The notes under the pieces: generated by a model
Told to the model about the DNA's origin: nothing
Seen by the model: the letters and a program-made list of their open reading frames with translations, nothing else
Databases searched by the model: none
NCBI GenBank assembly: GCA_008632985.1
Contig: QPGO01000197.1
Location: 62,001-126,000 of the forward strand
DNA from: Psammoneis japonica
Taxonomy: Eukaryota
Direction: 5' to 3'
DNA: 64,000 nucleotides
Made by a program: the position numbers and the translations under genes
Part shown: in pieces, positions 1-64,000 of the stretch
Layout of the letters: each line of letters starts with the position of its first letter
Numbering within the stretch: the first letter of the stretch is position 1

Positions 1-4
1 GGCA

Positions 5-496
5 TTGTTACGTGGACAAGACATGCCGAGTCATGCTGTGAGTGTTACCTTTATCAATGACCGTAAGGACGGAAGCACGGTGCAGTTGTTTTGGCGCAAG
101 CGAAACGGTGAAGAAATCCAGGTATCGGAAGGCTTTCAAGACCAAACGAACCATCGAACCTTTCCGGATCACATCTTTGTAGCGTACAACCAGGACAAGT
201 CCATTCGACGAGAGTATCGCATTACGGCCGACTATGGCTCGTCTCTGGAAGTTCATGTGGATCTCTCACAACCCAAGGCGACCTTTTCCAGCAACCAATT
301 GATTCATGTGTTTTGGAGTGGACACGACGGAAAGGAAGTCCCTGTGCGTGAAAATTTAAAGCCCGGTGAATCATTTGAGACAAACACCTTTCCTGGACAT
401 GTTTTTGTCGCCTATGATGAACCCAAAAGGAGTCGACAAGAATTTCGAGTTAGCGCTGATTTTGGCGGTAAAGAGCACTTTCATGTTGAGCTGTAG
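5..496 (+). CDS. C-terminal part (probably 5'-truncated by window edge) of protein with two tandem VHL-beta-domain-like repeats
   Basis: Two copies of the pattern V.F.N...V.LFW...G.E.......G.....TFP.H.FVAY (VTFIND..VQLFWRKRNGEE..TFPDHIFVAY; ATFSSNQLIHVFWSGHDGKE..TFPGHVFVAY); stop at 494-496. Confidence 0.6.
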   Translation: MLRGQDMPSHAVSVTFINDRKDGSTVQLFWRKRNGEEIQVSEGFQDQTNHRTFPDHIFVAYNQDKSIRREYRITADYGSSLEVHVDLSQPKATFSSNQLIHVFWSGHDGKEVPVRENLKPGESFETNTFPGHVFVAYDEPKRSRQEFRVSADFGGKEHFHVEL

Positions 497-1107
497 AAAA
501 AGCGTGACCTACAATAGTCGCGAGCACACCGCCAAGATCGAATTATCGATAACATTTTTTAACGGCATTGAAAACCAGTCTGTTTGTCCCAGAAGCTTGC
601 TCTAAATAATGGATTGGCGTTAACAGCGCAAAGCGGCCCAATGCTCCAGTGTTCCTCTTGCGTTCGCTCGTCATACGTGTTCTAAAGTGCGAACTCATTC
701 CACATTTGAATGTGTCGTGATCAGGATTTCAATAATCAACATCATAGTACCATGCAAACAGTACATCCGCAAGCACCACCAAGAGAATCGGAAGCCGCCG
801 ATTTGCTACGTCATGGTGTTATTTCTCCGTAACTTACTTCATCTTCAATCTGGACCGCTACTGTACAGGTCTACTCGGTTGCAGGTTTCCAGGTTTATGC
901 CCGGTATCCGGCATCTTTGTTTTGGGGGGGGGGGGGGGGAACGATCGGCCCCTCCCACAATCTGACGCCAGCGACGTTCGGCGAAGGCGCGAAATCCGCG
1001 CTGAATAAACGCCTGAACCGCTGTCGATCCTGGAACTCCCCGGTTTCCGCCTTAGTTTACGCTTCTGCGAAGGCGGAGAATTGATATCATCAACTGACAC
1101 CATCATC

Positions 1108-1893
1108 ATGATGGCCAGCACTTCTTATGAATTTTTAGATGCCATTCGACAGGGAAATGTGGATCGAGTTCGAAGAATCCTTCAAGAAGGACAGGACGTG
1201 AACGCCCCGCTAACATGTCTGCTTGACGAAACAGAATTTCCAATCTTTTTTGCTCTCCAGCTCCGAGACGACGACATGTTAGAGCTCCTACTGGAATGCG
1301 GTGCTCATGTGAACCAGGTTTTGACACAAGGTTCTACGCCGCTGCATGTAGTTGCTTGTTACTCTCGTCCCGACCGTGTATCCAAAGCACAATTTCTGCT
1401 GTCGCATGGTGCTGAAGTGGATTCCCGAAATGGTTTTGGCTCCACGCCTCTGCATCATGCTGCCTATTCCGGGAACGATGCTGTTGCAGAGCTCTTGATA
1501 CAAAATGGCGCTGATTTGAATGCAGTGAATAGAGCGGGGCAAACCCCGCTGCACATTGCATGCAATGGCAAGGAGAATTTGGCTCGCTTGCTGATTGAAC
1601 GAGGCGCAAATATGAATGCTGTTGACAACGGGGGGTGCATTCCGATTAATTATTGTTTAATCGGAATGGTCCATGAACCCATAAGATTGCCCTTGCTGGA
1701 AGGTCATGTGAAAGAGCTGTTGGGTGTTGACAACGCCCATCCGGGTTTATGGGCGCAGGCGTTTGCAACAGTCGGACACAAGAAAACCCCGAGAAGGCTA
1801 AGTTTGCTGTTTACTCTGTTTCAACAGAAACCCGATTTGTTTGGCTACTTACAACAAGATCAGAATCCAAGGAAGCGCAAGAGGTCCAATTGA
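1108..1893 (+). CDS. Ankyrin-repeat protein
   Basis: Repeated GxTPLHxA..G...LL..GA.VN motifs (GSTPLHVV, GSTPLHHAAYSG, GQTPLHIAC); C-terminal basic NLS-like PRKRKR. Confidence 0.9.
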   Translation: MMASTSYEFLDAIRQGNVDRVRRILQEGQDVNAPLTCLLDETEFPIFFALQLRDDDMLELLLECGAHVNQVLTQGSTPLHVVACYSRPDRVSKAQFLLSHGAEVDSRNGFGSTPLHHAAYSGNDAVAELLIQNGADLNAVNRAGQTPLHIACNGKENLARLLIERGANMNAVDNGGCIPINYCLIGMVHEPIRLPLLEGHVKELLGVDNAHPGLWAQAFATVGHKKTPRRLSLLFTLFQQKPDLFGYLQQDQNPRKRKRSN

Positions 1894-2492
1894 TTTCTTC
1901 CTTTCTTCCCACCCTCGTTGTTATTTCATCTACAGAAAGGTACCACGTTCTTCTTTATGTAGCATTAGTTTGATTCTGTGTCAGAGCATGATGTATACTC
2001 TACTCGTATGCTAGACTCAATTTCATTACAGTATAAATGGTGTTCTATATTCACTGCCACGCTTATTCCTCAAAGGGAATTGGACTACAGCGCGAAGCAG
2101 ATAGAGCGCCTGATGTTTCTGAAGCAGAAGTCCAAAAGCAGCACCCCCGCTTTTTGAAATAAAACAATTGGGGAAGGAAAATTATGAAGTCCAGAAATAT
2201 GATCACGAGAAACGCGTGCGCCATTCTATTGTAGTTGGGCAATCTACTGTGTCTTTCATTCGAACAAGATTGAAGATGAGTAGAGTCTTGTACAATACAT
2301 TACATAAACACGAAAATTTATTCAACACTGTTCCGTCTCGTCGTAACTCGTTTGCGAATGGCACAAACCCTTTCGACTGCCATTTACCCATCATGCTTGC
2401 TTGAATCACAGAGCGGCCAATTTGAGTTGACACTTTGAGTGATATTCTGATGCACATGCAACTTGATGCACAATATTGGGCCACAATCTTTT

Positions 2493-3519
2493 CTAGGAAA
2501 ATTGAATGTATTCCTCGGAACTGTTTACGCTCGTATTATTGTTGGCATTGTCCTCGTTTGTCTCCAGTGCAACGTGTGTAGCGTCCTCGAGCATTACGGG
2601 CGACGATGTTGCTGTTGATTCTTGTTGTTGCTGTTGTAGGGGATAACCAGCCGTAGTCGAAAAAACCGAAGGGTACCTGTGCATATCATTCGACAAGAAT
2701 GAGAGTAAAATATAGAGATTGCCTAGTCTCGAGTCCGCATAAGTCCACATCATTTACTCACCATAATCGAAAGCTAAAATAGGAACAGCCACTTCCAAGT
2801 AAAGCACCCGCCACCACGTCAACTGGAAAATGATAATTGTCGTGCACTCGACTGGCCGCCACAAAACCCGCGACACACATGGGTACACACGACGCCATGC
2901 AGAGGAGTTTTTGTTTCAGAGACTTGTGATTTTGTTCTTGTCGATTTGCAAGTCCCAAAAAGTACAGAGTCAAAACCATCATGCTGGAAAATGACATGGA
3001 CGAATGTCCGATGGAAAGGATTTTTGGCTGTCTTGCACGTCGTCCGGATCGCCTTGGCATGATAACGAATCTGCATCAAATCCACAATAGTCGTAAAAGT
3101 TGGGACGCAACCGACGGCAGTAGAGCTTGAGAGTGTTTGTAAAGAAACCGTGAAACCCATGCTCACCATAAAACACAGAGTATGCAAGAAGTATCCATTT
3201 TTAGAAAATCACGCGACTCGTTGCGGTTTGCCATGATGCTTGAAAGTAGCAACACCACCAAGGTAAGCAAATAGGTAATCACAAAGAGCATGGTATTCGT
3301 CACGGTCTCCACGTCGACCAGCTCGTGATTGTGTTGCAAATCCAACACGACATAGTCACCCATTTGCTGATAGGGTATATCGGGAGACGAAAAATCAACA
3401 AGAGCATTTCCCACAGCGTCTGGAACAATCACTCCAATCAGCAAAATCGATAAACTCGCAATAAGCTCCTTGATGTTTTGCCGCTCAGGGCAAGCACTCC
3501 AGAGGAACGACTTGATCAT
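2493..3519 (-). CDS. PAP2/lipid phosphate phosphatase family membrane protein; intron 2677-2761; apparent 1-nt frameshifts near 3008 and 3150-3180
   Basis: Motifs C1 KLYCRRLRP, C2 SFPS/GHSS and C3 SRVHDNYHFPVDVVAG lie in adjacent frames; GT..AG intron restores ..RLW-YPSVF.. Confidence 0.85.
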
Positions 3520-4028
3520 ACTTTTTTATGGAAGAATATGCAGGTATGGTATAGACCTTTTTGTTGTGGGCAACAAGTAAGGTTATGAAGACGAGGTCTG
3601 CAGATAGCCGTAGCCTAAATCGTCAAGAATCCCCCGCTGTCATCGGCATCTCCACCATCGTCAATCGTCACCCACTAACTATCGCATTCTGATTTAGGTG
3701 TCTGCTCCGTAAGGTAGTTAGACGAAGTGCGTGCGTGCGTGCGTGGTGAGATGAGTATTGCCCCTTCAATGTCTATTTATGTACAACATTCGACCACATA
3801 TAAAATTTAAAATAAATGTTACTTAACCGCGTTGATTTTTGATATGTAATTATAATTATTCAAATATTATAAAGTGGAATTGCGGCAGAATGGGAAAATC
3901 AAAATTTCAAAAAATCTCTCAAGAGAAAATCAAATTTTCAAATCTCAAAGCAAAAGCATCAGAGAACAAATAATAATGTACTTCAAAAAAGAAGCTGCTT
4001 GAGACAACTGAACCATAAGATTCTAACC

Positions 4029-5117
4029 ATGATGCTTGCCCTTGCAGCATCTATGCTCCTGCTGACATCGTCCGTCATGACGAAAGCGAGCGAGGACGAC
4101 GAGTCGTCCCAGAACGTTATTGGAATTCACAATGGTCGTGAGTTGTACCGGTACCGGCCCCACAAGGGGAAGAAAGACAGGCATGGCAAGAAGAGCCAAT
4201 CTAAAGGCAAATCAAAGAGCAAGTCCAAGAGCAAAAGTTCCAACAAGCGAGGTGGTACAAGGCATGTTTGTCTTGAACAAGGACTGATCATTGATGCAAT
4301 CGGTGCAAAAACGGTCACCGATCCCAAGGAAGGGCGAGGGTCGCAGTGTGATCTTACAGAAATGCCCCCTCTTTGCACCCCCGATTCTCTGGTTGGAAAT
4401 GATCAGCTTCTCATCAACTCCTCTTCTGCCACGGATACAATGAAGTTTCAGTTTACCAAGGACCAGAAGACGATTGGTGATGGCTCTCTCAAGTTCTCTA
4501 TTGAATGCAATGATCCAACCGGCAGCTCGACTTGCGCAGATGACAAGGGCACTATCAGGTACTTCTATCCTAACGTTTCTTCTGGTGCGCACACACCGGC
4601 CTCTGCCGCCAAGGTCAAACACTTCAATTATATCTGCTACGACTACAGAGCCGAAAGCTGTGGCATCATTCCTCGAGCTTTATGCTCCCAACAGTTTTAC
4701 ATAAACTTGTACACCATCAACCCAGGGTCGTCATGCACGTATTACGACTGCTCATTTGACTACTATCCGCAGCCTCCGGGTACATTTGAGCTTAATCAAT
4801 GGTATACAAACTGTATCAACCTTGATACGACACCTTTCCAAGTTAGTCCAGGAACTGCACCTGGTTGTTCTTGTCCCGTACCTACACCCCAGTCTCTCAA
4901 CAACGCCATTGCCGCAAGTCTCCTCAGTCCGGACTCTACCATTGGAAGTCCATGGGGACTTGGTTTTGTTATCAACATGGGGAATGACTCAGCTCTTGAC
5001 AACCAAATGATTGGTTACTTTGACAACATTCGCTTCTCAACAGTCGACAAGACTACGAAAACCGGGGTCACAGAAATCTTTGACTTGGAGCCGAATCACT
5101 ATTCATTTCTTCATTAA
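4029..5117 (+). CDS. Secreted protein with signal peptide, RXL site (GREL), Lys/Ser-rich segment and Cys-containing C-terminal domain
   Basis: MMLALAASMLLLTSSVMTKA signal-like N-terminus; KGKKDRHGKKSQSKGKSKSKSKSKSS; single long ORF. Confidence 0.75.
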   Translation: MMLALAASMLLLTSSVMTKASEDDESSQNVIGIHNGRELYRYRPHKGKKDRHGKKSQSKGKSKSKSKSKSSNKRGGTRHVCLEQGLIIDAIGAKTVTDPKEGRGSQCDLTEMPPLCTPDSLVGNDQLLINSSSATDTMKFQFTKDQKTIGDGSLKFSIECNDPTGSSTCADDKGTIRYFYPNVSSGAHTPASAAKVKHFNYICYDYRAESCGIIPRALCSQQFYINLYTINPGSSCTYYDCSFDYYPQPPGTFELNQWYTNCINLDTTPFQVSPGTAPGCSCPVPTPQSLNNAIAASLLSPDSTIGSPWGLGFVINMGNDSALDNQMIGYFDNIRFSTVDKTTKTGVTEIFDLEPNHYSFLH

Positions 5118-5572
5118 AAGAAAGACGAGGCTCAGCGGGGGAGCCTTGGAATACACGATAATTTACATGTTGATGCTGCATCTCGGAATAGGAGATAAGC
5201 ATACTCATTTTCTTATTGTCAGAAATCAACCACGGTGAAAGCGTTACCGCGATGGGACCACTCTGCGGACGTGCTATTGACTTATTTATTATTAAAATGG
5301 GCAGAGAGTGTCGCTTTGGAGTGGGTTGGAGTAACATAGTTACTGATGATGACAATCCTAGTACATTTTTCTTTTACGTGACAGCCTACGAAGGCCGGTC
5401 CGCCAACAAAGTTAGTGACAAACACGTGTTTCATATTGATACGAAAAGAAACGTTGCATGTGAAAGAAGACCCCCAATCCCACTACCCCAAAGACCTCGT
5501 GTTGAATTTTTCGACACATATGAAAACAAAGCAGAGTAACCCCACCGCACACCTTTACCAACAAGTATAATT

Positions 5573-7301
5573 TCATTCCGCAGAAGGCGGAACAAAGTCA
5601 GACGCATCAATGTGTAGCTCATAGTGTTTCGGTTCCTTTCCCTTGTACAATGGAATATCCAACGACGCCTTCATGGCAAGCCGCGAAGCTTCCACAGCCC
5701 TTGGACCATTGGACATGGCCCAAGGGCCACAAAGCGGGGTGTTTCTCACAGATACACTTAGAACCTCAGACGCCTGAATCCCCTCGGGCATGTCGGATGG
5801 TCCCTTGGTACCCATACCCGGGAATTCCCCTCCAACAACAAGATTGACAATGCGCTTATTGCTTTCTTCTGGCATGAGAACCGACAAGCCCTGTAGTCCC
5901 AATCCATCCGTCACGCCCCCATCAATAAAGGAAAACGACGACTTTTCGTCGTCGTTTTCATGATGTGGCCAATGCACGGGTTGAAACAAGAGCGGAAAGG
6001 TTGCCGAAGCACGTGCCGCCTTGCCATGCAACCCTTGTGAATAATTTTTCCCTTGAGAGACTTGATATCAAACGCACTCACCGCCACGGGAATGTGTGCC
6101 TGTTCCAACAATGCCGTGTGTTTGCCACTCTCGTCCGTTATGAAATCCTTCATGAGTTGCCCAAACAAGTCTCCCTTGAAGACACCCCCCATCCCGGTGG
6201 ATCGGCAAATTTGGAGAGAGTCAAACTGGCACAATACTGTGCCGCTCGTTTGGGACAAATACCTGCCGCAATCAAAACGGCCGCCATGGCTCCTGCCGAA
6301 CCACCCGCCACGGAGAGAATGCGGGAATTCAAATACAGTTTCGTGGTGTTGTTTTCCAGTACAGGCAAATCTTCATTCCACGCCGCGAGAACACCAAAGT
6401 AGGCGTAAAAACCAAAAAAGGCGGGTGCCATGGCCAAATGAATGCCGGACGGGTCTTGTAAAAAGTCTCTCAGAGTAAGATCGGATAGGTAGTCGTGGTG
6501 ATTGGAAGCCGCCGTCACGTGTGCTGGAGGAATAATGTGCTTGTAGAGTCGCGGAGGAGCTTTTGACGAAGAGCGAAGCCAAAAGCTCGGTCGTTTTGCA
6601 TATTGTGGACCACGTTCTTCCTTGAATTCAAACGGGCGAGTGGGTTGTCTTGATTTTGGTAGAAACGTAGTAGTCATCGGAATCAACACGGCAGGAATCA
6701 TCAAGACAATCAGAAGAGGAATCCATAGCGTACAAGCAACCGACTTTGTCTTTGGAGAATCCTTCTCTGTGGGTAAGTCTAAAATACGTCGAACCGTGGT
6801 ATCCGATAGCTTTGGTGCTTTCTGTTGTTGATTTCGTTTAGGAGTGTACGGCGAAGGCGGTGGGGCTTTGGGCGTGACTTGCTTCTTTTTCCTGCTTGTC
6901 GGTGTTTTGGTCTGCTGTTGATTTGATAATTTGTATTCCACTTCAGAGACTGTGGGTGGAATCTCTGGTACAAAGCGGCTTGGAAACGAAACATGTTGTT
7001 GTGGCGACTGCTGCTGCTGCTGTGCTGCTCTTGCGGCTGCAGCACGCGTTGTGACTTGTGGAGCAGCGCTACTGGGAACAACTGCTGATGATGACGAGGA
7101 AGTTTTTGATGATCTTGCTCTTATTTTCTCGTCATCAATGTCCATGGGCTGGACATCATCGTTGCATCTCTGACGTTTAGCGCCCTTTCTACCTGTAGAG
7201 GCATTCTTGAGGGACCGCTTGGTGGGTTGCTTGGCCATGGTTGACTCGTCGATTGGTCCGGTCAGCAGTCGTCGAAAGAAAAATGAGGAGAAAACGGGCA
7301 T
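5573..7301 (-). CDS. Patatin-like phospholipase with N-terminal disordered region and TM helix; two apparent 1-nt frameshifts (~6185, ~6020)
   Basis: GGSAG nucleophile motif, AFFGFYAYFG loop, ARASATFP and DGG motifs distributed over three consecutive ORFs. Confidence 0.85.
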
Positions 7302-7601
7302 TTACGTCATTGGTACATAAACACGTACTTTTCTACATACGCTTCTACTTAGTACCAGTCTTTCATGTATCGACGTCTGTCTGCCATCCAAACCAAAATT
7401 TCAAAAAAATCCGCGAAAGAGCGCAAGCAGCATAAAACGGCCGACACGTGTTGTTTCTTGTTTCCACTCTTCAAGAGCATCAAAGAAGCTTAGGGCCCTA
7501 CTACTTACTCATCGCATCGCTCTTTGCTCACAATTGAGAGAGGAGACAGCTTTGCCTCGTTGAAAATCGAAAAAAAGTAATTTCATCGGAAATCGGAAAG
7601 C

Positions 7602-9101
7602 ATGAAGCAACAAGCTACAACGTCATCACCTGCATCTGCGGCACCTACTCCTGCGAGTCCATTTGCGTATGACCGCGTTCATCCTACAGGCGAAGACACT
7701 TCCTTGGTATCTTCGTCTTCTTCTTCTTTGTTACCAACTCCAACACGACGTCACACGTTGATTAATTTTATAATGATGGCAATTTTGTTTTCGGCCAATC
7801 ACGGTTGTACCGTGGCGTGTTTGGCATTGGCCACGGCACGTCTTGGCAAGGTGGGTGCGTGGCAATCCGGAACCTTGTATCTCACGTATACCGCATCGGC
7901 TATTTTGGGTGCCACGTACGTGACCAAACGGTTGAAAGCACGCAATTCCATAATACTGGGTATGGCCTTGTATTGTTTGTATGTAGCGTGTTTTTGGGTA
8001 GCGACAGTGGTTCCTCCAATCAAGGTGGGTGCGGCGTTGGTGGGAGCTGCCATTGGCGGAATTGGTGGAGGATTCTTGTGGACGGCACAAGGAGCGTATT
8101 TTACCAAGGCGGCATTGGAATATGCACAAGCAGATAATGATACTACGACTACTACGGCAGCGAGTAGTACATCCTTGTTTGCGGGAATCTTTGCGTTTGT
8201 GTATTTGGCGGAAGAAGTGGCCTTACGGGCGCTATCTTCGGCGCTCTTGTCGTTTGGGATTCATTGGAAAACCATTTTTGGTATTTATACCGCCGTGGCA
8301 GTCTTGAGTACGCTCGGCATGGTTGGGGTGTACAATTATCCTTCCGATGATGAAACACCAAATGGCGCTTCCAGTAGTGTGTGGTACAAGGTGACGGCCG
8401 CGTGGCAGCTGTTGCGGACCGATGCTAAAATGAAGCACATGATTGGATTAAATGCCGTCTTTGGTTTTGCCAGTGCCTTTATGAATTCGTACGTCAATGG
8501 TGAAGTGGTTCGTGTGGCATTGCACGATGACGATTCGAGGTTTGTAGGCATCTTGTCGGCACTGGTTGCAGCAGTGGCGGCCGTGTGTTCGCTCTTATTT
8601 GCGCGACTTGCACAAGCCGTGGGCAAGGGACCCGTGTTGATTTTGGGAGCCATGGCCTTTTTCTTTGTGGGATTTATCTTTATCCTAGTACCCAACATTG
8701 ATCGTGGGGGTTGGGGATTATTGATTTTGGTGTACACGCTTCAAGGCATGGGTCGAGCGACGTTTGAATCGACACTCAAGGCCATCTTTGCTGACTATTT
8801 TGTCCAAGAAAAGGAAGGAGCCTTTGCCAATATCATTTTACAAAACGGTCTATCGAGCTCGATTGGATTCTTTTTGAGCTTTCGATTGGCATGCTCCGAA
8901 CAATCGGCGTATTGTGTACAGTACAAGGATGGAAGTCTGCACAATGTACTTGCCTTTGAGCTGCTGGTTGTAATTACGGCAATTGCCGCCGTTTTGGGAT
9001 ACTGGAGAGCATCGATAATATATCAGCATGAACAAGAGCAACCACAGATAGCCAATGGAGAGGCTGAATTGTTGGAAAGCGAAAACGGCGTATCGACTTG
9101 A
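7602..9101 (+). CDS. UNC-93-like MFS membrane protein
   Basis: About 11-12 hydrophobic segments; GIGGGFLWTAQGAY motif typical of the UNC-93 family. Confidence 0.85.
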   Translation: MKQQATTSSPASAAPTPASPFAYDRVHPTGEDTSLVSSSSSSLLPTPTRRHTLINFIMMAILFSANHGCTVACLALATARLGKVGAWQSGTLYLTYTASAILGATYVTKRLKARNSIILGMALYCLYVACFWVATVVPPIKVGAALVGAAIGGIGGGFLWTAQGAYFTKAALEYAQADNDTTTTTAASSTSLFAGIFAFVYLAEEVALRALSSALLSFGIHWKTIFGIYTAVAVLSTLGMVGVYNYPSDDETPNGASSSVWYKVTAAWQLLRTDAKMKHMIGLNAVFGFASAFMNSYVNGEVVRVALHDDDSRFVGILSALVAAVAAVCSLLFARLAQAVGKGPVLILGAMAFFFVGFIFILVPNIDRGGWGLLILVYTLQGMGRATFESTLKAIFADYFVQEKEGAFANIILQNGLSSSIGFFLSFRLACSEQSAYCVQYKDGSLHNVLAFELLVVITAIAAVLGYWRASIIYQHEQEQPQIANGEAELLESENGVST

Positions 9102-9189
9102 AACTCAACAAGAGACAGAGTGATGAAAACTTCCTTTTATTCTTCACAAGGCTACCGAGACAAAAGCGTTATGATAGATCACAGTCGTG

Positions 9190-10396
9190 CTACATCATAA
9201 TGTATGCAGCCATGACGGCGAAAAGTGACACAATGGTTGACTTGACTACTGCAGCTGCGTCGCTAGCCGCAGTACTGTCAACACCATTTGCACTATTTGA
9301 TCCGCCCGACAGTGTTCCCTTGAGAACCGTACCCTCAGAACCGACTGCAGTTACTAACGCCGTTGGGGCAGAAGTGGGAAAACCGGTAACGCCCGATCCC
9401 TTTCCACTTTCCTTGCTGCTGTTCCCTTTACCACTCTTTCCTTTACTTAAGCTTGGAGCGCCCTTTCCTTTTCCTTTCTTGCCCTTGCTGTGACTTGGAG
9501 CTTGAGACGCACTAGGTGCCACTGACACAGTTGGCGCAGAACTGGGTGCTGCCGACACACTTGGAGATGAAGAGAGACTTGGTGCGAAACTGGGAGCCGA
9601 GGAAGCGCTGGGAGCTGGGGATGAAGTGGGAGCTTTTGTTCTCTTTCCACCCTTCCCATGACCCTTGCCTTTGCTGGGAGCTGACGATGGAACCGCACTT
9701 GGCGAGCTTGAAGGAGTCCTGCTGGGGCTTGCACTTGGAGCACTCGACGGGACAAGCGAAGCCGTAGGAGTGGCACTTGGACTCTGGCTAGGCGTGCTCG
9801 ACGGGGCCGACGAATCCGTAGGACTTGCGCTTGGGCTTTGACTCGGCGATGCTGATGGAGCTAGTGACTTTGTGGGCGACGCACTCGGAGTGCCGCTCGG
9901 TGAGCTCGATGGTTGACTGCTTGGCTTACTCGAAGGAGAGGTGCTTGGCTTTTGACTAGGCGAGCTAGATGGTTGACTGCTAGGCTCACTCGAAGGCGAA
10001 GCACTTGGAGCAAAACTGGGTGAGCTCGACGGTTGACTGCTTGGCTCATTCGAAGGCGAGGCACTCGGCGCACCACTTGGTGAACGAGAAGGCATCGCGG
10101 ACGGTGCAAATGAAGCCGACGAAGCTTGAGAATCAGAGCCCTTTCCACCGCTGTCGGGAAAGGGTAGCTGAAGCTGGCGACCCAAACTGTCAAGAGCCTG
10201 AATTGTTTAATGAATGAAGTGTTAGTTTCCGATATGGCCACAAAGCTGTCACACGGCTAAACGACACAAGACGCACCTCCTGTTTGGCTTCCTCCAGGTG
10301 ATAGTTGTCGGATGGACGTGGTAACGAACCGGCAGAAATGGAGTTCGCAAAGCAGACTACCAACAAGATCGGGAGGGATTTCGAGTACCAAGTCAT
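9190..10396 (-). CDS. Secreted Ser/Pro-repeat (PS-x-x-PS) protein with Lys-Gly clusters and hydrophobic C-terminus (putative GPI anchor); join(9190..10197,10277..10396)
   Basis: Signal peptide MTWYSKSLPILLVVCFANSISA; GT-AG intron 10198-10276 keeps frame (..KQE-ALDSLGRQLQ..); PSxSPS repeats; SKGKKGKGKG. Confidence 0.85.
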
Positions 10397-11140
10397 TTTT
10401 GCACAATCCAAAGCGAAACTATTCCAACCTGTAATACAAAGGAGACGGCAGTGTAAGAATTTAACTATGTGTCAATGCGTTTCTCGTTCGAGTTGATCCT
10501 TTGCCTTGTGTCGGACTCACCAAGATGGAAATTGTGAGAGGGCGTATGTGTTTGTTGAAGCAACCCATGATGGAAACGCGACTGAATCCATCCCATCTTG
10601 TCACTCGGTCGTGTGACAGAGATGGACTGCGACGTGAGACGACCGATTGATTCCAAGACCGCGCGACCAAGGATGTGCATGTTCAATGTGTTGAATGTTT
10701 ACATTTCATTCAGGTTTTCAACGATCTCACAAACTAATCTATTGTATACGAGAAGACAAGTCGGCGATAATTATCCGCTCTCCAAAACCTGTTCATTCGC
10801 ATTTGTGAGCTTGCTTCTGTTCCCCAGGAGAATATCTGCGGACAGACGTCGGAGGGAACAGCCGCCTACTTTTGCTTATTCAAACGGATTACCACCTTGA
10901 CAAAGCTAGCTAGAGGGCCCCTACAGCTCGAGTTCGACACTGCGTGTGGCTTGTTTCTACAAGTATATCGTGCGGATGAATCCCATACTATGGCACTACC
11001 GTAGCTACTGCTAGCTAGCTAGTGAGAGAGAGAGTTCCTATTCATAGACTAGTAGCCCTCTAGAGTAAGTTTTACCACTGAGTGCTGTCACAATTCCACG
11101 CACCCTGGCAACACTGCAGGACAACAGGAATGGAAATTAA

Positions 11141-14100
11141 CTAATTCAATGAAAATGCATGAGCCGACCCTGACTCCTCCTTCCCCGCGCGAGAACTGAA
11201 GCGAGCACCGACTCCGACCACAGTTCCGTTTGCTGTCAAGGAGACGGAAAATCCAAAATTGTCGAATCTTGCCTCGCCTCTCAATTTTTCACCCACCAGA
11301 ATCCATTCACTTTCGTCCGCGTCGTACCGAAATATTTCAACTTGACCGGCGTTTTCCAGGGTATAAGTGACTTCATGCCAACGACTACCAACAGCAATGT
11401 CATTTCCAGCTCCACTCAAAGAAACCGAAAAACCAAACTGATCATGCCTTATCTGACTGCTTAATGTTTGACCACGCTGTGTCCACGTCGAGCTGGCTTC
11501 ATCATACTCAAAGACTGCAACTCCTCCTGTTAAAGTCGAATCCTCCCAATTTCCTGGGGCACCAACCGCAATGACTACACCATCGTCATCGAGAGACACA
11601 GACCTCCCGAACTCACCCCATCTAACAGAACCATTAATTGAATTACCCAAGGGCTCCCACAGCAACGACGTAGAATTATACTCATACACCAGCACCTGAC
11701 CTGTTCTGGTTCCGCCAAAATCATTTCCATACGCTCCGACACCGACAATGGTGCCCCCGCGACTCAAGGAAACAGCACTGCCGAAATAGTCGAACTCGAC
11801 ATTACCTAAAAGTGTCTGTCCAAGCTGCTCCCAAGACGATGTACTACGATTCAATCGAAACAGACGCACCGACCCCGAATTTATTCCGTTTTGCGTGTCA
11901 TCGTTAAGAGCACCAATGGCAAGTACATCTCCGGTGCCAGAGAGCGACACGGAATAGCCAACATAATCACCGTAGGCTTGTCCATCGATGTCGCTGCCAA
12001 GTTGAAGCCAACTATCTAGGATGCCCTTGTACTCGTATACTTGAACACGGCCGGCATTTTCACCACCACTGTCGTTAGAATCGGCTCCTACTGCGAGTAT
12101 GGTGCCATTAGAATTCAATGACAAAGAACTACCGAAATCATCACCATTGGCTTGTCCGATCAAAGCTTGACCCATTGGAATCCAACTACTGCTGTCTGGA
12201 TTATATCTCAACACAGAAACATAACCGGGACCGGAATCTTGATCTGCCCCTACAGCCATGACACTGCCGTCACTTGACAAGGATATAGCACCTCCGGCAT
12301 GATCAAATGAATCCATGCCAGTCACGACTTGTCCCAGCGGCTTCCATTCCCCTGGAACACTAGTCATATCTGAAGGCGCAATTGTTGGGGGGCTGGTCGG
12401 TCTTTTAGTTGGAGCACGGCTGGGTAAAGCAGCATTGACGGTAAACATATACACTGATCCCGACTCCTCGCCATTGACATCACCTCCAAACGCCCCAACT
12501 CCCACCACCGTCCCGTTTTCTGACAAAGCGACAGAGGATCCGAAATTGTCCCATTTTCTCTCGCCATCAATGGGGTCTCCGGCACGTAACCATCTTTTTT
12601 TATCCGCGCAGTATTGAAAGATTGCGACTTGACCCGAATTTTCTCGACGTCCAGGCTTACCGTACCAGCGACTTCCTACAGCAATGACACTGCCAGTTCC
12701 ACTCAACGACATGGACGAACCAAAAAGATCACCTTGCTGCTGACTCATTAGAATTTGACCCAGTCTTTTCCATGACGTCGTCGAGCGGTCATAAGCAAAC
12801 ACAAAAACACGGCCTATGGAAGCATCGTCATCAATATCTCCTGGTGCTGCCACAGCCACGACGGACCCACTGCCATCGAGAGAAACAGAGCGCCCGAACC
12901 ACCCATCGACCTCTTGCCCATTGATTAGGTCACCAAGCGGTTCCCATAATGTCGAAGAATTGAGTTCGTAAACTGAAACCAGACCTGCGTTATTGATCTT
13001 ACCCGTATCATAGCCATATGCGCCAATGCCAACAATTGTCCCGGAACTACTTAAAGAAACTGAGTTGCCAAAGTAGTCACTTGCGAACTGACCAGTAAGT
13101 GTCTGCCCCAGTTGGTCCCACAATGATGTTTCGCGGTTGTACCGAAACATGCGAACAGATCCAGAATTCTCGCCGTTTTCTGTGTCATCCAAGTACGCGC
13201 CTACTGCAAGAATGTCGCCTGCATCCGACAGAGAAACAGAGAAACCACTTCGGTCCCCCGGTGCCCGGCCAATAATGACATTCCCAAGCTGGACCCAACT
13301 ATCTTCTGACTGGTTAAACTCATACACTTGCACAAGACCTGCGTTCGTTCCGCCGCTATCATTTCCGTCTGATCCTACGGCGAGTATCGAGCCGTCACCA
13401 TTCAATGATACGGACTCCCCAAAGTTGTCTTCGCTGGTTTTTCCGAGCAAATCATCGCCCATAGATGCCCACTTCTTTGTCTTGAGGTCCATTCGGAACA
13501 CCGAAACATAACCGGAACGAGGACCTGAGCTTTGCTTTGCCCCCACTGCCACGACGCTACCATCGAGTGAGACGGCGATAGATTCATCAACTCCAAAATA
13601 ATCTGACGAAGCTTTGCCATTCAATACTTGTCCTAATGGGCGCCATTCATCGAACGGAATTTGAGAGGGGAGCAAGGTGCGGGTCGGGGTGATAGTAGGT
13701 TGCGGAGGAGTCGGAACAGGACTCCTTGTTGGCACTGCTGTGTCGCTATCAACGATGAAAGGAGCTTGAAAAACATAAACAGATCCTGAATCGTCACCGT
13801 TATCGCCATTCTGAGGTGCTCCGACTCCAACCAAGGTGCCACTTTCCGAGAAGGATACAGACACAGACGACCCAAACCTAGATTCTGCCTCACCAACTAA
13901 GCCTTCGCCAAATTGAATCCAACTTGTCGCAATAGCACTGTAGTGAAAGACTGTCACCTCACCCGCTTGCACCAACCTATTGACATTAGTTGGGTTGACA
14001 TCGTATCGAGGACTTCCCACCGCCAATATATTTCCTTTGCTGCTCAATGACACGGCCGCTCCAAAACTCTCCCCATCCTGCCGGGAAACAAGAGCTTGGC

Positions 14101-17100
14101 CTCGACTTGTCCATTCTGAGATGGCACGGTCGTAGACAAACACCGAAACTCTACCGGCAGATCCGGGTCCACCGACTGCCATTATCGTGCCACTATCATC
14201 AAGGGACAAAGATGAACCAAATCGCTCGTATTCAACTAGCCCGTTGGCCGGATCCCCAAGTGGTTCCCATGAGGATGACTGCGGATCGTACTGAAACACC
14301 GACACCTGACCAGCATTATATCGACCGCCCGCATCATTCTCGGGTGCTCCAATCGCAACAATCGTACCAGAGCTGCTCAAGGAAAGTGACTCACCAAATC
14401 CATCAGCAGAGGCTTCACCAAGTAGTGTCTGGCCAAGTTGATTCCATGCTCTTGTTCCTCTCTTGTATTGAAAAACACGAACCGATCCAGTGTTGAAGCC
14501 GTTGTCAGTGTCATCTTGCGAAGCTCCAACAGCAAGAATGCTACCCGAATCTGACATGGAAACAGAAACACCAAAAGAATCACCAGCATCTTGCCCATCA
14601 ATATCACGGCCGAGTTGAATCCAACGATCTGTCCCGTCGACGTATTCGTAGACCCGCACGTGACCGGCATTCTCTCCACCACTGTCATTCTCAAGTGCTC
14701 CGATGGCTACAATAGTGCCATTGCCGTTCAAGGAAACGGACTCGCCGAAGCGATCACCAACTGCATCTCCAATCAATTCTTGGCCAATGCGTGACCATTG
14801 TAGGGTGGCTTGATTGTATCGTTGGACAACAACATACCCGGGATTGAGATAAGACTGCTTGGCTCCGACGGCCATTACATTGCCATCACGCGACAGCAAA
14901 AGTGAGCTACCAAACAAATCGTCAGAAGCCTTTGCATTCAAGATTTGCCCCACTTGTGTCCAGGGTGAACGTGTTGGACTAATAGTCGCCCCTGGAGACA
15001 GCGTAGGGGGCTGAGTAGGGGGCTTCGTGACTGGGTCCGCATTGGGCGAGATGACGAAACTGACGTTCTCCCGTGCAGCAAATTGTCCCCCTGCCGCCAA
15101 AAGGTTGCCTCCGGCAGATGCACCGTAATATATTTCATAATACCCTCCACAACATCCACCATCACCAAAAGAGTCCTCTATTGTGAATACGCACATCGCC
15201 CCTTCGTTTATCCCCATAATGGTCACGTTGGATAGAGTGAATGGTGACTCATTAAGAAGTAATCCCTTTACAAATGGAAAGCCGCCACAATCTAAAGATA
15301 TGGTTGTCTCTTTACTGTTGCCATCCAATTGAATCGAAACAAAGATTGCTGCTGTGCGTGAAGTCACGAAAAAAGGAAAATTGAACCGAGAAAAGAAACC
15401 CGCCATTTGCGCAGTGTCGAGAATAACGGGGAGACCTTCTGTGATTCCTTCGCCATAGTAAACTCGAAAGTTCTTCAAGTGCTGCACCTCTGACACTGAC
15501 AACATACAGAGACTACCCCCGGGAACGAGAAAAGTCTGCGTAATGTTTGCGCCTTGAAACTCAGTGCCACTGTAGCTTCCTTCTGTCATATTTCCATACG
15601 TTGCGCCGTCACATTTTAGGAACCAAGCGAGGTCCTCAGGGCGGTTGTCAAGATCAAGAGCAAGTGTCAAGGGGACGGGCGGTCCCGGAGTGGCAGATGG
15701 TGCAACGGAAAAAGTCGTAGTCGGCAATGGGGTGATGGTAGTACCCTCAAGCTGAAACACCCGAACTTGACCATCGTCCGGATGCTCACTATTGTGACGC
15801 GGCGCACCTACTGCCACTCGAGTTCCATTGTACGAAATGCTTATACTTCGTCCCGAATGGTCCCAATCGGAAGCTCCTTCAATCGGTGTCCCGATGGTTC
15901 TCCAACTTTCTCCTCGCAACTCGTACAGCCTCACAACGCCACGGCCCTTGATGTCTCCGTTGAGGGACTCGGCCAAGACAGAAACAGCCAAACGCTTGCC
16001 ATCTCGAGAAAGTCTTGAAACAATGGGATATTTTTCAGACTGCAAACCGGCATTGATCTTGAATTGCCCTTGAAAATCATTCACAAGCTCCAGCCCAAAC
16101 TGAAAAATGTTGACGGTATTTCCAACTTGGATCCATTCGTCTCTGGACTCGGCGTATCGATATACTTTCACATTTCCGTCGTTGTCCCCCAAAGCATAGA
16201 TGTCTTCGCTGTCACTATGGAAATTTGAACTAACAGCAACAACAGTGCCATCGGCTGAGATAGACACTCCAGATCCGGCCTGTTCTCCTTGCAGGCCGTT
16301 AGTCCTGTCTCCTTGTTCACGATCTCCTTCAAGATCTTGACCTAGCTTTCTCCACGAATCAGTTTCTTGCTGATACTCAAAGACACGAACATTACCGGTA
16401 TAAATTGCCCATTCAACGCCAGCCTTTCCCAGATTATCCGGAGCACCAATGACTATTCTACGGCCGTCCGCGGAGAGATCCACCGAAGTTCCAAATTTGT
16501 CGCCTCTCGCTTCACCAACAAAATCAGGGCTTCCCATGTCTTTCCATTGAGAAGCGGTATTGTCAAAGAAGAAAACTGACACATAGTTACCTCGCGAAGA
16601 TCCAATAGCAAGAATCTGTCCATCTTCAGAAAGTGCCATGGAACTGCTGTCATAGCCATCGAGAGAAAATGGCACACTCTCATCCCTGTATTCAAAATCG
16701 TCATCATACTCGCTGGGGCGTTGAGGCAAGTTGCCATCAGGTTGACTAAACCCACCAATCATATCGCCTTCTGAGTTTCCGTATATCGGGTCACCCATTG
16801 CAACCCACGTTCCCGGAGAAGCTTCTGCGTAAACTTGGACCATTCCTGCTTTTTCGTGTTTTTCGCTGTCAAGTGGTACACCTATTGCCAAGATGGTGCC
16901 GCTGTCAGACAGAACGATGTGATCAACAAAACCCGAGGGGACTAGGATTTCCCCAGACTGAATCCATAAGTCATCCTCAACACTCAAGTCGTACACGTGA
17001 ACCTTTCTATCGTAGGGTGCCGTTGCCACCAACCGATTTCCATCTGCAGAGAGCTCTACGACCCATCCAAAGTATCGTTGGCCTCGTGGTCCAGATTCGA

Positions 17101-18292
17101 TGGGTTCGTCATCGTTTACAATGCTTTGGCCGATTTGTTCAAGGACCAGCATCGTGGGTGTCGGTGTAGCTGAAGGAGAAGGAGCTTCTTCCGGACCAGA
17201 CTCTGGAGGAGGAGCATCGTTGGAACTTCCTGACGTGACAGCATAAACAATGCCTCCAATCACGCCACCCATGACTAACAACAACCCGATAAGGCCGATA
17301 CGACTCCTTCTTGTTTTAAAGACATCCCACCATTTTGCTTCAGTAGCCACAGCAATAGAGCCACCACCTTCACTTCTGTCTTGAGGTTCGGACGCCACGG
17401 GTCGGTTTAACACCGGTGTGGCGGTTGGCAAAACTTCTGGCGGGGGTATTCCATCTTGCTGTTGCTGCATTGTAGAAGGCGCCTCTTCGTGGGGTATTTC
17501 GTCTTGTTGTCGATGCTGCGCTGTAGAAGGTGCCTCTTCGTCTTGGACTGGGAATGGATCGGTACCTTCTTCTCTCGATGGCTCCTGTAGAACAACATGA
17601 TCAAGCTCATCCGGAGTATTTGTATCGCGTCCTTTACTTGCGCGCCAACGGTTACGAGCATCGCTTGTTTGACTGTCATGAAAGGTTACATCAATGGGAC
17701 TTGAATCGTTGTCTGCTTTCCATCTGGTCCTCGCACGGTGCCCAAAATTTTGCCGGGAGAACAGGGCGGCTGTGGCTGCAGCTCGACGCGCAAGCCAGTT
17801 CCTTCTTGCATTATTTTCATTCGTTCTTTTTCCGCCCAACTGATCTTGAGAATGGTCTTGAGGTGCGTCCTTGTCTTTTACGGCCCGGGAGCTTCTTGCT
17901 CTATTTCCATAGATGGTACTACTCGTGGGCGCTTCCCTTAAAGTACTACTCTCGCCTTGGCGTTCTTTCTTGTCCTGGACCGCTCGGGAGATTCTTGCGG
18001 TACTTCCGTATATGGTACTCATAGGTGCTTCTCTTAAAGTACCACTCTCGCGTTGACGCTCTTTCTTGTTCTGGACTACTCGGGAACTTCTCGCGCTATT
18101 TCGGTATATGGTACTCATGGGCACTTCGTCCCGGATCTTACTTTCGTCATCGTCTCCTGCTCCTGAAGGAGGCAAAGTCATTGGAGCCAAATCTGGACGC
18201 TCATCAATATGCACACTTTCGCCGCCTGATAGTGATTGACGAGGTACTGGCGGCTTGGTCGGCTCATCGGCTTCGGCCTTGCCACGGACCAT
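11141..18292 (-). CDS. 2383-aa type II membrane protein with multiple FG-GAP (integrin-alpha-like beta-propeller) repeat arrays
   Basis: Single TM IGLIGLLLVMGGVIGGIVYAV; many FGxSVSLSxxGxxxAVGA..G.V.V(F/Y) repeats in about 4 blocks separated by P/T-rich linkers; three ~30-aa tandem repeats (REAPMSTIYG..AR.SRAV.DK) in the N-terminus. Confidence 0.9.
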   Translation of the reverse strand: MVRGKAEADEPTKPPVPRQSLSGGESVHIDERPDLAPMTLPPSGAGDDDESKIRDEVPMSTIYRNSARSSRVVQNKKERQRESGTLREAPMSTIYGSTARISRAVQDKKERQGESSTLREAPTSSTIYGNRARSSRAVKDKDAPQDHSQDQLGGKRTNENNARRNWLARRAAATAALFSRQNFGHRARTRWKADNDSSPIDVTFHDSQTSDARNRWRASKGRDTNTPDELDHVVLQEPSREEGTDPFPVQDEEAPSTAQHRQQDEIPHEEAPSTMQQQQDGIPPPEVLPTATPVLNRPVASEPQDRSEGGGSIAVATEAKWWDVFKTRRSRIGLIGLLLVMGGVIGGIVYAVTSGSSNDAPPPESGPEEAPSPSATPTPTMLVLEQIGQSIVNDDEPIESGPRGQRYFGWVVELSADGNRLVATAPYDRKVHVYDLSVEDDLWIQSGEILVPSGFVDHIVLSDSGTILAIGVPLDSEKHEKAGMVQVYAEASPGTWVAMGDPIYGNSEGDMIGGFSQPDGNLPQRPSEYDDDFEYRDESVPFSLDGYDSSSMALSEDGQILAIGSSRGNYVSVFFFDNTASQWKDMGSPDFVGEARGDKFGTSVDLSADGRRIVIGAPDNLGKAGVEWAIYTGNVRVFEYQQETDSWRKLGQDLEGDREQGDRTNGLQGEQAGSGVSISADGTVVAVSSNFHSDSEDIYALGDNDGNVKVYRYAESRDEWIQVGNTVNIFQFGLELVNDFQGQFKINAGLQSEKYPIVSRLSRDGKRLAVSVLAESLNGDIKGRGVVRLYELRGESWRTIGTPIEGASDWDHSGRSISISYNGTRVAVGAPRHNSEHPDDGQVRVFQLEGTTITPLPTTTFSVAPSATPGPPVPLTLALDLDNRPEDLAWFLKCDGATYGNMTEGSYSGTEFQGANITQTFLVPGGSLCMLSVSEVQHLKNFRVYYGEGITEGLPVILDTAQMAGFFSRFNFPFFVTSRTAAIFVSIQLDGNSKETTISLDCGGFPFVKGLLLNESPFTLSNVTIMGINEGAMCVFTIEDSFGDGGCCGGYYEIYYGASAGGNLLAAGGQFAARENVSFVISPNADPVTKPPTQPPTLSPGATISPTRSPWTQVGQILNAKASDDLFGSSLLLSRDGNVMAVGAKQSYLNPGYVVVQRYNQATLQWSRIGQELIGDAVGDRFGESVSLNGNGTIVAIGALENDSGGENAGHVRVYEYVDGTDRWIQLGRDIDGQDAGDSFGVSVSMSDSGSILAVGASQDDTDNGFNTGSVRVFQYKRGTRAWNQLGQTLLGEASADGFGESLSLSSSGTIVAIGAPENDAGGRYNAGQVSVFQYDPQSSSWEPLGDPANGLVEYERFGSSLSLDDSGTIMAVGGPGSAGRVSVFVYDRAISEWTSRGQALVSRQDGESFGAAVSLSSKGNILAVGSPRYDVNPTNVNRLVQAGEVTVFHYSAIATSWIQFGEGLVGEAESRFGSSVSVSFSESGTLVGVGAPQNGDNGDDSGSVYVFQAPFIVDSDTAVPTRSPVPTPPQPTITPTRTLLPSQIPFDEWRPLGQVLNGKASSDYFGVDESIAVSLDGSVVAVGAKQSSGPRSGYVSVFRMDLKTKKWASMGDDLLGKTSEDNFGESVSLNGDGSILAVGSDGNDSGGTNAGLVQVYEFNQSEDSWVQLGNVIIGRAPGDRSGFSVSLSDAGDILAVGAYLDDTENGENSGSVRMFRYNRETSLWDQLGQTLTGQFASDYFGNSVSLSSSGTIVGIGAYGYDTGKINNAGLVSVYELNSSTLWEPLGDLINGQEVDGWFGRSVSLDGSGSVVAVAAPGDIDDDASIGRVFVFAYDRSTTSWKRLGQILMSQQQGDLFGSSMSLSGTGSVIAVGSRWYGKPGRRENSGQVAIFQYCADKKRWLRAGDPIDGERKWDNFGSSVALSENGTVVGVGAFGGDVNGEESGSVYMFTVNAALPSRAPTKRPTSPPTIAPSDMTSVPGEWKPLGQVVTGMDSFDHAGGAISLSSDGSVMAVGADQDSGPGYVSVLRYNPDSSSWIPMGQALIGQANGDDFGSSLSLNSNGTILAVGADSNDSGGENAGRVQVYEYKGILDSWLQLGSDIDGQAYGDYVGYSVSLSGTGDVLAIGALNDDTQNGINSGSVRLFRLNRSTSSWEQLGQTLLGNVEFDYFGSAVSLSRGGTIVGVGAYGNDFGGTRTGQVLVYEYNSTSLLWEPLGNSINGSVRWGEFGRSVSLDDDGVVIAVGAPGNWEDSTLTGGVAVFEYDEASSTWTQRGQTLSSQIRHDQFGFSVSLSGAGNDIAVGSRWHEVTYTLENAGQVEIFRYDADESEWILVGEKLRGEARFDNFGFSVSLTANGTVVGVGARFSSRAGKEESGSAHAFSLN

Positions 18293-18527
18293 TCTGTGAA
18301 CGCCTTGTTGTTCTCGGCTCGTTCAAAAAATTGTTGCTTCGCTCTGAAATGGCGCGCAGACTTGCTCAACAGCCAACAACAAACACTGCAAATGCCTGGA
18401 CTCTCTCGGGTATGAAAGCAAACTCTAGAAAGGAAGAAGGCACAAATTCGGATAGAAGGCAATGAATGAGGTGCAGTGCGGTGACAAGATACGGAATTTG
18501 CATGTTCTTTTTGAGGTCTCTCTATCC

Positions 18528-20718
18528 GGGAGTTGCATGAAATGTCAAAATTTTCGTTTTTCCCTGCAAAAACGCACAGAAATGTCAGAGAGACCTGCCT
18601 GCCTGCATGCGAGTGCCACGGTCTGCACGATGCTGCGAAAGTTTGTGCACTTTCCACTCAAACGATGCTCGCACTTTTTGCCAGGGGACATGCCACAGAC
18701 ACACAACATTCGAGGCATTTGGCTGCAGGACAAATCCTGTGTGTTTGGGACTCTGGTTGATTTGACAAAATGTCGAAATTCCATGAAAGGCTTCTCAACA
18801 ATTGTCTTTTTTCCAACCAGTGCCGAGAGAAAATGCCCCCAGAAATGCAGGTGGTTGTGTCTTCACCAGACCCCTGCCAAAATTTCTCGTTGAGAAGACA
18901 ACCCAATGGAGTGAGAATGTTAAAATGATGTTGCACAGTGTGTGAAAAACAACTCACTCAATTAGGTTGGCATGGTGCATCATCACAAGCACTGAATGAA
19001 CGACAACACGGTGCGACAATCGATGCTGACGTCACCTTCTGTCGGTGCCCGCCTGTCAGCTCATTTCCTGCTGCACTCACATTTGCGTGTCTACACACAC
19101 ATCATCGGAGTTGCTGTGAGAGCACATGCATGATGTTGTCACGGCGTTTCTGCACGCATGAGTGTGCTGTGTGGCAGGTGCGACTGCAAGAGAGACGCCG
19201 TTGAGTTCCCTTCTCGATCCCGAGCTCCGATTTGAGCCAGTCACGACTGTCTCAACCTCATCGCTTTTCGTGCGACAGCACAGATTTCAAATTCAAATCC
19301 CGCCAAATGGCTCCAACCGCCAAAACCAGAAAAGGCCTCTTGGGGGGGATTGAGGGCTAGACCATTTTGGGTTGTTGTCGTTCAAGATTCCCTTGCACGC
19401 CGTTCCAAAAGCGTTCCAGAAGCGTTCCAACACCGTTCCGAGAACGTTCTCATGTGCACCAATTCACGTGGAAATCAAACTTTGGAGCCGGTCAATTTGC
19501 CAATGAGACATGTGATGCATTGCAACCAGTGCACTGTTGTTAGAACCATTTGAGCATGGCACAACAGTGCAAAAGTTTAACAGATTAGATGGATTCATTG
19601 CAAAAAGGTGCACCCGTCAAAACAGGTTTCTATTTTCTCCAAGGAAAAGAACGGCTGTTGGAAGTCTCAACAATTTTGAGTTGCAGTGGCTGTGAGTTAA
19701 ACTGCCATGATGTGTTGCAACTGCTGGTGTTGTTTGACACTAAATCACATCTGTGACAACCGCCAATGGCTCCAACATGGAAATGCCATTCGATGAAACA
19801 GGCATTTCGTCGTTCCCGTGTTTCCACCGTTCCGGGACCACACCAAAAGCGTTCCCAAAGGGAATCTCTCTAAAAGGCCCAACATCACAGCATTGTTTTT
19901 AGACATTGGAAACGAATGAGAACCCTGCCTGACAATGCATGGAACCATCAATCCACCTGCGGCAACAAAAACACTGCTGCATGGCACTGTGGCGCGGCAG
20001 CAATCATTTTAGCACAACAATGTAAAACATCAAATGCGCAACACACGACTGCACTGCTCACCACACAAATGCGCCTGCCCAGAGCCACAGCAGATTGTCT
20101 TGCAAGGACAGTCATTCAGAGGCCGACAAGATCGGAATGGATTTGGAACCAATGGGTTCGCGTCACACTTGAGCACTTTGCAGGACATGCAGCAGTGTGC
20201 GAGTTGTGGGGCCTTCTTCAAGATGAAGGCAACCTTTCTCATGGGTTCCTGCCCACTCACTTGTTGTGTGCCCTTGTTTTCTGAATCTGCATTGTTCTGA
20301 AACCATTTTGCCGGGAATCTGTGGTGGAGCACACGAAGACACGATAAGAAAATGGTTTTGTGTCGGAACAGAGTCAATTGTAAATCTGGACTTGTTGCAT
20401 TCCATCATTCCAATCTCTTTTTGAAAATCAATGTGCTGGCATTAGCTTCACCATCTTGTCATCTTAGACTGACTGGCAACCCAGGTTTGTGGATGACAAT
20501 GGCATGCACGGTGACGGTGGACGGCACTGACTTTCGCTTTGCACAACAAACCATCGCCGCCTTCGCCGTTCGCTCTTCACTCGACCCCATCCATCCGGTG
20601 TCTGGTGTTTGCATGGCCCTGAATGCAAAGCTTTGGGGGATGTGTAAAATGAATTGTCATCACGAAAAACCACGAAAAACAGGGAAAAACGAAAATGTCA
20701 ACATTTCATGCAACTCCC
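18528..20718. mobile_element. Degenerate non-autonomous TIR (DNA) transposon, ~2.2 kb
   Basis: Left end GGGAGTTGCATGAAATGTCAAAATTTTCGTTTTTCCCT is a near-perfect inverted repeat of AGGGAAAAACGAAAATGTCAACATTTCATGCAACTCCC (20681-20718); no clear TSD. Confidence 0.65.
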
Positions 20719-22334
20719 CGCATTTCATGGATCGTGGATCCAGATGCAAGCTTCAACTCGACAGAAAAGGTTGACCGTCATCAAGCCGTTTCAGCGAACC
20801 AAGACTGAAAAACATGGTTCGCAAAGTGTGCTGGGCCAGTGTCGACTAAAGAGAGGATTGTGGTGCAACTTCGAAACAAACATGTGAAAAAAGACTTTTG
20901 CCCAATGACCATCTCCAGAGACCCAAGGTCAGGGGTGGGCTCTGTTCAAGAACACACATGCAACTTGCAGCTCACAAGAACAAAACTGCGCTCTCCCCAC
21001 AGCACTCGCAATCATGTTTTTTTGTGCAGAGCAGAGGGCAACATCCTGGTGTTTTGTGGCATGCTTGTCATGTGCGAGTCCATTGATCACATGCAAACCT
21101 CACATTGATGTGCACTTTTGTTGTTGCAAAATGTGATGCCAGCTTGCTCGTGTCTTTTTTCTCTTTTCTGCTCTTTGTGGGTGGCAGGTGTGGTGTCCTC
21201 TTGGCGTCGCTTCTCTCGTGTTTCTTCTTGGCTCTCCCACAGCCATTTGCCCACAAGGCTTCTTCATCACTCTCATTTCCTGCAACATTTTTGCATGCAC
21301 AAATGTGCCATGTGTGGAGCACCAAAGTGCCACCACACAGTTTTCTGAGTTTGTTTGGACACCCGCGGCTCTGCCCCCCACCCCCCCCCCCCCCTCCTGA
21401 GCGGCTGGAGTGCTGCAGACCTTGCTTGATTGACCTGCTTTGTGGCTGATGTTGGCCTGCTGAGATGTCAGGCTGGGCTGCTTGCCAAGCACTGTTGGGG
21501 TCAACAAATCTGTGAAAACTCTCCTGCGTCGCGCCACATGCTGCTGGGTTGCCTTTTTCGCCTCTGCCGCATTTGCCCTCATGTTGTCTGGCAGGCTGCT
21601 TTGAACTTTGTGGAATGGCCCAACATTTGCCAGTGCATGTTGGCTGGCAAGATTGTGCCTCAGAACGTCCAAAATCATGTGGAGATGCTCAACATGAGAC
21701 ACAATCACTGGAGCTGTTTGTGCCGGCCACTGGGCAAGCAATGCTGGGCAATTTGCCATCTTGTTGGAGCTTGGCATTTTGTGCCTTGTCTCTCACATCC
21801 CTTGAATCCAGACACACAAACCCCAGATGATGTCAATGATGATGCTCAGCATCAGCCAAGAAGGGCACAATGCTGAACAATGCAGCAAGCCTGGTGCAGC
21901 CGGCATCCCCACCATGGCCGCCGATGATGCCACTTTCCTGCATCTGCAGGCTGTCCGCAGTGATGCTGATCCCACAGAAGCATGCGCTGGAAAAAGCAAC
22001 TCCCAGTGTGAGACCTGCAACAGGCTGTGGAAGTCTCCATGTGACTGAGACTGGTGTGACTCTGGCCATCGCGCAAGTGACTCACCTTGCTGCATGAAGG
22101 GTCTGCACAGGATGCACGCAGTGCCGAGTGTGACTGATTCCGCGAAAGGACTCAAACTCTGCATGTCTCACTGTTGCACATGTGCACACTCTGTGCAAAA
22201 TAATCTCATGATTTTCACAACACTGAAGTCTCTGCATTGCAAGCACTTGTTCCCTGTTTCTGCATGGGTCACAGCAACATTGCTCCCGGCAAGTGCAAGA
22301 ATGGTTTGCTTGGACAACAATGAAGGTCAGACAA

Positions 22335-23462
22335 ATGGCATTTAGTGCATTCATGACACTGGCAGTCATTCCGCTGATTGCCTTTCAACATCCAGTTAAG
22401 AGGGTTCTGAAAGAGAGCCAACATCAGATGCACAAACTGCGCACAAATCCGAATGACCCGGACAGCCCCACTTGTGAACTTGCGGTTGCGTGCTTCTTGG
22501 CAGAGTCACCTGAAGAATGGCTCCTTTTCTTAAAGGACTTTGACTGCATTTGCATTGGACAAAATGTTGTGACAGGACACGGTAAATTTTTGCTTGTGAG
22601 AAGGCCATTGCAGAGGGTGAAGCCCTTGCAGCCTTTGACAATGCTGCAGCAAACAAGAGTGCAGAAACAGCAGCATCACTGGCACGTTGCATTGCTGCCG
22701 TTGCCAAAAGTGTCTTCCCAGAAAGGGGTGCATTGACACAAAAGCACTGTTCAAGGCATTTTGTGCAAAACCCGCGAACATCAAAATGCGTGATTGTGTT
22801 GCTCGTGCCGTGGAAATGAGTGCGCATGTTCCAAAATTTCCACCTGTGCAAGATGGTGGACCAGTGCCGCAAGCACTGTCAAAAGACAATTTGGTTGATT
22901 TGTTTGAATGTGGCATTCCACGGCCATGGCAGAGCACCAGATGAAGTTGCAAGGATTCAATCCCTTGGCACACACCATTCCAGAAATTGTCTCTCATTCT
23001 GTGAGCGTGTTGAAGAAGTTGAATCTGCTGACAAGCTCATGGCCTCCACCTCACCTGAAGAGACAACCCTGAAGATGACTGGCAGACAATCCAATTCAGT
23101 GTGAAAAACCAAGTCATGGAGTCACACGCCAAGAGAAAGTTGACATCGGCGGCAAAGAAGTGAGCTTCAATGCGACGTCAGATGCAATGCGTGAGAGGAA
23201 GTGCGTGCTCCATGGTTTGGGTGATCACAGTGCTGAAGGCTGCTGGGAATTGAAACATCAAGTCAAGTGACTTAAAGTGATGTCAGCTCAGAAAACGACT
23301 GATGCATGCAATGGAGAGGAGCTCAATGCCAATGGACAAGCCATTGGAAGCACATTGAAGTGCATGGCACGTGATGATGTGAAGGCAAACAGAGAACTTT
23401 GTGCCTTCAAAAATGCGCGCCCCTCTGAAGATTCAGATGCTGACACCAATGACTGGAAGTGA
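22335..23462 (+). pseudogene. gag: Degenerate retrotransposon gag-like ORF
   Basis: KLRTNPNDPDSPTCELAV..SPEEWLLFLKDF..GQNV, KPANIKMRD..EM..FPP, DLFECGIPRPWQ, CVLHGLGDHSAEGC knuckle; frameshifts and stops. Confidence 0.65.
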
Positions 23463-24020
23463 ACCGCATCTGACAAAAAATGGCCAATGTGGTGCGACAG
23501 AGTGACCTGGCTAGACTCCAGAGTGACGATGTCTCAACGCTCAAGTGCAGCAGGTGCACGCACCCATGTTCTGGAGGCCTCAAGTGGCAAAATGTCCACT
23601 GAAATGGCGACAATGACAATGACTCCCTTGATGCATGAGAAGGTGGTGTTGGACACAACAAAAAATGTCCCTCAGCAGCAGCAGGACCCTTCTTTCACTC
23701 GCAAGACCTTGTCACAGGGGCGCGTGCAGCAGGCACCCCTGCTGTGGCCCCCAATGATGCCACTTTCCTGCATCTGCAGGCTGTCCACAGCAACACTGAT
23801 CCTGCAGAACAGAAGCGCATGTTGGAAAACTTGACTCCCAGTGCAAGACCTGTGACAGGCTGTGGGAGAGTGTCCGCATGACTGAGACTGGCACGACTGG
23901 CCATCACACAAGTGACTCACCTTGCATGAAGGGTCTGTGTGGGATGTGCACAGTGCCAAGCATGACTGGTTCTGTGAAAGGACTCAAACTCTGCATGTCT
24001 TGCTGTTGCACATGTGCATG

Positions 24021-24558
24021 CCACTGAGACACAAAATTTGCAAGCTGCAAATTAAAATTTGTTGAGACAAACAGCTTGCATTTTTTCATGTTGAAAGCAC
24101 ATGCGAGGTCTCAGAGCACTTCGTTTTTTGCTTCAAATGAGCAAATGCCTCTGTTTTGACAACCGCAGGTCTGCAAGTGATGTGAAACAATGCACCAATT
24201 GGATTGTCGTCATTGTGAAGAGCTGCGCAATGTTTTGTTTGTGAGGAAAGGCGGTGCACTTGTCCAAAAAGGTCATTTTTGTTGAAATTTTGTGATGCGC
24301 TGGCATGAGTTGCAGACACGAGAAGGCAGCTTCCTTTGAAAACAATGATTTCTCATCCTTTCTTGTGTGTCATGTCTTTTCTCAATCAAAGTGGAAAGAA
24401 CACCTGCACCTTGAACAATGCCAGAGGATGTTGCCTGCATTGCAAAGACAATCTTTGATGGTGGCAAGGGTCATTTCTTGACTTGTTGCGTGGCAATTGT
24501 GCGGGGATTTGGAACTTGTCACAAATTTTGCAATGTTGCAAATTTTTCGATTTGGCAG
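24021..24558. mobile_element. MITE inserted in the 3' LTR of the gag-only element
   Basis: Absent from the 5' LTR; flanked by CATG/CATG (empty site CACA, compatible with ancestral TATA); imperfect TIRs containing AAAATTTGCAA / TTGCAAATTTT. Confidence 0.65.
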
Positions 24559-25115
24559 CATGCTCTGCACAAAATGATCTCATGATTTTCACAACACCAA
24601 AATCTCTGCGTCGCGTGCTTGTTCCCCATTTCTGCACGGGTCACTGGTGGCCACCCGGCCATCTCTAAAAGCCTGACCAAGAATCTTTGTGGTGATTTTC
24701 AAGCTGGAGCATTGAGCCTGGATCTTGAAATTGGGTGGCTGAACTTTTGGGCCATCTGCAATGCAAACACATTCCAGACACACTGCAGGCAGGAATCCAT
24801 GTGACACTCTTGGGCCCCAAGAACTCTGCATGCAAGCTCAGCAATCAAGCTGGCACATGGCTGTGATGAACGCGCCAATGGTCACCAACAGAAAAAAGCA
24901 GCAGTTTTGCAGGTGCAGAAACTTGTCCACTCATCCATGCTCAAAGCACTTTTGTTTGCCTGGGTGACAATTCTGCAGATTGGTGCAAGCAGAAATGGGT
25001 GCACGTGCAACATGTGATGCATTGTCAAAAAATGTTCATGTTGCACATGTTGGCAGCACTGCAAGCTCCAACCTGGAGCTGGAGAGCACATCTGTGGCAA
25101 CACTGAGGCAGCATG

Positions 25116-25567
25116 TGCAGCGTGCATGCAGACAAAAGGTCATTTTTTTTGTCACGCCCTTTGTGACATTTAAAGGCTGCAACACGTCGCCATGATGCAT
25201 TGACTCTTGTCAGCAGCTGCACATTGCACTCCTCCCCACATGTGTCACGCGTCCATGCGGCTCTTTGCCAATGTGTGCTGACACTGCATGGTTTTGGCGG
25301 AACAGTGTGGGCACGCACGAAGGAACACACAGAACTGCACAGAGTTTTGCGTGTTCGACAGTGATCAACGTTGCTGCAGACAACTCCCACTCAGGGTTTC
25401 GAACCCCTGGACTCCTGCCCAATGGTCGCGATGAACCACTCCGCTGTGAATTCACAACGCAGCATGCATGCAGACAAAAGGTCATTTTTGTCATGCCCTT
25501 TGTGACATTTAAAGGCTGCAACACGTCACCGTGACACATCAACTCTTGTTGGTGGCTGCACATTGCA
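25116..25567 (-). mobile_element. TRIM-like miniature LTR element, copy 1 (LTRs 25116-25228 and 25458-25567) with internal tRNA-like A/B-box
   Basis: ~110-bp direct terminal repeats; TSD CATG (25112-15 / 25568-71); PPT GGGGAGGAG on minus strand next to the LTR; second copy at 63196-63642. Confidence 0.8.
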
Positions 25568-27896
25568 CATGATCTTGGAAGAGCAGAGAAACAGGGGTGT
25601 TGGCGCCATTGCTGTCAGAGAACCAGCTGGAGTTTTTTGCCACAAGAGATGAGATGGAAGCAACAAAAATTCTTCATTCTGCCGTTGGAGGCATGAGGGC
25701 CAATGCTGGGAGCTGCAAGCCAAACGCTCAGCTCCTGGGGGGTTGGCTTGCTTGTTTTTGTTGGGGGCAAGAATTTTGCACAAAAAGAGTGGTCAAAGGA
25801 GGACAGAACCTGCCACCACCATTGGCTTCAGAAGAGATGAGTGTGCGCTGGGCTGCTTTTGTTGTGACACAGTGCAGCCTGCCACAAGGTGGAGAGATGA
25901 TGCTCCCACAACAACAAGGTGACCTCACTCCTTTTGCACAGAGTTTGCACTGCATCTGTGGGCTTGTCAGGCTGGGGATCATGTGCCACTGTCCAACAAA
26001 AGAGGAGAGAGACAGAGCAATCTCCAATTGTCCTTTTGACATTTGTGGAATGTTGCAATGTGGAGCCAGAAGTCTGCTCTTTGAGGAAGACAGAGAGAGA
26101 GGCATCAATGCACTGAGATCACATGCAAACTGCCCAAGAACCACATCTGGCATGATGTGCCTGTCTCAAAGCTCATTGCTCATGCACAATGAATGCACTG
26201 CTGCATGGTGCCTGCCCTTCTTGCAGCCCCACACCATGCTGCACCACAAAACACAATGGGGGTCTTGTGGTGCACCAGGAGCATGTGTCATGCTCAACTC
26301 TGTTTGCTGGGGGGTGTCACAAACCCATGCATTAAAAATGAAGTCACTGCTGGACATTGCAGCTGTGCTTCTTTTTGGCAGTTTGCCAGGTTTGACCACT
26401 GCTGGATGCCAACCTGTTGTGCATGTGGCACCTGTTGGCCCCAAGGCAAACAACCCAAATTTTCTTGTCCTTGCTCAGATCATGGAGGGGGTGCACTTCA
26501 CTTTTCTTCAAAGCCCACCACAAGAAGGATTTGCAACCTGCAGCAGCAACCATCTGGCTGCGCACCAGACCTTGATGTTGACTCAACATGGAGGTGCATC
26601 ATCACATGATTTGTGAGAACATGTCCAGCAGCGCACACCAGACAAGCTCCATCTCTGGCTGCTGGGCTGTGAAGTGAGAGTTTTTGGGTCATGCACTGCA
26701 TGTCATGCACACACATTTCATTGTGCAAGTGCCGTGCTCCCCATTTTGCAAAGTGCCAAAGGGTTTTTGTTGCAACCATTTTTGTGAAAACAAAAGCTTG
26801 CAAGTCATTTTCTTTGATGTCTGAAGAGTGCACACTTGGGCAAGCCAGAGCTGATGCACTCAAAGAATGAAAGAGGAGAAACTGAAAACAGTGCAATGGC
26901 AAAATTGTCTCTTTTTCAGTTGGCAACAATTGACACATGCATTGCCCAGCAAATTTGCTGCAGAGCTTGCATGCACAGAGTTCTTCTGGTGTGTTCAAAT
27001 GATGTTGCACAGAGTCCTGCCTGGGGCGGGAACACACCGCCAGATTTGCTCACAGAACACAAGGCCATCAAATTGCCTTTCTGGCAATGTTTGTGACAGT
27101 GAATGGAGAGCATCATGCTTTGCAGGATCTTGCACTGGTGCTGTGTCCATTTGTGTCCCCCACAAAAGTCATCAGGCAAGAAATTGTCCAAAAGTCATCC
27201 AAAAAGTTGAAGGAAAGAAACAGATGGAAAGAAAAGTGGTGGGGGTGCTGCCTGCGGCAATCAGGGTCCTCTGTTTGACTCAATCGCGGGGCGCCAAACC
27301 CACCACTGACAGAATTTGAACAAGATTTTAGTTTGTCACACACAATTGTGTGTGCTCTCAATTCCGCATGCATGACACACGACGCAGCTTGCTTTCGAGC
27401 CACTCGGCTCACAAGAAGAATGACAACATCACAGCAGCGCTGACATCACGACACACATCTTTTAGCTCCTGTGATGGCATCCACATGGACACTCATCTGC
27501 TGTTTGGACAGCAGCAAGGAGCCATTGTTTTCTTCCACCTGCTCCATCTTCAACATTTCTGCCCTTCTCCGACAGCAGCCATCGACCGTCTCTGTGCTGC
27601 AACAATGTGAGCGCAGCCACTGCTTGCTGTGATGGGGCACAACAATCTGCCGCAAGGCAGAAAGTTGGCATTGCCACAACAAGGTAAACTCGTTTCCCTT
27701 TGTGCAGTTTGCACTGCAGTTCTAAGCTGTTCAGCAGCGGGGATTGTACCATGTCGCGGTCCAAACAAATGCGGGGAATGTGGAATCGGAAGTCTGTTCT
27801 TTGAGGGAATTACAAAGTGACGTCAATGCATGCGCGCGTCCGGCGCCCGTCTCCAAACTCGTCACTCACGACGACACGCACACAACAAAATCCACC

Positions 27897-29098
27897 ATGA
27901 TGCTGTCAGCGTCGTCATCCACAACAAGCCATGCTATTGTTCGTGGCGTGGTGACGAGAATAATCTCTTCTCGTTGTGTTGCTATTCGTTGTTTCTCCAC
28001 CACAAACAACAAAGATGAATTCATTCCACGCCGCCGTTCCAATCCACAATACCGTCCTCTCGCCAAGCCCCCCACCGTTCAAAAGGACGTGTTTGAATTG
28101 CAAGACAGTGACAATGATTTGCTGACGTTTGGAAGTGACGCAGCCGACGCTCTCCGTCATTCTCGTGCCTTGCGAAAAAAGGAGGGAGTCGAATCTCATT
28201 TTTTGCGCATGGCCGATTACATGACGGCACGACCGGGCACGACGGAACACTACGTGAGTGAACGCAGAGCACTCGCCATGGATTTGTGGGAACATGAGGA
28301 TCGAAGTGACGTGTTGCGAAAAATGGATGAATTGGTAGAAACGGAACGAATCAAGCAGATGGAATTGGGAGACGATGACATGGAACCCATTAACAAGAGA
28401 GATCTGTCTGAAGAGAGTGAGGAGGAGCCCAATCAACTGGTGCACGGTGATTGGTGAGTGCGCTAGTTTTTAGTTTTTTTTTTGTTGACAATTCAACTAT
28501 ATGAAGAGTCCATATGGGAGCTGGAGTGTCTTTATGACGACTTATGAAAACGTATAATGTCTTACTCACTCTTTCTCCTCTCTCAAAAACCTTCATGCTC
28601 ACCTTCAGGGCCGAATCTATCATTCAGGTGGACCGCGTTCAAAAAGTCCAAAGAGGCGGCACCATGGTACGGTACCGTGCCCTTTTATTGGGTGGCAATG
28701 GCCAAGGCGTGGCGGGTTTTGGAATTGCCAAGGCCAATTCACCAGCCGAAGCCACGACGGCCGCGTCGCGCATTTGCAAACGCAATATATACTTTTGCGA
28801 TCGCGTACTAAACAAGGGATTGACACGTGATTTGGTGGGCAAACACAATTCGTGCAAAGTCTTTCTGAGAGCAACCTCACCGAATTATGGATTGAAGGGA
28901 CACGACTTGGTCAAGGAGATTTTGATTCTCATGGGAATTACCGATTGTTCGTGCAAGACACACGGAAATCGGAACCCGTACAATGTGGTTCGTGCCACCT
29001 TTAAGGCCATTGCGACGCATGAAAGCATGGAGGAGATTGCTCTCAAGCGAGGCAAGAGGCTCTTGAGTTTGGAACGAGTCAAACGATTGCAAATCTAA
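27897..29098 (+). CDS. MRPS5: Mitochondrial ribosomal protein uS5m (S5); join(27897..28453,28609..29098)
   Basis: Ser/Thr/Arg-rich presequence; S5 motifs IIQVDRVQKVQRGG..YRALLLGGNGQGVAGFGIAKA and GNRNPYNVVRATFKA; GT-AG intron restores W-AES. Confidence 0.9.
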
Positions 29099-29393
29099 AA
29101 TCTACGAAACGGGAATGACGTGGATAGCGTTTTCATTCGAATTCTTGCAAGATTCAGAGTTCGCGTTCTGGATGCCAATCACGATTCGGCGATCACTGAC
29201 ACGAAGAGTGATACTCCGACTAATAGAGTAGCTCTAAATCGAATGTACTATTGTAAACACTACTACAACAACAAAACTAGTAAAGACTATTGTTGTGCTC
29301 TAAACTAAAGTTATGGTGTGTTATATCGTCGTGCGATTCTTTTTCTAAAAATGATTTCCCCCCAAATGATGGTATCTAGGGCGTGCTCTGTAC

Positions 29394-30275
29394 TTAGAGG
29401 ACGTCGTCCAACTCCACAGTTTCCAAATCCATCTTTTCTTGTGCGACGCGTTCTATTTCCTCATCTGTCTCTTTGCTGTCAGTACCATAAAGCGAGTCCC
29501 GCATAATGGAAGCACCACGTACTTTTCCCGGGAGATGAAAGTGCCCGTGCTCGACATTGGAAACCGGTGCCGCTCGGTTGCGTCGTTTCCATGCTCCCAA
29601 CGGAATAATGGTGCGTTTGCCTTGACCAAAGACGTCATTGACAAGTTCGGCCGCTGCCAACCAATACGCGGTTGCCGCCGTGGCAATTCCAGTGTACCCC
29701 GCCACGCGGTCCACCGTATCGTTTTCGACTCCACCCATGAGGAGGAAAAACGTGGCGGCCAACAAGAAAAACAAGAGACAAATGGTCTTGTTCATGGCAA
29801 AGGTACAAATCCACAAGACCACAGTGTACAAGCCACACAAGAATAGCATGGCTTGGGATGCCTTGGGACTGACAAGGGGAGCGTCTACTCCACCCAGTAT
29901 TGAAACAATCTCAACAGTACCTACGCTTAACCAAAAGCCGCCATAGAGCAAAAAGGCCGTGTACCCAAAAATATTGTTTCGTTTGATCTCGGAAAGACCT
30001 GCAATCACTTGCAAAAGGCCACCAAAAAACATGGCAAAGCCCAACACGATTGCATCCACTTCATTTCCCGTACCTTCAATTCGCGTGTGTTTGACTTGGA
30101 GTAACGCTGTGGTTAATCCAAAAGCAATCAAACCGAGTGGCGCTGGATTGGGTACAGGTGGATGAATCTGTGGACCAAGCAAGTTGACTTCTTTGGAAAG
30201 TTCCTTCCACGGAGAAGAAGAAGAAGAGGAGGAATGATGATGATGGTGATGATGATGTTTCAGTTGACTCGTCAT
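29394..30275 (-). CDS. GPR1/FUN34/YaaH (SatP-like) acetate transporter
   Basis: NPAPLGLIAFGLTT signature, FFGGLLQVIAG, NIFGYTAFLLYGGFW; 6 TM segments; N-terminal poly-His/Ser. Confidence 0.92.
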   Translation of the reverse strand: MTSQLKHHHHHHHHSSSSSSSPWKELSKEVNLLGPQIHPPVPNPAPLGLIAFGLTTALLQVKHTRIEGTGNEVDAIVLGFAMFFGGLLQVIAGLSEIKRNNIFGYTAFLLYGGFWLSVGTVEIVSILGGVDAPLVSPKASQAMLFLCGLYTVVLWICTFAMNKTICLLFFLLAATFFLLMGGVENDTVDRVAGYTGIATAATAYWLAAAELVNDVFGQGKRTIIPLGAWKRRNRAAPVSNVEHGHFHLPGKVRGASIMRDSLYGTDSKETDEEIERVAQEKMDLETVELDDVL

Positions 30276-30844
30276 GATTGCGGGTGTCGTGTTTTGAAAA
30301 TTGTGAGCTGACGCGTGTGATTGGAATTCGCGATCGGCATGAGAAATGCGAATCCCAATCAACACAACCACGATTGAACACGCCGTTCCAACGGACCGCA
30401 ACGGACAATCATTTATTGGAACTGTTGAGTTAGATTTTAATGGATATGAGGAAGGACAGCAACCATTCCAAACACTCGGCATGACCAACACCATGGTGTT
30501 GCTGCCATTGTGACAAGCGGAACAACGAATGAAACGGCATTGTTGAAGTCGCTTTTGATTTTGTGATTGCGATCTTCAGTCACGACCGTTAAAATCATTC
30601 CCGTTTCCTTGGTAATGGCGTCTGGCTGTCGCTCGCTCAAAAAGCCCGCGAAAAATAGAAAGCGGTGCAAACGGCGCAAAAACGCGGTGACACCGGTGCG
30701 ATGGCGATGGGATTCAACGCCTTTCACTTTCATCAACTGCCCAACCTTGTTGTTCCAACAATCTGTGAATGTTTGCCATGACGGCATTGCACTCCTTCCT
30801 GCGAGCACGTCTGAACATCCTTGTTGGTTTTGGCTTTGTTTCAG

Positions 30845-33800
30845 GATGGATCACAGTGATGAAGAAGAGCAAGAGCAGCGTCTTGTTGACACTCTCCAAA
30901 ACTTGGAATCTTCCATGTCGATTCGTCTCTGGTGACTCTGTTTGCAACCACCCTGTTCCACATCTGATGGTGGCAGAGGCAACAAGATTCCATCGCCCTC
31001 GGTGAAGTGCCTCCTTTCGATCATTCATGCTGACCTGCAGAGCAGCCGGCCTGTTCCAGCTCCAGGTGATCTGCTTTTCATCATGCAAGAGGCCGATTTT
31101 CTGCACAGTTTAGCACAATCACCTCCTTCATTTTTGTCGTTTTGAAAATCGAAAGGTGAGTGCACACCCAAAAATGCATGCAAAGTGTGCACTCACCCTT
31201 CGATTTGGCAAAAAACGGATTTGGAAAAAGTCAATTGCGCCAAATGCACAAATTGCCAAATGACAGGAATCGAACCCTCGCGGAGCACCTGGAGCTGGAA
31301 CAGGCCAGCCCAAACAGTTGGGAACCAGACAATGTCATGACAGAAACAGTCACGCATCTGATTGCAACCTTGCAGGATTTGCATGGCAAACAAGGTGTCG
31401 ATCCTCAAACCAGGGAGGCATTGCAGATTTCCCTGTCGGTCCGCATCCCAGCTCTGTCTCTGTCAATTTCGCGGCGCAAACTCGGCGGATGCAAAACCAT
31501 TCTGAACCCACCTGCGCAGCGCGTGAATCCAGCTGCAATGGCGTTGCAAGTCAAGGACTGTTTTTCCAAAATCAAATGTGCCGGCCAATGCAGTGGGAGA
31601 GAATGTCTTGGCATGCAAAAGGAGGATGGGTTGCTCTTGTCAGTGTGGAGGAAATGCGGTCTGAGCCTCTGGATGCAGCGATTGCGGGCATGTGCGATTC
31701 GCACTGTGCGGAGGATTGTGCGAGCATCTTTTTGCCTCCAGATGGCAATGATGATGCATGGATTGAAGCTTGTGCCAATGAAGTTTGAGAGATGGAGGAG
31801 GTGGGTGAGGCAAAGGGGACCCACAAGACACGCAGTCATTTTCAGATTTGCGCATTTGCTGGATTGGTTCAAGCCCTTTGTGATTGCGTCATTGCATCAG
31901 AGAGTTGCGCCAGTGGCAATGATGCAATCCATGTTGAATGCGAAGAGGACACAACTCAAATGCACCATGGATGGTCCAGATCATGGGCCGCCAATGAAGA
32001 CGAGCCAAAAAAGAACGACTTCTTTTGTGGAGTGAAGTTGGGAACAATTCTCCACCACACCAAGGAGCATGCCAAGACATTCATTGTCCCAGGCGTGACC
32101 AAGCCTTGGGTGGCCACTGAAGCAGCAGTGTAAATTTTAAGATTGAATTGAATTGCTGGTCCCAGATGTTCATTGCCGTTTGCCAGATTCCACACAGACA
32201 TTTCAAAGAAAGAGACTCTGCCCAAGCCCACCAATGAGCCAACGACTTCACAGGATGTTGAAATCTGCCATGCTTGCAGTGGCTTTGTCGGCAACTTGAT
32301 CCAGGTGGAAGGGCATTCTGGCAAATGCTGGGTTCATGATGGCAGAATTGTTTTTGTGCATGCAGGATTTGGACCCAAAAATCAACAATTTTGTGGTGCC
32401 ATTTGTGTCTTTGATGTCAATCCAAGCAACACGCCAGCAAGAAAGTGTTCAGAACTGAAGCCAGAACATGAGTTTTGGAATGCTGCAAGGAACATCCTTG
32501 TGCAGTTGATTTCAACAAAACTGTGTGGGTGCACGCGGACAGAAGAATCAAAGGCTTCTCCATCTTTTGTGACAAAGAGGAGTCTTGGTTTGATGCCAAG
32601 TGCATCTTTCAGCTCAAAGACAATCCTGAATCTTTTTGCACTGAGAAAGAATGCAAGTCACCATGCTGCAAACTTGTTGAAAGCAGCAAAGCCGAATGTG
32701 GTCGCTCCAATCTTTTGGCATTTGGTTCAAGGCACATGGGATGCCTCAAAAATGGTCATCTGCAACAGCGGAAACTCAGCAACCAAATGAATGTGATGGT
32801 GTACATTGTGAGGTTGAGCTGCAAAATCTTGAAGAACAGACAGCAGCGTGGCCTGAAGATGAAGTGTTTGACTTCAGCAACGGCACTTGGGTGGACAAAT
32901 GTGGATTTGTGGAGACAAGCCGAGGTGTGAAACCTGATTTCATCAGGCCTGTCGACATTGTGGCCCCTGCATTGATTGGACATTTGCCAAATGGCCAATT
33001 CGCATTTGGCTGTGCATGCTGTGAAAGCACTCATCTCAGAAATGGGCAGATTCCAATCTACAACAATGAGCTTCAAGAAGTTGCTGCTCTTGCAGGAATG
33101 TTCAATGATGGGATTGAAGTTGTGCAGTGCCCCACCTTTGGAGATGAGCCATTGCTGGCAGCCAGCAATTCTTCAAATGTCAAGACATTTGATTTGCGCT
33201 CTGGAAAAGCTGAGATTGCCATTCGACAAATGTGCATCAACGCCACTCCAATCCATGTCGGCAATGCAAAGTTTGTTGCAAACATGCTCCATGGCACAAA
33301 AGGGGTGATGATGTGGGACATTGGGGCTCTAAAGCCCATGCATTCTCTGCCCATCGCACCGAACGATGGAACAGCCTGGACTCCAATGGCAGAGGCAACA
33401 AGGAAGCCGCCCATTCTGGTGTGCGGCAATGGAAGGACGTGTGCATTTGATGGGTCAAACGACAATCTCAGCGAGAGAGAGCTGGGGTTTTGCAAAGGTT
33501 GAACAGAAGAAGATTGGAGCAAACTGGAAGAAAAGAACCATGTGGGCAGTGAGGGAGAGAATTTCTTGATTGTGTGGAATTTGCATTGTTGTGGAATGCA
33601 CAAAAAGATGCTGTGTGCAACAGTTGCAATGCGATCAAGTTGAGAGCATCTGCTGTGCCACAGATCATTTCTTTGAGATTTCGGAAAGCGGACAAAAGAG
33701 CTGGATGTTTCGTGTCTGTGCACTTGTGAGCCAATCCTGCTTCCCTTGCCATTTCAATGAAGGCCAAGCAATTCTGCCGGACATGATGCATCCCGCAGTT

Positions 33801-34070
33801 GGCACCAACCAGCAGGCAGACAATGGCGCGCGTGTTGGCAAAAATGCTGTCGCAACAGCCAATGCTGTGTGCCTGCATGGTGAGTCGCACCAATGCCTGT
33901 GAAAACACATGTCTCACAATGCTCTCAGGCAAGCTCGTGGTGCCGCAAGGCATCAACATGATGCAAGTGGCAACAGCTCATCAGAAAGTGGTGCTCATGT
34001 TTGTTGGCAATGAGGTCAACAAAGGTGCAGAAGCAGCGTGGCTTTTTTGCAATTGCGCAGCTTCCACCTG
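30845..34070 (+). pseudogene. Decayed host-like gene(s) including a WD40/beta-propeller-like segment (~32800-33500), TpA-depleted
   Basis: Protein-like fragments across broken frames (MDHSDEEEQEQRLVDTLQNLE; SSNVKTFDLRSGKA; KGVMMWDIGALKPM); Tyr nearly absent. Confidence 0.4.
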
Positions 34071-34782
34071 AGCTCGCAGAAAAATTTGGCGGTCATTGGC
34101 ACCAAGTGAGAGCATCTTTGCCAGCAAGTCATGAACATGAACCCGCGTCTGTGCATCTTCTGATGCAAATGAGACTCACCCAAAATCATCATTTTCAGTG
34201 GATCACAAACCCACTTGTGGCGCCAATGACCCTTGCAGATGCCTGTTGGCGCAAAGATTGCTCCAACCCTAGAACTTGCTCAAGGTTGCTGAACAGCCTC
34301 AATCAAGAGAGATTGCTTTTGCGCCATGCTGGCAGAACCCCCAGTCTTTGCTGCAAACTGTTGGGTGCGAGGGGCCACAATTTTGGTGGGTTTGTCTGGG
34401 GCACACTGCACTTCTGCATGGTTGCCATGAAGCAGCAGGTTGAGTGATCAGCGGCACTCTCATCAGCCTGGTTGTGGCCATTGCAAGGTGCTGACAGGGT
34501 TCCTCCTTGCACCCACCAGTTCTGGACATGCCCGCTACACCACAGCCAATGAAACCACCATGACTCAAAGGCACTGACAAGAAGGCAGTTTAAGACCAAA
34601 GCAAGAACGGCAAATCTTTGGTGACAAAATCATGCACATCATGACAACAATCCTGAGAACAAGTTGCCCCCCTCCTCTGCCATTTTTGTGTGGGGTGCTG
34701 AAGCTCCTGTTCAACCAAAGACTTTCCTTGGGGAGCGCTGCAGAGAAAAAAAAGCATGTCCTCAAAGCAGCACCAGCAGCTG

Positions 34783-36190
34783 CTGTGGGTCCCAACCCTT
34801 GAGCAAATCCAAACTGGCGTGGCAGGCGCACTCCTGATGAGCGCACAGACCATCACCGCTGCGCCATTGCTGTCGCGGGGAATTTGATCAAATCTTGCAC
34901 CGACGATGGTGATGATTGCGACGCCAAGAAAGTCATCTAAACCTTCGATTCTGCGAGAATGCATTTGGCACACAATCAATTGGCACCTGTTGGACAGGTG
35001 TCTAAATGCGTTCTCCACGATTTTGATTTTGTGGCGAGCTGTTGATGAACACACCGATTCAGTCGTTCGTGACGCCATGTCACGTGCCGAGTCTTCATCA
35101 ACCACTCATTCGCCGGATTTTCGACACCTGCTGAGAGTGAAAGCCAGCGGACATGTGAAGGCAAGGGTGTAGAATCGAAATGGTGTTGTCATTGTGCCAA
35201 AGTCTCGCCACTTGTTGTCTCACTCAACTGTCATGCAGACGCAGCCAATTTTCACAGTGTCAATCGTCGTGTGAGCTCATCGACAAATCCAATGTCGCAG
35301 TCCCATCGTCAAACCCGTTTTAGCAACGACAATGACAAGAAGAACATTTTTCAAGACTTTGACAAAGCAACTGCAATGCGATCAGCCAGTGTTTTTGAGT
35401 GGGAGAGGGTGGGGCGTGGGTCGGATTTTTGAGCAAAAATGCAGAGTGAAGTTGGCGCACTGTTGAAAAGAAGCAGTCAAACAACGTTGACAAAGTTGCA
35501 CATTGATGACACTCTCCTATAGAAGAGTGAATTTATGCAATGGAAGTGCCCCCTTGCTTGCATGTGCTCTAGATTGATCGCAAAAACACAAAAATGTTAA
35601 ATCTGAAAACAGGAGTGTGTTGCTTGTAATGAGTTTTTGTGGATTGCTTGGCCTGTCTGTGGCATGAAAGAGGTCAAACACAGTTGTCACGAGGCCAGCC
35701 ATGGATGTAGAGAACAGAAAACAGCCATGAAATGGGTCTTGTGTTGATGTTGTCATCTAATCTCGGTGTCGAGAACACTTCATCGTACAGTGAGTCACGT
35801 GTCTTGAATCCCGTGTGACCCACTCGACTCAACATTTTTGGCAGAATCAGCTGGACTTTGATCCCCGCTAGAGCCACAAAATGCACAAGATGTGAGCATT
35901 GTCAGTCTCCTGCCCTCCAAAACAATGTCTTGCGAGAACAGATTGGGCATGCATTGTTCATGGTGTCAGGCATTTGAAAATGGAACTGACGTTTCGCGGA
36001 GCACCTTTGTTGCACGTGAAAGTGCGAGGAACGATTTTCAGTCATCGCTCTACAACTAACGCAACCCTCTGCTTGCGACCCCAAAAGTCATCGGGAACTT
36101 TGTGTCAGCATGATGTCAGTTGGATGAAAATGCATTTTGGCAAAAAATGGGGGGGTTGTGATCACAAGTGGAAGCATGACGGACCCATGG
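34783..36190. mobile_element. ~1.4-kb insertion with short TIRs in duplication unit 1
   Basis: Absent from unit 2; ends CTGTGGGTCC..GGACCCATGG (a perfect TIR if ancestral CTATGGGTCC..GGACCCATAG); a 3-bp TSD CTG makes the empty site the same length as in unit 2. Confidence 0.55.
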
Positions 36191-37004
36191 CTGCTGCCAT
36201 CATGGTTTCTTTCTGTGGCATCATGTTTTGACACTGTGTGGTCATTGCTTTCAAAAAGACTGCAAGGCATGTGACAATGGAAGAGTGCTTGAAATGTGAT
36301 GCAATGCGGGCAAAAATGGACTTGAAGGGTGGGGACAAAGTGTGATGGCATTGTTGCAGCAGCAGCTGTGCAGGACTCAGGGTTGCTGGCCTCAAACCAA
36401 GCTGCACATGGCAAGGAAGGCTCTCTGTTTCAAGCTCTGTGTGCAGTGTTCTTTTGGTTTTGGGGTGCTGCAACGACTCTCTGCCACTGGACCTTGGAAG
36501 GTTGGTGCCTGGCAGTGGCTGCTCAGTTGCTTGCCACACCCTCACACCCCCCACACCCCTGAGCTGTGGGTGTGCAGAACAATGGAGTCTTCAACAGCTG
36601 ACAAGATCCCACAAATGAAGTGCGTGTGAGCACCCCAGCTTTGGAGAGGTGTGGCATCAATGACAAGGGTGCAACCCAACAAATGGCAGTTGCCGCTGAT
36701 GGCATGTTTCCTGGCCAACGCCCTTTCTCCATTGGTTTGTCACTCCAGCCGGCATTGAGTGAAGCAAGTTGCCAGGAGGTGTGTGTCACCAGCTCTCTAA
36801 ACCACTCATGTCACCACCCTCATCTTGTTGGCCAGCGTCATTGCGTGGGGCAAAGTTTGAAGATGACAGCCAAGATGAGGGATGATGGCATGCACGCACG
36901 CAGAGCGCAGAGATGCGGCAGGGAAGCCGCGGCATGCCGGCAGAGGGCCTTCTGCATAAAATCATCTCACACGGTGCACCTGCAACCCTCGCTGGCTCAT
37001 GACA

Positions 37005-37756
37005 ATGGGCTTTGAGACAAGCACTTTCATCTGCCAGCCGGCAGACAAAAATCTTTGCTGTCCATTGTGCCTGCAAGTTTTTGACAGCCCAGTGACCACA
37101 TGCCGTGAAGGTCGCGTGCTCTGCAAGGCATGCTTCAACAAGCTGCGCCCTCCAGACAAGGGAAACATCACTGTGGCCACCTCCAACAAATGCCCGCAGT
37201 GTCAAGGATGCTTGGTGGACACACCACTTCCAAACCACCCTCTCCAAGGCATCATGTCTGGCCTGAAAATGAGATGCGAGAAGGTCACTTGAACTGTGTT
37301 GCCTGCGCCAGTCATTGCACCGGAGCATGCAACTGGCAGAGAACTGTGGAGGAATGTGTCACCAACCACAAACAAACTTGCAATCCCTTCGATTTGCATG
37401 GTGGCTCAACAGAATGCTCAGCAGCACAAGAGCAGATCAGACGAGGTGCTGACAGCATTGCGGCAGCTGTGCTGGAGTCGGGAGAAACCAAAGAACAAGG
37501 CAAGGCTTTGGTGCAAGCCCCGGCCCATGATGACGCATGGTCAGTTTCTCTTGCCCTTGGAGGAGAACAGGCCAGGGTGGATCACCTGTTGCCAGTGGAC
37601 TGTTCTCATTTGGCAATGAGGGAACAGGGCAGATTCATTGGGGACTTTTGTGGTGGCAAAGCAGAGATCACTTGGGAAGAGGCACGTGTTTTCTTTGTCA
37701 GGTGCGTGCTCGACCAGATTCATTCAAATGATGAAGGCCAGGAAAACAAGGAATGA
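37005..37756 (+). pseudogene. Hypermutated, frameshifted copy of the RING-finger gene at 39691-40494
   Basis: Colinear with the intact gene; many TA->CA/TG and CG->CA/TG changes; frameshift near 37280 and an internal deletion. Confidence 0.9.
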
Positions 37757-39690
37757 ACTTTGCGGCAGTGGAAGACAAGGAGCAACGCCAGGGGGAACGC
37801 ATGTCACATCATCCTGAGTGATTCCTTGCGTGCCTCACCATTTGTTGTGTTCTCCACAATGTAGAAAACTGATTTTTGCAAAGCTTTCACATTCACTGGC
37901 TCCAATTGCATTGCAAATTAACATGTGCCAATGCTGATGTTGCTGCTGCACCCTGCTCTGCCCCCCATTTGACAGCAGCAAAATCACTTGGGCTGGTTGC
38001 CAAGGAGGATTGATGCAAGGGCTGGAAGACTGGAAATGCCCTGATGCTTTGTCAACCTCAGCATGGTTCCGAAGTGCAGATGGGCAGGCAGCATGTGCCG
38101 GCACGGTGCAGCACCTGTCCCAGTCATCACATGTGAACGAACATGCACGCATGCCAAAAAGGGGCCACAGTCTTTGGGTGCCATCCACCTTCCAAAATTG
38201 CAAATGAAAATTGCAACTTTCCAGCACAAAAAGAGTGCTGAAATCCTGGAGAAAACAGTGTGTTGCCATGGCAGCATGACAGTTGATGCTTTCTCAATGA
38301 GACAACATTGCAGAGGCAGGCCCATCAGCAAAGATTGCTCAAACCCTGGAACTTGAGATTGCTTCCACACCACTCTGGCAGAGCTCCAGCCAGTCTTTGC
38401 TGCAAACTGTTGGATGTGAGGGGCCTCAATTTTGGTGGGTTTGTCCTGGGCACCCTGTGTTTCTGCATGGTCAGCCATGGAGCAGCAAGTTGTGTGGTCA
38501 GCGGCACTCTCGTCAACCCAGCTGTGACCATTTGCAAGGTGCTGACAGGGCTCCTCTTTACACCCAGCTCTGGACATGCTCTTGAGCCACAGCCAACAAG
38601 GCTGGGGCTCAATGGTGCTGACAAGAAGGCAATTTGTGACTCACATGAGAGCGGCAAATCTTCAGCAACAAAATGGTGCACACCATGACAACAATCCCCT
38701 GAGGACAATTGCCCCTGCTCCTTTGCAAATTTTGTGTGGTGCTGAAACTCCTCTTCAACCCAAGACTTTTTTCCTCGGGGGACACAACAGAGAGAGAGAG
38801 AGGTCAGAGCATCCTGTCAAGCAGCACCAGTGGCAGCTGCCATCATGTCTCTTTCTGCAACCTGATGGTTTGATGCCATCTGATCATTGCAAAAAGACTG
38901 TGAGGCAAGTGGTGGTGGAAGTCTTGAAATGTGATGCAGAACAGACCAAAAAGTGCTTGAAAGAGAGACTGAGTGTGATGGCATTGTTTTGGCAGCAGCT
39001 GCATGGTGGGGTTCTGGGTCGCTCTCAAACCAAGCTGCACATGGCAAGGAAAAGGCCGTCTGTTTCAAGGTCTGTGCACAGTGTTCTTTCAGCTTGAAGG
39101 GTGCTGCAAAACAACTCTCTGCCAGATCTCTGAAGGCTGCTGCCTGGTGCCCCCCCCCCCAAGCCTTGGCTGGGTGCGCAGAGTGCGGAGTCCTCCTCAG
39201 CTGGCAAGATCCCGCAAAAATGAAGCACTCACCTCAGCTTTGGAGAGGTGTCAACACAAAGGGCATGACCCAAATGGCAGTCAACACTGAGAGTGTGTTT
39301 CTTGGCTGATGCCCTCTCTCCATCTGTTTGTCACTCAAGCCAGCGTGCCAAGTGTGAAGCAAGTTGCCGGGTGTGGTGTGCTGTGTGTGTCACCAGCTCT
39401 GCTGTGAACCACTCCTGTCGCCACCCTCATCTAGAAGGCCAGCGTCATTGCATGGGGCAAACATTTGAGGATGGCAGTCAGACAAGATGAGGGATGAGGC
39501 CAGATGCGGCAGAGATCAAGGGAAGCCAGTGGCAGGGACTTCTGCGGATTTACATGACGGATGGTCCTTTCCATCCATCACACTCCAGAACAGATCCTTT
39601 CTTTTTTGGTCTGGCTGTCGTCGTAAGCTCATTCTTCCATCGCAATGATGTGTGTGTCAATAAATCGTCTCACACACCGGCAGATAGACA

Positions 39691-40494
39691 ATGGGCTTCG
39701 AGACGAGCGCTTTCATCTGCCAGCCGGTAGACGACAATCTTTGTTGTCCATTGTGCCTACAAGTTTTTGATAGCCCAGTGACCACATGCCTTGAAGGCCA
39801 TGTGCTCTGCAAAGCATGCTTCGACAAGCTGCGCACTCCGGATGAGGGAAATAATAATGCAATTGCTGCCTCCAATAAATGCCCGCAGTGTCGTGGATGC
39901 TTGGTGGATACGCCACTTCCAAACCGCCCTCTCCAAGGTATCATATCGGGACTGAAAATAAGATGCGAAAGTCACTCGAACTGCGTTGCCTGCACCGGTC
40001 GTTGCACCGGAGCATGCGACTGGCAGGGAACTGTGGAGGATTACGCCACCCGGCATAAACCAACATGCAGTCATTGCAGCTTTATATCCTGTGAAGCGTG
40101 CACGACTATGGTCCGAAACTGTTGTGTTGATTCGCACAGTGGCTCAACAGAATGCCTAGCAGCGCAAGAGCAGATCAGACGAGGTGCTTATGGCATTGTG
40201 GCAGCTGTGCTAGAGTCGGGAGAAACAGACCAAGAGCGAGGCGAGTTTTTGGTACAAACCCTAATCCATGACGACATGTGGTTAATTTCTATTGGCCTTG
40301 GAGAACGGGTCGGGTTGGATTACATATCGCCTGCGGACTATTCTCGTTTGGCAACGATGGAACAGGGCGGATCCATTAGGGACGTTTTCGGCGGCAAAGC
40401 AGAGATCACGGAGGAAGAGGCTCGTACGTTCTTCGTTAGGTGCATTCTTGGCAAGATGAATTCAAATGTTGAAGACCAGGACAATGAAGAATGA
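39691..40494 (+). CDS. C3HC4 RING zinc-finger protein (TRAF/SINA-like arrangement)
   Basis: CPLC..CLEGHVLCKAC..CPQC RING, followed by LKIRC..CDWQG..H..C zinc finger. Confidence 0.88.
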   Translation: MGFETSAFICQPVDDNLCCPLCLQVFDSPVTTCLEGHVLCKACFDKLRTPDEGNNNAIAASNKCPQCRGCLVDTPLPNRPLQGIISGLKIRCESHSNCVACTGRCTGACDWQGTVEDYATRHKPTCSHCSFISCEACTTMVRNCCVDSHSGSTECLAAQEQIRRGAYGIVAAVLESGETDQERGEFLVQTLIHDDMWLISIGLGERVGLDYISPADYSRLATMEQGGSIRDVFGGKAEITEEEARTFFVRCILGKMNSNVEDQDNEE

Positions 40495-41313
40495 ATTATT
40501 TTGCGGTAGTAAACGTCAAGGGGCAAGATCAGTGTGAACGGATTGTCTGTGATCTTATATCCGGGCGTGATTTCTTCTTCTACCCCTTTGTTATTATTTG
40601 TCATATTCCCTATTCCGATTTATGCGTTGGAAGGATACATGTAGTACATGATAAGATTCGGATCATATCTTTTGCGACGTATTGATGGAAATCTTCTCTT
40701 TGGATCCATTTGCGCAATAGAATGTGTCGATCTTTTTAATCTCTCTTGTTGTTGCATATTGCAAAGCTTCCGCATCCACTGACTCCAATTATTTTACAAT
40801 TAACTTTTGTGCGTATGCTCATGTTGCTGCTACATCCTGCTCTGCCCCATTGAACAGCGGCAAAAAAAGTGACTTGGGAAATATGGTCGCCGAGGAGGAT
40901 AGATGCAAGGACTGGAAGACCGGAAAGTTCCAGAATGCTTCGTCAACCACGACATGGTTCCGAAGCGCAAATGGGCAGGTAGGATATCAGTGCGAAAGAA
41001 TGCACATAGGAAGGTTGGGGTAGATGGCATGAGCCAGTGCACCGTACAGTCCGAAGGAGCCAGGCGTGGTAGTATGTATTAGATGCAGAAAAGAAATACA
41101 TCATAGCTTTTAGGTCGAGAACTGAATGCGAATGGCTTGTAAGCACTTCGCTTTTAGAGTGACGCAAGAGAGCCATTCTCTTCATTCTGAAATGCAATAT
41201 CATATTGCGATCTTGCCGAAAAGAGAAGTGCCAACAATGAGCCAGACATTTTAAACTCAACTTTGCTTTGCAAATAAATAAACTAATGTGACCTAAGCCA
41301 ATTGAAAAGTAGT

Positions 41314-42009
41314 TCACTCGTCCATTGCATAAGCCAGCAAACCTACGCCGCCTCTACGAAATCCTACAATTCCGTCTTCTGCTTTGATGATTTGCCACGG
41401 TATCTTTCGCAGCTGCTCGGATATGGTCGGATTCATTATTGTTTTCTTATTCTTGCCACGTCCAGTAGTCATGGATGTACCTGTCCATACAATCGTTGGT
41501 TTGCCTCGCTGTTTTGTCAACGTTCCTTCCCATGTGATTTGGATGGGCGTGATTAAACCCTTCAGAAAGACCTCCGTGTTTGTGACTCTCCGACCATCGG
41601 GATGGATTTCTAGCTGTCCAACCCCTTGCGCAACGAATTTCAGCCACGTTGGTATATGAAGCAGCGCTTTCTTGATTGCGCCCGACTCTTCAAAATTGAC
41701 GTACGATCTGTATTTAAAGTAGTACTTGCCTGGCTGGAGGTGACAATTATTCTTCTTGTTCGACTGTTGTGCAGGGGTGAGTAGCCACTTGTTCCACGCT
41801 CTTCGATCGTCCAAGTTTTCCACCAAACCGGTTCTGGACGAGACCGTCCGACGTAATTCAACTGCGGACATTGAGGGCGAAGCTTCGATGTCAGCACTAC
41901 ATTCCATTGGAGGTATTTGGGACATCTTTTGCATTCGATGCTCGCCATATCGCCCAACGCCGACATTGTACAAAACAACGAAAACGAGCATCCCTCCCAA
42001 GTAAATCAT
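41314..42009 (-). CDS. Hypothetical protein with N-terminal hydrophobic segment (start uncertain)
   Basis: 231-aa ORF with normal composition in an unmutated region. Confidence 0.6.
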   Translation of the reverse strand: MIYLGGMLVFVVLYNVGVGRYGEHRMQKMSQIPPMECSADIEASPSMSAVELRRTVSSRTGLVENLDDRRAWNKWLLTPAQQSNKKNNCHLQPGKYYFKYRSYVNFEESGAIKKALLHIPTWLKFVAQGVGQLEIHPDGRRVTNTEVFLKGLITPIQITWEGTLTKQRGKPTIVWTGTSMTTGRGKNKKTIMNPTISEQLRKIPWQIIKAEDGIVGFRRGGVGLLAYAMDE

Positions 42010-42405
42010 ACTGATGCTGAAAATACAAGTATTCGATCAAATGTGGAGGGTGCTATTGTTTTGTTTTGTCGGTCGCTCTGCGACTGCGGTGAATGCCATG
42101 GTGCATGGTAGGTAGCGCTGGTTGGTCGCGTTATTCACTCGTGAGTGTCACTTTATCATACTGGTGAAGCTTCATAGTCGTAGATAGGTCGTATGTTATG
42201 GATTCATTCGTTACTTAATAATGAAATATTAATAGAAAAAAATTTCGTTATTATGTTATTTAGCTTCCTACAGCTTCTTAGATCGAACAATTGTTTCAGT
42301 AAACACAATACTCAAATATCCGTTATGCATTATCGCATTCAAGTACCCTGCTTGATCACCGCTTTCGGTCTCACAATTTTTCGAAGAGCGCGACGAAGGA
42401 ACAAG

Positions 42406-42987
42406 ATGAGAGTGTCGTCTGCTACGGCACTGGCTGCAACCTGCCTTTTGGTTTCTTCTGACGGAATTTCCTCTGATAGAGTCGTCAGTCACACCGACAG
42501 GGACAGAGGCGAAAGCCATTCTAAAAACTCGTTTACTTTTGAATCCGCCTTGCTGGACGCTGAAGAAAACCAATACTGGGAGAGGATCCTTCAAATATCT
42601 AGCCTTGGCAACACGCTATCTCCCTCACCTCCTCCAGCGCAGGGCTTACCGATTGGTTCAGAGTGTCGCGAAAGTGCAGAGTGTGAAAGCAAAAGTTGCT
42701 TTTATGGCTTGGTCCCTCCTGGTACACCAGGAACCTGCCTGTGCAACCTGGAAACCAACGCTGGTTGCACCAGTGGCCGTACCTGTACTATCTTGGAGTT
42801 TTTGCTGGATAACCCACCCTTTTGTGGTTTGCCTATTGGTGCACCGTGTGATCCTGACATCACCTTTGACTGTAGTACAACTCAGTGTTTCAAAGGCGAA
42901 TGCCAATGCTTTGAGGCTTTCAACGCGGGATGTCCTGAAGGTCAGGATTGTGTTGGAGACGAAAACACGGGATATTCATGCGTCTGA
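42406..42987 (+). CDS. Small secreted Cys-rich repeat protein (RXL site RIL)
   Basis: Signal MRVSSATALAATCLLVSS; two repeats GLPIG..C....C....C....C.C....NAGC..G..C. Confidence 0.75.
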   Translation: MRVSSATALAATCLLVSSDGISSDRVVSHTDRDRGESHSKNSFTFESALLDAEENQYWERILQISSLGNTLSPSPPPAQGLPIGSECRESAECESKSCFYGLVPPGTPGTCLCNLETNAGCTSGRTCTILEFLLDNPPFCGLPIGAPCDPDITFDCSTTQCFKGECQCFEAFNAGCPEGQDCVGDENTGYSCV

Positions 42988-43512
42988 TTTTAGTAACAAC
43001 GATTCCCTGTCCTACAAACGATCTTGTGTTTCCAAGTATTAGGTTTGGTAACAGGTTTAGTGTGAATATGACGAACTGAGATTGATATAGTTCCTATACC
43101 GACCCAAAATAGTAGGGCCTACTAGCTACTCTCAAAGTGACGAAAAGTCTTCAACATTTCAACTAACAGCTCATTGTTTCGAGGAATGGAGTGGCTTGCC
43201 AAACTTTGTAAAGTGACGGCAGTATCATGGAAACACGAGCAAGTTGAAAGCATCTGCCGTACCAAAGATTAAGAACTAATACGTTTAATGTCTGTACTGG
43301 TGAGCCAATCCTGCTTCCGGCTCTCACTTCGATTCGTCTAAATCTGGATGTGGCTAGAGCTCTGTCGGACACGATGCGTCCCGCTGTTAGCGTCAAACAG
43401 AAGGTAGACCGCTGTAGGCGTGTTGGACAAATGCTGTCGTGATAGCCAGTCAATGCCGTGCATCAGCCTGATGAATAGCTCCAGCGTCTGAAAAACATAT
43501 CGCACAATAATC

Positions 43513-44979
43513 TCAGGCAAGCTCGTAGTACAGAGTGTTGATCGACTTGCTCAACACGTCTCTGTTTGCGTCAATAAAAGTGTGCTGTTTGTACTGGGCC
43601 AGACTATGCGCAACAACAGCGTTCAACTTCATTGCCTGGTTCAAAAAGGTAAAGACATTTGGCGACCGGCCGTACCCAAACGACATTTTCTTGCCGGGCT
43701 TGACGTGAAAGTTGACGCCGGTCTGGCAATATCCACCGACGCACAAGCCCACTGGGACAATGTCAGCCTCGTTTGTGATGCGAAGATGACGCAGACGTCC
43801 TTCCTCCTCTAGCGTTTCGAATGCCTTGCCGTAGGTGGTGTCGCCCGCAGTCGGAGAAGCAAAGGAAATGGCCGTAATCGGCGAAGGTACAAATTCCTTG
43901 CACTCCTCATCGGCAGCTACGGCAAAGGCCAAAAGTTGCGCAAGAGCCGCTCCCAAGCTGTGCCCACTAATGTAAAGATCGTATCCGGGGTATTGTTCAT
44001 AGATTTCTTTCAAGTCATTGACGATCTGTTTAATCTTGGGCTGGTTGTCCTCCTCTTTATTGGGACCGAATAGGTACTTGTAAAAGCCAGAATGCATACG
44101 GATCTCTTCATCTTCTTGGAGATCATCTTTGAGACATTCCGGTGTTTCATATTTTGAGAACCATGCCTGCAAGTCCGTTTTCCAATCCTGCCCCGTCACG
44201 CTTCCTCGGAAGAAAACAGCAATCCTCTTATCCGTCCTGAAATGAGCAACAAGTATGTCAATATTTGTGTGAGGGAATAGATCAATAATGTTGGAGTACG
44301 TGAATGCGTTCCGGTCCCCTACGCACTTTACTCACTTGTTCACTGTGATACCGAAAACCAGTTCTTTCATTTCAAACTTGTCGTCAAACTCCACAAGATG
44401 GATGTCGCGAGTGCAGACTTGTTCAAGTGTTGCCTCCACCTTTAACGGGTCGCCATTGTTTTCTTCGAGTGTAATGTGTCCTGCTTCGTCCGAAAGGTAT
44501 TTTCGATTTCTCCGTATAAACTCGAGAACTGCGGGTGCTGTAATGTCGTGCTTGAGATATCTTCCCCGGTTATTGACGTGAGCACTATTCTGAGTGACAA
44601 CAAAAGCAGGATCTGTAAAGTCTATAAGGTCCTTTTCTTTTTTGATTCCAAACATGCCAAATGGCAATACATTCTCCTTGGCAGGCACGCCCTTGCGTAC
44701 TTCGCGATCGTGCTCGTTTACAATTTCGCGAATGGCAGCGTAGCTGTAGATGAGGGAAGAACCTGTTATGTTGTGAGAACAATCGGAATCGAAATGATAC
44801 CCATTGCACGCCACATTGTATCTTACCAGCGAGGAACTCGGGATAAGGTCGTTGGTGGGATGTTCGGTTGAACGAAGTTGGGAAGCGATCCTCTGGTAGT
44901 GGGACGGAGCTTGAAATGAGTAAACATTCGTTACAACGCTACCGGCAATGAATGAAAAAAGGGTAGAAGAGATCTTCAT
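43513..44979 (-). CDS. Class 3 lipase, probably plastid-targeted; join(43513..44236,44336..44979)
   Basis: FRGS, HSGF, GHSLG and DIVP motifs; intron 44237-44335; signal peptide ending VYS-FQAP (ASAFAP-like). Confidence 0.88.
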
Positions 44980-45679
44980 GATGAAGTTTGATGTTTCAGG
45001 ATTCAAGTTGGATACTTTGTGAGAAAGATGAGGCCGCCATCGTCATAAGAGGTGCGCGTTGATGGGTTTCCGGCATGCAGTTTTGAGTCACTAATCGATG
45101 CTGACGTTTCCTGCACGGGGGCATAATTCGTGATTCGCTTTCGTACCTCGTGGTATCTTTTCTACGCAGTCACATCGTGTTTGCTTGATCGTTTGGCCGT
45201 CTATAAGCATGTTTGTGCCCAACTAAACTTGCGCACAGACAAACACTACTGTAGTACACTGGATCTTGAGACGGATGAGTGCAAGACAAGATAATGCTGA
45301 ATGATGCATACGCGTAGGAATGTACGCAACCTCGTACATTGACGTCACTTGCGAACTCCGTGCCGCCAACAGCACCAACAACCAAGCGCCACAAGACCAG
45401 CCATGGCGGCACTCCCAAACACCGCAAGGCATCAGCATGATGAAAGCGACAATAATACATCAGAAGCGCTCATGTTTGTCGGTAACGAAATCGACAAGGC
45501 ATAGAAGCGGCGTGGCGTTTTCATAAATTGCGCTTCCATCTGAACGCGTAGAAATCAACGAGTCGTGAGTACTGAGTGAGGAACGCGCCAAAAATCCCGC
45601 GCTCCGCTCTCCTTCTCGCACATCGTTTCGCTGGCAATACTGCACTGTAACAACAAACATCAACAAAAGCAACAACATC

Positions 45680-46714
45680 ATGTCTCCCACCGACACGACG
45701 ACGAACTTCTTGGACGAGTCTCCTAACGCCATGGCTGAGCGTGTCATGGAAGAAGCCATGGAGCAACAACAGCAAAACAAGAACGCGTCGAATGAGGTGG
45801 AGGACGAAGTAGTTGTACTTGCTTCCAACAATACGCAAGATCCTGTGGATGACGATGACGACGACGATTTACTTCTCGATACGAATGATGCCAAGACAAT
45901 CACGACACAGATTGAAGACTTGGTACAGGATGGATTGCGTGTGTATCGCGAGCTAGAGATGGTGCAGCAAAAGTATCACCAAGCCAAGCAGTTGCAGGAG
46001 TCGTCGCACGATGAATTGGTGCGACTCCGAGTGACTCAAGAAGAAAACAAGGCCACGATCGCGGTGCGTAGTATGGTTATGCTGTATTATGATTGTGTTT
46101 TGATGTGATACGATTGTTGCTGACTCACTCTTTACTCTACTCGTTCTATTCTTTGTTACAGAACTTACTCAAGGCCGTCGAACAGTCTCAATCGCGCGAT
46201 TACTCTCGCGTCGCTTCGGTAGAATCCAGTCTTCGCCGTGAACTATTGGATATGAGGGTCCAACGTGACGAGGCGTTACGTGAGCTTGCCGAAAAGGAAC
46301 GCCAAGCCCAACTCCAAAAGGAACTCGTGTTGCAACTCCAAGCCAAGCTGGGACGGTGTCTCTCGGAAAAGATTGCGCTGGAACGAGAAACGCGCGCCAA
46401 CACGTCTCTGGCCAAGAGCTTGAATGTGCATCAGCAGCAACAGCATGCGGATGCCGAGTTTTACAAGCGCAAAGTGAGTTTCGTGGGATTGGAACTGTAT
46501 TGTGCTTGATTTTGTATGCTCTAACTACATTCGCTAAACTATTCAAAAAACATAGACCGCCGAACTCCAGGACCAGCTCCAGGCGAAAAAGGCCTTGGTT
46601 TCGGAACAAAAGCTTCAGATTGACGAGCTGCGTCGTCGTCTTGATCGCTACGCCGGTCAAAAGAGGGTTGCGTCCATTTCGGCCGAATCTGGAAACAAGC
46701 GTGGACGCAAGTAA
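45680..46714 (+). CDS. Coiled-coil hypothetical protein; join(45680..46063,46162..46473,46556..46714)
   Basis: Acidic N-terminus, E/Q/L/R heptad-like sequence, two frame-preserving GT-AG introns. Confidence 0.75.
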
Positions 46715-47299
46715 AGAAGTATTGGAAGGAAGTCACGGATCAGGGGTCTGTGTGAAAGAGGGTATGATACGCTCTAGAGCGAGAGTATCACAAGCATCCA
46801 GCATATTTGTGTAGGCAGTATTCGGATTCAGCCGTACTAGTAGTAAGTTTCTTTAGAAGCCATTCTATCGCCAAACTCGATCTATCTGATGGTAGTAGGT
46901 CAGACCAAGCCCGGAATATCCCTATCGTTGTCCGTAGAGGTTACTGAGTGTCGTCCCCCCCTATCGTTTTGAATTTAGTCAGACATGATTTCTGCCACCC
47001 CCCTCTACTACATAGTGAGTCAAGTGGGGAAGGGAAAAAATGACGCAGTGGAATGCGAGGTTCTTCGTAATCGCCCAATGACACTGGACATAAAAAATCA
47101 AGTCGACCCATGCATTCGAGGCTTGCTGAGCGATCGCGGTCTTACGGAACTGTGATGTCGTTGGGAAGCCAGTGGCATCAGAATCATTAACGATTTAGCG
47201 CCACCGTCAACAGTTTTGATTTTTTCGTTGGAAAGCATCTCAGAGAAGTAAAATTCGATTCACAATGCAAACCGAGCAAGATCCCAGGTCTTTACCAAG

Positions 47300-48452
47300 C
47301 TACAACTTGGTGGTATTTGTCGTTGGGGGACATTTAAGCTCCCAAACGTTTAGGCTCTCCTCGTACACTCGACCCTCGCAACTCCTTTCAAGAACTTCCT
47401 CTGCCATTTTTCTCGTGTCGACGAAATGCCAACGTTTTTTTGGTTGACTATTCTTTTTGCAGTCCTCTTCCCACATGGTCTCGTCCGCTCGTACTCGAAT
47501 AAAGCACACATCTGGATTGGTAATTATGGTAATGTTTTTCTCTCGCATGGCAGGTAAAAGGGAATCATTTACGAATTTTTCCGACTGCATCCCAATCCCG
47601 GGTGGTGCGATGTTGCGTACATGAGCGTCAATTCTCGAAAAGCGTTCCGAAGCCCAGATCTTCACCGCATCGTAGGATCCATAAATCATACGATCATTCA
47701 CGGGGTACATGGCAAAGCCCGGTATTACCGCTTCTTTTTCATTGTTCTGTGGGGATGAATGGTACGTTTCGTTGTGTTGATAAATATCAATGGGAGTCAC
47801 GTAGAAAACATCTGACCGTAATGCTGCAACGCGATCGTATGTGATGTCGTGTTCGTGGCTGTAGTTTTCCATCATGTTCCATACAGTGTGAATGCTGTGC
47901 CATGCCTTGATGGCATTGTCCATACTTTGTATCGTCCAGGTACTACGCGTGGGAAAGTAAAGTGGCTTTCCGTCGGATGTAGTGGAGTTATGAAACTTGA
48001 AGAGAGTGGCATTCTGAATTGACAAATACTCCTCTTCAGTCTCGGTTGTATGTCAATGTGCGGTGACCATGATGTTGTACTATTTGCGACCTCTTGGACC
48101 TTGTTCTTCAACAGAAATAGAGCATTCCTATCAATGGTTCCACCTCTGCCAGAGCGATCGGCTTCTTCGTGCTCTGTCAAGACGGCGTGCGCATAAACGT
48201 CACAGCCGTATTTGCGGTTGGGATGCAAAACATTCTTGACAATCGATGGGAGAGCCAGATTCTCGTAACCACGCGGAAGACCAAAAAATAACAAAGCACA
48301 ACGTGGTGAAGTCTTTGTCCTCGCTGGCTGATTCTCGAGCGGGTTCGATATGTTTTTGGAATGAGTTCTAGTGCAGACTCGTCAAACACAAGGCACAAGA
48401 ACGACAGGAGAAACGTGAGCAATACAGCAATGGAACCTTGAAGGCGCATCAT
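47300..48452 (-). CDS. Uncharacterised type II membrane protein (possible glycosyltransferase-like fold); two apparent frameshifts
   Basis: N-terminal TM; FFGLPR..YGCDVYAH, YDRVAALRSDVFY and NDRMIYG motifs in successive frames. Confidence 0.6.
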
Positions 48453-49084
48453 GCTCTTGCCAGAGATCTGTGCAATACGATACAAGCAACTCGAGGGAAG
48501 AGAGAATGAGTGAAACATTTATGGCCTTTACCTTTACACATCAAAAAGATCATGGCCGTTTTTGCCGGTGACAATTTCGAATGTTTTCTGTCGAAGACCT
48601 CGAAAATATTATGACTGCTTCATGTAAGACCAATGACTTTGATAGATATTCATTTAAGGCGGGTCATCCCCGCGTTTATCCTAGAAATTGCAGTGTCTCG
48701 CACCTTATTTTTCTGATATATAGTATTAATGAACCTATTAGATATAACGGAAGCCGTTGTAACGGGCTTCGCTGAAAGCGACCCTCGTTACCTCGGTCTT
48801 TCGCTCACAATTTTGTCATCACTGAAGTCTTTATCTCGTTAGACCTTGCACTGTAATTACAGTCGATTCAAAGAACTGGATGGAGACTAGGAACAATACA
48901 AACAAATTGACTAAACGTGAGAAAAGAGAACCACGCGCAAGAGCAGCAGTTTGGGCTGTTGAGCACCAGAAACAAGTGCAACAACGCAAACGACACGAAC
49001 AGAATTTGGCGAGCCGAGTGCATCATTTGGAGTCAAAGGTAGAGTCCCTGGAGAGGACTGTTGAACAATTGTATTCCCTTTTTC

Positions 49085-50699
49085 ATGATGAGTGAATCGT
49101 TGAAGGAGCCTTGCATTGGCTGTGAAGCTGAATTTGAGCATTCTGACTTGGAGGAAGTGAAATTGACCCAATCGCATGATGACGGCAGTGCTCATACAAA
49201 AAAGTGTCCGCGTTTTGATGGTACTCATGGCATTGAAGCATTGTTATTCGTTGAGGATCGTTTTCGTAAAATTGCTGTGAAATTGGAGTGCACTGCTGGC
49301 GAGGAGTTGTTCGAAAATTTCGAGGAAGTGCTTGCGGATGCTGCAGACGCGTTCCAGGTCTAGCTGGGACCTCGTACTGCTGAACTGTGACATCGATAGT
49401 TTTTTGAATCACGTCGTATGTCGCGCACGTAGATTTCTACGTGATTTTTTTGATATTTTGTGTCATTTTACGGTACACTTATTGAGCGATCCGTCCAACA
49501 ACTTTTGACATTTTTTGTTACAGCGCGATTCTATAATGTCTTAAGAATCGCTTAGGGCAGGTGCATTTGCAAAAACGTCGAGTGGTAAGAGGCATAATTG
49601 TACCACAAACTTGGCCGTTTATTTGATGTTGAAGATAAATATATCCATTAATTAAATTCTCGTACTACGGAGCTCGCACGTAGAATTCTACGGGCCCAAT
49701 GTCACACGGAGTCCCACCTGGGGCTGGAACGCGTCTGCAGAGGACAAGTGGGCGAACTTGACCAATGCAATTGACGATGCCGATAAAACTGTCGAGCGTT
49801 TTGATCAGGAAATCAATCGTTTTTACTTGTCTTATTGTGACAATGAAGCACGTGATGTGATGATTGAATGTTTGCCAACCTTGAAAAAACCATTCAAATC
49901 TGAAGTGCAGGCGCATGCAGATCGCATGGAAACCTTGATTCGGTGCTCCAACAAACTTCCAGGAAACACTCCTCAAGTCAACAAAGCTCAGAAGAAAAAG
50001 ATGATGTTCGACAGCTTTCCTCGTCCGTGGCGTGAGATGTGTGCTCGAGCAGGACGAGCGACAGTGAATGACACTCTCGCTGAGATCATCAGTTGCACGA
50101 ACAACGAGAAATCTTTTGCTGACAAGAGTGGCAACAAGAAGCAGGACAAGAAGAGGAAAAGCAATGGTGCTTCGTCTCAAGCTTCAAGATGCTCTCGTGG
50201 CAACAGTGGCAGAACAGATCCAGAATCTAGATGCCCGGTGCATGCGAATCACGACCACAAGTGGAAGGACTGCATTTTGAATCCAGAAAGCCAAAACTGT
50301 CGACCGAGGTCCGACCGTGGTGGTCGTAGCGGAGGTTGTGGTGGAGGCCGAGGAAACCACCAAGGTGGAGGACCCCAAGGTCGAGGCGGTCGTGGCAACT
50401 TCCAAGGTCGAGGACGTGGCAATCATGGCAATCAAGGAGGATGTGGAGGCCGAGGTTACGGCAATTGTAACAACTCCCAGAATTCTCAAGGGAGTGGATC
50501 CCATTGCCAAAATCAAAACGGCACCCAAGCCAACGGTGACACCCAAGGCTGTGGAAATCCGGCTGGAGCAGCTCCTCCTGGTGGCTGGCAAATGGAGTCG
50601 CACCATTTTGATCAAGGAGGGCCTCGTGAGATGCGAGGTGGAAATGGACACGATCAGAATGGTTGCACCCATCAAGGCCAACGAAGTTGGCGTAATTGA
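49085..50699 (+). pseudogene. gag: Gypsy gag interrupted by a 390-bp MITE
   Basis: Removing 49346-49739 joins ..EEVLADAA-EDKWANL..; CPVHANHDHKWKDC knuckle; RGG-rich tail. Confidence 0.85.
49346..49735 (+). mobile_element. 390-bp MITE, copy 1 (TpA intact)
   Basis: 12-bp TIR GACGCGTTCCAG/CTGGAACGCGTC; 4-bp TSD TGCA. Confidence 0.92.
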
Positions 50700-53600
50700 C
50701 AAGGGACGGAAGTGCCCGAGTCAGAGCGTGTTGCTCAATCTTTTTATGTTTCGCGTGATCGTGAAGAAAATGTGTGTTTTAATGTTGATGACAATGTGGG
50801 AGACCTGATGGAATCTTGTGCTGTGAATGAAGAAAACTTGGGCGGCGTTTTGGAGTGCGCTGTGCCAACCCCTAAAACTGCGACTCCCAAACCATTGAAT
50901 GTGGTGCCAACGACGTTGATGGCGGCGCGCACCATTCAAAATCAAGAGAGCAAGCGAGTGTTGCGAGTGCTGTTGGATTCAGGAGGTGCCAACACTCTTG
51001 TTCATTCTCGAGTTTTGCCGAAGGGAGCGAATCCAACCATGAACGATGAAGGACGGTTGAGCTTTCAGACGGTGGCCGGACGATGTGAATCCTCCCGATG
51101 CGTCATTGTGAAGGACTTGACATTGCCAGAATTTGACAAGTCAAAACAAGTCGACAGTGTTGCGGCTCAAGTTTTTGACACCCCATGCAAGCATGATTTA
51201 ATTTTGGGACAAGACTTTTTGTCGAAAGCCGGAATCGGGCTTGATTTTCGATTTGGAACAACAAAGTGGTTGGAAACGTCGATCCCAATGAAGCAATCCA
51301 ATCATTGGAACTCAGTTCAGAATTGGTTGGATGCACTGGAAGACGACGGAGAGGACGAAGACGATGAGGAAGCCTTCGGACAATCTTTTGTGATGGACGC
51401 CAAATGCGAGAAAGCATCATCCGCGAAAGTGGCACAAGCTCAAACTCACTTAACTCAAGAACAACGTGATGAGCTGCGGGCTGTGCTTGAAAAGCATGAA
51501 ACCCTCTTTGATGGAACGCTTGGCAAATGTCCGCATGAGACTGTTCGCTTGGAAGTTGATCCCAACGCTGTTCCCTTCCATTCTAAGGCTTGCAAAGCAT
51601 CCAAGAGGGATGAAGCCGTTTTTAAGAAAGAACTGCAACATCCATGTAATGTTGGCGCACTGGAGCCAGTGGGACCAACTGAATGGGCAGCCGGAACTTT
51701 TGTAACTCCCAAAAAGGATGGACGAGTTCAATGGGCACCCGATTTTCGAGAGTCGAACAAGGTGCTCAAACGAAAGGTCTGTCCTCTGCCGATCATTCAA
51801 GACGTTGTTCACTGATGCTCGGGATGCAAGCACTTGACCAAGTTGGACCTCACTGTGTTTTATTGTCATGTTGAGCTTGACAAAGAATCCAAGGATCTGT
51901 GTGCTGTTGTTGCTCCGTTTGGAAAATTTCGATGTTGTCGATTGGCCATGGGTTTGAAAACCTCTCCCGATGTTGCTCAAGCCATCATTGAAAAAGTGGT
52001 GAAAGGAGTCGATGTTGAAACTTACATCGATGATGTTGCTCAATTTGATGATTCGTTTGATGCTCACATGCGTCGACTCGATGAGCTGTCATCCAGACTA
52101 GAAGAGAACAATCTGAAAATTAACCCACTCAAGTGCGAATGGTGTGTCCAAGAGACAGATTTTTTAGGCCATTGGCTCACGCCTGCAGGAGTCCGACCAT
52201 GGAAGAAGAAAGTGGAAGCAGTGCTACGAATGCAACCACCTAAAACCATGATGCAACTGCGATCGTTTGTCGGTGCGGCAACTTGTTGTCACAACATGTG
52301 GCCTCGTCGCTCACACGTGCTCGCTCCACTCACGAAGTTGACAGGCAAGAGCAAGTTGGAATGGACCCCTGAATGTCAACGAGCCTTTGAAGACATGAAA
52401 ACCTTGATGCTGGACGACACCCTTTGGGTCCACCCGAATCATGACAAGCCATTCCACATTTGTGCTGACTCTTCGGACTGTCAGATGGGAGCCGTGATTG
52501 TGCAAGACGGGAAACCAGTGGCTTGCTGGTCCCGGAAACTCAGCGCAGCACAACAGAACTGCTCTACGATTGAAAAAGAATCATTGGCGGTGGCAATGTG
52601 TTTCAAAGAATTTTGAAGCATGTTGTTTGGAGCTGACTGTGCTGTTTTTGTGGATCATAAAAATCTCACCTTTCGCACGCTCAATTCTCAACGAGTTCTT
52701 AGGTGGCGACTCTTCTTGGAAGATTTTGCCCCAACTTTCGAATGCGTTGATGGCAAAGACAATCTCTTGGCGGATTGTTTTTCAAGATTGCCGCACATGG
52801 ACCCTCCTGCGGAAGGGAAGTGTGCTCCCAACAAGGGCAAGCTGATTGATTTTAAGGCGATCGACCCTGCCATGCTGCCGCATGAAGAAGAGCTGGACGA
52901 CCAAAACTGTGTGTCTCATTTTTCCTGTCGTCGTGAAGAACCATCTCCATTTTACTCTTCTGTCGTGGACGACCCCAAATTGTGTGAATCATTTTTGAAC
53001 TGTCCTTCTCTCGAGGAAATGCAAAACCCCACAACTGTGCAACGAATTCAAGAACACCAATTCGTCGACGTGGAGCTGAACAACATGCGACAACAATGTC
53101 CAGAATGCTTCGTTGTGAAACATGTGAATCAGCGTCCTGTAATTTGTTGTCGTGCTCGACCGAATGATCCTCCGACTGCGTGGAAAATTTGTGTTCCAAC
53201 GGCGTTGCTGCACGACATCATATGATGGTGTCGTGGGATTTTGGGACATGCAGGAGTGCACCGAATGCATTCCACTGTTGGCGCACATTTCTGTCATCCT
53301 GCCCTTTGTCAATCCTGTGAAAGATTTCATTGTGCTGATTGTCAACATTTGAAAACTTTAGGCCCTGGGTGTGGGGACCCACCTGAACAGGAAGCGCCTT
53401 TGTTGCCATGGACGGAAGTTGCGGTTGATCTCATCGGTCCCTGGAAAATTGAAATTCAAAACCATGAAATCGAGTTCAACGCTTTGACTTGCATTGATGC
53501 CGTTTCGAATGTGACTGAACTTGTTCGCATCGACAACAAAACCTCGTCTCACATTGCTCAACAATTTGAAAATTGTTGGTTGTCTCGTCATCCTCGTCCC

Positions 53601-54194
53601 AACCGGTGCATCCATGACAATGGTGGAGAATTCATTGGAGAGGACTTTCAATTGTCATTGCAACGAGCAGGAGTGGAAGACGCTCCGACTGCGTCGCGAA
53701 ATCCACAAGCCAATGCGGCATGCGAGCGCATGCATCAAACTGTTGGAAGTGTCTTGCGCACTTTGCTTCATGTTTGTCCTCCACAGAATGTTGAGCAGGC
53801 CAATCAACTGGTGGACAATGCATTGGCAACCGCCATGCATGCAATGCGATGTGCGGTTTCTCGTGCTCTCAAGATTTCACCCGGTGCTGTGGTTTTTCAA
53901 CGTGATGTGATTCTCGACTTGCCGGTCCCAGCCGATCTTGCCGCCATTCAAGAACACCGACAAGCGATCATCAATGCGAATCTCCGTCGAGCCAACGCTA
54001 AACGCCGATCCCACGATTTTCAAGTTGGCGGACAAGTTCTGCTCAAGGCCATCGACCCAACCAAGCTCGAGCCACGAGCTCACGGTCCACATCCTGTCGT
54101 TCAAGTGCATGCTGACGGTGCGCTTGCGGTCCAACGTGCACCTCATGTGACAGAACGATTGAACACACGTCGCGTCGTACCGTGTCACACCTGA
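50700..54194 (+). pseudogene. pol: Gypsy pol (protease, RT, RNase H, integrase) with in-frame TGA stops and pervasive Tyr->Cys/His changes
   Basis: LLDSGG, YIDD, ADSSD..GAVIVQDGKPVACWSRKL, H..H..C..C, VDLIGP, DNGGEF, ERMH; TGA at 51813, 52614 and 53223 where CGA fits. Confidence 0.93.
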
Positions 54195-54434
54195 GGTCAA
54201 GGGTTTTCTCCCCAACATTTGGGTTTCCCTTCTATCCTCATCCATTGGAATTTAAATTTTTTGAGTCCCGCATGATTCTCGACACTCGAGTCATGGAAGG
54301 GAAGAGTGCAGTGTCTCGCACCTTATTTTTCTGACACACAGCATTAATGAACCTGTTAGATATAACGGAAGCCGTTGTAACGGGCTTCGCTGAAAGCGAC
54401 CCTCGTTACCTCGGTCTTTCGCTCACAATTTTGT

Positions 54435-54458
54435 NNNNNNNNNNNNNNNNNNNNNNNN
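54435..54458. other. Assembly gap (24 N)
   Basis: Run of n. Confidence 1.
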
Positions 54459-54776
54459 ATAAGTAATCATAAGTCATCATAAGTCATCAACAGCCCTCAC
54501 GACTCAAAACATAGAAAGGCACATGAATAAATAATGCATAAACAGTATTATGTTCTTCGCCAAACAAGACTAAATTTAACGGATAACCGTTAAAAACTAC
54601 ATAACACCATTGACAAAAATTTCCGTTGTGTTCATATAAATATACATAACTCATAAAAATTCGCGGACGGTGCTGTGTTGTTGCGTGCATCGCACAAACC
54701 ATCCTCATGATGTTACCAACAGACATACACCGCCAACATTTCTGCTCTTCAAGATAGGAACTAGTCGTTGTTTACT

Positions 54777-56007
54777 ATGAGGATTTCAACTGTGTGTGCT
54801 GTTACAAGTCTTGTTGTTGCCCTGAGTGCTGCTGTTGAAGGAACCTTTTATCCTGCAAACAACATAGAGAATTTCAGTTTTGCAGGCCGGTGGCAACAGC
54901 TTGAGGATGATGGTGTTGTCAGGTCGGACTGGCCGTGCAGCAGAGTGCAATTCAACATAAACATGACTGCAGAAGATGGCGTCATTACCCTCCGAGTAAA
55001 ACTTCATCGGGTGCGGCTCAACGCAGTCGTCACCAACGCAGTCACCGGCGAACTGGAGCAAACAACGATTCTGAAAGGTAATTCGTTTCGGCAGAGAAGG
55101 ATAAATACGGCATTCGAATTGAAGCACCGGAATGCACACCGTCACACTGACAAAATTGACACAAGCGGCACCCTATGGCAATGGTTTGGGCAAGTCAGCC
55201 ACGTCGGTGCTTGAATTCTATGGAGTAGAAATGGATGACGATGTCGCGACTCTTTCGCTTCCACCAAAACTGCCGGTACACCGGATTGGTTTTATTGGTG
55301 CCAGTGATACGGCAGGCTTTTGTGTGGATGGTACTCCGCAAGCATGTGACCATCTCGTTCGACCCTGGAAATACAACAATTGCGACTCTGCATATCCTGG
55401 CGTCTTGGGAAAACGTTTGAATGCCGAGGTGAGCGTCCAAGCCATATCAGGCATTGGACTGACGCAGAATGCGTTTGCGAATTTGCCAGTGGCGCTTGGT
55501 GAAAAAACAATACAGGATTATTACAACCGAACCCTTCAGACAGAGACGCTGCCTTTTTGGGACTTTGAAGAGTGGCGACCACACCTTGTGATTGTTTCTC
55601 TTGGTGGAAATGATTATAACCACCAAGAGGAGGTACCTTCCAACGAGACTTTTGTTCAAGCATATCAAAAGTTTCTTTTACAGATTGCCGAACCATATAC
55701 AAACGATGAAATTCCAACAATTGTGAGTATATGTGGGCAAGGGGACCCGACGGAACTGAGCCGAGATCCAAACAATGATCGTTGTCGGCCTTGTCCGTAC
55801 ATACAATACGCGGTCGAATCCTTTCAGACTATGCATGGTGCAACCATTCCGACCGAATACATTTTTGTTCCATGCGACGGCACGGTTGTGTCGGGAGATG
55901 GTGATATTGGTTGTGACGGCCACAAGAACCGGCTTGGTCAAGAGCGGGTGGCTGACTTTTTGGAACCAAAGCTTCGTGAAATCATGGGCTGGCCCAACAG
56001 CCAATAA
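54777..56007 (+). CDS. Secreted SGNH/GDSL esterase (carbohydrate esterase CE2-like); apparent frameshift ~55095-55125
   Basis: Signal peptide; FAGRW, FIGASDTAG (block I variant), AISGIG, LGGND, DGH; the paralogue at 57.7-59.3 kb has two extra bases here that restore the frame. Confidence 0.8.
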
Positions 56008-56524
56008 GTTCGACAGAGCCGATGGCTACATCAACGAGCGGAGGTGTTGCGATGACTGTCGTAGCCTACCCATGTAGTGCACGGCAGCATTTTGGCATTA
56101 TCGGAAGTTAACTTGCTGCAAAGGGCGACGTATTATTTCAGCTTCTTCCTTCAGACTTAGTGAGCTCTTGTGTGATGAGAACTTTCCTCTCTCTTCTGCA
56201 CCGGTGTAGTCTCGAGATTATGAGCTGTAGCTACACAGATGTGACTTTTCAATCGCTTTGGGCTCCTAAGTGTCAGCTAAGTCGCAAAGCGTCAACCGCT
56301 TATTTTGCCATAAGAATCTTTGGTGAAAGACATAAGACAGCGTCGTGCGCAACAGAGTCACTCTTGCCGTGAGTAGGTTCAACACACGTCGTATTGGATA
56401 GTTTACAGGTTTTAGCTGTTATAATAGACAATGTCTAATGTGCAATACACTGACGTTTCGTTACGCACTGGCATATTTTGGAATGGTGTGAACGTGCTGC
56501 GATTTTCCGCCAACAAAAGTCGGA

Positions 56525-57346
56525 TCAAGTCAAGAAGCCAGCATCCACCAATCCCTTGATTTTTTTACACTCGACCTTGTGATTTCTCTTCCATGCAGCA
56601 CGTTGGCATTCTTTGGAACAAAATTGGGCGATTTTGCAGGCGGAGCACTTTTTCATGACTCTTGCAGAAACCACCTTTTGACAGCCCGGACAATACGCCT
56701 TGCGCCCATCCAAGCAATGGCAATCAATGCGGCGAGCGAGAAACGGAACCACATCATCGCCGCAGTCAATGCGAGCAACCTCTCTGTAGCGATATTTCAA
56801 GGCGTCCGTTTCAGAGGAAAACTTCGGCTGACTGCCCGTCTCTTCTTCCGCAAGTTTTTCAATCACCACGCATACTGCGTCAACAACGGAGCCCTCTCCG
56901 GAGGCAACTGGGGGTCACCGTCCACCAGGGCGTCAACCGCCGTGGAAAAAAGAAAGCACGCAAAATCTTTTGTAATCGGAATTTGATCCTTACAAGCATT
57001 CACGGCATCTACGGCGGGGCTTAGTTGGGTGTTGTTCCAACTAATTCGCACAAGCCTCGTTCAATTTTGACATTGACATTGAGTAGGACATGAATTTACT
57101 TTTGTTGCCTTGATGGTTGTAACAGTGATAGCACGGTTCACCATTCGGTTTGTTTGCCTTGTGGATACAAAACGGGTTGTTGCACGGACAAGCCGCGGGT
57201 GCTGGTCTCTTTTCCGCAACGCAGCCTCTGCACAACCGTTTTCCCCACTTTGTTAAGTTCAAAGGCAGTAAAGTCCGCCGAACCAGCTCTTCTTGACAAC
57301 GGTAGCAGGTCGGCATGGTGTATGATGATGGTTTTATAATCGTCAA
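56525..57346 (-). CDS. MYND zinc-finger protein; two apparent frameshifts
   Basis: CPGC..KKCSACKIAQFCSKECQRAAWKRNHKVEC preceded by RRIDCHCLD. Confidence 0.75.
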
Positions 57347-57670
57347 TCTGTTTCCACTCTTCTTGATTCTTGATGCAATGCTAGATGCTTAGCTACTGTA
57401 GCTATCGAAACTGAAAACTTCTGTGCGCCGCAAGCCGCAAGGCAGACAACGCCTGCAATGAGGCACAGAATCAAGACCAACACACACCCGAGACACTGAC
57501 AAGACAATCCCCGTGGACTGACGTCCGTCCCCCAGCCGTCCCGACGCCCGTCGCAGTTTTGAAGTTCGAAAGTTGTGCACATCGAACAAAAACCATCCCA
57601 TGGTTATGGTGTCACTGCCAACAGACAGCACCAACCTTGTTGCTTTTCAAGCTACAGCCGTCGTGTTGCT

Positions 57671-59320
57671 GTGAGGATTTCAACTGTTTGTGCTGTTGCA
57701 AGTCTTGTTGTTGCCTTGAGCGCTGCTGTTGTTGAAGGAACCTTTTGTCCTGCAACAATGCAGAGAACTTCAGTTTTGCAGGTCACTGGCAACAGCTTGA
57801 GGACAATGGTGTTGTCAGGTTGGACTGGCCATGCAGCAGAGTGCACTTCAACACAAACATGACTGCAGAAGAGATGGCATCCTTGCCCTCCGAGCAAAAA
57901 TTCATCGGGTGCAGCTCAGTGCAGTCGTCGCCAACACAGTCACCAGCAAACTGGAGCAAACAACAATTCTGAAAGGAAATTTGTTTCAGCCAGAGAAGGA
58001 CAAACATGGCACTCAAATTGAAGGCACCAGGGTGCACACCGCGGCATTGGCGGACGTGCTCCAGCCCCAGGTGGGACTCCGTGTGACATTGGGCCCGTAG
58101 AATTCTACGTGCGAGCTCCGCAGTGCAAGAATTTAATTGATGGATGTGTTTGTTTTCAACATCAAATAGACGGCCAAGTTTGTGGCACAATTGTGCCTCT
58201 CACCACTCGACGTTTTTGCAAATGCGCCTGCCCTGCGCGATTCTCAAGACGTCACAGAATCGCGCTGTGACAAAAAATGTCAAAAGTTTTTGGACGGATC
58301 GCTCAATGACTGCACCGTAAAATGACACAAAATGTCGAAAAAATCACGCAGAAATCTGTGTGCGCGACATGCGACGTGATTAAAAAAACTGTCGACGTCA
58401 CAGCTCAGCAGTGCGAGGTCCCACCCAGACCTGGAACGCGTCGGCGCTGACAAAATTGCTGACACAAAAGCGGTGCACCCTGTGGCAACGGTTTGGGCAA
58501 GTCAGCCATGCCGGTGCTTTAATTCCACGGAGTGGAAATGGATGACGCTGTTGCAACTCTTTCAACTCCACCAACACTGCCAGCATGCTGGGCTGGTTTT
58601 GTTGGTGCCAGTGATGTGGCAGGCTTTTGTGTGGATGGCACTCCGCAAACATGCAGCCATCTTGCTCAACCCTGGAAATGCAACAATTGCAACTCTGCAT
58701 GTCCTGGCATCTTGGGAAAACGTTTGAATGCTGAGGTGAGCGTCCAAGCCATTTCAGGCATTGGACTGACGCAGAGTGCGTTTGCAAATTTGCCAGTGGC
58801 GCTTGGCAAAAAAACAATGCAGGGTCATTGCAACCGAACCCTTCAGACCAAGACACTGCCTTTTTGGAACTTTGAGGAGTGGCAACCACACCTTGTGATT
58901 GTCTCTCTTGGTGGAAATGATTGCAACCACCAAGAGGGGGCACCTTCCAATGAGACTTTTGTTCAATCACATCAAGAGTTTCTTGTGCAGATTGCCACAA
59001 GCCATTTACAAACGATGAATTTTCAACAATTGCGAGCACATGTGGGCAAGGGGACCCGGCGGAACTGAGCCAAGATCCAAACAACAATCATTGTCAACCT
59101 TGTCCACATGCACAAGATGTTGTCAAATCCTTTCAGATTGCGCATGGTGCAACCATTCTGACCGAACACATTTTTGTTCCATGCAACGGCCCGGTTGTGA
59201 TGGGAGTTGGTGACATTGGTTGTGACAGCCACAAGAACCGGCTTGGTCAAGAGCGGGTGGCTGACTTTTTAGAACCAAAGCTTTGTGAAATCATGGACTG
59301 GCCAAACAGCAAATGCGTTT
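57671..59320 (+). pseudogene. Hypermutated duplicate of the SGNH esterase gene, interrupted by MITE copy 2
   Basis: Colinear with 54777-56007; start ACTATGAGG->GCTGTGAGG; WKYNN->WKCNN, AYPG->ACPG, DYYN->GHCN, NDYN->NDCN. Confidence 0.93.
58053..58442 (-). mobile_element. 390-bp MITE, copy 2 (inverted, TpA-mutated)
   Basis: Reverse-complement match to 49346-49735, same length; TSD GGCG (58049-52 / 58443-46). Confidence 0.92.
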
Positions 59321-59620
59321 GACAGAGCCGATGGTTGCACCAACAAATGGAGTTGTTGACACAAGAACCAGCTTGGTCAAGAGCGGGTGGCTGACTTTTT
59401 AGAACCAAAGCTTTGTGAAATCATGGACTGGCCCAACAGCTGACATGCGTTCGACAGAGATGATGGCTGCACCAATGAATGGAGTTGTTGACACAAGAAC
59501 CAGCTTGGCCAAGAAAGGGTGGCTGACTTTTTAGAACCAAAGCTTTGTGAAATCATGGACTGGCCTGACAGCTGATGCGTTCGACAGAGCCGATGGTTGC
59601 ACCAACAAATGGAGTTGTTG
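59231..59620 (+). repeat. Tandem triplication (~130-132 bp unit) of the esterase pseudogene 3' end
   Basis: ACAAGAACC..TTTTTAGAACCAAAGCTTTGTGAAATCATGGACTGGCC units starting at 59231, 59361 and 59493. Confidence 0.9.
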
Positions 59621-62201
59621 TGATGACTGCCAGACAACTGCGGACATTGTTGTCTGCTCATGTGGTGCCATGTGCAACATTGCAACTTTGTCAGAAGTTA
59701 ACTTGCTGTAGAAAGTGACTTTGGTTTTAGTTTCCTCTTGCATTGGTGAGCTTTTGGATGATGAGAACTTGCCTCTCTCTCTGCTGCACCAGGCAATCTT
59801 AAGACCAGGTGCTGTTGCCACACGTGCATCTCTTGAGGAGAGAGAAAGAGATTGTTCTAAGTCAGAGTGATTGTGGCTGATGCGTGCAAAGCTGCCATGT
59901 GTTTGGAAGTTGTGGTGTCTCTCATGAATCAGGCTGGAGGTGTTGGCATCCTTTTGCACTGCCAGGAATCCCACTGCACCAGTCTCATTTTCAAGCAAGA
60001 ATCTTCCACACCAGTGCTCATGTCCCAAGTTTCTCAGATGCGGAAGATTGGAGACCAACAGGAAATGAAGTGGTCTGTGCTTCCCCCTGCATGAGTGTGT
60101 GTGTGTGTGGTGGTGTGTGTGTGGGGGGGGGGGGGGTGCTGTGCGTTGCTGCTTCTGAGGTGCTTTGTGCATTGCAGAAGCAGCACTCATGGCTGCGAGC
60201 ACCTGACAAGCCACGGCAACCTCACTCTTTTCTTTCACCAATGTTGCACTGCATGTTTGACGAGTTGAGAGTGAGTTTTTGCTTGCAGCCCACACCACCC
60301 ACCCATTGTGGCTCTCTGGCAAGAGCTCCAGTTCTGGGTTCCTTGAGTTGCAAGCTCTGGCTTGAGGTCTGGTGCCAGTGGCTTGCACCACAACCAACCA
60401 GAGTGCTCAAAATCAGGATCATCAGCCAACAGTGAAGAGCAGAGTCAGAGAATGACAGAGGTCAATTGACCAGCAATTGCTGAAGAATCAGCTGGTTGGC
60501 CATTGAGCAAGTCAAAATGACAAGGAATTCAAAGACTCAGGTTGCACCTGGCACTGGCAAAGCTGGTGCTGGAAGCAAAACAAGAGCAGTGGTGCTGGGT
60601 GCTTGCTGAGGAAGCAGCACATGCTCCAGCCACACACGAGCTTTTGTTGTGATCTCAGGACAGCCAGCAATGCTGAGCTGGGAGGATTGCCTCAGTGAAT
60701 GGTTGTGATTTCCAAGTGCATGTGCTCATGATTGGTGTGCCACACAAACAGCACCCAGTTGCTTGTGCACTCTGTGGGAGCATCTTTGCTGCAGTTGTGC
60801 CTGCTGTGCAATCTTTGCAAGTTTTTCACATTTTTGATCTTTTCAACTCTGCTGAAATTTTTTGCCAACAGACAGCACACCACCGACCAGGGAGGTTTCC
60901 ACAGAGAGAACGTTTGATGTGCGGCTGCTGCAGCGCACCTTGGATCCTGTTGCATCATGGCATTTGTTGATTCCGCTGCTGGCGCGGCCGTGCTTGCTGG
61001 GGCAAGAGCTGGTGGTGGTGGTGGTGGTGGGGTGGAGGTTGAGAGTTCAAATCTGAGGCTCTGTCAAAAAAGCAATTGTGGCTTGTGAGGCAAAAGAAGA
61101 GCTGCCGCCGAGTGCTTCGCCAGCCTGGAGCCACTGTTGCTCTGTGTTTTGCACTGGTCACTGGCTGCCATCAAATGGCCAATGGAGTTGTGTGGTTCTG
61201 TTGCATTGGGGCCGGGAGACACAGAAATGGATTGCAGTTGAGTCACATGAAGAGCTGCGGGGGCGGTGAAAAAAGACAGAGCTGGAGCATGGGATTCAGA
61301 TGGGATTGAACACAACCAGGCCTGCGGGGAGCATTGACCACTTGTCTTTCTTTGTGGGTGTGGGTGCATGTGTGCCGTTGCATGCTGCATTGCCTGTACG
61401 TGCACAGGGCCCTGCCGTCGGGGCCGGCATTGTGGTGGCTGAGTGGCGTGGCCACCGCACCGGTGACGCGGATGACCGTCACATTTGATGTCTCATGCCA
61501 TTTTTGGGGCTGCAGCGAGGTGCACGGACACTCTTTTTTTTCCAATTTATCGCCACAACAGCACATCGCACAAACTCACTTGTTGTTTGATGTGTTTTCC
61601 CCAGTCTGACTTTTTCATGTAGAATTCACGACAAATTGTCTTTGTGTGCAACTGAACACATTTTTGAACATGCCACGCCGGCAATCCCAATTTTTCAGAA
61701 CTTTTGAGCTCTCCTGAAAAACCGTGCCATGCACCAGTCGCAGGGAATTTGCCGATTTTTTAGGATGTCCCCACAACCTCTCATGTCCTCAATGACAATT
61801 CCAAGAATCCGAAGAATTCATCTGCACTGAACAACCCATGCCCTTTCAAAATCCAAGGGACACACTTTCAAATTCAGACGGACAAACCGACTGCCCCACT
61901 GCCCCACTGCCCCACTGCCGGACCGACACGAAAAAGTCTGCAATCACCAACCACTGAGTGGTCAATGATTTGTTCTTCTGCTCACGCATGTCATGCTTCG
62001 AGCAGTCATGCAATCTGTCCGTCGGTCTGTGCGTGAAGCCAAAAAATGACAAAAGAAAACAAACAATGAAAGAAGGCTCTGCGTGCGTTGCAGGTTGCAG
62101 CAGTGAAGCATCCAGCATTGCTGCGATCGCTGCATGCTGCGTCTCTTCATCCTCCCCACCTTGCCATCATCTTGAGTGCCACTTTTGACAACAAGCCTTC
62201 C

Positions 62202-62984
62202 ATGACTTCCTTTGACCAACTCGACAAGGGTGTTCAGCGTGGGCTGCAAGTCCTTGCAACACAGCATCGGCATGCTGTCGTTCAAGCAGTTCTCAAGAAA
62301 GAAGATGACTTTGGCAGGACAGAAAGTCATGAACTGTACAAAGGCTGTGCGCAAATCATGAAGGAAGAGAATTTGTCCCCTGCTGCATTTCTGGCTCGCT
62401 CTTTTGACATGAAGGTGCTGACGGGTCACGCTGAGTGGCTGGAAGCACCCTGTGACAAAAACAACGACACCGTGACCGACTTGTGCACATGCTTGGAACA
62501 AGCGTGGCTCAACCGAGAATTTCCGAACAAATCAATTCCGATGTGTGACAATGCCAATCATGAGGAAATTGAAGGGAGGAAGAAGAAGCTCGAGCGCGAG
62601 GCCCGTGAGAATTCGTCGTTCGAGAAGAATGATCCAACAGAAATGACCAAGCCACACTGCCGGTTCTTCATCTGCCTTGCACATGAAGAAAAGGACAACA
62701 ACCAACCTCCTGAAAACTTCTATGAAATGGCAGAAGAGGCGGCTCAAGCTTTCTGGGAATTGATGTTTGGAACCTGTGGGCATGCCAATTGCCACTTGGA
62801 TTGCCCCGGTTGGCTTGCAAACAAATTCTTCATCTCTGCTGAAGTTGAACTTGAAAACATGGAAACCACTGGTGTTCCGGAAACTGCAGAACTGATTGAT
62901 CAAGAAATCTCAATGAAAGGGGTGTTCAGATTGGATGCGGGTGATGTTGGAAAGAGTTACGTTGAAATCACTCGTGTGGAATGA
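62202..62984 (+). pseudogene. Protein-like open frame inside a TpA-depleted block (hypothetical protein or mutated relic)
   Basis: 260 codons with natural composition (E/K-rich coiled stretch), few Tyr. Confidence 0.45.
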
Positions 62985-63195
62985 ACGCCTGGTGTGGCAC
63001 ATGGCTCTTGCATTGAGGTTCACAGTGCCACTTGATTGCCAGGGGACAGCTCGGGGAACACATTCCACATCTTGTGAATGGTCGTGCGGTGGCAGAGACA
63101 CGTTCACATCACCGTGACAAATGTTGCTTTGCATTCTAATGACCAACGACAAAGGCTGCAACACAACTCAAACCATTGTGCAGAACTGCAGCCAT

Positions 63196-63642
63196 TGCAG
63201 TGTGCATGCAGACAAAAGGTTGTTTTTGTCATGCCCTTTGTGACATTTAAAGGCTGCAACACGTCGCTGTGATGCATTGGCTCTTGTTGGCAGCTGTGTG
63301 TTGCACTCCTCCCCATGTGTCACGCGTCCATGCGGCTCTTTACTGACATGTGCTGACACTGCACGGTTTTGGCAGAACAGTGTGGGTGCGTGCGAAGGAA
63401 CATGCAGAACTGCACAGAGTTTTTACGCGTTCGACAGTGATCAACGTTGCTGCAGACAACTCCCACTCAGGGTTTCGAACCCCTGGCCTCCTGCCTGATG
63501 GTTGCGATGAACTGCTGCATTGTGAACTCACAATGCAGTGTGCATGCAGACAAAGGTCATTTTTGTCATGCCCTTTGTGACATTTAAAGGCTGTAACACG
63601 TCGCCGTGACACATTAGCTCTTGTCAGCAGCTGCACACTGCA
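63196..63642 (-). mobile_element. TRIM-like miniature LTR element, copy 2
   Basis: Same structure as 25116-25567; ends TGCAGTGT..ACACTGCA; flanks CCAT/CTGT. Confidence 0.8.
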
Positions 63643-64000
63643 CTGTCCCATTGTTGCCGTTGCATCTCTCTAGACTGCAAATTTCAGTTTGTCGTGTTCG
63701 CAAGCAGCTGCAGTGTTGCACTCATCTTGCAAACTTTCCTTCCTTCTGATTGTTCCGTCCTTCTCTTGCTTGAGATGGTCCCTGCCACGCATGCCGGCAG
63801 AAGTCAGTCACCCGATCTGGGGGGGAAGCATTTTGGTTTTAGGCGGGCGGGCTCATCGCGCCCTTGCCCAGTCATGATGTCACGATCACGATCACGTCCA
63901 TCCATCTGTCTCATCAACGCAGACGGGAAATTGACCGTGCTTCCACCAAATGGCAAACTGCCAACTGCTGCTCTAGATCAGAGAGGGTCATCACCAGAGT

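Follow-up and report, generated by a model that had tools for sequence, protein, structure and literature searches.

The closest described system is in the unrelated alga Bigelowiella natans, in which mutation-accumulation lines acquired de novo mutations with a TpA signature (bioRxiv 10.64898/2026.01.13.699255). In that preprint, two integrated viral regions acquired 231 de novo mutations, of which 230 were A>G or T>C, all of them at TpA; 124 clusters were depleted in TpA and enriched in CpA and TpG, and an ADAT2 homologue was proposed as the enzyme. Here we describe four islands with the same signature in a 64,000-nucleotide stretch of DNA (the window). The process is of the same kind, and a genuine, targeted mutator of TpA like that of B. 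natans very probably underlies the islands. The window is not from B. natans and probably derives from a diatom; among the named relatives of its proteins, a single relative of one protein is from a diatom. The initial annotation of the window knew of no description in diatoms. Our literature search for the signature in diatoms likewise found no report, but the 2026 preprint does describe it and is so far the only one to do so. The signature is the opposite of that left by RIP and by 5-methylcytosine decay, as had been proposed.

Four islands are depleted of TpA

TA density is 3.5-8.3 per kb in the four islands and 41.5 per kb in the intervening genes (Table 1). In 1-kb bins the observed/expected ratio (o/e) of TA is 0.00-0.18 at 19001-27000, 31001-39000, 50001-54000 and 58001-64000 and 0.41-0.75 in bins lying entirely outside the islands, with edge-straddling bins intermediate. 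The o/e of TG and CA climbs to about 1.5-2.2 in the islands. Per kb, the islands have changed by -33 to -38 for TA, -3 to -30 for CG and +30 to +76 for TG+CA, and the gains of TG+CA offset the losses of TA+CG. With expected counts computed from the 41.5 TA per kb of the normal parts, the TA deficit has a Poisson P <= 1e-41 for every island. This bears out the earlier description of four blocks almost without TA and rich in TG and CA.

A two-state HMM run on TA/(TA+TG+CA) segmented the window into depleted segments at 18248-28459, 30155-39658, 49836-54220 and 57412-63995, together with two segments of 300 bp, both probably ordinary. The four-island layout of the initial annotation stands, but the limits of island 3 do not: its true start is near 48913, an unmutated MITE of 393 bp (about 49347-49741) breaks it, and its end is near 54357, about 50 nt into the 3' LTR. 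Similarly, the islands are distinct but not every edge is as sharp as had been claimed, because TA-poor shoulders extend into the 5' parts of the S5 and GPR1/FUN34 genes. The distance from an edge to the start codon of the flanking gene is about 0-250 bp, and an edge can cut a duplicated unit.

Island 1 is flanked by the start of an FG-GAP gene (minus strand, ATG 18292) and by the S5 gene, and its right shoulder spans S5 exon 1. Summed read depth is elevated at 27001-27667 within this island. The start codons of the GPR1/FUN34 gene (30494, minus strand) and of the Sina-RING gene (39691) flank island 2. The data support the earlier view that depletion is limited to islands of DNA that is mobile or duplicated. 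The term mobile DNA is established for only part of islands 1, 2 and 4, because most of their length has no recognisable protein domain; Pfam finds none in the ORFs of island 1.

Table 1. Features of the window, with positions counted from its first nucleotide
Feature	Position	Strand	Remarks
TpA-depleted island 1	18248..28459; core about 18530-27700		35 TA vs 380 expected (18530-27700); CpG also depleted
TpA-depleted island 2	30155..39658; core about 30660-39550		31 TA vs 369 expected
High-copy repeat family copy	34300..36340		Inside island 2
Sina-RING pseudogene copy and downstream flank	37001..38094	+	Hypermutated; Sina_RING Pfam match, shifted frame
Functional Sina-RING gene	39691..40494	+	Normal TA content
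5' LTR of Ty3/gypsy element	48689..48862	+	Normal TA content; start set by LTR match
TpA-depleted island 3	48913..54357	+	38 TA vs 191 expected; gypsy internal region and first ~50 nt of 3' LTR; CpG nearly intact
MITE with terminal inverted repeats	49347..49741	+	In gag region; unmutated, 28 TA
3' LTR start	54307..54434	+	Ended by 24-N assembly gap at 54435-54458
TpA-depleted island 4	57412..64000		35 TA vs 265 expected (57600-64000); continues past window end
GDSL-lipase pseudogene copy and flanks	57572..59823	+	Hypermutated, MITE-split; functional copy at 54680-56236
Hypermutated copy of same MITE family as 49347..49741	58050..58445	-	Inside island 4
Former CDS, uncharacterised protein family	62070..62984	+	Inside island 4

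The depleted sequence is present in the reads

Modified bases in heterochromatin could be miscalled so that TA is read as TG or CA. Base modification is a known cause of miscalls on long-read platforms, and the support from run X1 is not fully independent, since this run, whose platform is not recorded, may be the assembly's own sample. However, a run X1 contig of 3526 nt corresponds to 31280-34805 with 2 differences, and another of 6842 nt, which crosses the right edge of island 2, corresponds to 36137-42977, also with 2. The X1-only contigs carry the TpA-depleted sequence at an even depth of about 57-67, the same as that of the flanking genes, which makes an assembly artefact unlikely. Among the in-island differences listed between the assembly and X1, three of four are CpG transitions. 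TA is readable in the repeat family at 34.9-36.1 kb, because other copies carry it in the same data; the unmutated MITE with its 28 TA stands inside island 3, and the pseudogene copies also bear frameshifts, gaps and a MITE insertion. We regard miscalling as highly improbable.

Direction and sequence context of the substitutions

Three independent tests (paralogues within the window, outgroup proteins and other genomic copies of a repeat) show that TA has changed to TG or CA, that is, by A:T to G:C transitions on either strand. The initial annotation had read this direction from four homologous pairs, and it holds for seven pairs plus one LTR pair. Opposite the 135 TA of the normal copies, the island copies have CA (54), TG (50), TA (16) or other dinucleotides (15). 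Conversion has thus affected 104/135, compared with 4/492 in reverse (normal TG/CA, island TA; Fisher p = 1e-84).

The A>G change is specific to TpA, in agreement with the earlier claim of A-to-G hypermutation at TpA: per A-site it is 104/250 (0.416) at TpA, 31/460 (0.067) at ApA, 36/489 (0.074) at CpA and 28/382 (0.073) at GpA. Where the two strands differ, T-A-Y is converted over T-A-R by 44 to 17 (p = 7e-4), so that R-T-A-Y is the context most prone to conversion and Y-T-A-R the least. Surviving TA is over-represented at TTAA (5.4x), CTAA/TTAG (3.65x) and CTAG (2.2x) and under-represented at ATAT (0.10x) and ATAC/GTAT (0.09x). There is no preference for G at the +2 position (25 vs 21). Conversions on the two strands are interleaved. 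Where adjacent double differences occur between island copies, 51/104 are CA vs TG, from which it follows that conversion events are independent in each copy.

These context data bear on a second proposal of the initial annotation, error-prone repair by a Pol-eta-like polymerase in methylated repeats. On this reading such repair, or translesion synthesis, would be drawn to DNA that is methylated or heterochromatic and would insert the wrong base opposite T at TA. Pol eta is known for A>G changes at WA motifs, methylation is probable in the islands with CpG decay, and the CpG transitions among the X1 differences would fit. A WA preference predicts conversion of ApA, however, and the proposal is not supported because ApA is not elevated, its rate being at background. 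Furthermore, about 85-90% of sites are converted with almost no other substitutions (0/86 in the LTR pair), which would be hard to obtain from patch synthesis, and island 3 has lost TA while retaining CpG. This polymerase is therefore an improbable source of the islands.

A Ty3/gypsy element was mutated after integration

The coding content of island 3, identified by Pfam, is gag, protease, RT, RNase H and integrase in a single frame, and Pol homologues reach 61% identity to the element. Tyr makes up 0.34% of its residues compared with 3.4% in 30 aligned homologues (range 2.56-4.7% among the 120 homologues listed). We defined consensus-Tyr columns as those with Tyr in >= 60% of the 30 Pol homologues. 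There are 27 such columns, and the residue found there in the window is Cys (17), His (6), Tyr (2) or Phe (2), so 23/27 are now Cys or His, and this outgroup comparison upholds TA as the ancestral state. There are three in-frame TGA codons at columns that are mostly Arg in the homologues, two of them clear and one weak.

TA density in the Pol-coding region is about 7.4 per kb (48.9 +/- 12.7 in 50 relatives). The region's TG content of 103.7 per kb is the top value compared with those relatives (71.2 +/- 11.9), and its CA content of 76.5 per kb is average (77.8 +/- 12.9). This suggests a sense-strand bias, such as would arise if the retroelement alone had been affected, through A-to-I editing of its RNA by an ADAR- or ADAT-like enzyme before reverse transcription, and had arrived edited. 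The TG-minus-CA excess, however, has a z of only 1.68, and 6 of the 23 Tyr changes are to His and so are antisense-strand events. The 3' LTR differs from the 5' LTR at five positions in all, within its first ~50 nt (TA to CA, 4; TA to TG, 1), which corresponds to conversion of 5/12 TA, 0/9 CG and 0/86 other sites. Because the two LTRs differ, with four of the five differences of antisense type, mutation must have come after integration and in place. The 5' LTR, whose 3' end at 48862 is a putative reading of the TG...CA terminus, is spared, the transcribed part included. RNA editing also fails to account for the MITE copy or for the hypermutated duplicates of genes, promoters included, and we consider it very unlikely.

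All 80 metagenomic relatives of the retroelement lack the signature (minimum TA o/e 0.39), a result that says little on the spread of the process because the search favours intact copies.

Duplicated genes and repeats differ in their fate

The Sina-RING pseudogene has 24/27 TA and 30/45 CG converted relative to the functional copy, and its longest ORF contains 0 Tyr and 0 TA. The edge of island 2 falls about 140 bp upstream of the functional Sina-RING ATG, inside the duplicated unit. A contig from run X2 covers 39662-40679 at the functional gene; judging by a spliced contig elsewhere in this run, X2 appears to be RNA. For the GDSL-lipase pseudogene and its flanks, 24/28 and 12/15 TA are converted; the CDS of the functional copy is at 55132-56007. 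In the MITE copy of island 4, conversion has reached 23/28 TA and 3/27 CG, and 10/276 other sites differ.

Summed depth over the high-copy repeat is 555-2512, compared with about 57 for single-copy DNA. Of its 26 best-supported differences, 14 are CA/TG in the window vs TA in other genomic copies and 4 are TG/CA vs CG elsewhere. The former CDS in island 4 has 26 homologues at E<=1e-3 (best 6.6e-18); Pfam gave no significant family for 10 of them, with two matches below the cut-offs. All six Tyr-rich columns of this family are now Cys (3) or His (3) in the window.

The initial annotation had called the process repeat-targeted. In the sense of RIP this does not hold: the functional Sina-RING and GDSL-lipase genes, one MITE and many repeat copies keep TA, and an island edge falls inside a duplicated unit. 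Targeting by homology, as in RIP, was rejected on the evidence of the functional paralogues and of the one MITE copy that escaped conversion.

TpA loss is fast and separate from CpG decay

TA conversion stands at 82% at a background divergence of 3.6%, when CpG conversion is 11%; CpG conversion is 60-80% at 6.5-11% background divergence. Background substitution is slower than the TpA process by at least about two orders of magnitude. Islands 1, 2 and 4 have 25-32 CpG per kb compared with 55.6 in the normal parts, and island 3 has 52.4. The decay of CpG to TpG/CpA is a second, slower process, independent of TpA loss and seen in the older islands. It appears to be ordinary 5-methylcytosine deamination.

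Proposed mechanism

The best explanation overall, which we hold to be somewhat better than even, is a local, DNA-level TpA mutator of silenced mobile and duplicated DNA that works by adenine deamination. TpA has been turned to TpG/CpA in the body of the LTR retroelement, a MITE copy, repeat-family copies and the pseudogenised duplicates of two host genes, in place and after insertion or duplication, and the genes between the islands were left untouched. The positions of the island edges suggest that targeting would track chromatin state, not sequence homology.

The chemistry may be enzymatic deamination of adenine to hypoxanthine, which reads as G. The chances that an adenine deaminase is the enzyme are close to evenly balanced. 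The leading candidate would be a TadA/ADAT2-like enzyme, whose natural substrate is likewise U-A-(C), and the T-A-Y preference is consistent with the TadA-type deaminase put forward initially. TadA recognises U33-A34-C35-G36, and some natural TadA have the Asn that permits ssDNA deamination, as given in PMC10586758. The islands match U-A-C-G in their T-A-Y preference, but not in G at +2. In substrates of eukaryotic ADAT2/3, A34 is mostly followed by a purine, at odds with T-A-Y.

Deamination of A in T-A-Y and change of T in R-T-A on the other strand are indistinguishable by sequence. Thymine could be the target if a TET/JBP-type dioxygenase oxidised T in R-T-A within silenced chromatin; the resulting 5-hydroxymethyl- or 5-formyluracil would pair with G, giving T-to-C and reading as TA to CA (TG on the other strand), and CpG decay could be increased by the action of this class of enzyme on 5mC. 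The TpA restriction, the two-strand conversions and the T-A-Y preference fit this equally well, and both decays can be written as a pyrimidine transition in a self-complementary Y-R step. 5-Formyluracil is mutagenic towards T-to-C and dinoflagellate 5hmU favours TpA, although a literature search for this TpA preference found no paper. A single enzyme for both decays is argued against because TpA and CpG losses are uncoupled in time and in island 3. The sole study with measured de novo events, that on B. natans, proposes adenine deamination and tests neither chemistry. Oxidation of thymine is unlikely, and adenine deamination is preferred.

The effect of the TpA process is permanent inactivation of the targeted DNA. 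TATA-type promoter elements are lost, as in the LTR change from GATATATAG to GACACACAG, all Tyr codons are lost to Cys or His, and TAA and TAG stops are erased. RIP, in contrast, creates stop codons, which the TpA process does not.

Composition of the islands

Counts in 1-kb windows give a TA observed/expected ratio (o/e) of 0.00-0.18 throughout 19001-27000, 31001-39000, 50001-54000 and 58001-64000, and of 0.41-0.75 in windows lying fully outside the four TpA-depleted islands; windows that straddle an edge are intermediate. The low windows follow one another in runs of four to nine at or below 0.18, which places them among clusters as defined for Bigelowiella natans. TG and CA o/e are raised to about 1.5-2.2 in the islands, and counts per 250 bp show the same. 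Most values for islands 1, 2 and 4 lie in this range for both dinucleotides. Island 3 has a TG o/e of 1.47-1.71 and a CA o/e of only 1.19-1.41, which makes it a cluster by its TpA but a marginal one by the CpA/TpG mean. With the density of the normal parts (41.5 TA per kb) as expectation, islands 1 to 4 contain 35, 31, 38 and 35 TA where 380, 369, 191 and 265 are expected (Poisson P <=1e-41 for every island). CpG is scarce as well in islands 1, 2 and 4, whereas island 3 shows no such depletion. Consistent with this, TA and CG together lose 60-68 per kb in islands 1, 2 and 4 as against a gain of 66-76 per kb in TG and CA, and in island 3 a gain of 30 per kb balances a TA loss of 33 per kb. GC content is 0.48-0.52 in the islands and 0.44-0.51 outside.

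A two-state HMM returned the depleted segments listed in the table. The blocks delimited in the initial annotation were placed correctly, and the HMM and the counts refine them in three respects: the start of island 3 lies near 48913 and is broken by a later insertion (a MITE), CpG is lost as well, and some edges have shoulders. The HMM also called two 300-bp TA-poor segments within ORFs, the first of which encodes a PT-repeat protein; these are probably compositional (low-complexity coding) and outside the phenomenon. Islands 1, 2 and 4 have about 20 more GpC per kb (78-80 vs 58) and less ApT and TpC; we attribute the GpC excess to by-products of TAC to TGC and GTA to GCA changes.

Two island edges have TA-poor shoulders within the 5' parts of neighbouring genes. 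The edge of island 1 is about 230 bp upstream of the ATG of the FG-GAP gene. The left edge of island 2 precedes the GPR1/FUN34 ATG by about 0-170 bp and has a shoulder that extends into the gene; its right edge precedes the Sina ATG by about 140 bp, and there a contig from a second, RNA-like sequencing run (X2) starts at 39662. One further edge falls within an LTR, the gypsy 3' LTR. The shoulder in the GPR1/FUN34/YaaH gene contains a stretch of eight His and another of Ser. In exon 1 of the gene for S5, an organellar-type ribosomal protein, TA is low (o/e 0.23) and CpG normal; the island 1 process may have spilled over into a weakly constrained presequence, or this may be mere composition. The S5 protein has its best match at 81% identity in a collection of 5.8 billion proteins, and no protein of the window has a closer match. 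Of 81 hits, the one that carries an organism name is from the diatom Leptocylindrus danicus, at 65% identity, which makes a diatom origin plausible, though thinly supported. The genes of the window are intron-poor, with for example an uninterrupted frame of 2393 codons. Since the B. natans proteome is public, these features indicate that the window does not come from that species.

Features of the window referred to in the text (window positions)
Feature	Position	Strand	Location	Remarks
Short TA-poor segments	9454-9753; 56479-56785		within ORFs	HMM
FG-GAP gene	11141-18292	-		intronless; 2383 codons; at least 11 FG-GAP repeats; start ~230 bp from island 1 edge
Depleted segment	18248-28459		island 1	HMM
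Long open frame	25573-26616			347 codons
High-copy family segments	27.0-27.7, 31.0-31.7, 34.3-36.3 kb			summed read depth 555-25525 vs ~57 single-copy
S5 gene	27744-29098	+		two exons; ORF 27744-28457 is the N-terminal part by homologue similarity
Depleted segment	30155-39658		island 2	HMM
GPR1/FUN34/YaaH gene	30155-30494	-	TA-poor shoulder of island 2	first ~110 codons
ORF	31160-32032			
Sina-RING gene copy			island 2	frameshifted copy of the adjoining functional gene
Duplicated unit	38831-40985			contains island 2 edge (~39550)
Gypsy LTR starts	48689; 54307			LTR match
Ty3/gypsy element body		+	island 3	protease, RT, RNase H and integrase in one frame (Pfam)
MITE copy, unmutated	~49347-49741	+	in gypsy gag	~393 bp; terminal inverted repeats; 28 TA
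Depleted segment	49836-54220		island 3	HMM
Retroelement	50700-54191	+		
Assembly gap	54435-54458			24 N; truncates gypsy 3' LTR after 128 nt
GDSL gene 3' end	55921-56049			
Depleted segment	57412-63995		island 4	HMM
GDSL-lipase gene copy			island 4	copy of the adjoining gene; split by MITE
MITE copy, hypermutated	58050-58445	-	island 4	interrupts GDSL pseudogene
Tandem units	59230-59620		GDSL pseudogene	three units of ~130 nt from the GDSL gene 3' end
Uncharacterised ORF	62070-62984		island 4	26 homologues, best E 6.6e-18

Contents of the islands

The initial annotation described the blocks as transposon relics and duplicated genes. Mobile identity was seen for the gypsy element (Pol homologues of up to 61% identity), the MITE and the high-copy repeat, and two pseudocopies of host genes are likewise mutated; the greater part of islands 1, 2 and 4 has no recognisable identity. 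Pfam scans covered three sets of 36, 99 and 11 ORFs. Matches above or near the cut-off within these three islands came from the two pseudogene copies alone. Because the rest of the islands has no Pfam match in the first 135 of these ORFs, the description as transposon relics is established for only part of these islands. The ORF at 31160-32032 has zero homologues at E<=1e-3. The homologues of the uncharacterised island 4 ORF contain no significant Pfam family, and a single-protein scan found no relative of its product among viral contigs. Rfam and tRNA scans of the window gave no match. The MITE terminal inverted repeats start GACGCGTTCCAG, and the hypermutated MITE copy retains TA in its final ~80 nt.

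Direction of the change

We aligned seven segment pairs, each with one copy in normal DNA (ordinary TA content, outside the islands) and one in an island, together with the LTR pair. Across these pairs the normal copies have 135 TA, which in the island copies read as CA at 54 positions, TG at 50, TA at 16 and other dinucleotides at 15. The reverse, TG or CA in the normal copy and TA in the island copy, was found at 4 of 492 positions (Fisher p = 1e-84). The near-equal numbers of CA and TG (54 vs 50) show that both strands are affected. Island copies aligned with each other have CA against TG in 51 of 104 adjacent double differences, with the next classes at 6 each, which indicates a single ancestral TA or CG resolved separately in each copy.

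Outgroup proteins give the same direction. In 27 alignment columns, 60% or more of the 30 Pol homologues have Tyr; there the window gypsy Pol has Cys 17 times, His 6 times, Tyr twice and Phe twice, while control columns are retained (Trp 15/15, Cys 16/20, His 13/17). Its Tyr content is 0.34%, as against 2.56-4.7% across the 120 homologues listed. The Tyr-rich columns of the uncharacterised island 4 ORF are Cys or His in six of six cases. A third line of evidence comes from the repeat copy at 34.9-36.1 kb: in 14 of the 26 best-supported differences the window has CA or TG and other genomic copies, read from contigs, have TA; a further 4 of the 26 are TG or CA in the window and CG elsewhere. The direction TA to TG or CA, as first proposed from the sequence, is therefore borne out by three independent lines: paralogues, outgroup proteins and genomic family copies.

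A sequencing or assembly artefact as the cause of the TA loss is very improbable. Contigs built only from a public sequencing run that matches the window (X1) agree with 31280-34805 (2 differences) and with 36137-42977 (2 differences and 1 gap), at a depth of 57-67 that equals the flanking genes, and the second of them spans the edge of island 2. Moreover, other repeat copies in the X1 data read as TA where the window copy has CA or TG, and an unmutated MITE with 28 TA lies inside island 3. X1 contains 89% of sampled words from 30001-40000. It is possibly the assembly's own sample, so its support is good and not fully independent.

Sequence specificity

With the normal copy as reference, the rate of A>G per A-site is 0.416 at TpA (104/250), 0.067 at ApA (31/460), 0.074 at CpA (36/489) and 0.073 at GpA (28/382). 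The TpA rate has a ceiling of 0.5 because one event destroys the site. Equal A>G rates in all NpA contexts, the pattern that would tell against a TpA-specific process, were thus looked for and not seen. The same figures bear on the error-prone Pol-eta-type synthesis (WA motif) suggested in the initial annotation as an alternative: WA targeting predicts that ApA is raised with TpA, whereas ApA stands at 0.067, and we disfavour this explanation.

The context extends beyond the dinucleotide. Where the two strands of a site differ in the 3' neighbour, the A before a pyrimidine was converted 44 times and the other A 17 times (p = 7e-4). The 145 TA that survive in the islands, compared with 1324 TA of normal DNA, are enriched at TTAA (5.4x), CTAA/TTAG (3.65x) and CTAG (2.2x) and scarce at ATAT (0.10x), ATAC/GTAT (0.09x) and GTAC (0.45x). 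This shows that R-T-A-Y is sensitive and Y-T-A-R resistant. There is no preference for G at +2, as in the UACG recognised by TadA, among the converted sites. Nor were strand-coordinated runs, the trace expected of a processive single-strand deaminase, demonstrated: neighbouring conversions share a strand in 52 of 96 cases vs 47.2 in shuffles (p = 0.18), and conversions on the two strands are interleaved.

The retroelement at 50700-54191 has 103.7 TG per kb vs 71.2 +/- 11.9 in 50 relatives, with average CA. TA thus seems to have been converted mainly to TG there, but the excess of TG over CA has z = 1.68, which does no more than suggest a sense-strand (transcription-linked) bias.

Timing and relation to CpG decay

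Over the 128 comparable nt of the gypsy LTR pair, 5 of 12 TA differ (4 to CA and 1 to TG), as against 0 of 9 CG and 0 of 86 other sites; all five conversions are within the first ~50 nt of the 3' LTR. LTRs are identical at insertion and these now differ by TA conversions, so the mutation took place in situ, after integration. The Pol-coding region of this element has 7.4 TA per kb vs 48.9 +/- 12.7 in 50 relatives, a loss of about 85%. As this loss is accompanied by no background change in the LTRs, the rate by our arithmetic exceeds background by some two orders of magnitude or more. RNA editing before integration can be excluded as the main cause: the LTRs of one insertion differ by five TA conversions, antisense-type changes are present with both strands affected, and DNA that was never reverse-transcribed is hypermutated too.

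The other pairs show that TA conversion saturates early and that CpG conversion trails. The MITE pair has 23 of 28 TA converted, with 3 of 27 CG and 3.6% of other sites changed. The corresponding values are 24/28 and 12/15 TA, 30/50 and 16/22 CG and 6.5-8.5% of other sites for the GDSL copies, and 24/27 TA, 30/45 CG and 11% of other sites for the Sina copy. Overall, 94 of 176 aligned CpG have gone from CG to TG or CA. C>T is 0.298 per site at CpG and 0.045-0.064 at CpA, CpC and CpT, as expected of 5mC deamination. The kinetics of TA and CpG are uncoupled, which indicates two processes, one fast and TpA-specific and the other ordinary slow CpG decay. Additionally, the MITE is unmutated in island 3 but mutated in island 4, suggesting that the TpA process is episodic.

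Pol has three in-frame TGA, of which two are at columns that are clearly Arg in the homologues and the third is at a column where Arg is tied for commonest; this fits an origin of these stops by CGA to TGA. Where the assembly and the X1 contigs disagree inside islands, 3 of the 4 differences among the matches listed are CpG transitions (31851, 31908 and 36900, all in island 2). These could be heterozygosity, or continuing 5mC decay between culture samples.

Targeting

The initial annotation proposed that repeats are targeted as such. Homology-based targeting, under which as in RIP every copy of a duplication is mutated and the tracts match the duplicated segment, does not agree with what is spared: the functional Sina and GDSL genes have normal TA and Tyr, one MITE copy is unmutated and many genomic copies of the repeat at 34.9-36.1 kb retain TA. 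Furthermore, the right edge of island 2 lies inside a duplicated unit whose upstream part is mutated and whose gene and downstream flank are spared. We infer that the island edges are chromatin-state boundaries at active promoters. An alternative is that purifying selection against clustered mutations sets the edges. X2 gave contigs on the flanking genes and nearly none on the islands, a lack of cover that we do not take as silencing; the run is considered RNA-like because it is spliced at 44235/44335.

Mechanism

The reading that fits best, judged from the substitution pattern, is adenine deamination. A TadA/ADAT-like enzyme would deaminate A to hypoxanthine at TA on either strand, with T-A-Y preferred. 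A DNA adenine deaminase had been one of the candidates from the outset, and the T-A-Y preference lends the idea support, as it would fit TadA-like deamination. According to PMC10586758, TadA recognises U33-A34-C35-G36, and some natural TadA have the Asn that permits deamination of ssDNA. The islands share with TadA/ADAT2 the U/T at -1 and the C at +1 (PMC10586758), but not a preference for G at +2. TadA/ADAT2 also act on single-stranded loops, whereas the window pattern is without strand-coordinated runs. The mirror reading is that the T in R-T-A is oxidised to a mispairing base; from sequence, this thymine route is indistinguishable from the adenine route. A Pfam search of the genes in the 64-kb window found no deaminase among them.

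Biased gene conversion or selection on composition was considered as the cause and rejected, since the change is TpA-specific and affects pseudogenes and dead elements.

Comparison with known systems

No description of the process in diatoms was known when the islands were first noticed. As to its being undescribed in general, this has been overtaken by a 2026 preprint on B. natans, from another supergroup lineage (Mettrop et al., bioRxiv 10.64898/2026.01.13.699255); a full-text literature search found no further report of TpA hypermutation and none for diatoms. The main text of the preprint describes mutation-accumulation lines with 231 mutations in two integrated viral regions, 230 of them A>G or T>C and all of these at TpA. 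The rate is given there as ~6e-7 per site per generation, ~1000-fold over background and in some lines only. It also reports 124 TpA-depleted, CpA+TpG-enriched clusters and an enrichment of TE domains in depleted CDS, and its authors propose adenine deamination with an ADAT2 homologue as the candidate enzyme. CpG, trinucleotide context and diatoms are not mentioned in that main text (bioRxiv 10.64898/2026.01.13.699255).

We have filed the phenomenon as a further case of this very recently described process. As in the B. natans main text, A:T-to-G:C transitions are restricted to TpA and give TpG or CpA by strand, discrete regions are affected (foreign or mobile DNA in B. natans, and identifiably so for part of the islands here) while the remaining genome (here, the genes between islands) is normal, and TpA-poor, CpA+TpG-rich clusters are the long-term footprint. 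Both appear episodic, in B. natans by its restriction to some lines and here by the unmutated MITE within a mutated element. The organism differs, however, and islands 1, 2 and 4 show CpG transitions and decay, of which the preprint's main text reports none. Depletion here is also near saturation (TA o/e 0.00-0.18), compared with 0.45 for the NCLDV region and a cluster cut-off of 0.43 in that text. What has been mutated here is an LTR retroelement, a MITE, copies of repeats and pseudogenised duplicates of host genes, unlike the viral insertions described in B. natans. Beyond the preprint's main text, the window adds saturation-level footprints, proof from an LTR pair of action after integration, the extended T-A-Y (R-T-A-Y) motif, kinetic independence from CpG decay, and edges that follow promoters and not the limits of repeats. 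Among metagenome relatives of the gypsy Pol, 0 of 80 loci had a TA o/e below 0.39.

The islands resemble ascomycete RIP in that dense transitions in sharply delimited tracts permanently disable mobile or duplicated DNA. RIP, as summarised in the main text of the preprint, changes C to T mainly at CpA, makes TpA and stops, lowers GC and mutates both copies (bioRxiv 10.64898/2026.01.13.699255). In the window, in contrast, TpA is lost, GC stays the same or rises slightly, the TA change makes no stops and one duplicate is spared; C>T at CpA is at the background level (0.045 per site). Deamination of 5mC explains the CpG signature of islands 1, 2 and 4 but cannot remove TpA, is slower than the TpA process and is near-absent in island 3. 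APOBEC3 and ADAR offer another likeness, as deaminase-type hypermutation against mobile elements in a dinucleotide context, and ADAR prefers U before the edited A according to the same main text (bioRxiv 10.64898/2026.01.13.699255). APOBEC3 and ADAR, however, have cDNA or RNA as their substrate, ahead of integration, and mark one strand, whereas the window was mutated after integration, on both strands and in DNA that was never reverse-transcribed.

If the window is from a diatom or other ochrophyte, the TpA mutator would be a wider eukaryotic genome defence and not the curiosity of one chlorarachniophyte. It would stand beside RIP and APOBEC editing as their equivalent directed at A:T, and might be an adenine editor of DNA that occurs in nature. 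Tentatively, and with the balance of probability somewhat against it, we suggest a shared, ancient, chromatin-guided and TpA-specific DNA editing defence in at least two SAR branches (stramenopile algae and Rhizaria), its enzyme being a T-A-Y adenine deaminase or an R-T-A thymine oxidase. Such a defence would permanently inactivate transposons, viral insertions and silenced duplicates by erasing TATA elements, every Tyr codon and TAA/TAG. It would act in bursts that far outpace 5mC decay and would stop ~100-250 bp from active promoters.

Consequences for the affected sequences

With TpA erased, the sequences lose their TATA-like elements, all Tyr codons and the stops TAA and TAG, and gain no new stops. 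An example from the gypsy 3' LTR is the change of GATATATAG to GACACACAG. With every Tyr replaced by Cys or His, and with ORFs kept long by the lack of TAA/TAG, annotation of TEs and genes by homology fails in the islands. Such islands also distort composition-based analyses. The 347-codon open frame listed in the table is a dead ORF that is still long.

Follow-up and report, generated by a model that had tools for sequence, protein, structure and literature searches.

Within the 64-kb window (the whole stretch of DNA that was analysed), four blocks containing transposons and pseudogenes are strongly depleted of TpA, and the best overall explanation, to which we assign a probability of roughly 0.55, is a mutation process that would act in place on DNA, converting TpA to TpG or CpA with a preference for adenines followed by a pyrimidine (5'-TAY), adenine deamination being the presumed chemistry. 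The parts of this explanation differ in strength: we are highly confident of the footprint and of the TAY preference, and give adenine deamination about an even chance. The coordinates of the relevant features are collected in Table 1. Note that all rates given below derive from this one window.

Table 1. Features of the window discussed in the text (o/e, observed/expected).
Feature	Position	Strand	Basis and remarks
Partly mutated repeat	18901..20880	.	20 surviving TA; left edge of block 1
TA-depleted block 1	18525..28217	.	HMM; 42 TA in 9693 nt, TA o/e 0.067, CG o/e 0.46
TRIM-like element	25108..25568	+	two ~110-nt LTRs; second copy 63188-63643
TA-depleted block 2	30159..39621	.	HMM; TA o/e 0.066, CG o/e 0.45; holds mutated SINA-RING copy
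Mutated copy of SINA-RING gene region	37001-38094		inside block 2; paralogy with 39687..40985
Intact SINA-RING gene region	39687..40985	+	Pfam, alignment; ancestral proxy for 37001-38094; 5' end is block 2 border
Gypsy 5' LTR start	48689..48816	+	unmutated; 96% identity to 54307-54434
MITE-like element, 396 nt	49343..49738	+	alignment; intact, ancestral proxy
TA-depleted block 3, Ty3/Gypsy internal region	49835..54231	+	Pfam: protease, RT, RNase H, integrase
Gypsy 3' LTR start	54307..54434	+	polypurine tract before it; first 50 nt mutated; ended by N gap 54434-54458
Intact GDSL-lipase gene region	54680..56236	+	Pfam, alignment; ancestral proxy for 57572-59823
TA-depleted block 4	57405..63991	.	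HMM; TA o/e 0.086; mutated GDSL-lipase pseudogene copy and mutated MITE
Mutated GDSL-lipase pseudogene copy	57572-59823		inside block 4; alignment with 54680-56236
Mutated copy of 396-nt MITE	58050..58445	-	inside block 4

TpA is converted to TpG and CpA in place

Segmentation of the window with an HMM placed the borders of the four blocks, which are sharp. Each block spans 4-10 kb and has a TA observed/expected ratio of 0.07-0.11, compared to 0.57-0.64 outside, together with an excess of TG/CA; at 21-27 kb, for example, the TA ratio is 0-0.08 and the TG/CA ratio is 1.83-1.99. Saturated sequence, in which the TA ratio falls as low as 0-0.03, makes up ~30 of the 64 kb. The GC content of the blocks is near 0.49-0.50, with no enrichment for AT. 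The contents of the blocks include a Gypsy element, a MITE, TRIMs and pseudogenes. The summed contig depth of the TRIM-like family is ~58,550, which points to a very abundant family. In block 3 the Gypsy ORF reads through four in-frame TGA codons, and the TA ratio is 0.109 while the CG ratio is still 0.87. A Pfam scan of 65 block ORFs matched just one, a weak GDSL match at 58523-59065 in the mutated GDSL copy; the other 64 were unmatched, and blocks 1, 2 and 4 yielded no protein of a transposon.

The direction of the change could be read from seven alignments of intact copies with copies inside the blocks. At 116 positions where the intact copy has TA, the block copy has CA (50), TG (45), TA (7) or something else (14), and CG was found at only two of these sites. 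The partners of the GDSL, SINA and MITE copies that lie outside the blocks have normal TA content and intact ORFs. In the mutated MITE, 23 A>G or T>C changes fall at TpA and eight elsewhere, and there are only four C>T changes. Moreover, comparison of the two Gypsy LTRs over 128 positions gave five differences, TA>CA (four) or TA>TG (one), and every one of these changes is in the LTR adjoining the block; since the twin LTRs differ solely by these five changes, the mutations must have occurred in place on DNA, following integration. The process thus runs from TpA to TpG or CpA at the DNA level, is largely specific for TpA, uses both strands, and favours a pyrimidine at +1 (see below).

Sequence from run X1 bears on whether the blocks were assembled correctly. 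Contigs in this run at single-copy depth (~60) match stretches deep inside the blocks with 0-2 differences, indicating that the pattern is not an artefact of assembly. At positions that are TG/CA in the window, other genomic copies in the run have TA (15) or CG (8), accounting for 23 of the 29 listed transitions, an agreement that is not independent if, as may be the case, run X1 is the sample behind the window's assembly.

We considered the idea that the changes originate in RNA, in that double-stranded transposon RNA might be A-to-I edited by an ADAR-like enzyme and then reverse-transcribed into DNA. The targets do include a Gypsy retroelement, and ADARs are reported to prefer a U 5' of the edited A (10.64898/2026.01.13.699255). 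However, the two LTRs of a single element differ, placing the change later than integration, and mutation extends beyond the retroelement, in continuous blocks, to the MITE, the gene duplicates and single-copy sequence. In addition, conversions of the two strands are randomly interleaved: no strand coordination of adjacent conversions was found, 50 of 93 neighbouring pairs being on the same strand compared to 47.6 expected. ADARs, moreover, are metazoan enzymes that favour G at +1, which is disfavoured here. An origin in edited RNA is therefore scarcely credible.

Sequence context of surviving and converted sites

The original prediction of a TAY preference was made from a partly mutated repeat (18901-20880) whose summed contig depth of 1126-2534, compared to ~60 for single-copy DNA, identifies it as a member of a repeated family; none of its four ORFs matched a Pfam domain. 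The split of contexts counted there by hand proved exact, the 20 surviving TA sites comprising 14 YTAR (TTAA, TTAG, CTAA or CTAG), four RTAA, two CTAY and no RTAY. Outside the blocks, YTAR accounts for 201 of 1395 TA sites, and against that baseline at least 14 of 20 has a binomial p of 2.7e-8 and the absence of RTAY a p of 5.6e-4. A first-order Markov expectation from the dinucleotides of the region itself gives 5.3 YTAR, 10.0 mixed (RTAR or YTAY) and 4.7 RTAY sites, where 14, 6 and 0 were observed. The survivors in this region are thus richer in YTAR than expected by chance.

The same bias is present across the window. Comparison of the NTAN tetramers inside and outside the blocks gave survival of 0.441 for YTAR, 0.087 for mixed sites and 0.023 for RTAY (79/59/9 sites inside and 201/758/436 outside; chi2 147, p 1e-32), the outside baseline being mostly coding DNA. 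It is seen in each of blocks 1-4 (27/13/2, 19/17/3, 15/14/2 and 18/15/2 survivors for YTAR/mixed/RTAY), and it persists when repeated copies are masked and under a different segmentation. Nor does correction for composition level the classes, as it would if all NTAN tetramers were equally depleted: under a Markov expectation from the blocks' own composition, there are 79 YTAR sites where 43.7 are expected and 9 RTAY sites where 30.4 are expected (chi2 46.3, p 9e-11), and outside the blocks the direction of the bias is reversed.

A test that is free of any baseline comes from the alignments of element and gene copies. At mixed sites, where just one strand reads TAY, 45 conversions fell on the TAY strand and 14 on the TAR strand (p 6.5e-5), with seven of eight alignments agreeing in direction; the log-odds of strand choice for TAY are 1.20 +/- 0.32. 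Mixed sites inferred from other genomic copies supplied seven informative cases among the 40 of 643 differences listed, three for and four against TAY. Thus survival, composition-corrected counts and strand choice in the alignments all bear out TAY (a 3' pyrimidine, by the adenine-strand convention) as the preferred target.

It might nevertheless be argued that there is no mutational preference, and that the YTAR excess arose from the original composition of the transposons, from selection on motifs (such as TTTAAA in LTRs), or from read or assembly error at modified bases. The outside baseline, being mostly coding, avoids in-frame TAA and TAG, some survivors lie in repeated and possibly functional motifs, and run X1 may be no independent check on the assembly. 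But the bias persists against the blocks' own composition, with repeats masked, and in four of four blocks; the strand choice of 45 versus 14 needs no baseline; and the contexts of the 116 TA sites in the intact copies are ordinary (13 YTAR, 68 mixed, 35 RTAY). Error at symmetrically modified sites should have produced CG, which is nearly absent from the aligned sites, and the sequence of the window is matched by contigs at 60-fold depth. We therefore consider this explanation largely refuted and very improbable.

An additive model with four parameters yields per-strand hazards by +1 base of 0.25 (A), 0.65 (G), 1.66 (C) and 2.45 (T); it describes all ten tetramer classes adequately (goodness-of-fit p 0.35), whereas a flat model is rejected (chi2 161). 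The order of the +1 bases is T>C>G>A by survival, which alone cannot tell +1 from -2, and C>=T>A>G by strand choice, which separates the two positions (values at +1 of 0.96 for C and 0.69 for T). Only the advantage of pyrimidine over purine at +1 is robust; the order within each class is not.

Individual elements illustrate the preference. As had been claimed, TTTAAA shows no variation among the four TRIM LTR copies, and TTAA and TTAG, and also TTAT, survive in the partly mutated Gypsy 3' LTR, where ATAT, ATAG, GTAT and CTAT sites have been converted. The preference had been described as not absolute on the strength of a site in the MITE, and this exception holds: the block copy has TCTTGAGA where the intact copy has TCTTAAGA.

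The TAY rule is incomplete, for adenines outside TpA that precede a pyrimidine also mutate above background. A>G differences fall in TpA in 100 of 197 cases and outside it in 97, with conversion rates of 0.24-0.56 at TAN and 0.03-0.14 at VAN. Among the non-TpA adenines, VAY is converted at 72 of 648 sites (0.111) and VAR at 25 of 700 (0.036; p 7e-8), and G>A changes have no such bias. An A at +2 appeared protective in a plain logistic model of sites inside and outside the blocks (~2-fold survival, chi2 62), but strand choice did not confirm this (p 0.58), and at TACA the effect may be partly a by-product of neighbouring conversions; after TAY, the strand-site conversion rates by +2 base are 0.66 (G), 0.73 (C), 0.63 (A) and 0.48 (T). 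(A mass balance of TGN gain against TAN plus CGN loss was dropped, there being more TGC than TAC sites to lose; this excess indicates that ancestral composition differs between blocks and genes.)

Both Tyr codons are TAY, and they had been named as targets. All 12 aligned Tyr codons are indeed lost in the two pseudogene copies, seven to Cys and four to His. Of 25 columns where Tyr is conserved in 60 homologues, the Gypsy ORF keeps Tyr at two and has Cys at 17, His at five and Phe at one, while its other conserved columns are kept (Asp 34/36, Phe 27/34, Asn 18/23, Trp 14/14), and its 1513 aa include only 8 Tyr, compared to 69 Cys and 58 His. None of the 60 Gypsy homologues closest to it is hypermutated; each retains 19-25 of the 25 conserved Tyr. 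Use of both strands is evident from the TGY/RCA counts in the four blocks, which are 651/640, 554/535, 225/162 and 426/374. There are hints of a strand asymmetry in the Gypsy element, where RTAY Tyr codons became Cys in seven cases and His in two rather than ~1:1 and RTGY outnumbers RCAY by 118 to 70, although this is not separable from coding bias.

Candidate chemistries

The process that we favour changes A:T to G:C in chromosomal DNA, in place, and is restricted to islands of transposons and pseudogenes. The two strands of each TpA are separate targets, a single strike rendering the site immune, and the per-strand rate is ~3-5 times higher for an adenine followed by a pyrimidine (5'-T-A-Y) than for one followed by a purine. 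YTAR lasts longest because it has no TAY on either strand, and RTAY is lost first because it has two. A nucleic-acid deaminase, drawn to silenced chromatin, would turn adenine in DNA into hypoxanthine, while CpG in the same islands would decay more slowly, probably by way of 5-methylcytosine. CpG loss strikes the T-C-G strand more often (30 versus 15), and the 5'-T preference of the same enzyme may underlie this bias.

As far as the sequence goes, the data could be read equally well as A>G at T-A-Y or as T>C at 5'-R-T-A. The target might thus be thymine: in silenced chromatin, an enzyme would modify the thymine of 5'-R-T-A (a dioxygenase of the TET/JBP type, for example, might oxidise it to 5-hydroxymethyl- or 5-formyluracil), and on replication the modified base would mispair with G to give T>C. 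Every result is symmetric in this respect, TAY being RTA on the opposite strand; moreover, the C of CpG and the T of TpA are each the 5' pyrimidine of a palindromic YpR step, and both steps decay in the same blocks. Thymine hypermodification is enriched at TpA in dinoflagellates and kinetoplastids, and 5-formyluracil mispairs with G. We nevertheless regard thymine as an unlikely target. To our knowledge, no such modification or enzyme is known in diatoms, and a study of the alga Bigelowiella natans favours adenine deamination in the main text of its preprint (10.64898/2026.01.13.699255).

Alternatively, TpA might be a casualty of error-prone repair, in that methylated CpG would deaminate, the resulting T:G mismatches would draw patch repair by a low-fidelity polymerase, and this polymerase would miscopy A:T pairs at TpA, much as happens in antibody hypermutation during its second phase. 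Loss of TA and loss of CpG are common to the same blocks, with the same borders, and the retention of CG in the TA-poor Gypsy block (observed/expected 0.87 for CG and 0.11 for TA) would fit faithful repair of CpG at the expense of TA. Consistent with the first step, diatom transposons are reported to be CpG-methylated (PMC9998398). However, AA is no better a target than CA or GA (AAY 0.08-0.10, CAY/GAY 0.11-0.14), and the changes at TA are almost exclusively transitions, 95 of 116 being to TG or CA. The hotspot of polymerase eta is WA, and such polymerases also make transversions. Error-prone repair is thus a quite improbable source of the changes.

Significance and relation to known systems

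So far, A:T-to-G:C DNA hypermutation as a genome defence is known from one 2026 preprint on one alga. In mutation-accumulation lines of B. natans, two integrated viral regions acquired 230 A:T>G:C mutations, every one of them at TpA, and over the long term TpA is lost with a gain of CpA and TpG, the TpA-poor genes being enriched for reverse-transcriptase and transposase domains (10.64898/2026.01.13.699255, Mettrop et al.). The two cases, so far as the preprint's main text describes the first, have in common A:T>G:C change on TpA that gives TpG/CpA, discrete regions of foreign origin, and coupling of TpA loss to CpA and TpG gain. They differ in that B. natans is a chlorarachniophyte (Rhizaria) whereas the named homologues here are diatoms; in that its active regions are still TA-rich (Rho at least 0.45), with 124 depleted clusters genome-wide, whereas ~30 of 64 kb are saturated here; and in that the preprint, in its main text, reports TpA only, whereas a weaker VAY component is present here as well. 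The words "context", "trinucleotide" and "flank" do not occur in that main text (10.64898/2026.01.13.699255). Apart from this preprint, our literature search found no report of the signature in diatoms or elsewhere.

Its saturation of transposon islands in an apparent diatom would place TpA hypermutation in a second major lineage, and its targets would include transposons and pseudogenes in addition to integrated viruses. It is possible, though we would sooner doubt than assert it, that one chromatin-directed enzyme, common to diatoms and chlorarachniophytes, edits silenced DNA from A:T to G:C at 5'-T-A-Y. Such a natural editor of DNA adenine would act as a "reverse RIP", removing Tyr codons, TAA/TAG stops and TATA-type signals from stray gene copies as well as from transposons and integrated viruses. 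The flank rule, T-A-Y far above T-A-R with TYTARA-type sites (TTTAAA, TCTAGA) the hardest to convert, would serve as a fingerprint for testing candidate enzymes, and a natural enzyme with such an activity on DNA would interest those engaged in base editing. There are also consequences for annotation: islands carry long false ORFs because they lack TAA and TAG, and Cys or His in place of Tyr hides transposons from gene and repeat finders. (With regard to annotation, Pfam matched just 1 of the 65 block ORFs.)

In repeat-induced point mutation (RIP) of ascomycete fungi, C:G>T:A changes at CpA create TpA, and both duplicates are mutated. Like RIP, the process described here is irreversible, confined to transitions, made at the DNA level and recognizable by a dinucleotide that defines it; transposons and duplicated genes are its targets, and their reading frames are ruined. 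Unlike RIP, it runs in the opposite direction, destroying TpA and making CpA/TpG, it struck one copy of a duplication (54680-56236 is intact and 57572-59823 mutated), and it left GC near 0.49-0.50 with no AT enrichment. APOBEC3 and ADAR act in animals on the cDNA or RNA intermediates of retroelements and leave strand-coordinated clusters of a single type. The likeness here is one of deaminase-type hypermutation against mobile elements; the changes in the window differ in being post-integration, on both strands and free of strand coordination, and in including DNA that does not belong to retroelements.

Among tRNA deaminases, the context had been likened to the U-A-C recognized by TadA, whose consensus is reported as UACG (PMC11472039). 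The likeness stands for T-A-C alone: T immediately 5' of the target A is shared (TAN 0.24-0.56, VAN 0.03-0.14), and C at +1 is favoured over purines, but T at +1 is at least equal to C, and G at +2 confers no advantage. Eukaryotic ADAT2/3 is described as selecting tRNA without base-specific contacts (PMC9643335), which differs from the TAY-preferring process here. Amphioxus ADAT2 (BjADAT2) deaminates DNA, with a reported preference for GAA at adenine and for T-C-G at cytosine (PMC10354150); the adenine of GAA is rarely converted in the window (3 of 112), whereas at CpG the T-C-G strand is favoured here too (30 versus 15).

TA-depleted blocks in the window

The window consists of gene-dense DNA that alternates with four TA-poor blocks, in which the observed/expected ratio of TA is 0.067–0.109 as against 0.57–0.64 outside. 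TG and CA are enriched in the blocks (up to 1.99), CG is partially lost (observed/expected 0.45–0.87) and GC content holds steady at 0.49–0.50.

TA-depleted blocks, positions in the window
Feature	Position
Block 1	18525–28217
Block 2	30159–39621
Block 3 (Gypsy interior)	49835–54231
Block 4	57405–63991

Long ORFs outside the blocks carry ordinary Pfam domains (FG-GAP, UNC-93/MFS transporter, ankyrin, lipases, GPR1/FUN34 channel and SINA RING), and homologues of the UNC-93/MFS transporter with 50–59% identity are found in Phaeodactylum, Nitzschia, Mayamaea and two Cylindrotheca species, all of them diatoms (six organism-named entries among the 120 matches listed, the sixth with a truncated name); on this basis we regard the window as diatom DNA. 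The blocks contain a Ty3/Gypsy interior, a MITE, TRIM-like elements and decayed copies of two neighbouring genes, together with repeated families and stretches that are single-copy at 85% likeness; the sole match in a Pfam scan of 65 block ORFs was a mutated lipase copy. TAA and TAG are erased in the blocks, leaving TGA as the only stop, so that long overlapping ORFs that are not genes crowd both block strands (for example 25573–26616 and 31160–32035).

At the border 39621/39688 the SINA-RING ORF starts at 39688, placing the intact gene's 5' end at the block edge, and at the border 30159/30275 the probable start Met of the intact GPR1/FUN34 gene lies near 30275; the promoters of both genes are thus in mutated DNA. 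Segment 33773–34082 of block 2 joins the flanks of the class-3 lipase gene (43361–43529 and 45422–45554) without the 1.9-kb gene; it may be a copy of the 'empty site' or have arisen by deletion. The class-3 lipase frame itself (43513–45042, minus strand) is interrupted by an in-frame TGA at 44329–44331 in otherwise normal DNA; the gene may have a short intron here or be a pseudogene, or the TGA may be an error. In block 4, 59230–59620 holds three tandem units of ~130 nt, 91–93% alike, whose source is the GDSL gene region at its 3' end (55921–56049).

Direction of the change and its action in place

We compared copies inside blocks with intact copies outside in seven alignments. The 116 TA of the intact copies read CA (50), TG (45) or TA (7) in the block copies, and the 172 CG read CA (55), TG (41) or CG (64); CG as a double product of TA is rare. 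Protein comparisons give the polarity of change, from Tyr to Cys or His. Two pseudogene copies have lost aligned Tyr at 12 of 12 positions (Cys 7, His 4), and of the 25 columns at which its 60 closest homologues keep Tyr, the Gypsy ORF shows Cys at 17, His at 5, Tyr at 2 and Phe at 1, with Asp, Phe, Asn and Trp retained at their conserved columns; none of these 60 homologues shows a similar Tyr loss.

The two LTRs of a Gypsy element are necessarily identical at integration. Here 5 of 128 positions are different, each a TA>CA or TA>TG change in the block-adjoining LTR, and since the differences arose from identical LTRs, the process acted on chromosomal DNA after insertion. RNA editing followed by reverse transcription is contradicted by this LTR pair, by the mutation of targets that are not retroelements, and by the interleaving of hits on the two strands. 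An artefact or composition effect alone is contradicted by the paralogue alignments, by the composition-corrected test (see below) and by reads: contigs at single-copy depth (~60) from sequencing run X1, which is possibly the sample the assembly was made from, show 0–2 differences from deep-block stretches, the same as for flanking genes, so that the block sequence is not a consensus artefact.

Strand use is approximately equal in three blocks, and no strand coordination of neighbouring hits was found (50 of 93, 47.6 expected), which points to many separate events rather than processive single-strand runs. In the Gypsy block sense-strand products prevail (RTGY 118 vs RCAY 70), with RTAY Tyr codons giving Cys 7 times and His twice; this asymmetry may be transcription-linked or merely coding bias. 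Positions 48689–49833 of the Gypsy element (5' LTR, gag-side 650 nt and an inserted MITE) are unmutated, and the block begins ~100 nt past the MITE end; the MITE may mark a chromatin border, or two copies may have been joined here in the assembly. In the mutated MITE copy the final ~60 nt (58055–58115) are unchanged despite GTAG and CTAC sites, the twins of which at the opposite MITE end were converted. Mutation appears to occur in discrete tracts, each with ends of its own.

In all four blocks CpG is lost to TpG/CpA more slowly than TA is lost (for example in the alignment of 54680–56049 with 57572–59358), and TA loss precedes CG loss: observed/expected values are 0.11 for TA and 0.87 for CG in the Gypsy block, and at 26–27 kb both are lost. 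The T-C-G strand was hit 30 times vs 15 on the other strand (p = 0.036), and GCGC is spared (survival 0.99). Diatom transposons are described as CpG-methylated, and RID-related DNMT4 genes of unknown function as present in many diatoms (PMC9998398), which suits the slower CpG decay.

Flanking context at TA sites

The original prediction, that TAY is the preferred target and YTAR tends to survive, came from a count by eye in 18901–20880, a partly mutated repeat at the left edge of block 1. Our count is the same (20 TA sites: YTAR 14, RTAA 4, CTAY 2, RTAY 0), confirming the observation. Measured against the DNA outside the blocks, where YTAR accounts for 201 of 1395 TA sites, the 14 of 20 YTAR have p = 2.7e-8 and the 0 of 20 RTAY p = 5.6e-4; the stretch's own dinucleotides predict 5.3 YTAR, 10.0 mixed (RTAR or YTAY) and 4.7 RTAY, as against 14, 6 and 0 observed. 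TTTAAA is indeed unchanged across all four TRIM LTRs, the partly mutated Gypsy LTR keeps TTAA and TTAG, and the MITE change cited as an exception, TCTTAAGA to TCTTGAGA, was seen.

Survival inside the blocks relative to outside, a baseline of mostly coding DNA, was 0.441 for YTAR, 0.087 for mixed sites and 0.023 for RTAY (chi2 147), with extremes of 0.58 for TTAA and 0.005 for ATAC/GTAT. This order is visible in each of the four blocks separately and is robust to repeat-copy masking and alternative segmentation. Depletion of NTAN tetramers remains unequal when the blocks' own composition serves as baseline (YTAR 79 vs 43.7 expected, RTAY 9 vs 30.4; p = 9e-11), and outside the blocks the composition-corrected bias is reversed. 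All ten tetramer classes are consistent (p = 0.35) with a model that hits the two strands independently of each other, the rate for each strand depending on the base that follows its adenine (A 0.25, G 0.65, C 1.66, T 2.45); the data reject a uniform rate (chi2 161).

Survival by itself is blind to the +1 versus the -2 flank of the mutated adenine, which strand choice separates. At RTAR and YTAY sites the TAY strand was changed 45 times vs 14 (p = 6.5e-5; 7 of 8 alignments agree); of the seven informative sites reconstructed from other copies in the genome, 3 spoke for the TAY strand and 4 against it. Note that because transitions preserve the purine/pyrimidine class of the flank, these classes are not blurred by neighbouring mutation; the ranking of C against T, and of A against G, differs between the survival and strand-choice estimators. 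Survival, composition-corrected counts and strand choice thus support the TAY preference.

Adenines without a 5' T also changed to G more often when followed by a pyrimidine (72/648, 0.111, vs 25/700, 0.036; p = 7e-8; eight paralogue pairs), which argues that the 5' T is a strong preference and not an absolute requirement; G>A showed no matching flank bias in the same alignments. An A at +2 approximately doubles survival (TAAA 0.38 vs TAAB 0.16–0.19; TAGA 0.36 vs 0.04–0.16), making TYTARA types (TTTAAA, TCTAGA) the most refractory, an effect that strand choice did not confirm.

Possible chemistry and known systems

The change is an in-place, island-confined, TpA-specific A:T>G:C transition with a +1 pyrimidine preference. 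A given site can be hit only once, since conversion leaves no TpA there. We put the probability that the chemistry is adenine deamination in DNA, also favoured by the authors of a Bigelowiella natans preprint, at about one half. A rival chemistry, in which thymine at R-T-A is modified and then mispairs with G, would leave the same sequence as adenine deamination. Error-prone repair patches set off by methyl-CpG deamination are a weakened alternative, as AA is hit no more readily than CA or GA.

RIP was rejected, the window's direction being opposite and only one duplicate copy being hit. The suggested likeness to TadA, with its UACG consensus (PMC11472039), extends to T at -1 and C at +1 but not to G at +2, for which the window has no preference; T is accepted equally at +1. 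Eukaryotic ADAT2/3 is described as making no base-specific contacts (PMC9643335), and of the GAA and TCG reported as favoured by amphioxus ADAT2 on DNA (PMC10354150), only TCG is echoed in the window.

TpA hypermutation in B. natans is the nearest known parallel, and our literature search found no other report of this signature. According to the preprint, mutation-accumulation lines carried 230 A:T>G:C changes, all at TpA, in two integrated viral regions, and TpA-poor, CpA- and TpG-rich clusters occur elsewhere in that genome (10.64898/2026.01.13.699255); the flanks of the mutated sites are not described in its main text (10.64898/2026.01.13.699255). The window differs in belonging to another lineage, in the degree of change, which reaches saturation, and in having transposons, a MITE and gene copies as targets. 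This kind of phenomenon has been described only very recently, and the flank preference adds a new, testable property to it.

Follow-up and report, generated by a model that had tools for sequence, protein, structure and literature searches.

A dead Ty3/gypsy-order retrotransposon in the diatom Psammoneis japonica was probably eroded by hypermutation of its DNA at TpA, with a preference for 5'-TAY-3' and within bounded silent tracts, a TadA/ADAT2-like enzyme being the likeliest agent. The element lies in the window that we analysed, a 64,000-nt stretch of contig QPGO01000197.1. TpA rho falls to 0.0–0.2 in four tracts of this window, compared with ~0.6 elsewhere, and the tract edges are sharp to 200–400 bp.

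The two LTRs of the element differ only at TpA. They form a direct repeat of 128 nt on the forward strand, identical at 123 positions and spaced by 5618 nt. At four sites the 5' copy reads T and the 3' copy C (48717/54335, 48719/54337, 48721/54339 and 48724/54342), and at a fifth, 48737/54355, A stands opposite G. All five lie in TA dinucleotides of the 5' copy, which appear in the 3' copy as CA (four) or TG (one). Not one of the nine CpG sites, and no position outside TA, differs across the 128-nt alignment. Since TA covers 24 of the 128 positions, five random sites would all fall inside it with P=1.6e-4. A sequence-only reading of this stretch had quoted both LTR strings and described four T-to-C changes within 8 bp plus one A-to-G, all at TpA and with no CpG or other change; re-alignment reproduced the strings, the sites and their context. 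Its further claim, that the process greatly outpaces background mutation, agrees with changes at 5 of 24 TA positions and 0 of 104 others.

The LTR pair flanks what is, by sequence, a dead LTR retrotransposon of Ty3/gypsy order (gag-PR-RT-RH-INT) in a pennate-diatom genome. The polyprotein, for which 534 homologues were found, matches the Pfam families RVT_1 (residues 715–840) and RT_RNaseH_2/RT_RNaseH (903–1024) and, below their cut-offs, Asp_protease_2 (435–521) and rve (1265–1350), so that the order protease, RT, RNase H, integrase is present. By frame arithmetic, the gag ORF resumes in frame at 49740 once a 394-nt insert is removed. An empty site exists among other copies of the element: run X1, the contigs of one sample and our comparison set for such copies, contains a joint from 49340 to 49735 that skips the same 394 nt. 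No TAA or TAG occurs in frame between 49740 and 54194. The TGA at 52614 corresponds to CGA in most of the other run X1 copies, which carry C there, and to Arg in the homologue consensus. A polypurine tract is present; a TGG-type primer-binding site was not placed, the LTR end being undefined. Because an assembly gap adjoins the 3' LTR, the target-site duplication is not readable, and one placement of run X1 contigs yielded none that bridged 54435–54458.

Table. Features of the element and of other loci in the window.
Feature	Position	Strand	Remarks
Island D1	18400..28300	.	TpA rho 0.00–0.16, CpG 0.05–0.8, CA/TG 1.5–2.2; edges within 200–400 bp
Island D2	30100..39550	.	Depleted; holds eroded SINA-RING copy 37001–37802
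Intact SINA-RING gene	39688–40494		Eroded partner 37001–37802 in D2
5' LTR, alignable 128 nt	48689..48816	+	Starts TGCAGTG; TATATA-like motif at 48716–48722; 12 TpA
Rest of 5' LTR and leader	48817..49042	+	TpA rho 0.50; LTR end not defined
Small basic/coiled-coil ORF	48826–49095		Overlaps LTR remainder/leader
N-terminal gag ORF	49043..49345	+	TpA rho 0.22
MITE-like insert, 394 nt	49346..49739	.	~35-nt inverted ends (CTGCAGACGCGTTCCAG...); TpA rho 0.90
gag-PR-RT-RNaseH-integrase, single reading frame	49740..54194	+	TpA rho 0.09–0.14; CpG rho 0.80–0.99
In-frame TGA (four)	50697–50699, 51813–51815, 52614–52616, 53223–53225	+	
Polypurine tract ggaagggaagag	54295..54306	+	Abuts 3' LTR
3' LTR, alignable 128 nt, cut by gap	54307..54434	+	7 TpA
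3'-LTR form at the differing sites			CACACAGCA...CTGT, versus TA form in 5' LTR
Assembly gap, 24 N	54435..54458	.	Covers 3' LTR end and target-site duplication
Intact GDSL/SGNH esterase gene, copy 1	54777..56007	+	TpA normal; polarises copy 2 changes
Island D3	57350..64000	.	Depleted up to window end; holds GDSL pseudogene copy 2
GDSL pseudogene copy 2	57572–59358		Broken by eroded MITE copy 58050–58445

Erosion is far deeper inside the element than in its LTRs. TpA density, 1.17 for the 5' LTR, drops to 0.1 in the interior, where rho compares with a median of 0.65 and a minimum of 0.39 in 80 metagenome relatives (whole-locus); to judge from these relatives, TpA loss is not a trait of the retrotransposon family. 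Scored against 60 homologues, 19 of 22 conserved Tyr codons have become Cys (15) or His (4), which sets the direction as TA to TG/CA. In a comparison with 120 homologues the element retains Tyr at 2 of 23 columns whose consensus is Tyr; none of the homologues carries more than 3 Cys/His in these columns. Copies of the element differ in what they have lost: those in run X1 keep TA at 52625, 53929 and 54184, where the window copy has lost it, and have lost the TA at 49245 that the window copy keeps, while the Tyr codon at 51192 is CAT in the window and TGT in the others. With 5 of 24 TA-site copies changed in the LTRs compared with ~80% in the interior, part of the interior damage could predate insertion.

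The same one-way loss marks DNA that is not a retrotransposon. In the GDSL pseudogene 38 of the 45 TA of copy 1 read TG or CA (2 reverse), in the SINA-RING pseudogene 24 of 31 are converted (0 reverse) and in the eroded MITE copy 23 of 28 (0 reverse). Across the polarised pairs reverse events number 0–2 per pair, and divergence per position is 0.39–0.43 at TA versus 0.05–0.13 at non-TA, non-CG positions. At non-synonymous differences of the GDSL pair, outgroup proteins side with the intact copy 58 times and against it 10 times, with 5 ties; the two frames of this copy are joined by two 1-nt gaps that the window shows against run X1, at 55091 and 55123. Only one partner of each duplication is eroded, the first GDSL copy and the SINA-RING gene at 39688 keeping their TA. 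Recurrence in both pseudogene duplicates, in a MITE copy and in three islands argues that genomic DNA, not retro-RNA, is targeted. The MITE within the eroded retrotransposon interior is itself uneroded, so the process would be episodic or not simply regional. The three depleted islands are each ~10-kb and sharply bounded. No Pfam family scored above cut-off among ORFs of at least 110 aa in the first island (D1), and a homologue search with its longest ORF returned none.

Polarity of the LTR pair is consistent with these loci. By analogy with the other pairs, and because the 5' copy resembles a TATA motif, the 3' LTR is probably the mutated one; the changes would then be T>C and A>G, the polarity seen everywhere else in the window. 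One run X1 contig aligned to the 3'-LTR form up to 54338, so other copies of the element may also carry C there.

The adenine that changes is the one followed by a pyrimidine. Of the 48 sites that were informative, 36 conformed (P=0.0007), and strand choice ran 19:6 for YTAY to TG and 17:6 for RTAR to CA (Fisher P=0.0012). Among the 89 strand-assignable TA>TG/CA events in polarised pairs, the mutated A was followed at +1 by T in 37, C in 30, A in 15 and G in 7. TA survival in depleted blocks depends on context (chi-square P=2e-32), from 0.25–0.69 for YTAR through 0.05–0.17 for mixed contexts to 0–0.07 for RTAY. The extended motif is 5'-TAY-3', or R-T-A on the opposite strand, and each of the five LTR changes conforms to it: ATAG>ACAG and CTAT>CTGT directly, the remaining three as RTAY sites at which either strand qualifies. 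Both YTAR sites of the LTR are spared.

This rule partly explains the "same-strand" LTR cluster, in which the sequence-only reading had seen a hint of an enzyme that works processively, or of a repair patch. That step is not supported, since strand choice follows local context, and processivity has no statistical support. Clustering is marginal (5 of 12 TA sites within 6 consecutive TA sites, P=0.045), strand choice across the differences shows no runs (runs test P=0.40), and the placement of all five changes on one LTR has P=0.06. Strand runs are likewise absent from four other polarised pairs (P 0.16–0.76), which are saturated and make weak tests of single events.

We propose that the element was eroded after copying, by DNA-level conversion of TpA to TpG or CpA, that is, by A:T to G:C transitions. 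The process would act in sharply bounded silent tracts comprising transposon interiors, pseudogene duplicates and old repeat islands, and would spare neighbouring active genes even when such a gene is itself the partner of an eroded duplicate. Conversion of TpA would outpace the decay of CpG. The differences between the LTRs would be the fringe of a tract that nearly saturates the interior, placed where the 3' LTR comes closest to it and at the most susceptible contexts, and would have arisen after integration.

The chemistry is most likely adenine deamination to hypoxanthine by a TadA/ADAT2-like enzyme, which for the diatom would be hypothetical. In the natural tRNA substrate of this family the adenine follows U (U33-A34), bacterial TadA recognises U-A-C-G, and YAC was the preference of early base editors derived from TadA. 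T-A-Y fits these contexts, and the echo of U33-A34 suggests that an ADAT2/TadA paralogue was recruited to DNA. To our knowledge, natural editing of chromosomal DNA by the TadA/ADAT2 family is barely documented.

R-T-A with T>C is an equally good reading of the motif, and a TET/JBP-type dioxygenase could instead oxidise that T to 5-hydroxymethyl- or 5-formyl-uracil, with miscoding or faulty repair completing the change. We regard this as unlikely; both 5hmU and such an enzyme are putative in P. japonica. 5-Formyluracil miscodes as C, and 5hmU opposite A is not strongly mutagenic in itself. A precedent comes from dinoflagellates, another SAR lineage, in which 5hmU replaces T preferentially in TA and TC and aids transposon silencing (PMC11572971). 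It is an epigenetic mark, however, with no mutational footprint described in the sections of that report drawn on here, and TC, its other preferred context, is unaffected in the window.

A joining of LTRs or interiors from different copies during assembly, which would turn the five differences into between-copy variation, appears less likely still. With ~40–60 copies of the element, a family depth of ~2000–3600 compared with ~55 for flanking DNA, and window indels relative to run X1 at 48350, 48475, 55091 and 55123, a chimeric assembly is possible; the gap directly after the 3' LTR hides the target-site duplication, and the TpA step between LTR and interior would suit a false joint. The structure is nonetheless coherent, running from LTR and leader through one gag-pol frame to a polypurine tract adjoining the 3' LTR. 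Sister LTRs are expected to show 0 differences at the 104 non-TA positions, whereas run X1 contigs from other copies differ by 3–8%. Even mis-joined LTRs would carry the same TpA signature in their differences.

Very improbable is an ADAR-like or APOBEC3-like editing of RNA or cDNA during retrotransposition, in place of editing on chromosomal DNA. Clustered transitions in retroelements do recall these deaminase-based restriction systems, but their substrate is RNA, or cDNA in replication, and the window signature extends to three loci that are not retro-copied: a gene duplicated in tandem, a second pseudogene and an inverted-end MITE. By the mechanism of reverse transcription, RNA editing would leave both LTRs identical, and those of this element differ. 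On these grounds we rejected ADAR-type editing fixed by retrotransposition. ADAR is moreover a metazoan family whose context is far less restricted than TpA, and the changes made by APOBEC are G>A/C>T. In favour of an RNA stage, sense-strand A>G dominates at Tyr codons (15 Cys versus 4 His) and ADAR favours a 5' U (Discussion of bioRxiv 10.64898/2026.01.13.699255). The TAY rule accounts for the codon bias, the Cys:His ratio being 9:2 within YTAY contexts.

Repeat-induced point mutation (RIP) of fungi resembles the process in its dinucleotide-specific, defence-like transitions, which ruin transposons and duplicated genes and distort LTR dating, but it turns CpA into TpA, makes repeats AT-rich and mutates both copies of a duplication. 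A RIP-like C>T at CpA, with the 3' LTR ancestral and five TpA gained by the 5' LTR, is hardly credible: without an LTR outgroup the five differences fit CpA>TpA and TpG>TpA, the classical RIP signature, equally well, and the C form is present in one run X1 contig, but all polarised comparisons in the window run the opposite way, its repeats are TpA-poor, not TpA-rich, and a single copy of each duplication is eroded, the intact GDSL copy 3 kb away being untouched. RIP was rejected on this opposite polarity, on the low TpA of the repeats and on the erosion of a single copy.

A literature search found no report of TpA hypermutation in diatoms. The only report of TpA-only hypermutation that it found in print, from 2026, concerns the chlorarachniophyte Bigelowiella natans (Rhizaria), and the diatom process appears to match it. 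According to the main text of that preprint, mutation-accumulation lines of B. natans acquire A>G/T>C changes exclusively at TpA, giving TpG/CpA (bioRxiv 10.64898/2026.01.13.699255). These are limited to particular foreign or silent regions beside a normal genome, are apparently intermittent and leave a long-term footprint in which TpA is low while CpA+TpG is raised; TpA-poor genes are enriched in reverse-transcriptase and DDE domains, and an ADAT2 homologue is proposed as the enzyme (same preprint). The window likewise has TpA-only changes, an A:T to G:C direction and confinement to silent regions. It differs in host, a diatom, and in targets, which are an LTR retrotransposon, pseudogene duplicates, a MITE and unidentifiable repeats in place of giant-virus and virophage inserts. 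Erosion is also deeper, at rho 0.0–0.1 versus 0.45 in a B. natans virus insert, and rates measured there are here inferred from sequence alone.

Tentatively, diatoms (Stramenopila) and chlorarachniophytes might share an enzymatic defence, perhaps an ADAT2/TadA paralogue, that edits chromosomal DNA at 5'-TAY-3' in bounded silent domains and so destroys, through A:T>G:C transitions, transposons, integrated viruses and redundant copies of genes. If so, TpA-directed DNA hypermutation would reach a second, very distant algal lineage and pass from a single-species curiosity to a candidate widespread eukaryotic genome defence that mirrors fungal RIP. Diatoms, LTR evidence and a flanking-base motif are absent from the main text of the B. 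natans preprint. Also new relative to that text are retrotransposons, MITEs and duplicated host genes as targets, and the erosion of one copy only, which speaks for targeting by domain and not by homology. The TAY rule would narrow the search for the enzyme.

The process also alters how eroded elements are read. Because TAA and TAG are never created and existing ones are removed, such elements retain long, spurious ORFs with a high content of Cys and His. Dating by LTR divergence, as used in a 2025 preprint on diatom TEs, going by the part consulted here (10.1101/2025.10.24.684338), would be unsafe in diatoms unless TA and CG sites are masked. The distortion of such dates anticipated by the sequence-only reading is evident in this element, whose naive LTR divergence of 3.9% would inflate its age: at non-TA positions the count is 0 of 104.

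The two LTRs of the Ty3/gypsy-order element differ only at TpA. The direct repeat (48689–48816 and 54307–54434, 128 nt) is identical at 123 positions, and each of the five differences lies within a TpA of the 5′ copy, which has 12 such dinucleotides to the 3′ copy's 7. CpG differs at none of nine sites, and all other non-TpA positions are identical too. With 24 of 128 positions belonging to TpA, the probability that five sites chosen at random all lie in TpA is 1.6e-4. The sequence-only reading had described the pair accurately (five of five differences at TpA, four T/C and one A/G, none at CpG), and its claim of a TpA mutator holds: five differences in those 24 positions against 0 of 104 elsewhere. 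The five sites belong to a much larger pattern of TpA loss in the window.

Coordinates of the features discussed in the text
Feature	Position	Remarks
GDSL esterase gene, intact (copy 1)	54777–56007	
GDSL tandem pseudogene (copy 2)	57572–59358	3 kb from copy 1
Polypurine tract	54295–54306	adjoins 3′ LTR
MITE-like insert	49346–49739	394 nt, ~35-nt inverted ends, within gag
Second MITE copy	58050–58445	in esterase pseudogene
LTR differences, 5′ T / 3′ C	48717/54335, 48719/54337, 48721/54339, 48724/54342	
LTR difference, 5′ A / 3′ G	48737/54355	

Depletion is confined to the element and three islands. Background DNA has a TpA rho (dinucleotide ratio) of ~0.6 and a CpG rho of ~1.0; in the element interior the values are 0.09–0.14 and 0.8–1.0. 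The islands D1, D2 and D3 (~18.4–28.3, 30.1–39.6 and 57.4–64 kb) show TpA at 0.00–0.2, CpG at 0.05–0.8 and CA/TG at 1.5–2.2, with borders sharp to 200–400 bp. A Pfam scan of 82 reading frames (80 island ORFs of at least 110 aa and the two frames of intact GDSL copy 1) matched only host-gene relics (Sina_RING, GDSL), a GPR1/FUN34 gene and one sub-threshold DUF; no transposon or viral family appeared among the 80 island ORFs. Searching by tblastn with the element's gag-pol and two homologues gave no match beyond the element itself, phmmer found 0 matches to the longest D1 ORF among 1.84 billion representatives, and neither tRNAs nor Rfam families were found. Island ORFs of 110–347 aa occupy all six frames, TAA and TAG being erased. 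Because TA loss deletes existing TAA and TAG codons and creates none, eroded DNA keeps long spurious ORFs in all frames. Within D1, direct repeats at 21894–22186 and 23724–24018 lie 1830 nt apart, are 79% identical and show about 15 adjacent CA/TG double differences; a Cys/His knuckle-like peptide is encoded between them (~23190–23260). A small, old element in which TA and CG loss is saturated may have had these repeats as its LTRs.

The element is an LTR retrotransposon with Ty3/gypsy domain order. A single reading frame (49656–54194) runs between the repeats, and its in-frame stops, at 50697, 51813, 52614 and 53223, are all TGA; at least the one at 52614 derives from CGA. Pfam matches follow in the order protease, reverse transcriptase, RNase H and integrase, with protease and integrase below cut-offs, and there are 534 homologous polyproteins with a best identity of 62–63%. 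Contig depth (~2000–3600 versus ~55 for flanking DNA) indicates ~40–60 copies of the retrotransposon. The MITE in its gag is present in thousands (depth ~100,000–180,000 versus ~55 for single-copy DNA in sequencing run X1). Once its 394 nt are taken out, the upstream ORF 49043–49345 joins 49740 in frame, and an X1 contig carries the empty site (49340>49735, 394 nt skipped). The two MITE copies are 89.6% identical, and 23 of their 41 differences are TA versus TG/CA. Although gag is eroded, the MITE copy inside it is not (TpA rho 0.90), which points to episodic activity, as reported for Bigelowiella natans (bioRxiv 10.64898/2026.01.13.699255), or to an insert that arrived very recently. The leader contains an 89-aa ORF (48826–49095) in which a basic stretch precedes a heptad-like Leu/Val pattern. 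By eye it resembles a bZIP protein; no Pfam family matched.

The direction of change is TA>TG/CA, the opposite of that in fungal RIP. Of 407 alignment columns that at least 80% of 60 homologues conserve, 71 differ in the element. Among 22 conserved Tyr codons, 15 have become Cys (TGY) and 4 His (CAY), and further changes are V>A (GCA), L>P (CCA) and first-position A>G. Measured against 120 homologues, the element retains Tyr at 2 of 23 Tyr-consensus columns, and its Tyr content is 0.3%, where the median is 3.6%; homologues have three Cys/His at most in these columns, and none of the 120 is eroded. Low TpA is not a family trait, because 80 related metagenome loci have a median whole-locus TpA rho of 0.65 and a minimum of 0.39, with 0 of 80 below 0.3. 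Each retrotransposon copy was eroded independently, since X1 copies differ in which TA sites are kept. Among the differences listed, other copies keep TA at 52625, 53929 and 54184, where this one has TG/CA, and have CA at 49245, where this one keeps TA. The Tyr codon at 51192 is CAT here and TGT in the others. We rejected adjacent CA/TG double differences as a general proof of independent TA loss, since CpG ancestors yield the same doublets; the argument is valid only where homologues show Tyr, as at 51192.

The target is 5′-TAY-3′ (T>C in RTA when read on the opposite strand), because site survival, strand choice and the base following the adenine all fit it. TpA left in depleted tracts is mostly YTAR. 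Relative to normal DNA, survival is 0.69 for TTAA, 0.48 for CTAA/TTAG, 0.25 for CTAG, 0.05–0.17 for mixed contexts and 0.00–0.07 for RTAY (chi-square P = 2e-32). Where only one strand reads T-A-pyrimidine, that strand was the one changed (YTAY>TG 19:6, RTAR>CA 17:6, Fisher P = 0.0012; pooled, 36 of 48, P = 0.0007). The base 3′ of 89 mutated adenines was T in 37, C in 30, A in 15 and G in 7. The same rule accounts for the bias of Cys over His at Tyr codons, which is 9:2 for codons preceded by a pyrimidine.

These data show a context-specific, one-directional and domain-limited transition process in DNA that is faster than CpG decay: the element has lost 19 of 22 conserved Tyr codons versus 7 of 30 conserved Arg codons. 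We infer that the adenine of T-A-Y would be deaminated enzymatically and the resulting hypoxanthine then read as G. TadA/ADAT2 enzymes act on U33-A34, and the 5′ U of this substrate parallels the 5′ T of the motif. An ADAT2 homologue has been proposed for B. natans (bioRxiv 10.64898/2026.01.13.699255). The alternative is thymine oxidation in R-T-A; dinoflagellate 5hmU is reported to prefer TA and TC and to help silence transposons (PMC11572971).

The TAY rule also bears on the cluster of LTR changes. The 12 TpA sites of the 5′ LTR comprise 4 RTAY, 3 RTAR, 3 YTAY and 2 YTAR; those changed are 3 RTAY, 1 RTAR (ATAG>ACAG) and 1 YTAY (CTAT>CTGT), the last two being the outcomes that the rule predicts, and neither YTAR site changed. 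The run of four T>C differences is thus largely permitted by context. A processive enzyme, earlier proposed from same-strand clustering, is possible but not statistically supported: clustering is weak (5 of 12 TpA sites within six consecutive sites, P = 0.045), the strand-run test gives P = 0.40, and strand runs are absent from four other polarised pairs (P 0.16–0.76), though these are saturated and so test single events poorly. All five changes fall in the interior-facing third of the 3′ LTR. TpA rho rises outward from the interior, to 0.24 in the 3′ untranslated stretch and 0.78 in the 3′ LTR, and on the 5′ side to 0.22 in the gag N-terminal ORF, 0.50 in the leader and 1.17 in the 5′ LTR. 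In our reading, the five differences mark the fringe of a tract that almost saturated the interior. Erosion of the LTRs is much lighter than that of the interior, some of whose damage may therefore be older than this insertion.

The 3′ LTR is probably the derived copy, because polarity is the same everywhere else and the 5′ copy looks TATA-like. One X1 contig aligns with the 3′-LTR form as far as 54338. The 3′ LTR is cut by 24 N at 54435–54458, and contig placement of run X1 found none spanning this gap. A chimeric assembly is possible, because the gap hides any target-site duplication, the element's family has many copies, and several single-base indels separate the window from run X1; two of these restore the esterase ORF. 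The stretch was matched by contigs of one sample (runs X1–X3) and by none of the RNA datasets listed. Contigs of X1 and X2 carry one extra base each at 55091 and 55123, fusing the overlapping GDSL frames 54777–55214 and 55123–56007 into one ORF; these are either single-base deletions in the window assembly or a strain difference.

Duplicated genes indicate that the process acts on chromosomal DNA. Of 45 TpA in the intact GDSL copy, 38 are TG/CA in the pseudogene and 2 are still TA, with only 2 sites in the reverse direction. At non-synonymous differences, outgroup proteins favour the intact copy 58 times and the pseudogene 10 times, with 5 ties; the remaining differences are 24 synonymous and 2 without an outgroup. 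An eroded copy (37001–37802) of the SINA-RING gene at 39688–40494 has 24 of 31 TA converted, and the MITE pair 23 of 28, both with 0 reverse changes. RNA editing before reverse transcription cannot explain the pattern, leaving unaccounted for the differing LTRs, the eroded gene duplicates and the eroded inverted-repeat element. Targeting appears to be by chromatin domain rather than homology, because just one member of each duplicate pair is eroded. Since eroded copies lose CpG to TpG/CpA as well, old tracts approach CA/TG from both TA and CG. The SINA-RING copies sit in a ~2-kb tandem segmental duplication (36188–38094 versus 38831–40985), whose second unit contains the D2 border (~39.5 kb), a short way upstream of the intact gene. 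At 59230–59620, the 3′ end of the esterase pseudogene has given rise to three tandem ~130-nt copies, 91–93% identical.

The closest match, going by the text of the preprint, is hypermutation in B. natans (bioRxiv 10.64898/2026.01.13.699255). There, two integrated viral regions carried 231 mutations, of which 230 were A>G or T>C; every AT>GC change was on TpA, and only some mutation-accumulation lines were affected. The preprint's main text does not mention diatoms, LTRs or processivity, and we noticed no flanking-base rule in it. Our search of the literature, which included the diatom transposon papers PMC2806351 and 10.1101/2025.10.24.684338, turned up no diatom case of TpA erosion. On these two grounds we class the kind of process as very recently described, and the motif and target classes seen here as new. 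The anticipated distortion of LTR dating is borne out: naive divergence is 5/128 (3.9%), versus 0/104 at non-TA positions (upper 95% bound 2.8%). Divergence-based ages of diatom LTR elements would be too high unless TA and CG sites are masked.

The window comes from a pennate diatom other than the relatives named below; an Atlas look-up returned Bacillariophyta. Host genes of the window are long and uninterrupted. Two minus-strand ORFs that are not TpA-depleted, one of 2393 aa with internally repeated units (11141–18322, uninterrupted) and one of 338 aa rich in Ser/Pro (9190–10206), are typical of intron-poor host genes. Named relatives of the GDSL-type esterase include Ditylum and Triparma, and the closest named relatives of the window's MFS transporter are from Phaeodactylum, Nitzschia, Mayamaea and Cylindrotheca, at 51–59% identity.

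Follow-up and report, generated by a model that had tools for sequence, protein, structure and literature searches.

In the 64-kb window (the whole stretch of 64,000 nucleotides analysed), a copy of a Ty3/Gypsy retrotransposon was probably struck in the chromosome, after its integration, by a region-confined hypermutation of TpA to TpG or CpA (probability about 0.7). The signature, its sequence motif and its regional limits are read directly from comparisons, and so is the fact that DNA, not retro-copied RNA, was the substrate; comparisons constitute the evidence for the whole reading throughout, no mutation having been watched in real time. Under this reading the internal region and part of the 3' LTR would have undergone A:T to G:C changes at TpA, with the adenine of 5'-T-A-Y-3' as the preferred target; coding-strand hits on TAY codons would give Cys and hits on the opposite strand His. 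The frames would stay open, since TAA and TAG vanish. The same process would have scrubbed about 29 kb of the window, host-gene duplicates and a MITE-like copy included. CpG would decay more slowly in the same blocks, most simply via deamination of methylated cytosine, the route by which the CGA>TGA stops would have arisen.

Features of the retrotransposon copy (48689-54434) and hypermutated blocks of the window, with observed/expected (O/E) dinucleotide ratios
Feature	Position	Strand	Remarks
5' LTR	48689..48912	+	first 128 nt matched by 3' LTR; end not mapped; TA O/E 0.90 (18 TA in 224 nt)
Leader / 5' internal region	48913..49338	+	6 TA against 31 expected, O/E 0.19; CG O/E 0.95
MITE-like insertion	49341..49740	+	35-nt terminal inverted repeats; TA O/E 0.90
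gag-like frame	49741..50699	+	closes with in-frame TGA; same frame as pol; TA O/E 0.11 over 49851-50699
pol: protease, reverse transcriptase, RNase H, integrase	50700..54194	+	Pfam; hypermutated at TpA
Polypurine tract	54295..54306	+	12-nt all-purine run abutting 3' LTR, read from sequence
3' LTR	54307..54434	+	partly hypermutated; truncated by 24-N gap 54435-54458
Short hypermutated block	18451-19551
Old hypermutated block, origin not assigned	20401..27701	.	TA O/E 0.04, CG O/E 0.36
Old hypermutated block	30451..39651	.	TA O/E 0.06, CG O/E 0.44
Old hypermutated block	57404..63551	.	TA O/E 0.08, CG O/E 0.51

Judging from its sequence, the element is a single copy of a diatom-type Ty3/Gypsy LTR retrotransposon. 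Direct LTRs flank the coding region (48689-48816 and 54307-54434, identical at 123 of 128 positions, 96%), and gag-pol forms one frame (49656-54194) interrupted solely by in-frame stops, each of which is TGA, as translation with TGA read as X leaves no stop symbol. The Pfam domains follow the Gypsy order (PR, RVT_1, RNase H, rve); RVT_1 and RNase H exceed the curated cut-offs, while rve (26.4 bits, cut-off 32.6) and Asp_protease_2 (22.2 bits, cut-off 24.3) fall below theirs, and the gag-like frame matched no Pfam family. LLDSGG, YIDD and VAVDLIG / IHDNGGEF / CERMH, which we take to be the catalytic motifs (protease DSG, RT YxDD, integrase D,D,E), are present in the pol translation and placed as in the consensus of the relatives. 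The best identity of pol among 488 relatives is 63-64%, and hundreds of relatives share its domain order at 45-64% identity, those with names being the diatom Ty3/Gypsy elements of Cylindrotheca closterium, Nitzschia inconspicua and Ditylum brightwellii. From these this copy differs by its tyrosine content of 0.34%. A tblastn search of the window with six relatives as queries gave no further copy among the matches listed. The first-pass annotation had placed the affected stretch within pol, a limit that proved too narrow: the hypermutated zone begins at 48913 and reaches at least the last LTR difference, at 54352, broken by the MITE-like insertion. The 5' LTR was spared.

The integrase frame (53226-54194) contains no tyrosine, as had been noted earlier, although it spans 322 aa from stop to stop rather than 317; given the 3.52% Tyr of 120 relatives, the probability of this is about 1e-5. 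The whole of pol (1165 residues) has 4 Tyr, 54 Cys and 46 His, and the 120 full-length relatives contain at least 2.56% Tyr, and up to 3.5% and more. Among 23 columns with at least 80% Tyr in 40 relatives, pol keeps two, YIDD being one of them as first reported, and the others are replaced by Cys (16), His (4) and Phe (1). The earlier claim that several altered motifs normally carry tyrosine holds, as the consensus of the relatives reads ...PVAYWSRKL, ...KNYST.EKE, WLSRYPRP and HGPY; active relatives sharing the Cys and His residues would have spoken against it, and the relatives have Tyr at these positions. Tyr codons (TAY) turn into Cys because the target is T-A-Y. Conserved Tyr was lost at 21 of 23 columns, compared to 7 of 32 for Arg. 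In the conserved columns of pol 42 of the 78 changes are of the TA type, as against three internal stops (51813, 52614 and 53223), all of the CGA>TGA type and at columns where the relatives mostly have Arg. The proposal that inactivation was mainly by missense is thus correct in number, while such counts carry no order of the inactivating events. Both strands were hit: the assignable TA-type changes comprise 31 to TG and 11 to CA, the latter (11/42) being T>C on the sense strand, and the O/E of TG in pol is 1.61 compared to 1.27 for CA. A model of the flanks that was fitted to the host duplicates gives an expected TG share of 0.50, whereas about three TG per CA are observed. This additional sense-strand bias goes beyond the model and would also suit transcription or an RNA step.

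The dinucleotide composition of pol reflects the same changes, with 26 TA against 231 expected (O/E 0.11), while CG is still plentiful (189 against 206, O/E 0.92), in agreement with the first-pass annotation, which had also described the sporadic CGA>TGA stops. The best 80 of 627 related loci in metagenomes have a median TA O/E of 0.73 and a minimum of 0.43, none being TA-depleted, in a scan biased against depleted copies as one search pattern requires Tyr. Other family copies in run X1, which covers parts of the element by short contigs only, carry TA at sites 52625, 53929 and 54184 where the window has TG or CA, and have TG where the window has CA, or the reverse, at 51158-9, 51179-80 and 51192-3 (both from 40 of the 138 differences). 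A family natively devoid of TA, considered as an alternative, is ruled out by the tyrosines of the relatives, the TA of these other copies and the TA O/E of at least 0.43 in the 80 related loci. An already mutated copy may have spread.

Eight pairs of unmutated and mutated sequences internal to the window were compared. Pooled, they show loss of 117 out of 132 TA (57 to CA and 46 to TG; 15 kept) and of 110 out of 185 CG. In the LTR pair each of the five differences is a TA in the 5' LTR facing CA (four) or TG (one) in the 3' LTR, with no difference at the other 116 positions. With both strands pooled, A>G reaches 40.6% at TpA, compared to 6.7% at ApA and 7.5% at both CpA and GpA, and C>T reaches 27.6% at CpG compared to 4.0-4.6% elsewhere. 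The outcome at TA depends on the flanking bases (TG 22 and CA 6 versus TG 8 and CA 23; Fisher p 7e-5), and so does the survival of TA in the blocks relative to host density: 0.385 for Y-TA-R, 0.088 where a single strand is favourable, and 0.026 for R-TA-Y (chi-square 107). The target is T-A-Y, with the order TAT > TAC > TAG > TAA (fitted hazards 2.54, 1.53, 0.78 and 0.27). Strand-coordinated bursts of TA outcomes were not seen, with 51 runs against 54.4 expected (P 0.26).

Host DNA in the window has a TA O/E of 0.58-0.64 and a CG O/E of 0.94-1.05, compared to a TA O/E of 0.04-0.11 in the blocks, the edges of which are sharp and lie 100-250 bp ahead of the coding frames of apparently live neighbour genes. 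About 29 of the 64 kb are inside such blocks. The first-pass annotation had considered stretches poor in both TA and CG to be older transposon relics. The depletion stands (TA O/E 0.01-0.02 and CG O/E 0.05-0.14 at 26-27 and 38-39 kb), while the proposed origin is not supported: a Pfam scan of 86 ORFs (at least 100 aa) in the old blocks gave a transposon domain in none, and part of these relics are decayed duplicates of neighbouring host genes. The Pfam matches obtained were a Sina_RING remnant (36960-37289), a GDSL remnant (58523-59065) and one weak match to DUF6753; in the block of unassigned origin no ORF had a Pfam domain above the threshold. The GDSL remnant belongs to a decayed duplicate (57572-59823) of the neighbouring GDSL-lipase gene (54.7-56.0 kb), and the block in which it lies starts at most 170 bp ahead of the duplicated segment. 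The block with the Sina_RING remnant contains, at 36188-38094, the decayed tandem copy of a host segment (38831-40985; RING gene at 39.7-41.0 kb), along with fragments of 43.4 and 45.4 kb; its edge (at about 39.55-39.66 kb) sits within this duplication, and the homology continues across it. Both partner genes are untouched and host-like in TA (O/E 0.58-0.64). Apart from the losses of TA and CG, indels and other changes separate the old duplicates from their partners, the mutated copy in the 57.4-kb block being about 13% divergent. From 57.4 to 60.5 kb this block is now at single-copy depth, yet it originated as a duplicate, and each mutated segment of identifiable origin in the window is a repeat or a duplicate. 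As host-gene duplicates are hit as well, the class of targets would be wider than foreign or selfish DNA, or else defined by chromatin. A purine/pyrimidine match of 56052-56967 to 59640-60596, scored at 161 and carried out without a shuffle control, was left out of account. A leftward extension of the lipase duplication was rejected; its purine/pyrimidine score of 79 exceeds the shuffle maximum of 62, but the sequences are visibly non-homologous left of about 54690.

The MITE-like insertion, with inverted arms at 49341-49375 and 49706-49740, has the highest summed depth of all and is unmutated, and contigs of run X1 join 49338 to 49737 with the insertion absent. Either it postdates the mutation of its host element, or it has been shielded from that mutation. 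A second MITE-like copy (58050-58445), inside the old block at 57.4 kb, is mutated and has lost 23 of 28 TA and only 3 of 27 CG, while 48 of 72 CG are lost in the surrounding DNA; the loss of TA is therefore the faster process at one and the same place. In the LTR pair 5 of 12 TA and 0 of 9 CG are lost, and the gap between the two losses is largest in such young items. A per-site loss of CG equal to or above that of TA would have contradicted this order. CG loss is lower in seven of the eight internal comparisons, the exception being 6/7 versus 9/10, and none of the 33 1-kb windows with a TA O/E of at least 0.4 has a CG O/E clearly below 0.7 (one sits at 0.70). Hence TA is lost before CG. The idea of two mutational clocks, as put forward initially, survives in this order, though not in the sense of a passive second clock, as the loss of TA is region-confined and T-A-Y-specific and has left the neighbour genes, the 5' LTR and the MITE-like insertion untouched.

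The closest known process was described in the chlorarachniophyte Bigelowiella natans, where integrated viral DNA was observed in real time to undergo TpA>TpG/CpA hypermutation, and its authors interpret it as directed defensively at DNA that invades the genome (Mettrop et al., bioRxiv 10.64898/2026.01.13.699255). As far as the available text of that preprint goes, nearly all changes there are likewise A>G or T>C at TpA, with discrete regions beside normal DNA and a GC-ward bias, and the TpA-poor, CpA- and TpG-rich clusters include reverse-transcriptase and DDE genes (bioRxiv 10.64898/2026.01.13.699255). The host is rhizarian there and probably a diatom (stramenopile) here, as suggested by the nearest clusters of two host proteins and by the named relatives of the element, and new mutations were watched there while comparisons alone are available here. 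The blocks described here are near saturation (TA O/E 0.04-0.11), in contrast to a Rho of 0.45 in the giant-virus insertion, and the targets are an LTR retrotransposon, a MITE-like element and host-gene duplicates; the T-A-Y preference and the CpG decay are found here, and 'CpG' occurs 0 times in the main text of the preprint (bioRxiv 10.64898/2026.01.13.699255). In the present window, too, TpA>TpG/CpA changes in discrete regions have hit selfish DNA (Gypsy and MITE-like copies).

Other systems show more limited likeness. Fungal RIP, known from ascomycetes, converts CpA to TpA, thereby creating TA and stop codons, and mutates both copies of a duplication. It is alike in that dinucleotide-specific transitions disable repeated chromosomal DNA and leave relics with skewed dinucleotide ratios. 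Here, however, TA is destroyed and the frames are open, C>T at CpA is at 4.3% (no different from CpC and CpT), and one copy per pair is untouched, the partners retaining a host-like TA content. The animal APOBEC3 and ADAR enzymes act on cDNA or RNA in a strand-specific manner and resemble the present case in that clustered, deaminase-type transitions cripple LTR retroelements; here, by contrast, the changes fall on both strands, set one LTR apart from the other and extend to DNA that was never reverse transcribed. In methylated transposons CpG decays via deamination of 5-methylcytosine, and the excess of CG>TG/CA in the window (27.6% per C, while other C change at about 4.3%) is of this kind, although here it would probably form only the slower, second component.

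Hypermutation triggered by homology, in the manner of RIP with a new dinucleotide target and acting on TpA along the repeated length, is an unlikely explanation, although the most plausible of the alternatives. It would agree with the summed k-mer depth of the element (20-55 times that of the single-copy flank), with the identifiable content of the old blocks, which is duplicates of nearby host DNA, and with the start of the 57.4-kb block so close to the duplicated segment. However, the partners (lipase gene, RING gene and 5' LTR) are untouched, the MITE-like insertion is unmutated in spite of its top summed depth, the homology of the tandem duplication crosses the edge of the mutated zone, and the hypermutated region of B. 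natans is reported as single-copy (bioRxiv 10.64898/2026.01.13.699255). Slightly less likely again is that no dedicated enzyme is involved and that silent, methylated DNA suffers from a chromatin-dependent bias in replication or repair, such as error-prone patch repair following the deamination of 5mC. The losses of TA and CG share the same blocks, and the unclustered TA outcomes fit independent hits as well as bursts. Errors of the polymerase-eta type carry a WA motif, though, and A>G at ApA does not exceed that at CpA or GpA; in addition, R-TA-Y is down to 2.6% of host density with about 90% of CG still present in the young element, which calls for a rate far above that of ordinary repair errors. 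In B. natans, moreover, the process comes in episodes, the rate per site and generation being about 1e-6 to 1e-7 (bioRxiv 10.64898/2026.01.13.699255).

Editing of RNA or cDNA during retrotransposition, by an ADAR- or APOBEC-like activity, so that the copy was born mutated, is improbable. Consistent with it are the roughly threefold excess of A>G on the sense strand in the internal region, the stronger effect on the interior than on the LTRs and the possibility, with 40 of the 138 differences covered, that most family copies share many changes. APOBEC3-edited retroviral DNA shows gradients similar to this contrast between LTR and interior. Against it stand the sense-strand T>C changes (11/42 of those assignable, and four of the five in the LTR), the difference between the LTRs, which is unexpected from RNA-level edits in U3, and the TG/CA swaps at the same site between copies; the signature is also found in host-gene duplicates, intergenic DNA and the MITE-like copy, none of which passed via RNA. 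ADAR is noted to favour a 5' U (bioRxiv 10.64898/2026.01.13.699255). By far the least probable is an artefact in which base-calling errors of long reads at modified bases have turned TA and CG into TG or CA. Indel errors relative to runs X1 and X2 at 12 listed places do suggest that the window derives from a long-read assembly that was incompletely polished, and one 842-nt contig of run X1 in a mutated block differs by 11 substitutions, mostly at CG- or TA-type sites. Nevertheless, contigs of the same run at single-copy depth (54-59) give the same TA-poor sequence over 2204 nt of a mutated block with only 12 substitutions (5 per 2727 nt in normal DNA, a contrast that may hint at a raised rate of new mutations), compared to the difference of about 13% between copy and partner; the indels and the non-TA, non-CG changes of the old duplicates, and Tyr-poor, Cys/His-rich relatives in other public assemblies, likewise argue for a genuine signal.

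The preferred reading, hypermutation of TpA in the chromosome after integration, requires added assumptions on protection or timing to account for the sparing of the 5' LTR and the MITE-like insertion. An enzyme may be responsible, either an adenine deaminase acting on DNA or one that brings about an equivalent modification of the paired T, and the process may be aimed at silent chromatin and, by analogy, defend the genome in the way suggested for B. natans. A wider and more tentative extension, somewhat below even odds, is that diatoms, and perhaps much of SAR, keep an enzyme system ('adenine RIP') directed at particular silent loci, where it acts on 5'-T-A-Y-3' of chromosomal DNA by deaminating the adenine or by modifying the thymine paired with it. 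If so, any retrotransposon, MITE or duplicated gene landing in such a locus would be stripped of TA while its CpG hardly changes, its Tyr codons would be erased and TAA/TAG removed, and much of the genome would consist of long, meaningless open frames, with the T-A-Y motif as a footprint for finding the enzyme.

In the literature searched, TpA-specific hypermutation of integrated DNA is described in a single 2026 preprint on B. natans (bioRxiv 10.64898/2026.01.13.699255), and no diatom paper mentions the process. A further case, much closer to saturation and probably from a diatom, would indicate that the process is not peculiar to one species, and adds retrotransposons, MITE-like elements and pseudogene duplicates to the viral insertions among its targets. 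The three-base motif T-A-Y constrains any candidate enzyme, and genes common to both hosts and missing from algae without the signature offer a comparative route to it. There is also a consequence for annotation: because TAA and TAG are nearly absent (together 175 in the blocks, as against 1276 TGA), TA-free DNA yields long open frames in all six phases, and these may be annotated as proteins by gene finders.

The gag and pol regions of the Ty3/Gypsy copy form a single frame (49656-54194) interrupted by in-frame stops only, with no frameshifts; translation with TGA as X leaves zero stops, so all of them are TGA. Pfam matches in this frame follow the Gypsy order (protease, RVT_1, two RNase H models and rve). 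The pol has 488 relatives in a large protein collection, with a top identity of 63-64%, and the named shorter relatives are from the diatoms Cylindrotheca closterium, Nitzschia inconspicua and Ditylum brightwellii. The nearest clusters of two host proteins in the window are also diatom-dominated, and both findings point to a diatom as the probable host. The direct repeats 48689-48816 and 54307-54434 are identical at 123 of 128 positions; the second is truncated by a 24-N gap, and a 12-nt purine run stands before it.

Pol holds only 4 Tyr, and 54 Cys and 46 His, among 1165 residues, compared to a mean of 3.52% Tyr (minimum 2.56%) in 120 relatives. The first-pass annotation had claimed an integrase frame devoid of Tyr, Tyr in the relatives at the altered motifs, and damage mostly by missense rather than nonsense, and all three claims are borne out. 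The integrase frame of 322 aa has zero Tyr (P about 1e-5), and an alignment with 40 relatives contains 23 columns with at least 80% Tyr, at which the window carries Cys (16), His (4), Phe (1) and Tyr (2, one of them in YIDD). Conserved residues of types other than Tyr are retained at 53-100%. Among 78 differences in conserved columns, 42 fit a single TA change (TA to TG 31, TA to CA 11), 8 fit CG to TG/CA and 28 fit neither type, as against three internal stops. These stops are of the CGA to TGA type, in columns where Arg prevails among the relatives (26/39 and 37/40 at two of them, and the most frequent residue, with 9, at the third). Among 120 shorter relatives, three RT/RNase H-region proteins from other public assemblies (P0142, P0235 and P0160; source ENA) contain 0.46-1.39% Tyr and carry His or Cys at 8/12, 4/7 and 4/8 conserved Tyr columns, respectively. 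As they share this damage, hypermutated copies exist outside the window too.

Features of the window and their TA content (O/E, observed/expected dinucleotide ratio)
Feature	Position	Strand	O/E	Basis or state
TA-depleted blocks, four large	18.5-19.6 + 20.4-27.7 kb; 30.5-39.7 kb; Gypsy element; 57.4-63.6 kb			per-kb profiles
Ty3/Gypsy LTR retrotransposon, one copy	48689-54434	+		LTRs, gag-pol frame, Pfam
5' LTR region	48689-48912		TA 0.90	
Element segment	48913-49338		TA 0.19	
Inserted ~400-bp element	49341-49740		TA 0.90	
Element segment	49851-50699		TA 0.11	
pol	50700-54194		TA 0.11, CG 0.92	
Element segment	54195-54434		TA 0.52	
MITE-like element, ~400 bp, 35-nt terminal inverted repeats	49341-49740; 58050-58445 (reverse orientation)			first copy pristine, second TA-stripped
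GDSL-lipase gene duplicate pair	54680-56236; 57572-59823			self-comparison; unmutated, mutated
RING-finger gene region pair	39687-40985; 37001-38094			self-comparison; unmutated, mutated

Within the element, the interior is stripped of TA, the 3' LTR is partly affected and the 5' LTR is spared. Related metagenome loci (80) have a median TA O/E of 0.73 (minimum 0.43) and a median CG O/E of 1.0, and host DNA in the per-kb profile has a TA O/E of about 0.5-0.7 and a CG O/E of about 1. The four blocks, together ~29 kb of the 64-kb window, have a TA O/E of 0.00-0.18, with TG and CA as high as 2.0-2.2. Out of 64 one-kb windows, 28 have a TA O/E of at most 0.2 (CG 0.05-0.99) and 33 of at least 0.4 (CG 0.70-1.20). 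Stop-type triplets in the blocks are 175 TAA and TAG versus 1276 TGA. With TAA and TAG so scarce, the old blocks (20401-27701, 30451-39651 and 57404-63551) are rich in open frames, 100-347 aa long and spread over all six phases. Such long frames could pass for genes; Pfam gives no match at E up to 0.01 for 83 of 86, and no transposon domain in any of the 86.

Self-comparison of the window shows that the old blocks hold decayed duplicates of adjoining host DNA of normal composition, namely the lipase and RING-finger pairs and two small fragments. These duplicates, the MITE-like pair and the two LTRs provide eight internal alignments of unmutated against mutated DNA. When pooled, 15 of 132 TA sites are kept, 57 have become CA and 46 TG, while of 185 CG sites 75 are kept, 57 have become CA and 41 TG. 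With both strands pooled, A>G occurs at 40.6% after T versus 6.7-7.5% after A, C or G, and C>T at 27.6% before G versus 4.0-4.6% in other contexts. The signature is that of a strictly TpA process and a CpG process, and a WA-motif repair signature is rejected on the A>G figures. TA loss exceeds CG loss in seven of the eight pairs (exception 6/7 versus 9/10). The LTRs differ at 5/12 TA, 0/9 CG and 0/116 other positions, and pol has lost 21/23 conserved Tyr versus 7/32 conserved Arg. The MITE-like copy 58050-58445, located within the old lipase duplicate, has lost 23/28 TA and 3/27 CG, which demonstrates a much faster loss of TA than of CG at one place; the surrounding DNA has lost 48/72 CG. As this insertion in an old block is itself TA-stripped, the locus remained a target after its arrival. 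Of the earlier proposal of two mutational clocks, the order (TA before CG) therefore stands, while the passive clock is recast as a targeted, regional and motif-specific hypermutation.

The base altered within a TA varies with the flanking bases. Where the A on the + strand has a 3' pyrimidine and that on the - strand a 3' purine, 22 sites became TG and 6 CA, versus 8 and 23 with mirror flanks (Fisher p 7e-5 between the two classes). Surviving TA in the blocks is mostly Y-TA-R, at a density 0.385 of that in the host; where only one strand is favourable this density falls to 0.088, and at R-TA-Y to 0.026 (chi-square 107, p 6e-24). A simple hazard fit gives TAT 2.54, TAC 1.53, TAG 0.78 and TAA 0.27. 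Together these identify the target as the A in T-A-Y (equally the T in R-T-A). TAA and TAG are poorer targets than TAY, yet lost in the end. Tyr codons, being TAY, are the best targets on the coding strand, so that Tyr becomes Cys. In pol, TA sites read on the coding strand have turned into TG ~3 times as often as into CA, against a TG share of 0.50 expected under the flank model. This extra sense-strand bias may come from transcription or from an additional step at the RNA level.

The hypermutation acts on DNA and not on RNA, because the LTRs differ, both strands are affected, and DNA which was never RNA is affected; editing of retro-copies of the ADAR/APOBEC type is rejected on the same grounds. 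Contigs of other family copies from sequencing run X1 have TA where the window has TG/CA (52625, 53929, 54184), and TG and CA are swapped relative to the window at 51158-9, 51179-80 and 51192-3, the pattern that separate hits on a single ancestral TA would leave. X1 contigs of single-copy depth (54-59) match 2204 nt of the block at 57.4-60.4 kb with 12 substitutions, versus 5 in 2727 nt of normal DNA. The TA-poor sequence is thus real and not an assembly artefact, although X1 may stem from the assembly's own sample. At 58416-59257 one single-copy-depth X1 contig differs at 11/842 positions, mostly of CG/TG/CA/TA type and including a CA-to-TG swap at 59085-6, while three other contigs from this block have 0-1. 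Divergence between strains or over time, in a block prone to hypermutation, may account for the 11 differences, as may an error of assembly. Contigs of X1 and a further run, X2, agree in showing small indel errors in the window, with single-base insertions or deletions at 55091, 55123, 56079, 56867, 57031, 57243, 57284 and other positions, the first two probably causing the apparent frame break of the GDSL lipase (ORFs 54765-55214 and 55123-56007).

The signature and the limits of the hypermutation are both shown by the data. The blocks have sharp edges, placed 100-250 bp before the reading frames of the flanking, apparently live genes. A tandem duplication contains one of these edges (~39.55-39.66 kb), its homology running past the edge to a RING gene copy of normal composition, and the unmutated partners of all duplicates are untouched. 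These three observations speak for aiming by domain (silent chromatin), and this is the rule we infer. A trigger by homology, in which duplicated DNA itself draws the hypermutation, retains some weight, since all mutated segments that can be traced to a source are repeats or duplicates and one block begins within 170 bp of the border of a duplication; the continuing homology and the untouched partners argue against it and favour the domain rule. Fungal RIP creates TA and mutates both copies, and is rejected here as TA is destroyed and the partner copies are unmutated.

Full-text searching of the literature brought up a single work on such a process, a preprint from 2026 about Bigelowiella natans (10.64898/2026.01.13.699255). 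According to its main text, two integrated viral regions in mutation-accumulation lines mutated ~1000 times faster than the rest of the genome, with almost only TpA to TpG/CpA changes and in some lines only. Its authors propose that a DNA-directed, ADAT2-like adenine deaminase serves as a defence; diatoms and CpG are both absent from this main text (10.64898/2026.01.13.699255). The window carries the same TpA signature, and an enzyme with a defence role may likewise be behind it. Points of difference from that account are the host lineage, the degree of saturation, the targets (a retrotransposon, a MITE-like element and pseudogene duplicates), the T-A-Y motif and the accompanying CpG decay.

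Two segmental duplications of neighbouring host DNA are seen (36188-38094/38831-40985 and 54680-56236/57572-59823), each with one copy, or part of it, hypermutated and the other with an intact-looking gene. The MITE-like family appears very abundant, its summed k-mer depth in X1 being about 157,000 compared to about 57 for single-copy DNA, a sum which is no copy number. X1 contigs skip the insertion 49341-49740, which, being unmutated inside a mutated element, is either younger than the hypermutation or protected from it. A further repeat (25108-25568 and 63188-63643) is common to two old blocks, with 87% identity and an internal direct repeat of ~110 nt.

What the first reader, a model, noticed from the sequence alone, without database searches (positions are those of the whole stretch)
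54777..59720. Duplicated esterase gene: one copy untouched, the neighbour hypermutated (asymmetry unlike RIP)
Seen: the copy at 57671-59320 lost its ATG (TATG->TGTG), most Tyr codons and many CpG, and carries a MITE and a tandem triplication. The copy 3 kb away retains TA even at silent sites and in the 3' flank. Known: RIP normally mutates both paired copies. Inference: targeting is domain-based (chromatin or methylation state, perhaps seeded by TE insertion) rather than pairing-based, and it reaches host-gene duplicates.
Basis: partly seen in the sequence, partly recalled or inferred. Interest (0 to 1): 0.75.

Follow-up and report, generated by a model that had tools for sequence, protein, structure and literature searches.

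The report
One-sided TA hypermutation of esterase duplicate
A dead copy of a diatom esterase gene has had almost every TA step rewritten to TG or CA while its intact twin 3 kb away is spared, which points to a DNA mutator that picks its targets by chromosomal neighbourhood rather than by matching duplicates.

Summary
Confirmed. Copy B of an SGNH/GDSL esterase gene lost 37 of copy A's 38 TpA (33 to TG/CA), 43 of 65 CpG, its ATG and every Tyr codon. An outgroup paralogue gives 23 T[A>G] changes in B and 1 in A; short-read contigs confirm B. The chemistry is RIP in reverse and matches the TpA hypermutation of integrated viral DNA in Bigelowiella natans (2026 preprint); my searches found no such report for diatoms. 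Targeting depends on position, not pairing: 833 bp of single-copy DNA has no TA; in the twin contig one LTR of the neighbouring Ty3 lost 10 of 15 TA while the LTR 320 bp from A lost none; a RING gene pair shows the same asymmetry. The MITE is not the seed: it lost 3 of 29 CpG against B's 43 of 65, so it arrived late. The motif is TAY >> TAR. Silencing as the cue and an ADAT2/TadA-type enzyme are inferred; methylation and expression were not measured. The scan noted this process, one-sided host duplicates included, on other DNA of this genome.

The parts
54777..56007 (+). Copy A: intact SGNH/GDSL-type esterase gene, 410 aa; 38 TpA and 66 CpG kept
   Evidence: Open frame in twin contig C187; PF13472 E 3e-5, below the curated cut-off; 84 homologues, named ones from algae; keeps 73 of 74 near-invariant residues; two 1-bp gaps in the window are assembly errors
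57671..59320 (+). Copy B: pseudogene; ATG to GTG, 37 of 38 TpA and 43 of 65 CpG of A lost, frameshifting insertions, MITE inside
   Evidence: present in contigs of run X1 with 1 and 11 other letters
58053..58442 (.). MITE (non-autonomous TIR element, 4-bp target duplication at 58049-58052 and 58443-58446); late arrival: 23 of 28 TpA but only 3 of 29 CpG lost
59230..59620 (+). Tandem triplication of B's 3' end; the three units share the TpA losses, including the lost stop codon, so TpA loss most simply came first
57406..64000 (.). TpA-depleted domain holding B; continues to about 65950 in extended coordinates and holds a third, more decayed esterase copy D just past the window end
   Evidence: TA lists and observed/expected counts; D by DNA search and tblastn
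60481..61313 (.). Single-copy DNA inside the domain with 0 TpA (about 25 expected at the genic rate)
   Evidence: a genome search of 60490-61305 finds only itself and the C187 twin, 2 of 2 candidates
56525..56914 (-). MYND-finger gene (3' part) between A and B; the A-B interval has ordinary TpA and CpG
   Evidence: PF01753 E 1.5e-8; 56301-57405 has TA 41 against 77 expected and CG 62 against 61
48689..54458 (+). Ty3/gypsy LTR element upstream of A (LTRs 48689-48850 and 54307-54458); body TpA-depleted, end next to A spared
   Evidence: RT, RNase H and integrase families; LTR comparison and fine bins
54356..54776 (.). Spared zone upstream of A (outer part of the 3' LTR plus 5' flank); about 0.8 kb wide in the C187 twin
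37001..38094 (+). Second one-sided pair: dead copy of the RING-finger gene region at 39687-40985; of 31 TpA in the main aligned block none is kept, 24 are TG/CA

Best explanation
A tandem duplication left copies A and B of a host esterase gene in a diatom. B fell silent and became part of a marked domain; A stayed in use. A DNA mutator that works on such domains turns 5'-TA into TG on either strand (read as TG or CA), much faster at TAY than at TAR, until almost no TpA is left. CpG decays more slowly alongside, as expected for methylated DNA. The mutator picks DNA by where it lies, not by pairing of duplicates, and a zone of roughly 0.4-0.8 kb upstream of the intact gene is spared even where it is transposon DNA. 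The MITE and the triplication came after the decay had begun. Shown: spectrum, direction, one-sidedness, motif, independence from copy number, late MITE. Inferred: silencing or CG methylation as the cue, protection by an active gene, and adenine deamination by an ADAT2/TadA-type enzyme (about even odds for the enzyme class).
For: Direction: T[A>G] 23 in B against 1 in A, C[G>A] 27 against 3, other changes 49 against 34 (Fisher p 4e-4 and 1.5e-3); A and the outgroup exchange TpA evenly, 13 of 47 against 8 of 38 (p 0.61). Position: LTR pair of the native Ty3 insertion on C187, 10 of 15 TpA lost in the 5' LTR and none in the 3' LTR 320 bp from A's start; single-copy 833 bp with 0 TpA; second one-sided pair. 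Selection cannot easily explain A: 18 silently mutable TpA are kept and MITE copies show loss building up site by site from 0 to 23 of 28. Motif: at sites with TAY on one strand and TAR on the other the TAY strand was hit 42 of 56 times (p 2.3e-4); surviving TpA are mainly TTAA and CTAA/TTAG. Specificity in 45 MITE copies: TA 297 of 2520 strand-sites, AA 12 of 3150, CA 8 of 2111, GA 2 of 2070, CG 28 of 2610. Precedent: a single-copy, transcriptionally silent viral insertion mutates only at TpA in B. natans. ADAT2-like and TadA-like genes and several C5 methyltransferase genes exist in the genome.
Against: No methylation, chromatin or expression data for A or B. No enzyme is tied to the process: the deaminase frames read (7 of 9 matches) look like housekeeping enzymes, some are exon pieces, and I saw no chromatin-reader fusion by eye. 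A>G at TA cannot be told from T>C on the other strand. MITE counts are not independent (shared ancestry) and the copies were chosen as best matches to two queries. Young MITEs keep 27-28 of 28 TpA inside fully depleted flanks; this fits a lag but shows that a domain is not erased at once. 'Single-copy' rests on a BLAST-level search; an old diverged partner could be missed. The window's contig looks joined to another locus at the Ty3, so the cleanest LTR test comes from the twin contig, not the window. The outgroup is a paralogue in the same genome, not an orthologue.
Confidence: 0.7

Rival explanations
1. Spreading from transposons: B was drawn into the mutated state by older repeats on its right (60124 onward), so TE recognition is the cue and silencing of B is a consequence.
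For: B is continuous with a 6-kb block holding repeat families. 22 of 45 MITE copies have both flanks depleted, and some copies with one ordinary flank show few TA in the nearest 200 bp. An unchecked scan note (e1-7623287) describes about 500 bp of spill-over into a gene.
Against: The MITE inside B is too young to be the seed. A lies 320 bp from a depleted Ty3 and is spared, with the sparing reaching into the element. CpG loss in B shows no gradient from the right: 16 of 22, 30 of 51 and 10 of 15 from 5' to 3'. Two MITE copies in ordinary DNA left both flanks ordinary.
Confidence: 0.2
2. Pairing-dependent, RIP-like mutation of both copies, with selection removing every lineage in which A was hit.
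For: A and B are linked direct duplicates over about 1.6 kb, the geometry RIP uses (passages of PMC2621366); the left edge of depletion (about 57406) lies near the start of homology (57572). Diatoms have DNMT4 enzymes, relatives of those tied to RIP (passage of PMC9998398).
Against: Opposite chemistry to RIP. One T[A>G] on the A lineage despite 18 silent targets and untouched flanks; single-copy DNA is erased; paired LTRs are hit unequally.
Confidence: 0.06
3. Same targeting, other chemistry: the lesion is on thymine (T>C in R-T-A, for example through an oxidised thymine), or error-prone repair synthesis near T:G mismatches writes A>G.
For: TpA is self-complementary, so A>G and T>C cannot be told apart. 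CpG decay occurs in the same domains. A>G outside TA is slightly raised in B: 26 of 441 against 11 of 368 for G>A outside CG (p 0.06).
Against: Polymerase-eta-type errors hit AA as well as TA (recalled, not from a call); here AA is at background, about 30-fold below TA. TA loss runs far ahead of CG loss, so it is not a by-product of CpG repair. No evidence here against a thymine lesion as such.
Confidence: 0.3
4. Ordinary pseudogene decay, GC-biased conversion or an assembly artefact.
For: B's changes are 78 non-synonymous to 21 synonymous, as for a neutral pseudogene; the assembly has many 1-bp errors.
Against: 37 of 38 TpA lost against about 6% or less change at other A contexts; GC content stays near 0.48-0.50; B's letters recur in the C187 twin and in short-read contigs.
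Confidence: 0.02

Closest known systems
TpA hypermutation of integrated NCLDV and virophage DNA in Bigelowiella natans (Mettrop et al., bioRxiv 10.64898/2026.01.13.699255)
   Same: TpA to TpG/CpA on both strands, sharply local, acts on single-copy DNA; ADAT2-type deaminase proposed but not shown.
   Different: There: a rhizarian, viral insertions measured in accumulation lines, TpA only modestly depleted in the giant-virus region (Rho 0.45). Here: a diatom, host-gene pseudogenes and transposons, near-complete erasure (49 of 128 bins of this window below 0.15), coupled CpG decay, a TAY preference, and sparing next to an intact gene. The parts of the paper I read give no 3' context and no duplicate-pair test; its supplements were closed.
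Repeat-induced point mutation (RIP) of fungi
   Same: Dense, dinucleotide-specific transitions that destroy repeats and duplicated genes.
   Different: RIP makes C:G to T:A changes, mostly CpA to TpA, in both paired copies (PMC2621366). Here A:T goes to G:C, TpA is consumed, one copy only is hit, and single-copy DNA is hit.
DNMT5-dependent methylation of transposons in Phaeodactylum tricornutum (PMC9998398)
   Same: A diatom mark on silent mobile DNA that would explain the CpG decay and offers a domain cue.
   Different: Explains CG>TG/CA only; the paper has no occurrence of 'TpA'. Methylation was not measured here.
TadA/ADAT2 and ADAR adenosine deaminases
   Same: A-to-I gives A>G. Table 1 of PMC10661471 lists 5'ACG for TadA/ADAT2, which fits a pyrimidine 3' of the edited A.
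   Different: The ADAR hotspot 5'UAG is among the least mutated contexts here. No natural genome-wide DNA activity is shown for this organism.

Membership tests
RIP | C:G to T:A transitions, TpA gained | tested here: not met
   TpA lost to TG/CA, polarised with an outgroup; RIP definition
RIP | Both paired copies mutated | tested here: not met
   23 against 1 T[A>G]; RING pair and LTR pair also one-sided
RIP | Confined to duplicated sequence | tested here: not met
   833 bp with no other match in the genome has 0 TpA; BLAST-level sensitivity only
RIP | Premeiotic timing and RID/DNMT4 dependence | not testable with these tools
   Needs crosses and mutants
B. natans-type TpA hypermutation | A>G / T>C restricted to TpA, both strands | tested here: met
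   18 CA and 15 TG in B; TA about 30-fold above AA, CA and GA in MITE copies
B. natans-type TpA hypermutation | Local domains, single-copy targets allowed | tested here: met
B. natans-type TpA hypermutation | Target is DNA of viral or foreign origin | tested here: not met
   B is a copy of an algal host esterase; transposons are also hit
B. natans-type TpA hypermutation | About 1000-fold raised de novo rate, active in only some lines | not testable with these tools
   Needs mutation-accumulation lines
B. natans-type TpA hypermutation | Target transcriptionally silent | not testable with these tools
   Needs RNA reads of this organism
SGNH/GDSL hydrolase (copy A) | Family profile match and conserved Ser, Gly, Asn, His blocks | tested here: inconclusive
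   PF13472 E 3e-5 but 24.9 bits against a cut-off of 32.9; homologues named SGNH esterase; S177, G228, N279 and H383 near-invariant among 52 homologues (their catalytic roles assigned from recall); activity untested

The most novel reading that the evidence does not exclude
This diatom has a genome-wide, pairing-independent DNA editor, probably an ADAT2/TadA-type deaminase, that attacks any silent DNA at TAY, host pseudogenes and single-copy DNA included, while active genes cast a protective zone of several hundred bases that even covers adjacent transposon ends. With B. natans this would be a shared SAR genome-defence system that also decides the fate of gene duplicates.
Probability: 0.3. Interest if true: 0.88.

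Novelty: new variant of a known kind. Interest (0 to 1): 0.62.

Why it matters
A natural, targeted A-to-G mutator of genomic DNA has one published precedent in my searches, on viral insertions in an unrelated alga. This locus shows it killing a host-gene duplicate and carries built-in controls for how targets are chosen (a twin gene, an LTR pair, a late MITE, single-copy DNA). It would change how duplicate-gene fate and transposon ages are read in diatoms, makes the cue testable in a group with genetic tools, and may point to a natural double-stranded-DNA adenine editor.

Tried and rejected
Expression: no RNA holder listed; this says nothing on expression. Contigs of run X2 (library not on record) cover A and the MYND gene and not B; a part without cover is no evidence, so it is not used. 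X1 and X2 are one sample and may be the source of the assembly, so they check assembly errors, not biology. Using the C198/C187 differences in the Ty3 as an allelic mutation spectrum: dropped, because the target duplication fits only on C187 and many differences are TG against CA, which cannot be assigned to TA or CG. MITE as the seed: rejected. 'Other substitutions' as a clock for the MITE: not used, subfamily variants blur it (12 in B's MITE, 1-8 in copies with 0-1 TpA lost). A decayed MYND copy after B: none found. A deaminase with a chromatin-reader domain: none seen in 7 of 9 PF00383 matches read by eye; ADAR and other deaminase families were not searched. A DNA-level orthologue from another species was not fetched; the closest proteins are 52-60% identical, too far for silent sites. 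Literature searches that gave no diatom report of TpA hypermutation, judged from listings and abstract starts; one search found only the B. natans preprint. The library lacks most subscription papers.
Full report
Setting. The window is C198:62001-126000 of a 91.4-Mb assembly. A silicon-transporter search gave 24 matches over the family cut-off, several full length, so the organism is almost certainly a diatom. TpA is bimodal along the window: 49 of 128 bins of 500 bp have observed/expected below 0.15, gene-rich stretches sit at about 0.4-0.9, and GC content hardly changes.

The two copies. A (54777-56007) encodes a 410-aa SGNH/GDSL-type esterase. In the window it seems frameshifted twice, but a near-identical twin on contig C187 and contigs from both runs laid carry the two missing bases. 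It has 84 homologues, the named ones from diatoms, Parmales, haptophytes and pelagophytes, and keeps 73 of 74 columns that are near-invariant among the 52 homologues I aligned (the top 55 of 84 less three partial ones). The Pfam match is significant but under the curated cut-off. B (57671-59320) aligns with A at 82-86%, with homology from 57572 to 59823. A third, more decayed copy D lies just past the window end, and a 79%-identical paralogue on C37 serves as outgroup.

Of A's 38 TpA, B has CA at 18, TG at 15, other letters at 4, and keeps 1; of 65 CpG it keeps 22. Of 22 TpA shared by A and the outgroup, 20 are TG/CA in B. Polarised counts (13 sites could not be polarised): T[A>G] 23 in B, 1 in A; C[G>A] 27 and 3; all others 49 and 34 (Fisher p 4e-4 and 1.5e-3). 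All 14 Tyr codons of A are changed in B, though two are gains in A and one is ambiguous. B's changes are 78 non-synonymous to 21 synonymous, A's 18 to 20. A's count is probably inflated by sites where B and the outgroup changed in parallel. B's sequence recurs in C187 and in contigs of run X1, so it is no assembly artefact.

It is not RIP. RIP changes C:G to T:A in both paired copies, mostly CpA to TpA (passages of PMC2621366). Here TpA is consumed. The match is the TpA-only hypermutation measured in Bigelowiella natans, where the main target is a single-copy, silent giant-virus insertion and an ADAT2 homologue is proposed (bioRxiv 10.64898/2026.01.13.699255; I read parts 1-3 of 5, abstract to conclusion; methods not read, supplements closed and might hold flanking-base data). 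An earlier scan note led me to that paper.

Targeting is positional. (1) A keeps 18 TpA that could change silently, and B keeps 1 of them; B keeps 1 of 13 TpA of A's 3' flank. MITE copies show loss building up gradually from 0 to 23 of 28 sites, so selection would not purge silent hits from A. (2) Depletion runs about 6 kb past the homology and includes 60481-61313, with 0 TpA against about 25 expected and no match in the genome but its twin. (3) On C187 the Ty3 upstream of A has its target duplication on both sides. Its LTRs differ at 13 of 162 sites: the 5' LTR lost 10 of 15 TpA and 2 of 10 CpG, the 3' LTR, 320 bp from A's start, lost none; even the 5' copy of the target duplication has CA for TA. 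The window's 5' LTR matches that 3' LTR at 161 of 162 sites, which fixes the direction. TA counts per 250 bp are 1-6 along the body and rise to 11, 20, 20 within about 0.8 kb of A; in the window the spared part starts at about 54356. (4) A second host pair, a RING-finger gene at 39688-40494 and its dead copy at 37001-38094, has 31 TpA in the main block, none kept and 24 TG/CA. Old paralogues at 11205-13633, both in ordinary DNA, show no one-sided loss (9 of 46, 10 of 39).

The MITE is not the seed. It spans 58053-58442 with a 4-bp target duplication and belongs to a large family. Against the majority sequence of 45 copies (49 loci, 4 duplicates dropped; best matches to two queries, so not a random sample) it lost 23 of 28 TpA but 3 of 29 CpG, whereas B lost 43 of 65 CpG (p 3.6e-7). 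MITE CpGs are not immune: 4 differ between the two contigs. So B had been decaying long before the MITE landed. The three repeat units share their TpA losses, so the triplication is most simply later too. Spreading from older repeats right of B is not excluded, but CpG loss shows no gradient across B.

Motif and chemistry. In MITE copies TA strand-sites changed 297 of 2520 times, AA 12 of 3150, CA 8 of 2111, GA 2 of 2070 and CG 28 of 2610 (8 shared variants left out; counts not independent). TA loss is thus fast, CG loss slow. Where one strand reads TAY and the other TAR, the TAY strand was hit 42 of 56 times over 8 pair alignments (p 2.3e-4; A enters several of them). Among 363 surviving TpA in 124 kb of depleted DNA, relative survival is 0.28 for TTAA and 0.002 for ATAT. 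A review table lists 5'UAG for ADARs and 5'ACG for TadA/ADAT2 (passages of PMC10661471): TAG is among the least hit here, which disfavours ADAR and fits TadA/ADAT2. Background AA rates disfavour polymerase eta (its WA preference is recalled). A lesion on T cannot be excluded. The genome has ADAT2-like and TadA-like frames (labels from motifs, by recall) and 27 C5-methyltransferase matches, several full length; DNMT5 methylates transposons in P. tricornutum (abstract and passages of PMC9998398). Nothing here ties these genes to the process.

Verdict. A real, clean case of one-sided TpA hypermutation of a host-gene duplicate. It works like the B. natans process and is not RIP. New relative to the paper I read: lineage, host-gene targets, near-total erasure, TAY preference and sparing beside an intact gene. 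Searches showed no diatom report (listings and abstract starts only). The scan's own notes record the same process, one-sided host duplicates and the TAY motif on other DNA of this genome; they are unchecked and not counted as support. The step from position to silencing or methylation is inference until expression and methylation are measured.

Noticed in passing
window 48684-48689 and 54307-54463; C187 twin: The Ty3 target duplication fits only on C187; the window's left flank does not match, and the two contigs are unrelated left of 48686. The window's contig looks joined to another locus at this element (ectopic recombination or misassembly).
   Followed up: partly
window 49343-49738: Young MITE of the same family inside the Ty3, 28 of 28 TpA kept, absent from the C187 twin.
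   Followed up: yes
G000:C198:126264-126657 (L006, L008): Third, more decayed esterase copy D, about 69% identical to A; of 12 TpA none kept.
   Followed up: partly
window 56005-56007: A stops at 410 aa; the C37 paralogue reads on in another frame into a Ser/Thr-rich, hydrophobic-ended tail, and the nine closest homologues are 438-563 aa. A may have lost a C-terminal anchor.
   Followed up: no
window, codons 342-345 of A: Cluster of A-specific changes (H342Y, V343I, D345Y) at conserved sites; two create new Tyr codons.
   Followed up: no
window 33773-34082 against 43361-43529 and 45422-45554; 34309-34746 against 38355-38793; 36188-36885 against 38831-39497: More duplicated pieces: one-sided TpA loss where one copy is in ordinary DNA, both copies depleted where both lie in the 30.5-39.5 kb domain.
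   Followed up: partly
window 54360-57500 against C187: One substitution in about 3.1 kb between the two contigs, against about 0.9% in ordinary DNA further right; many 1-bp indels here are assembly errors.
   Followed up: no
L081:313-1785 (-): A zinc deaminase domain in one 491-aa frame with what looks like a 2-oxoglutarate/Fe(II) oxygenase domain (label from recall); an unusual fusion.
   Followed up: no
G000:C38:226311-230342: Three silicon-transporter domains in a single 1511-aa open frame.
   Followed up: no
window 59270, 59400, 59532: A TpA gained in B in TTAG context survives in all three repeat units and both contigs, in line with TAR resistance.
   Followed up: yes
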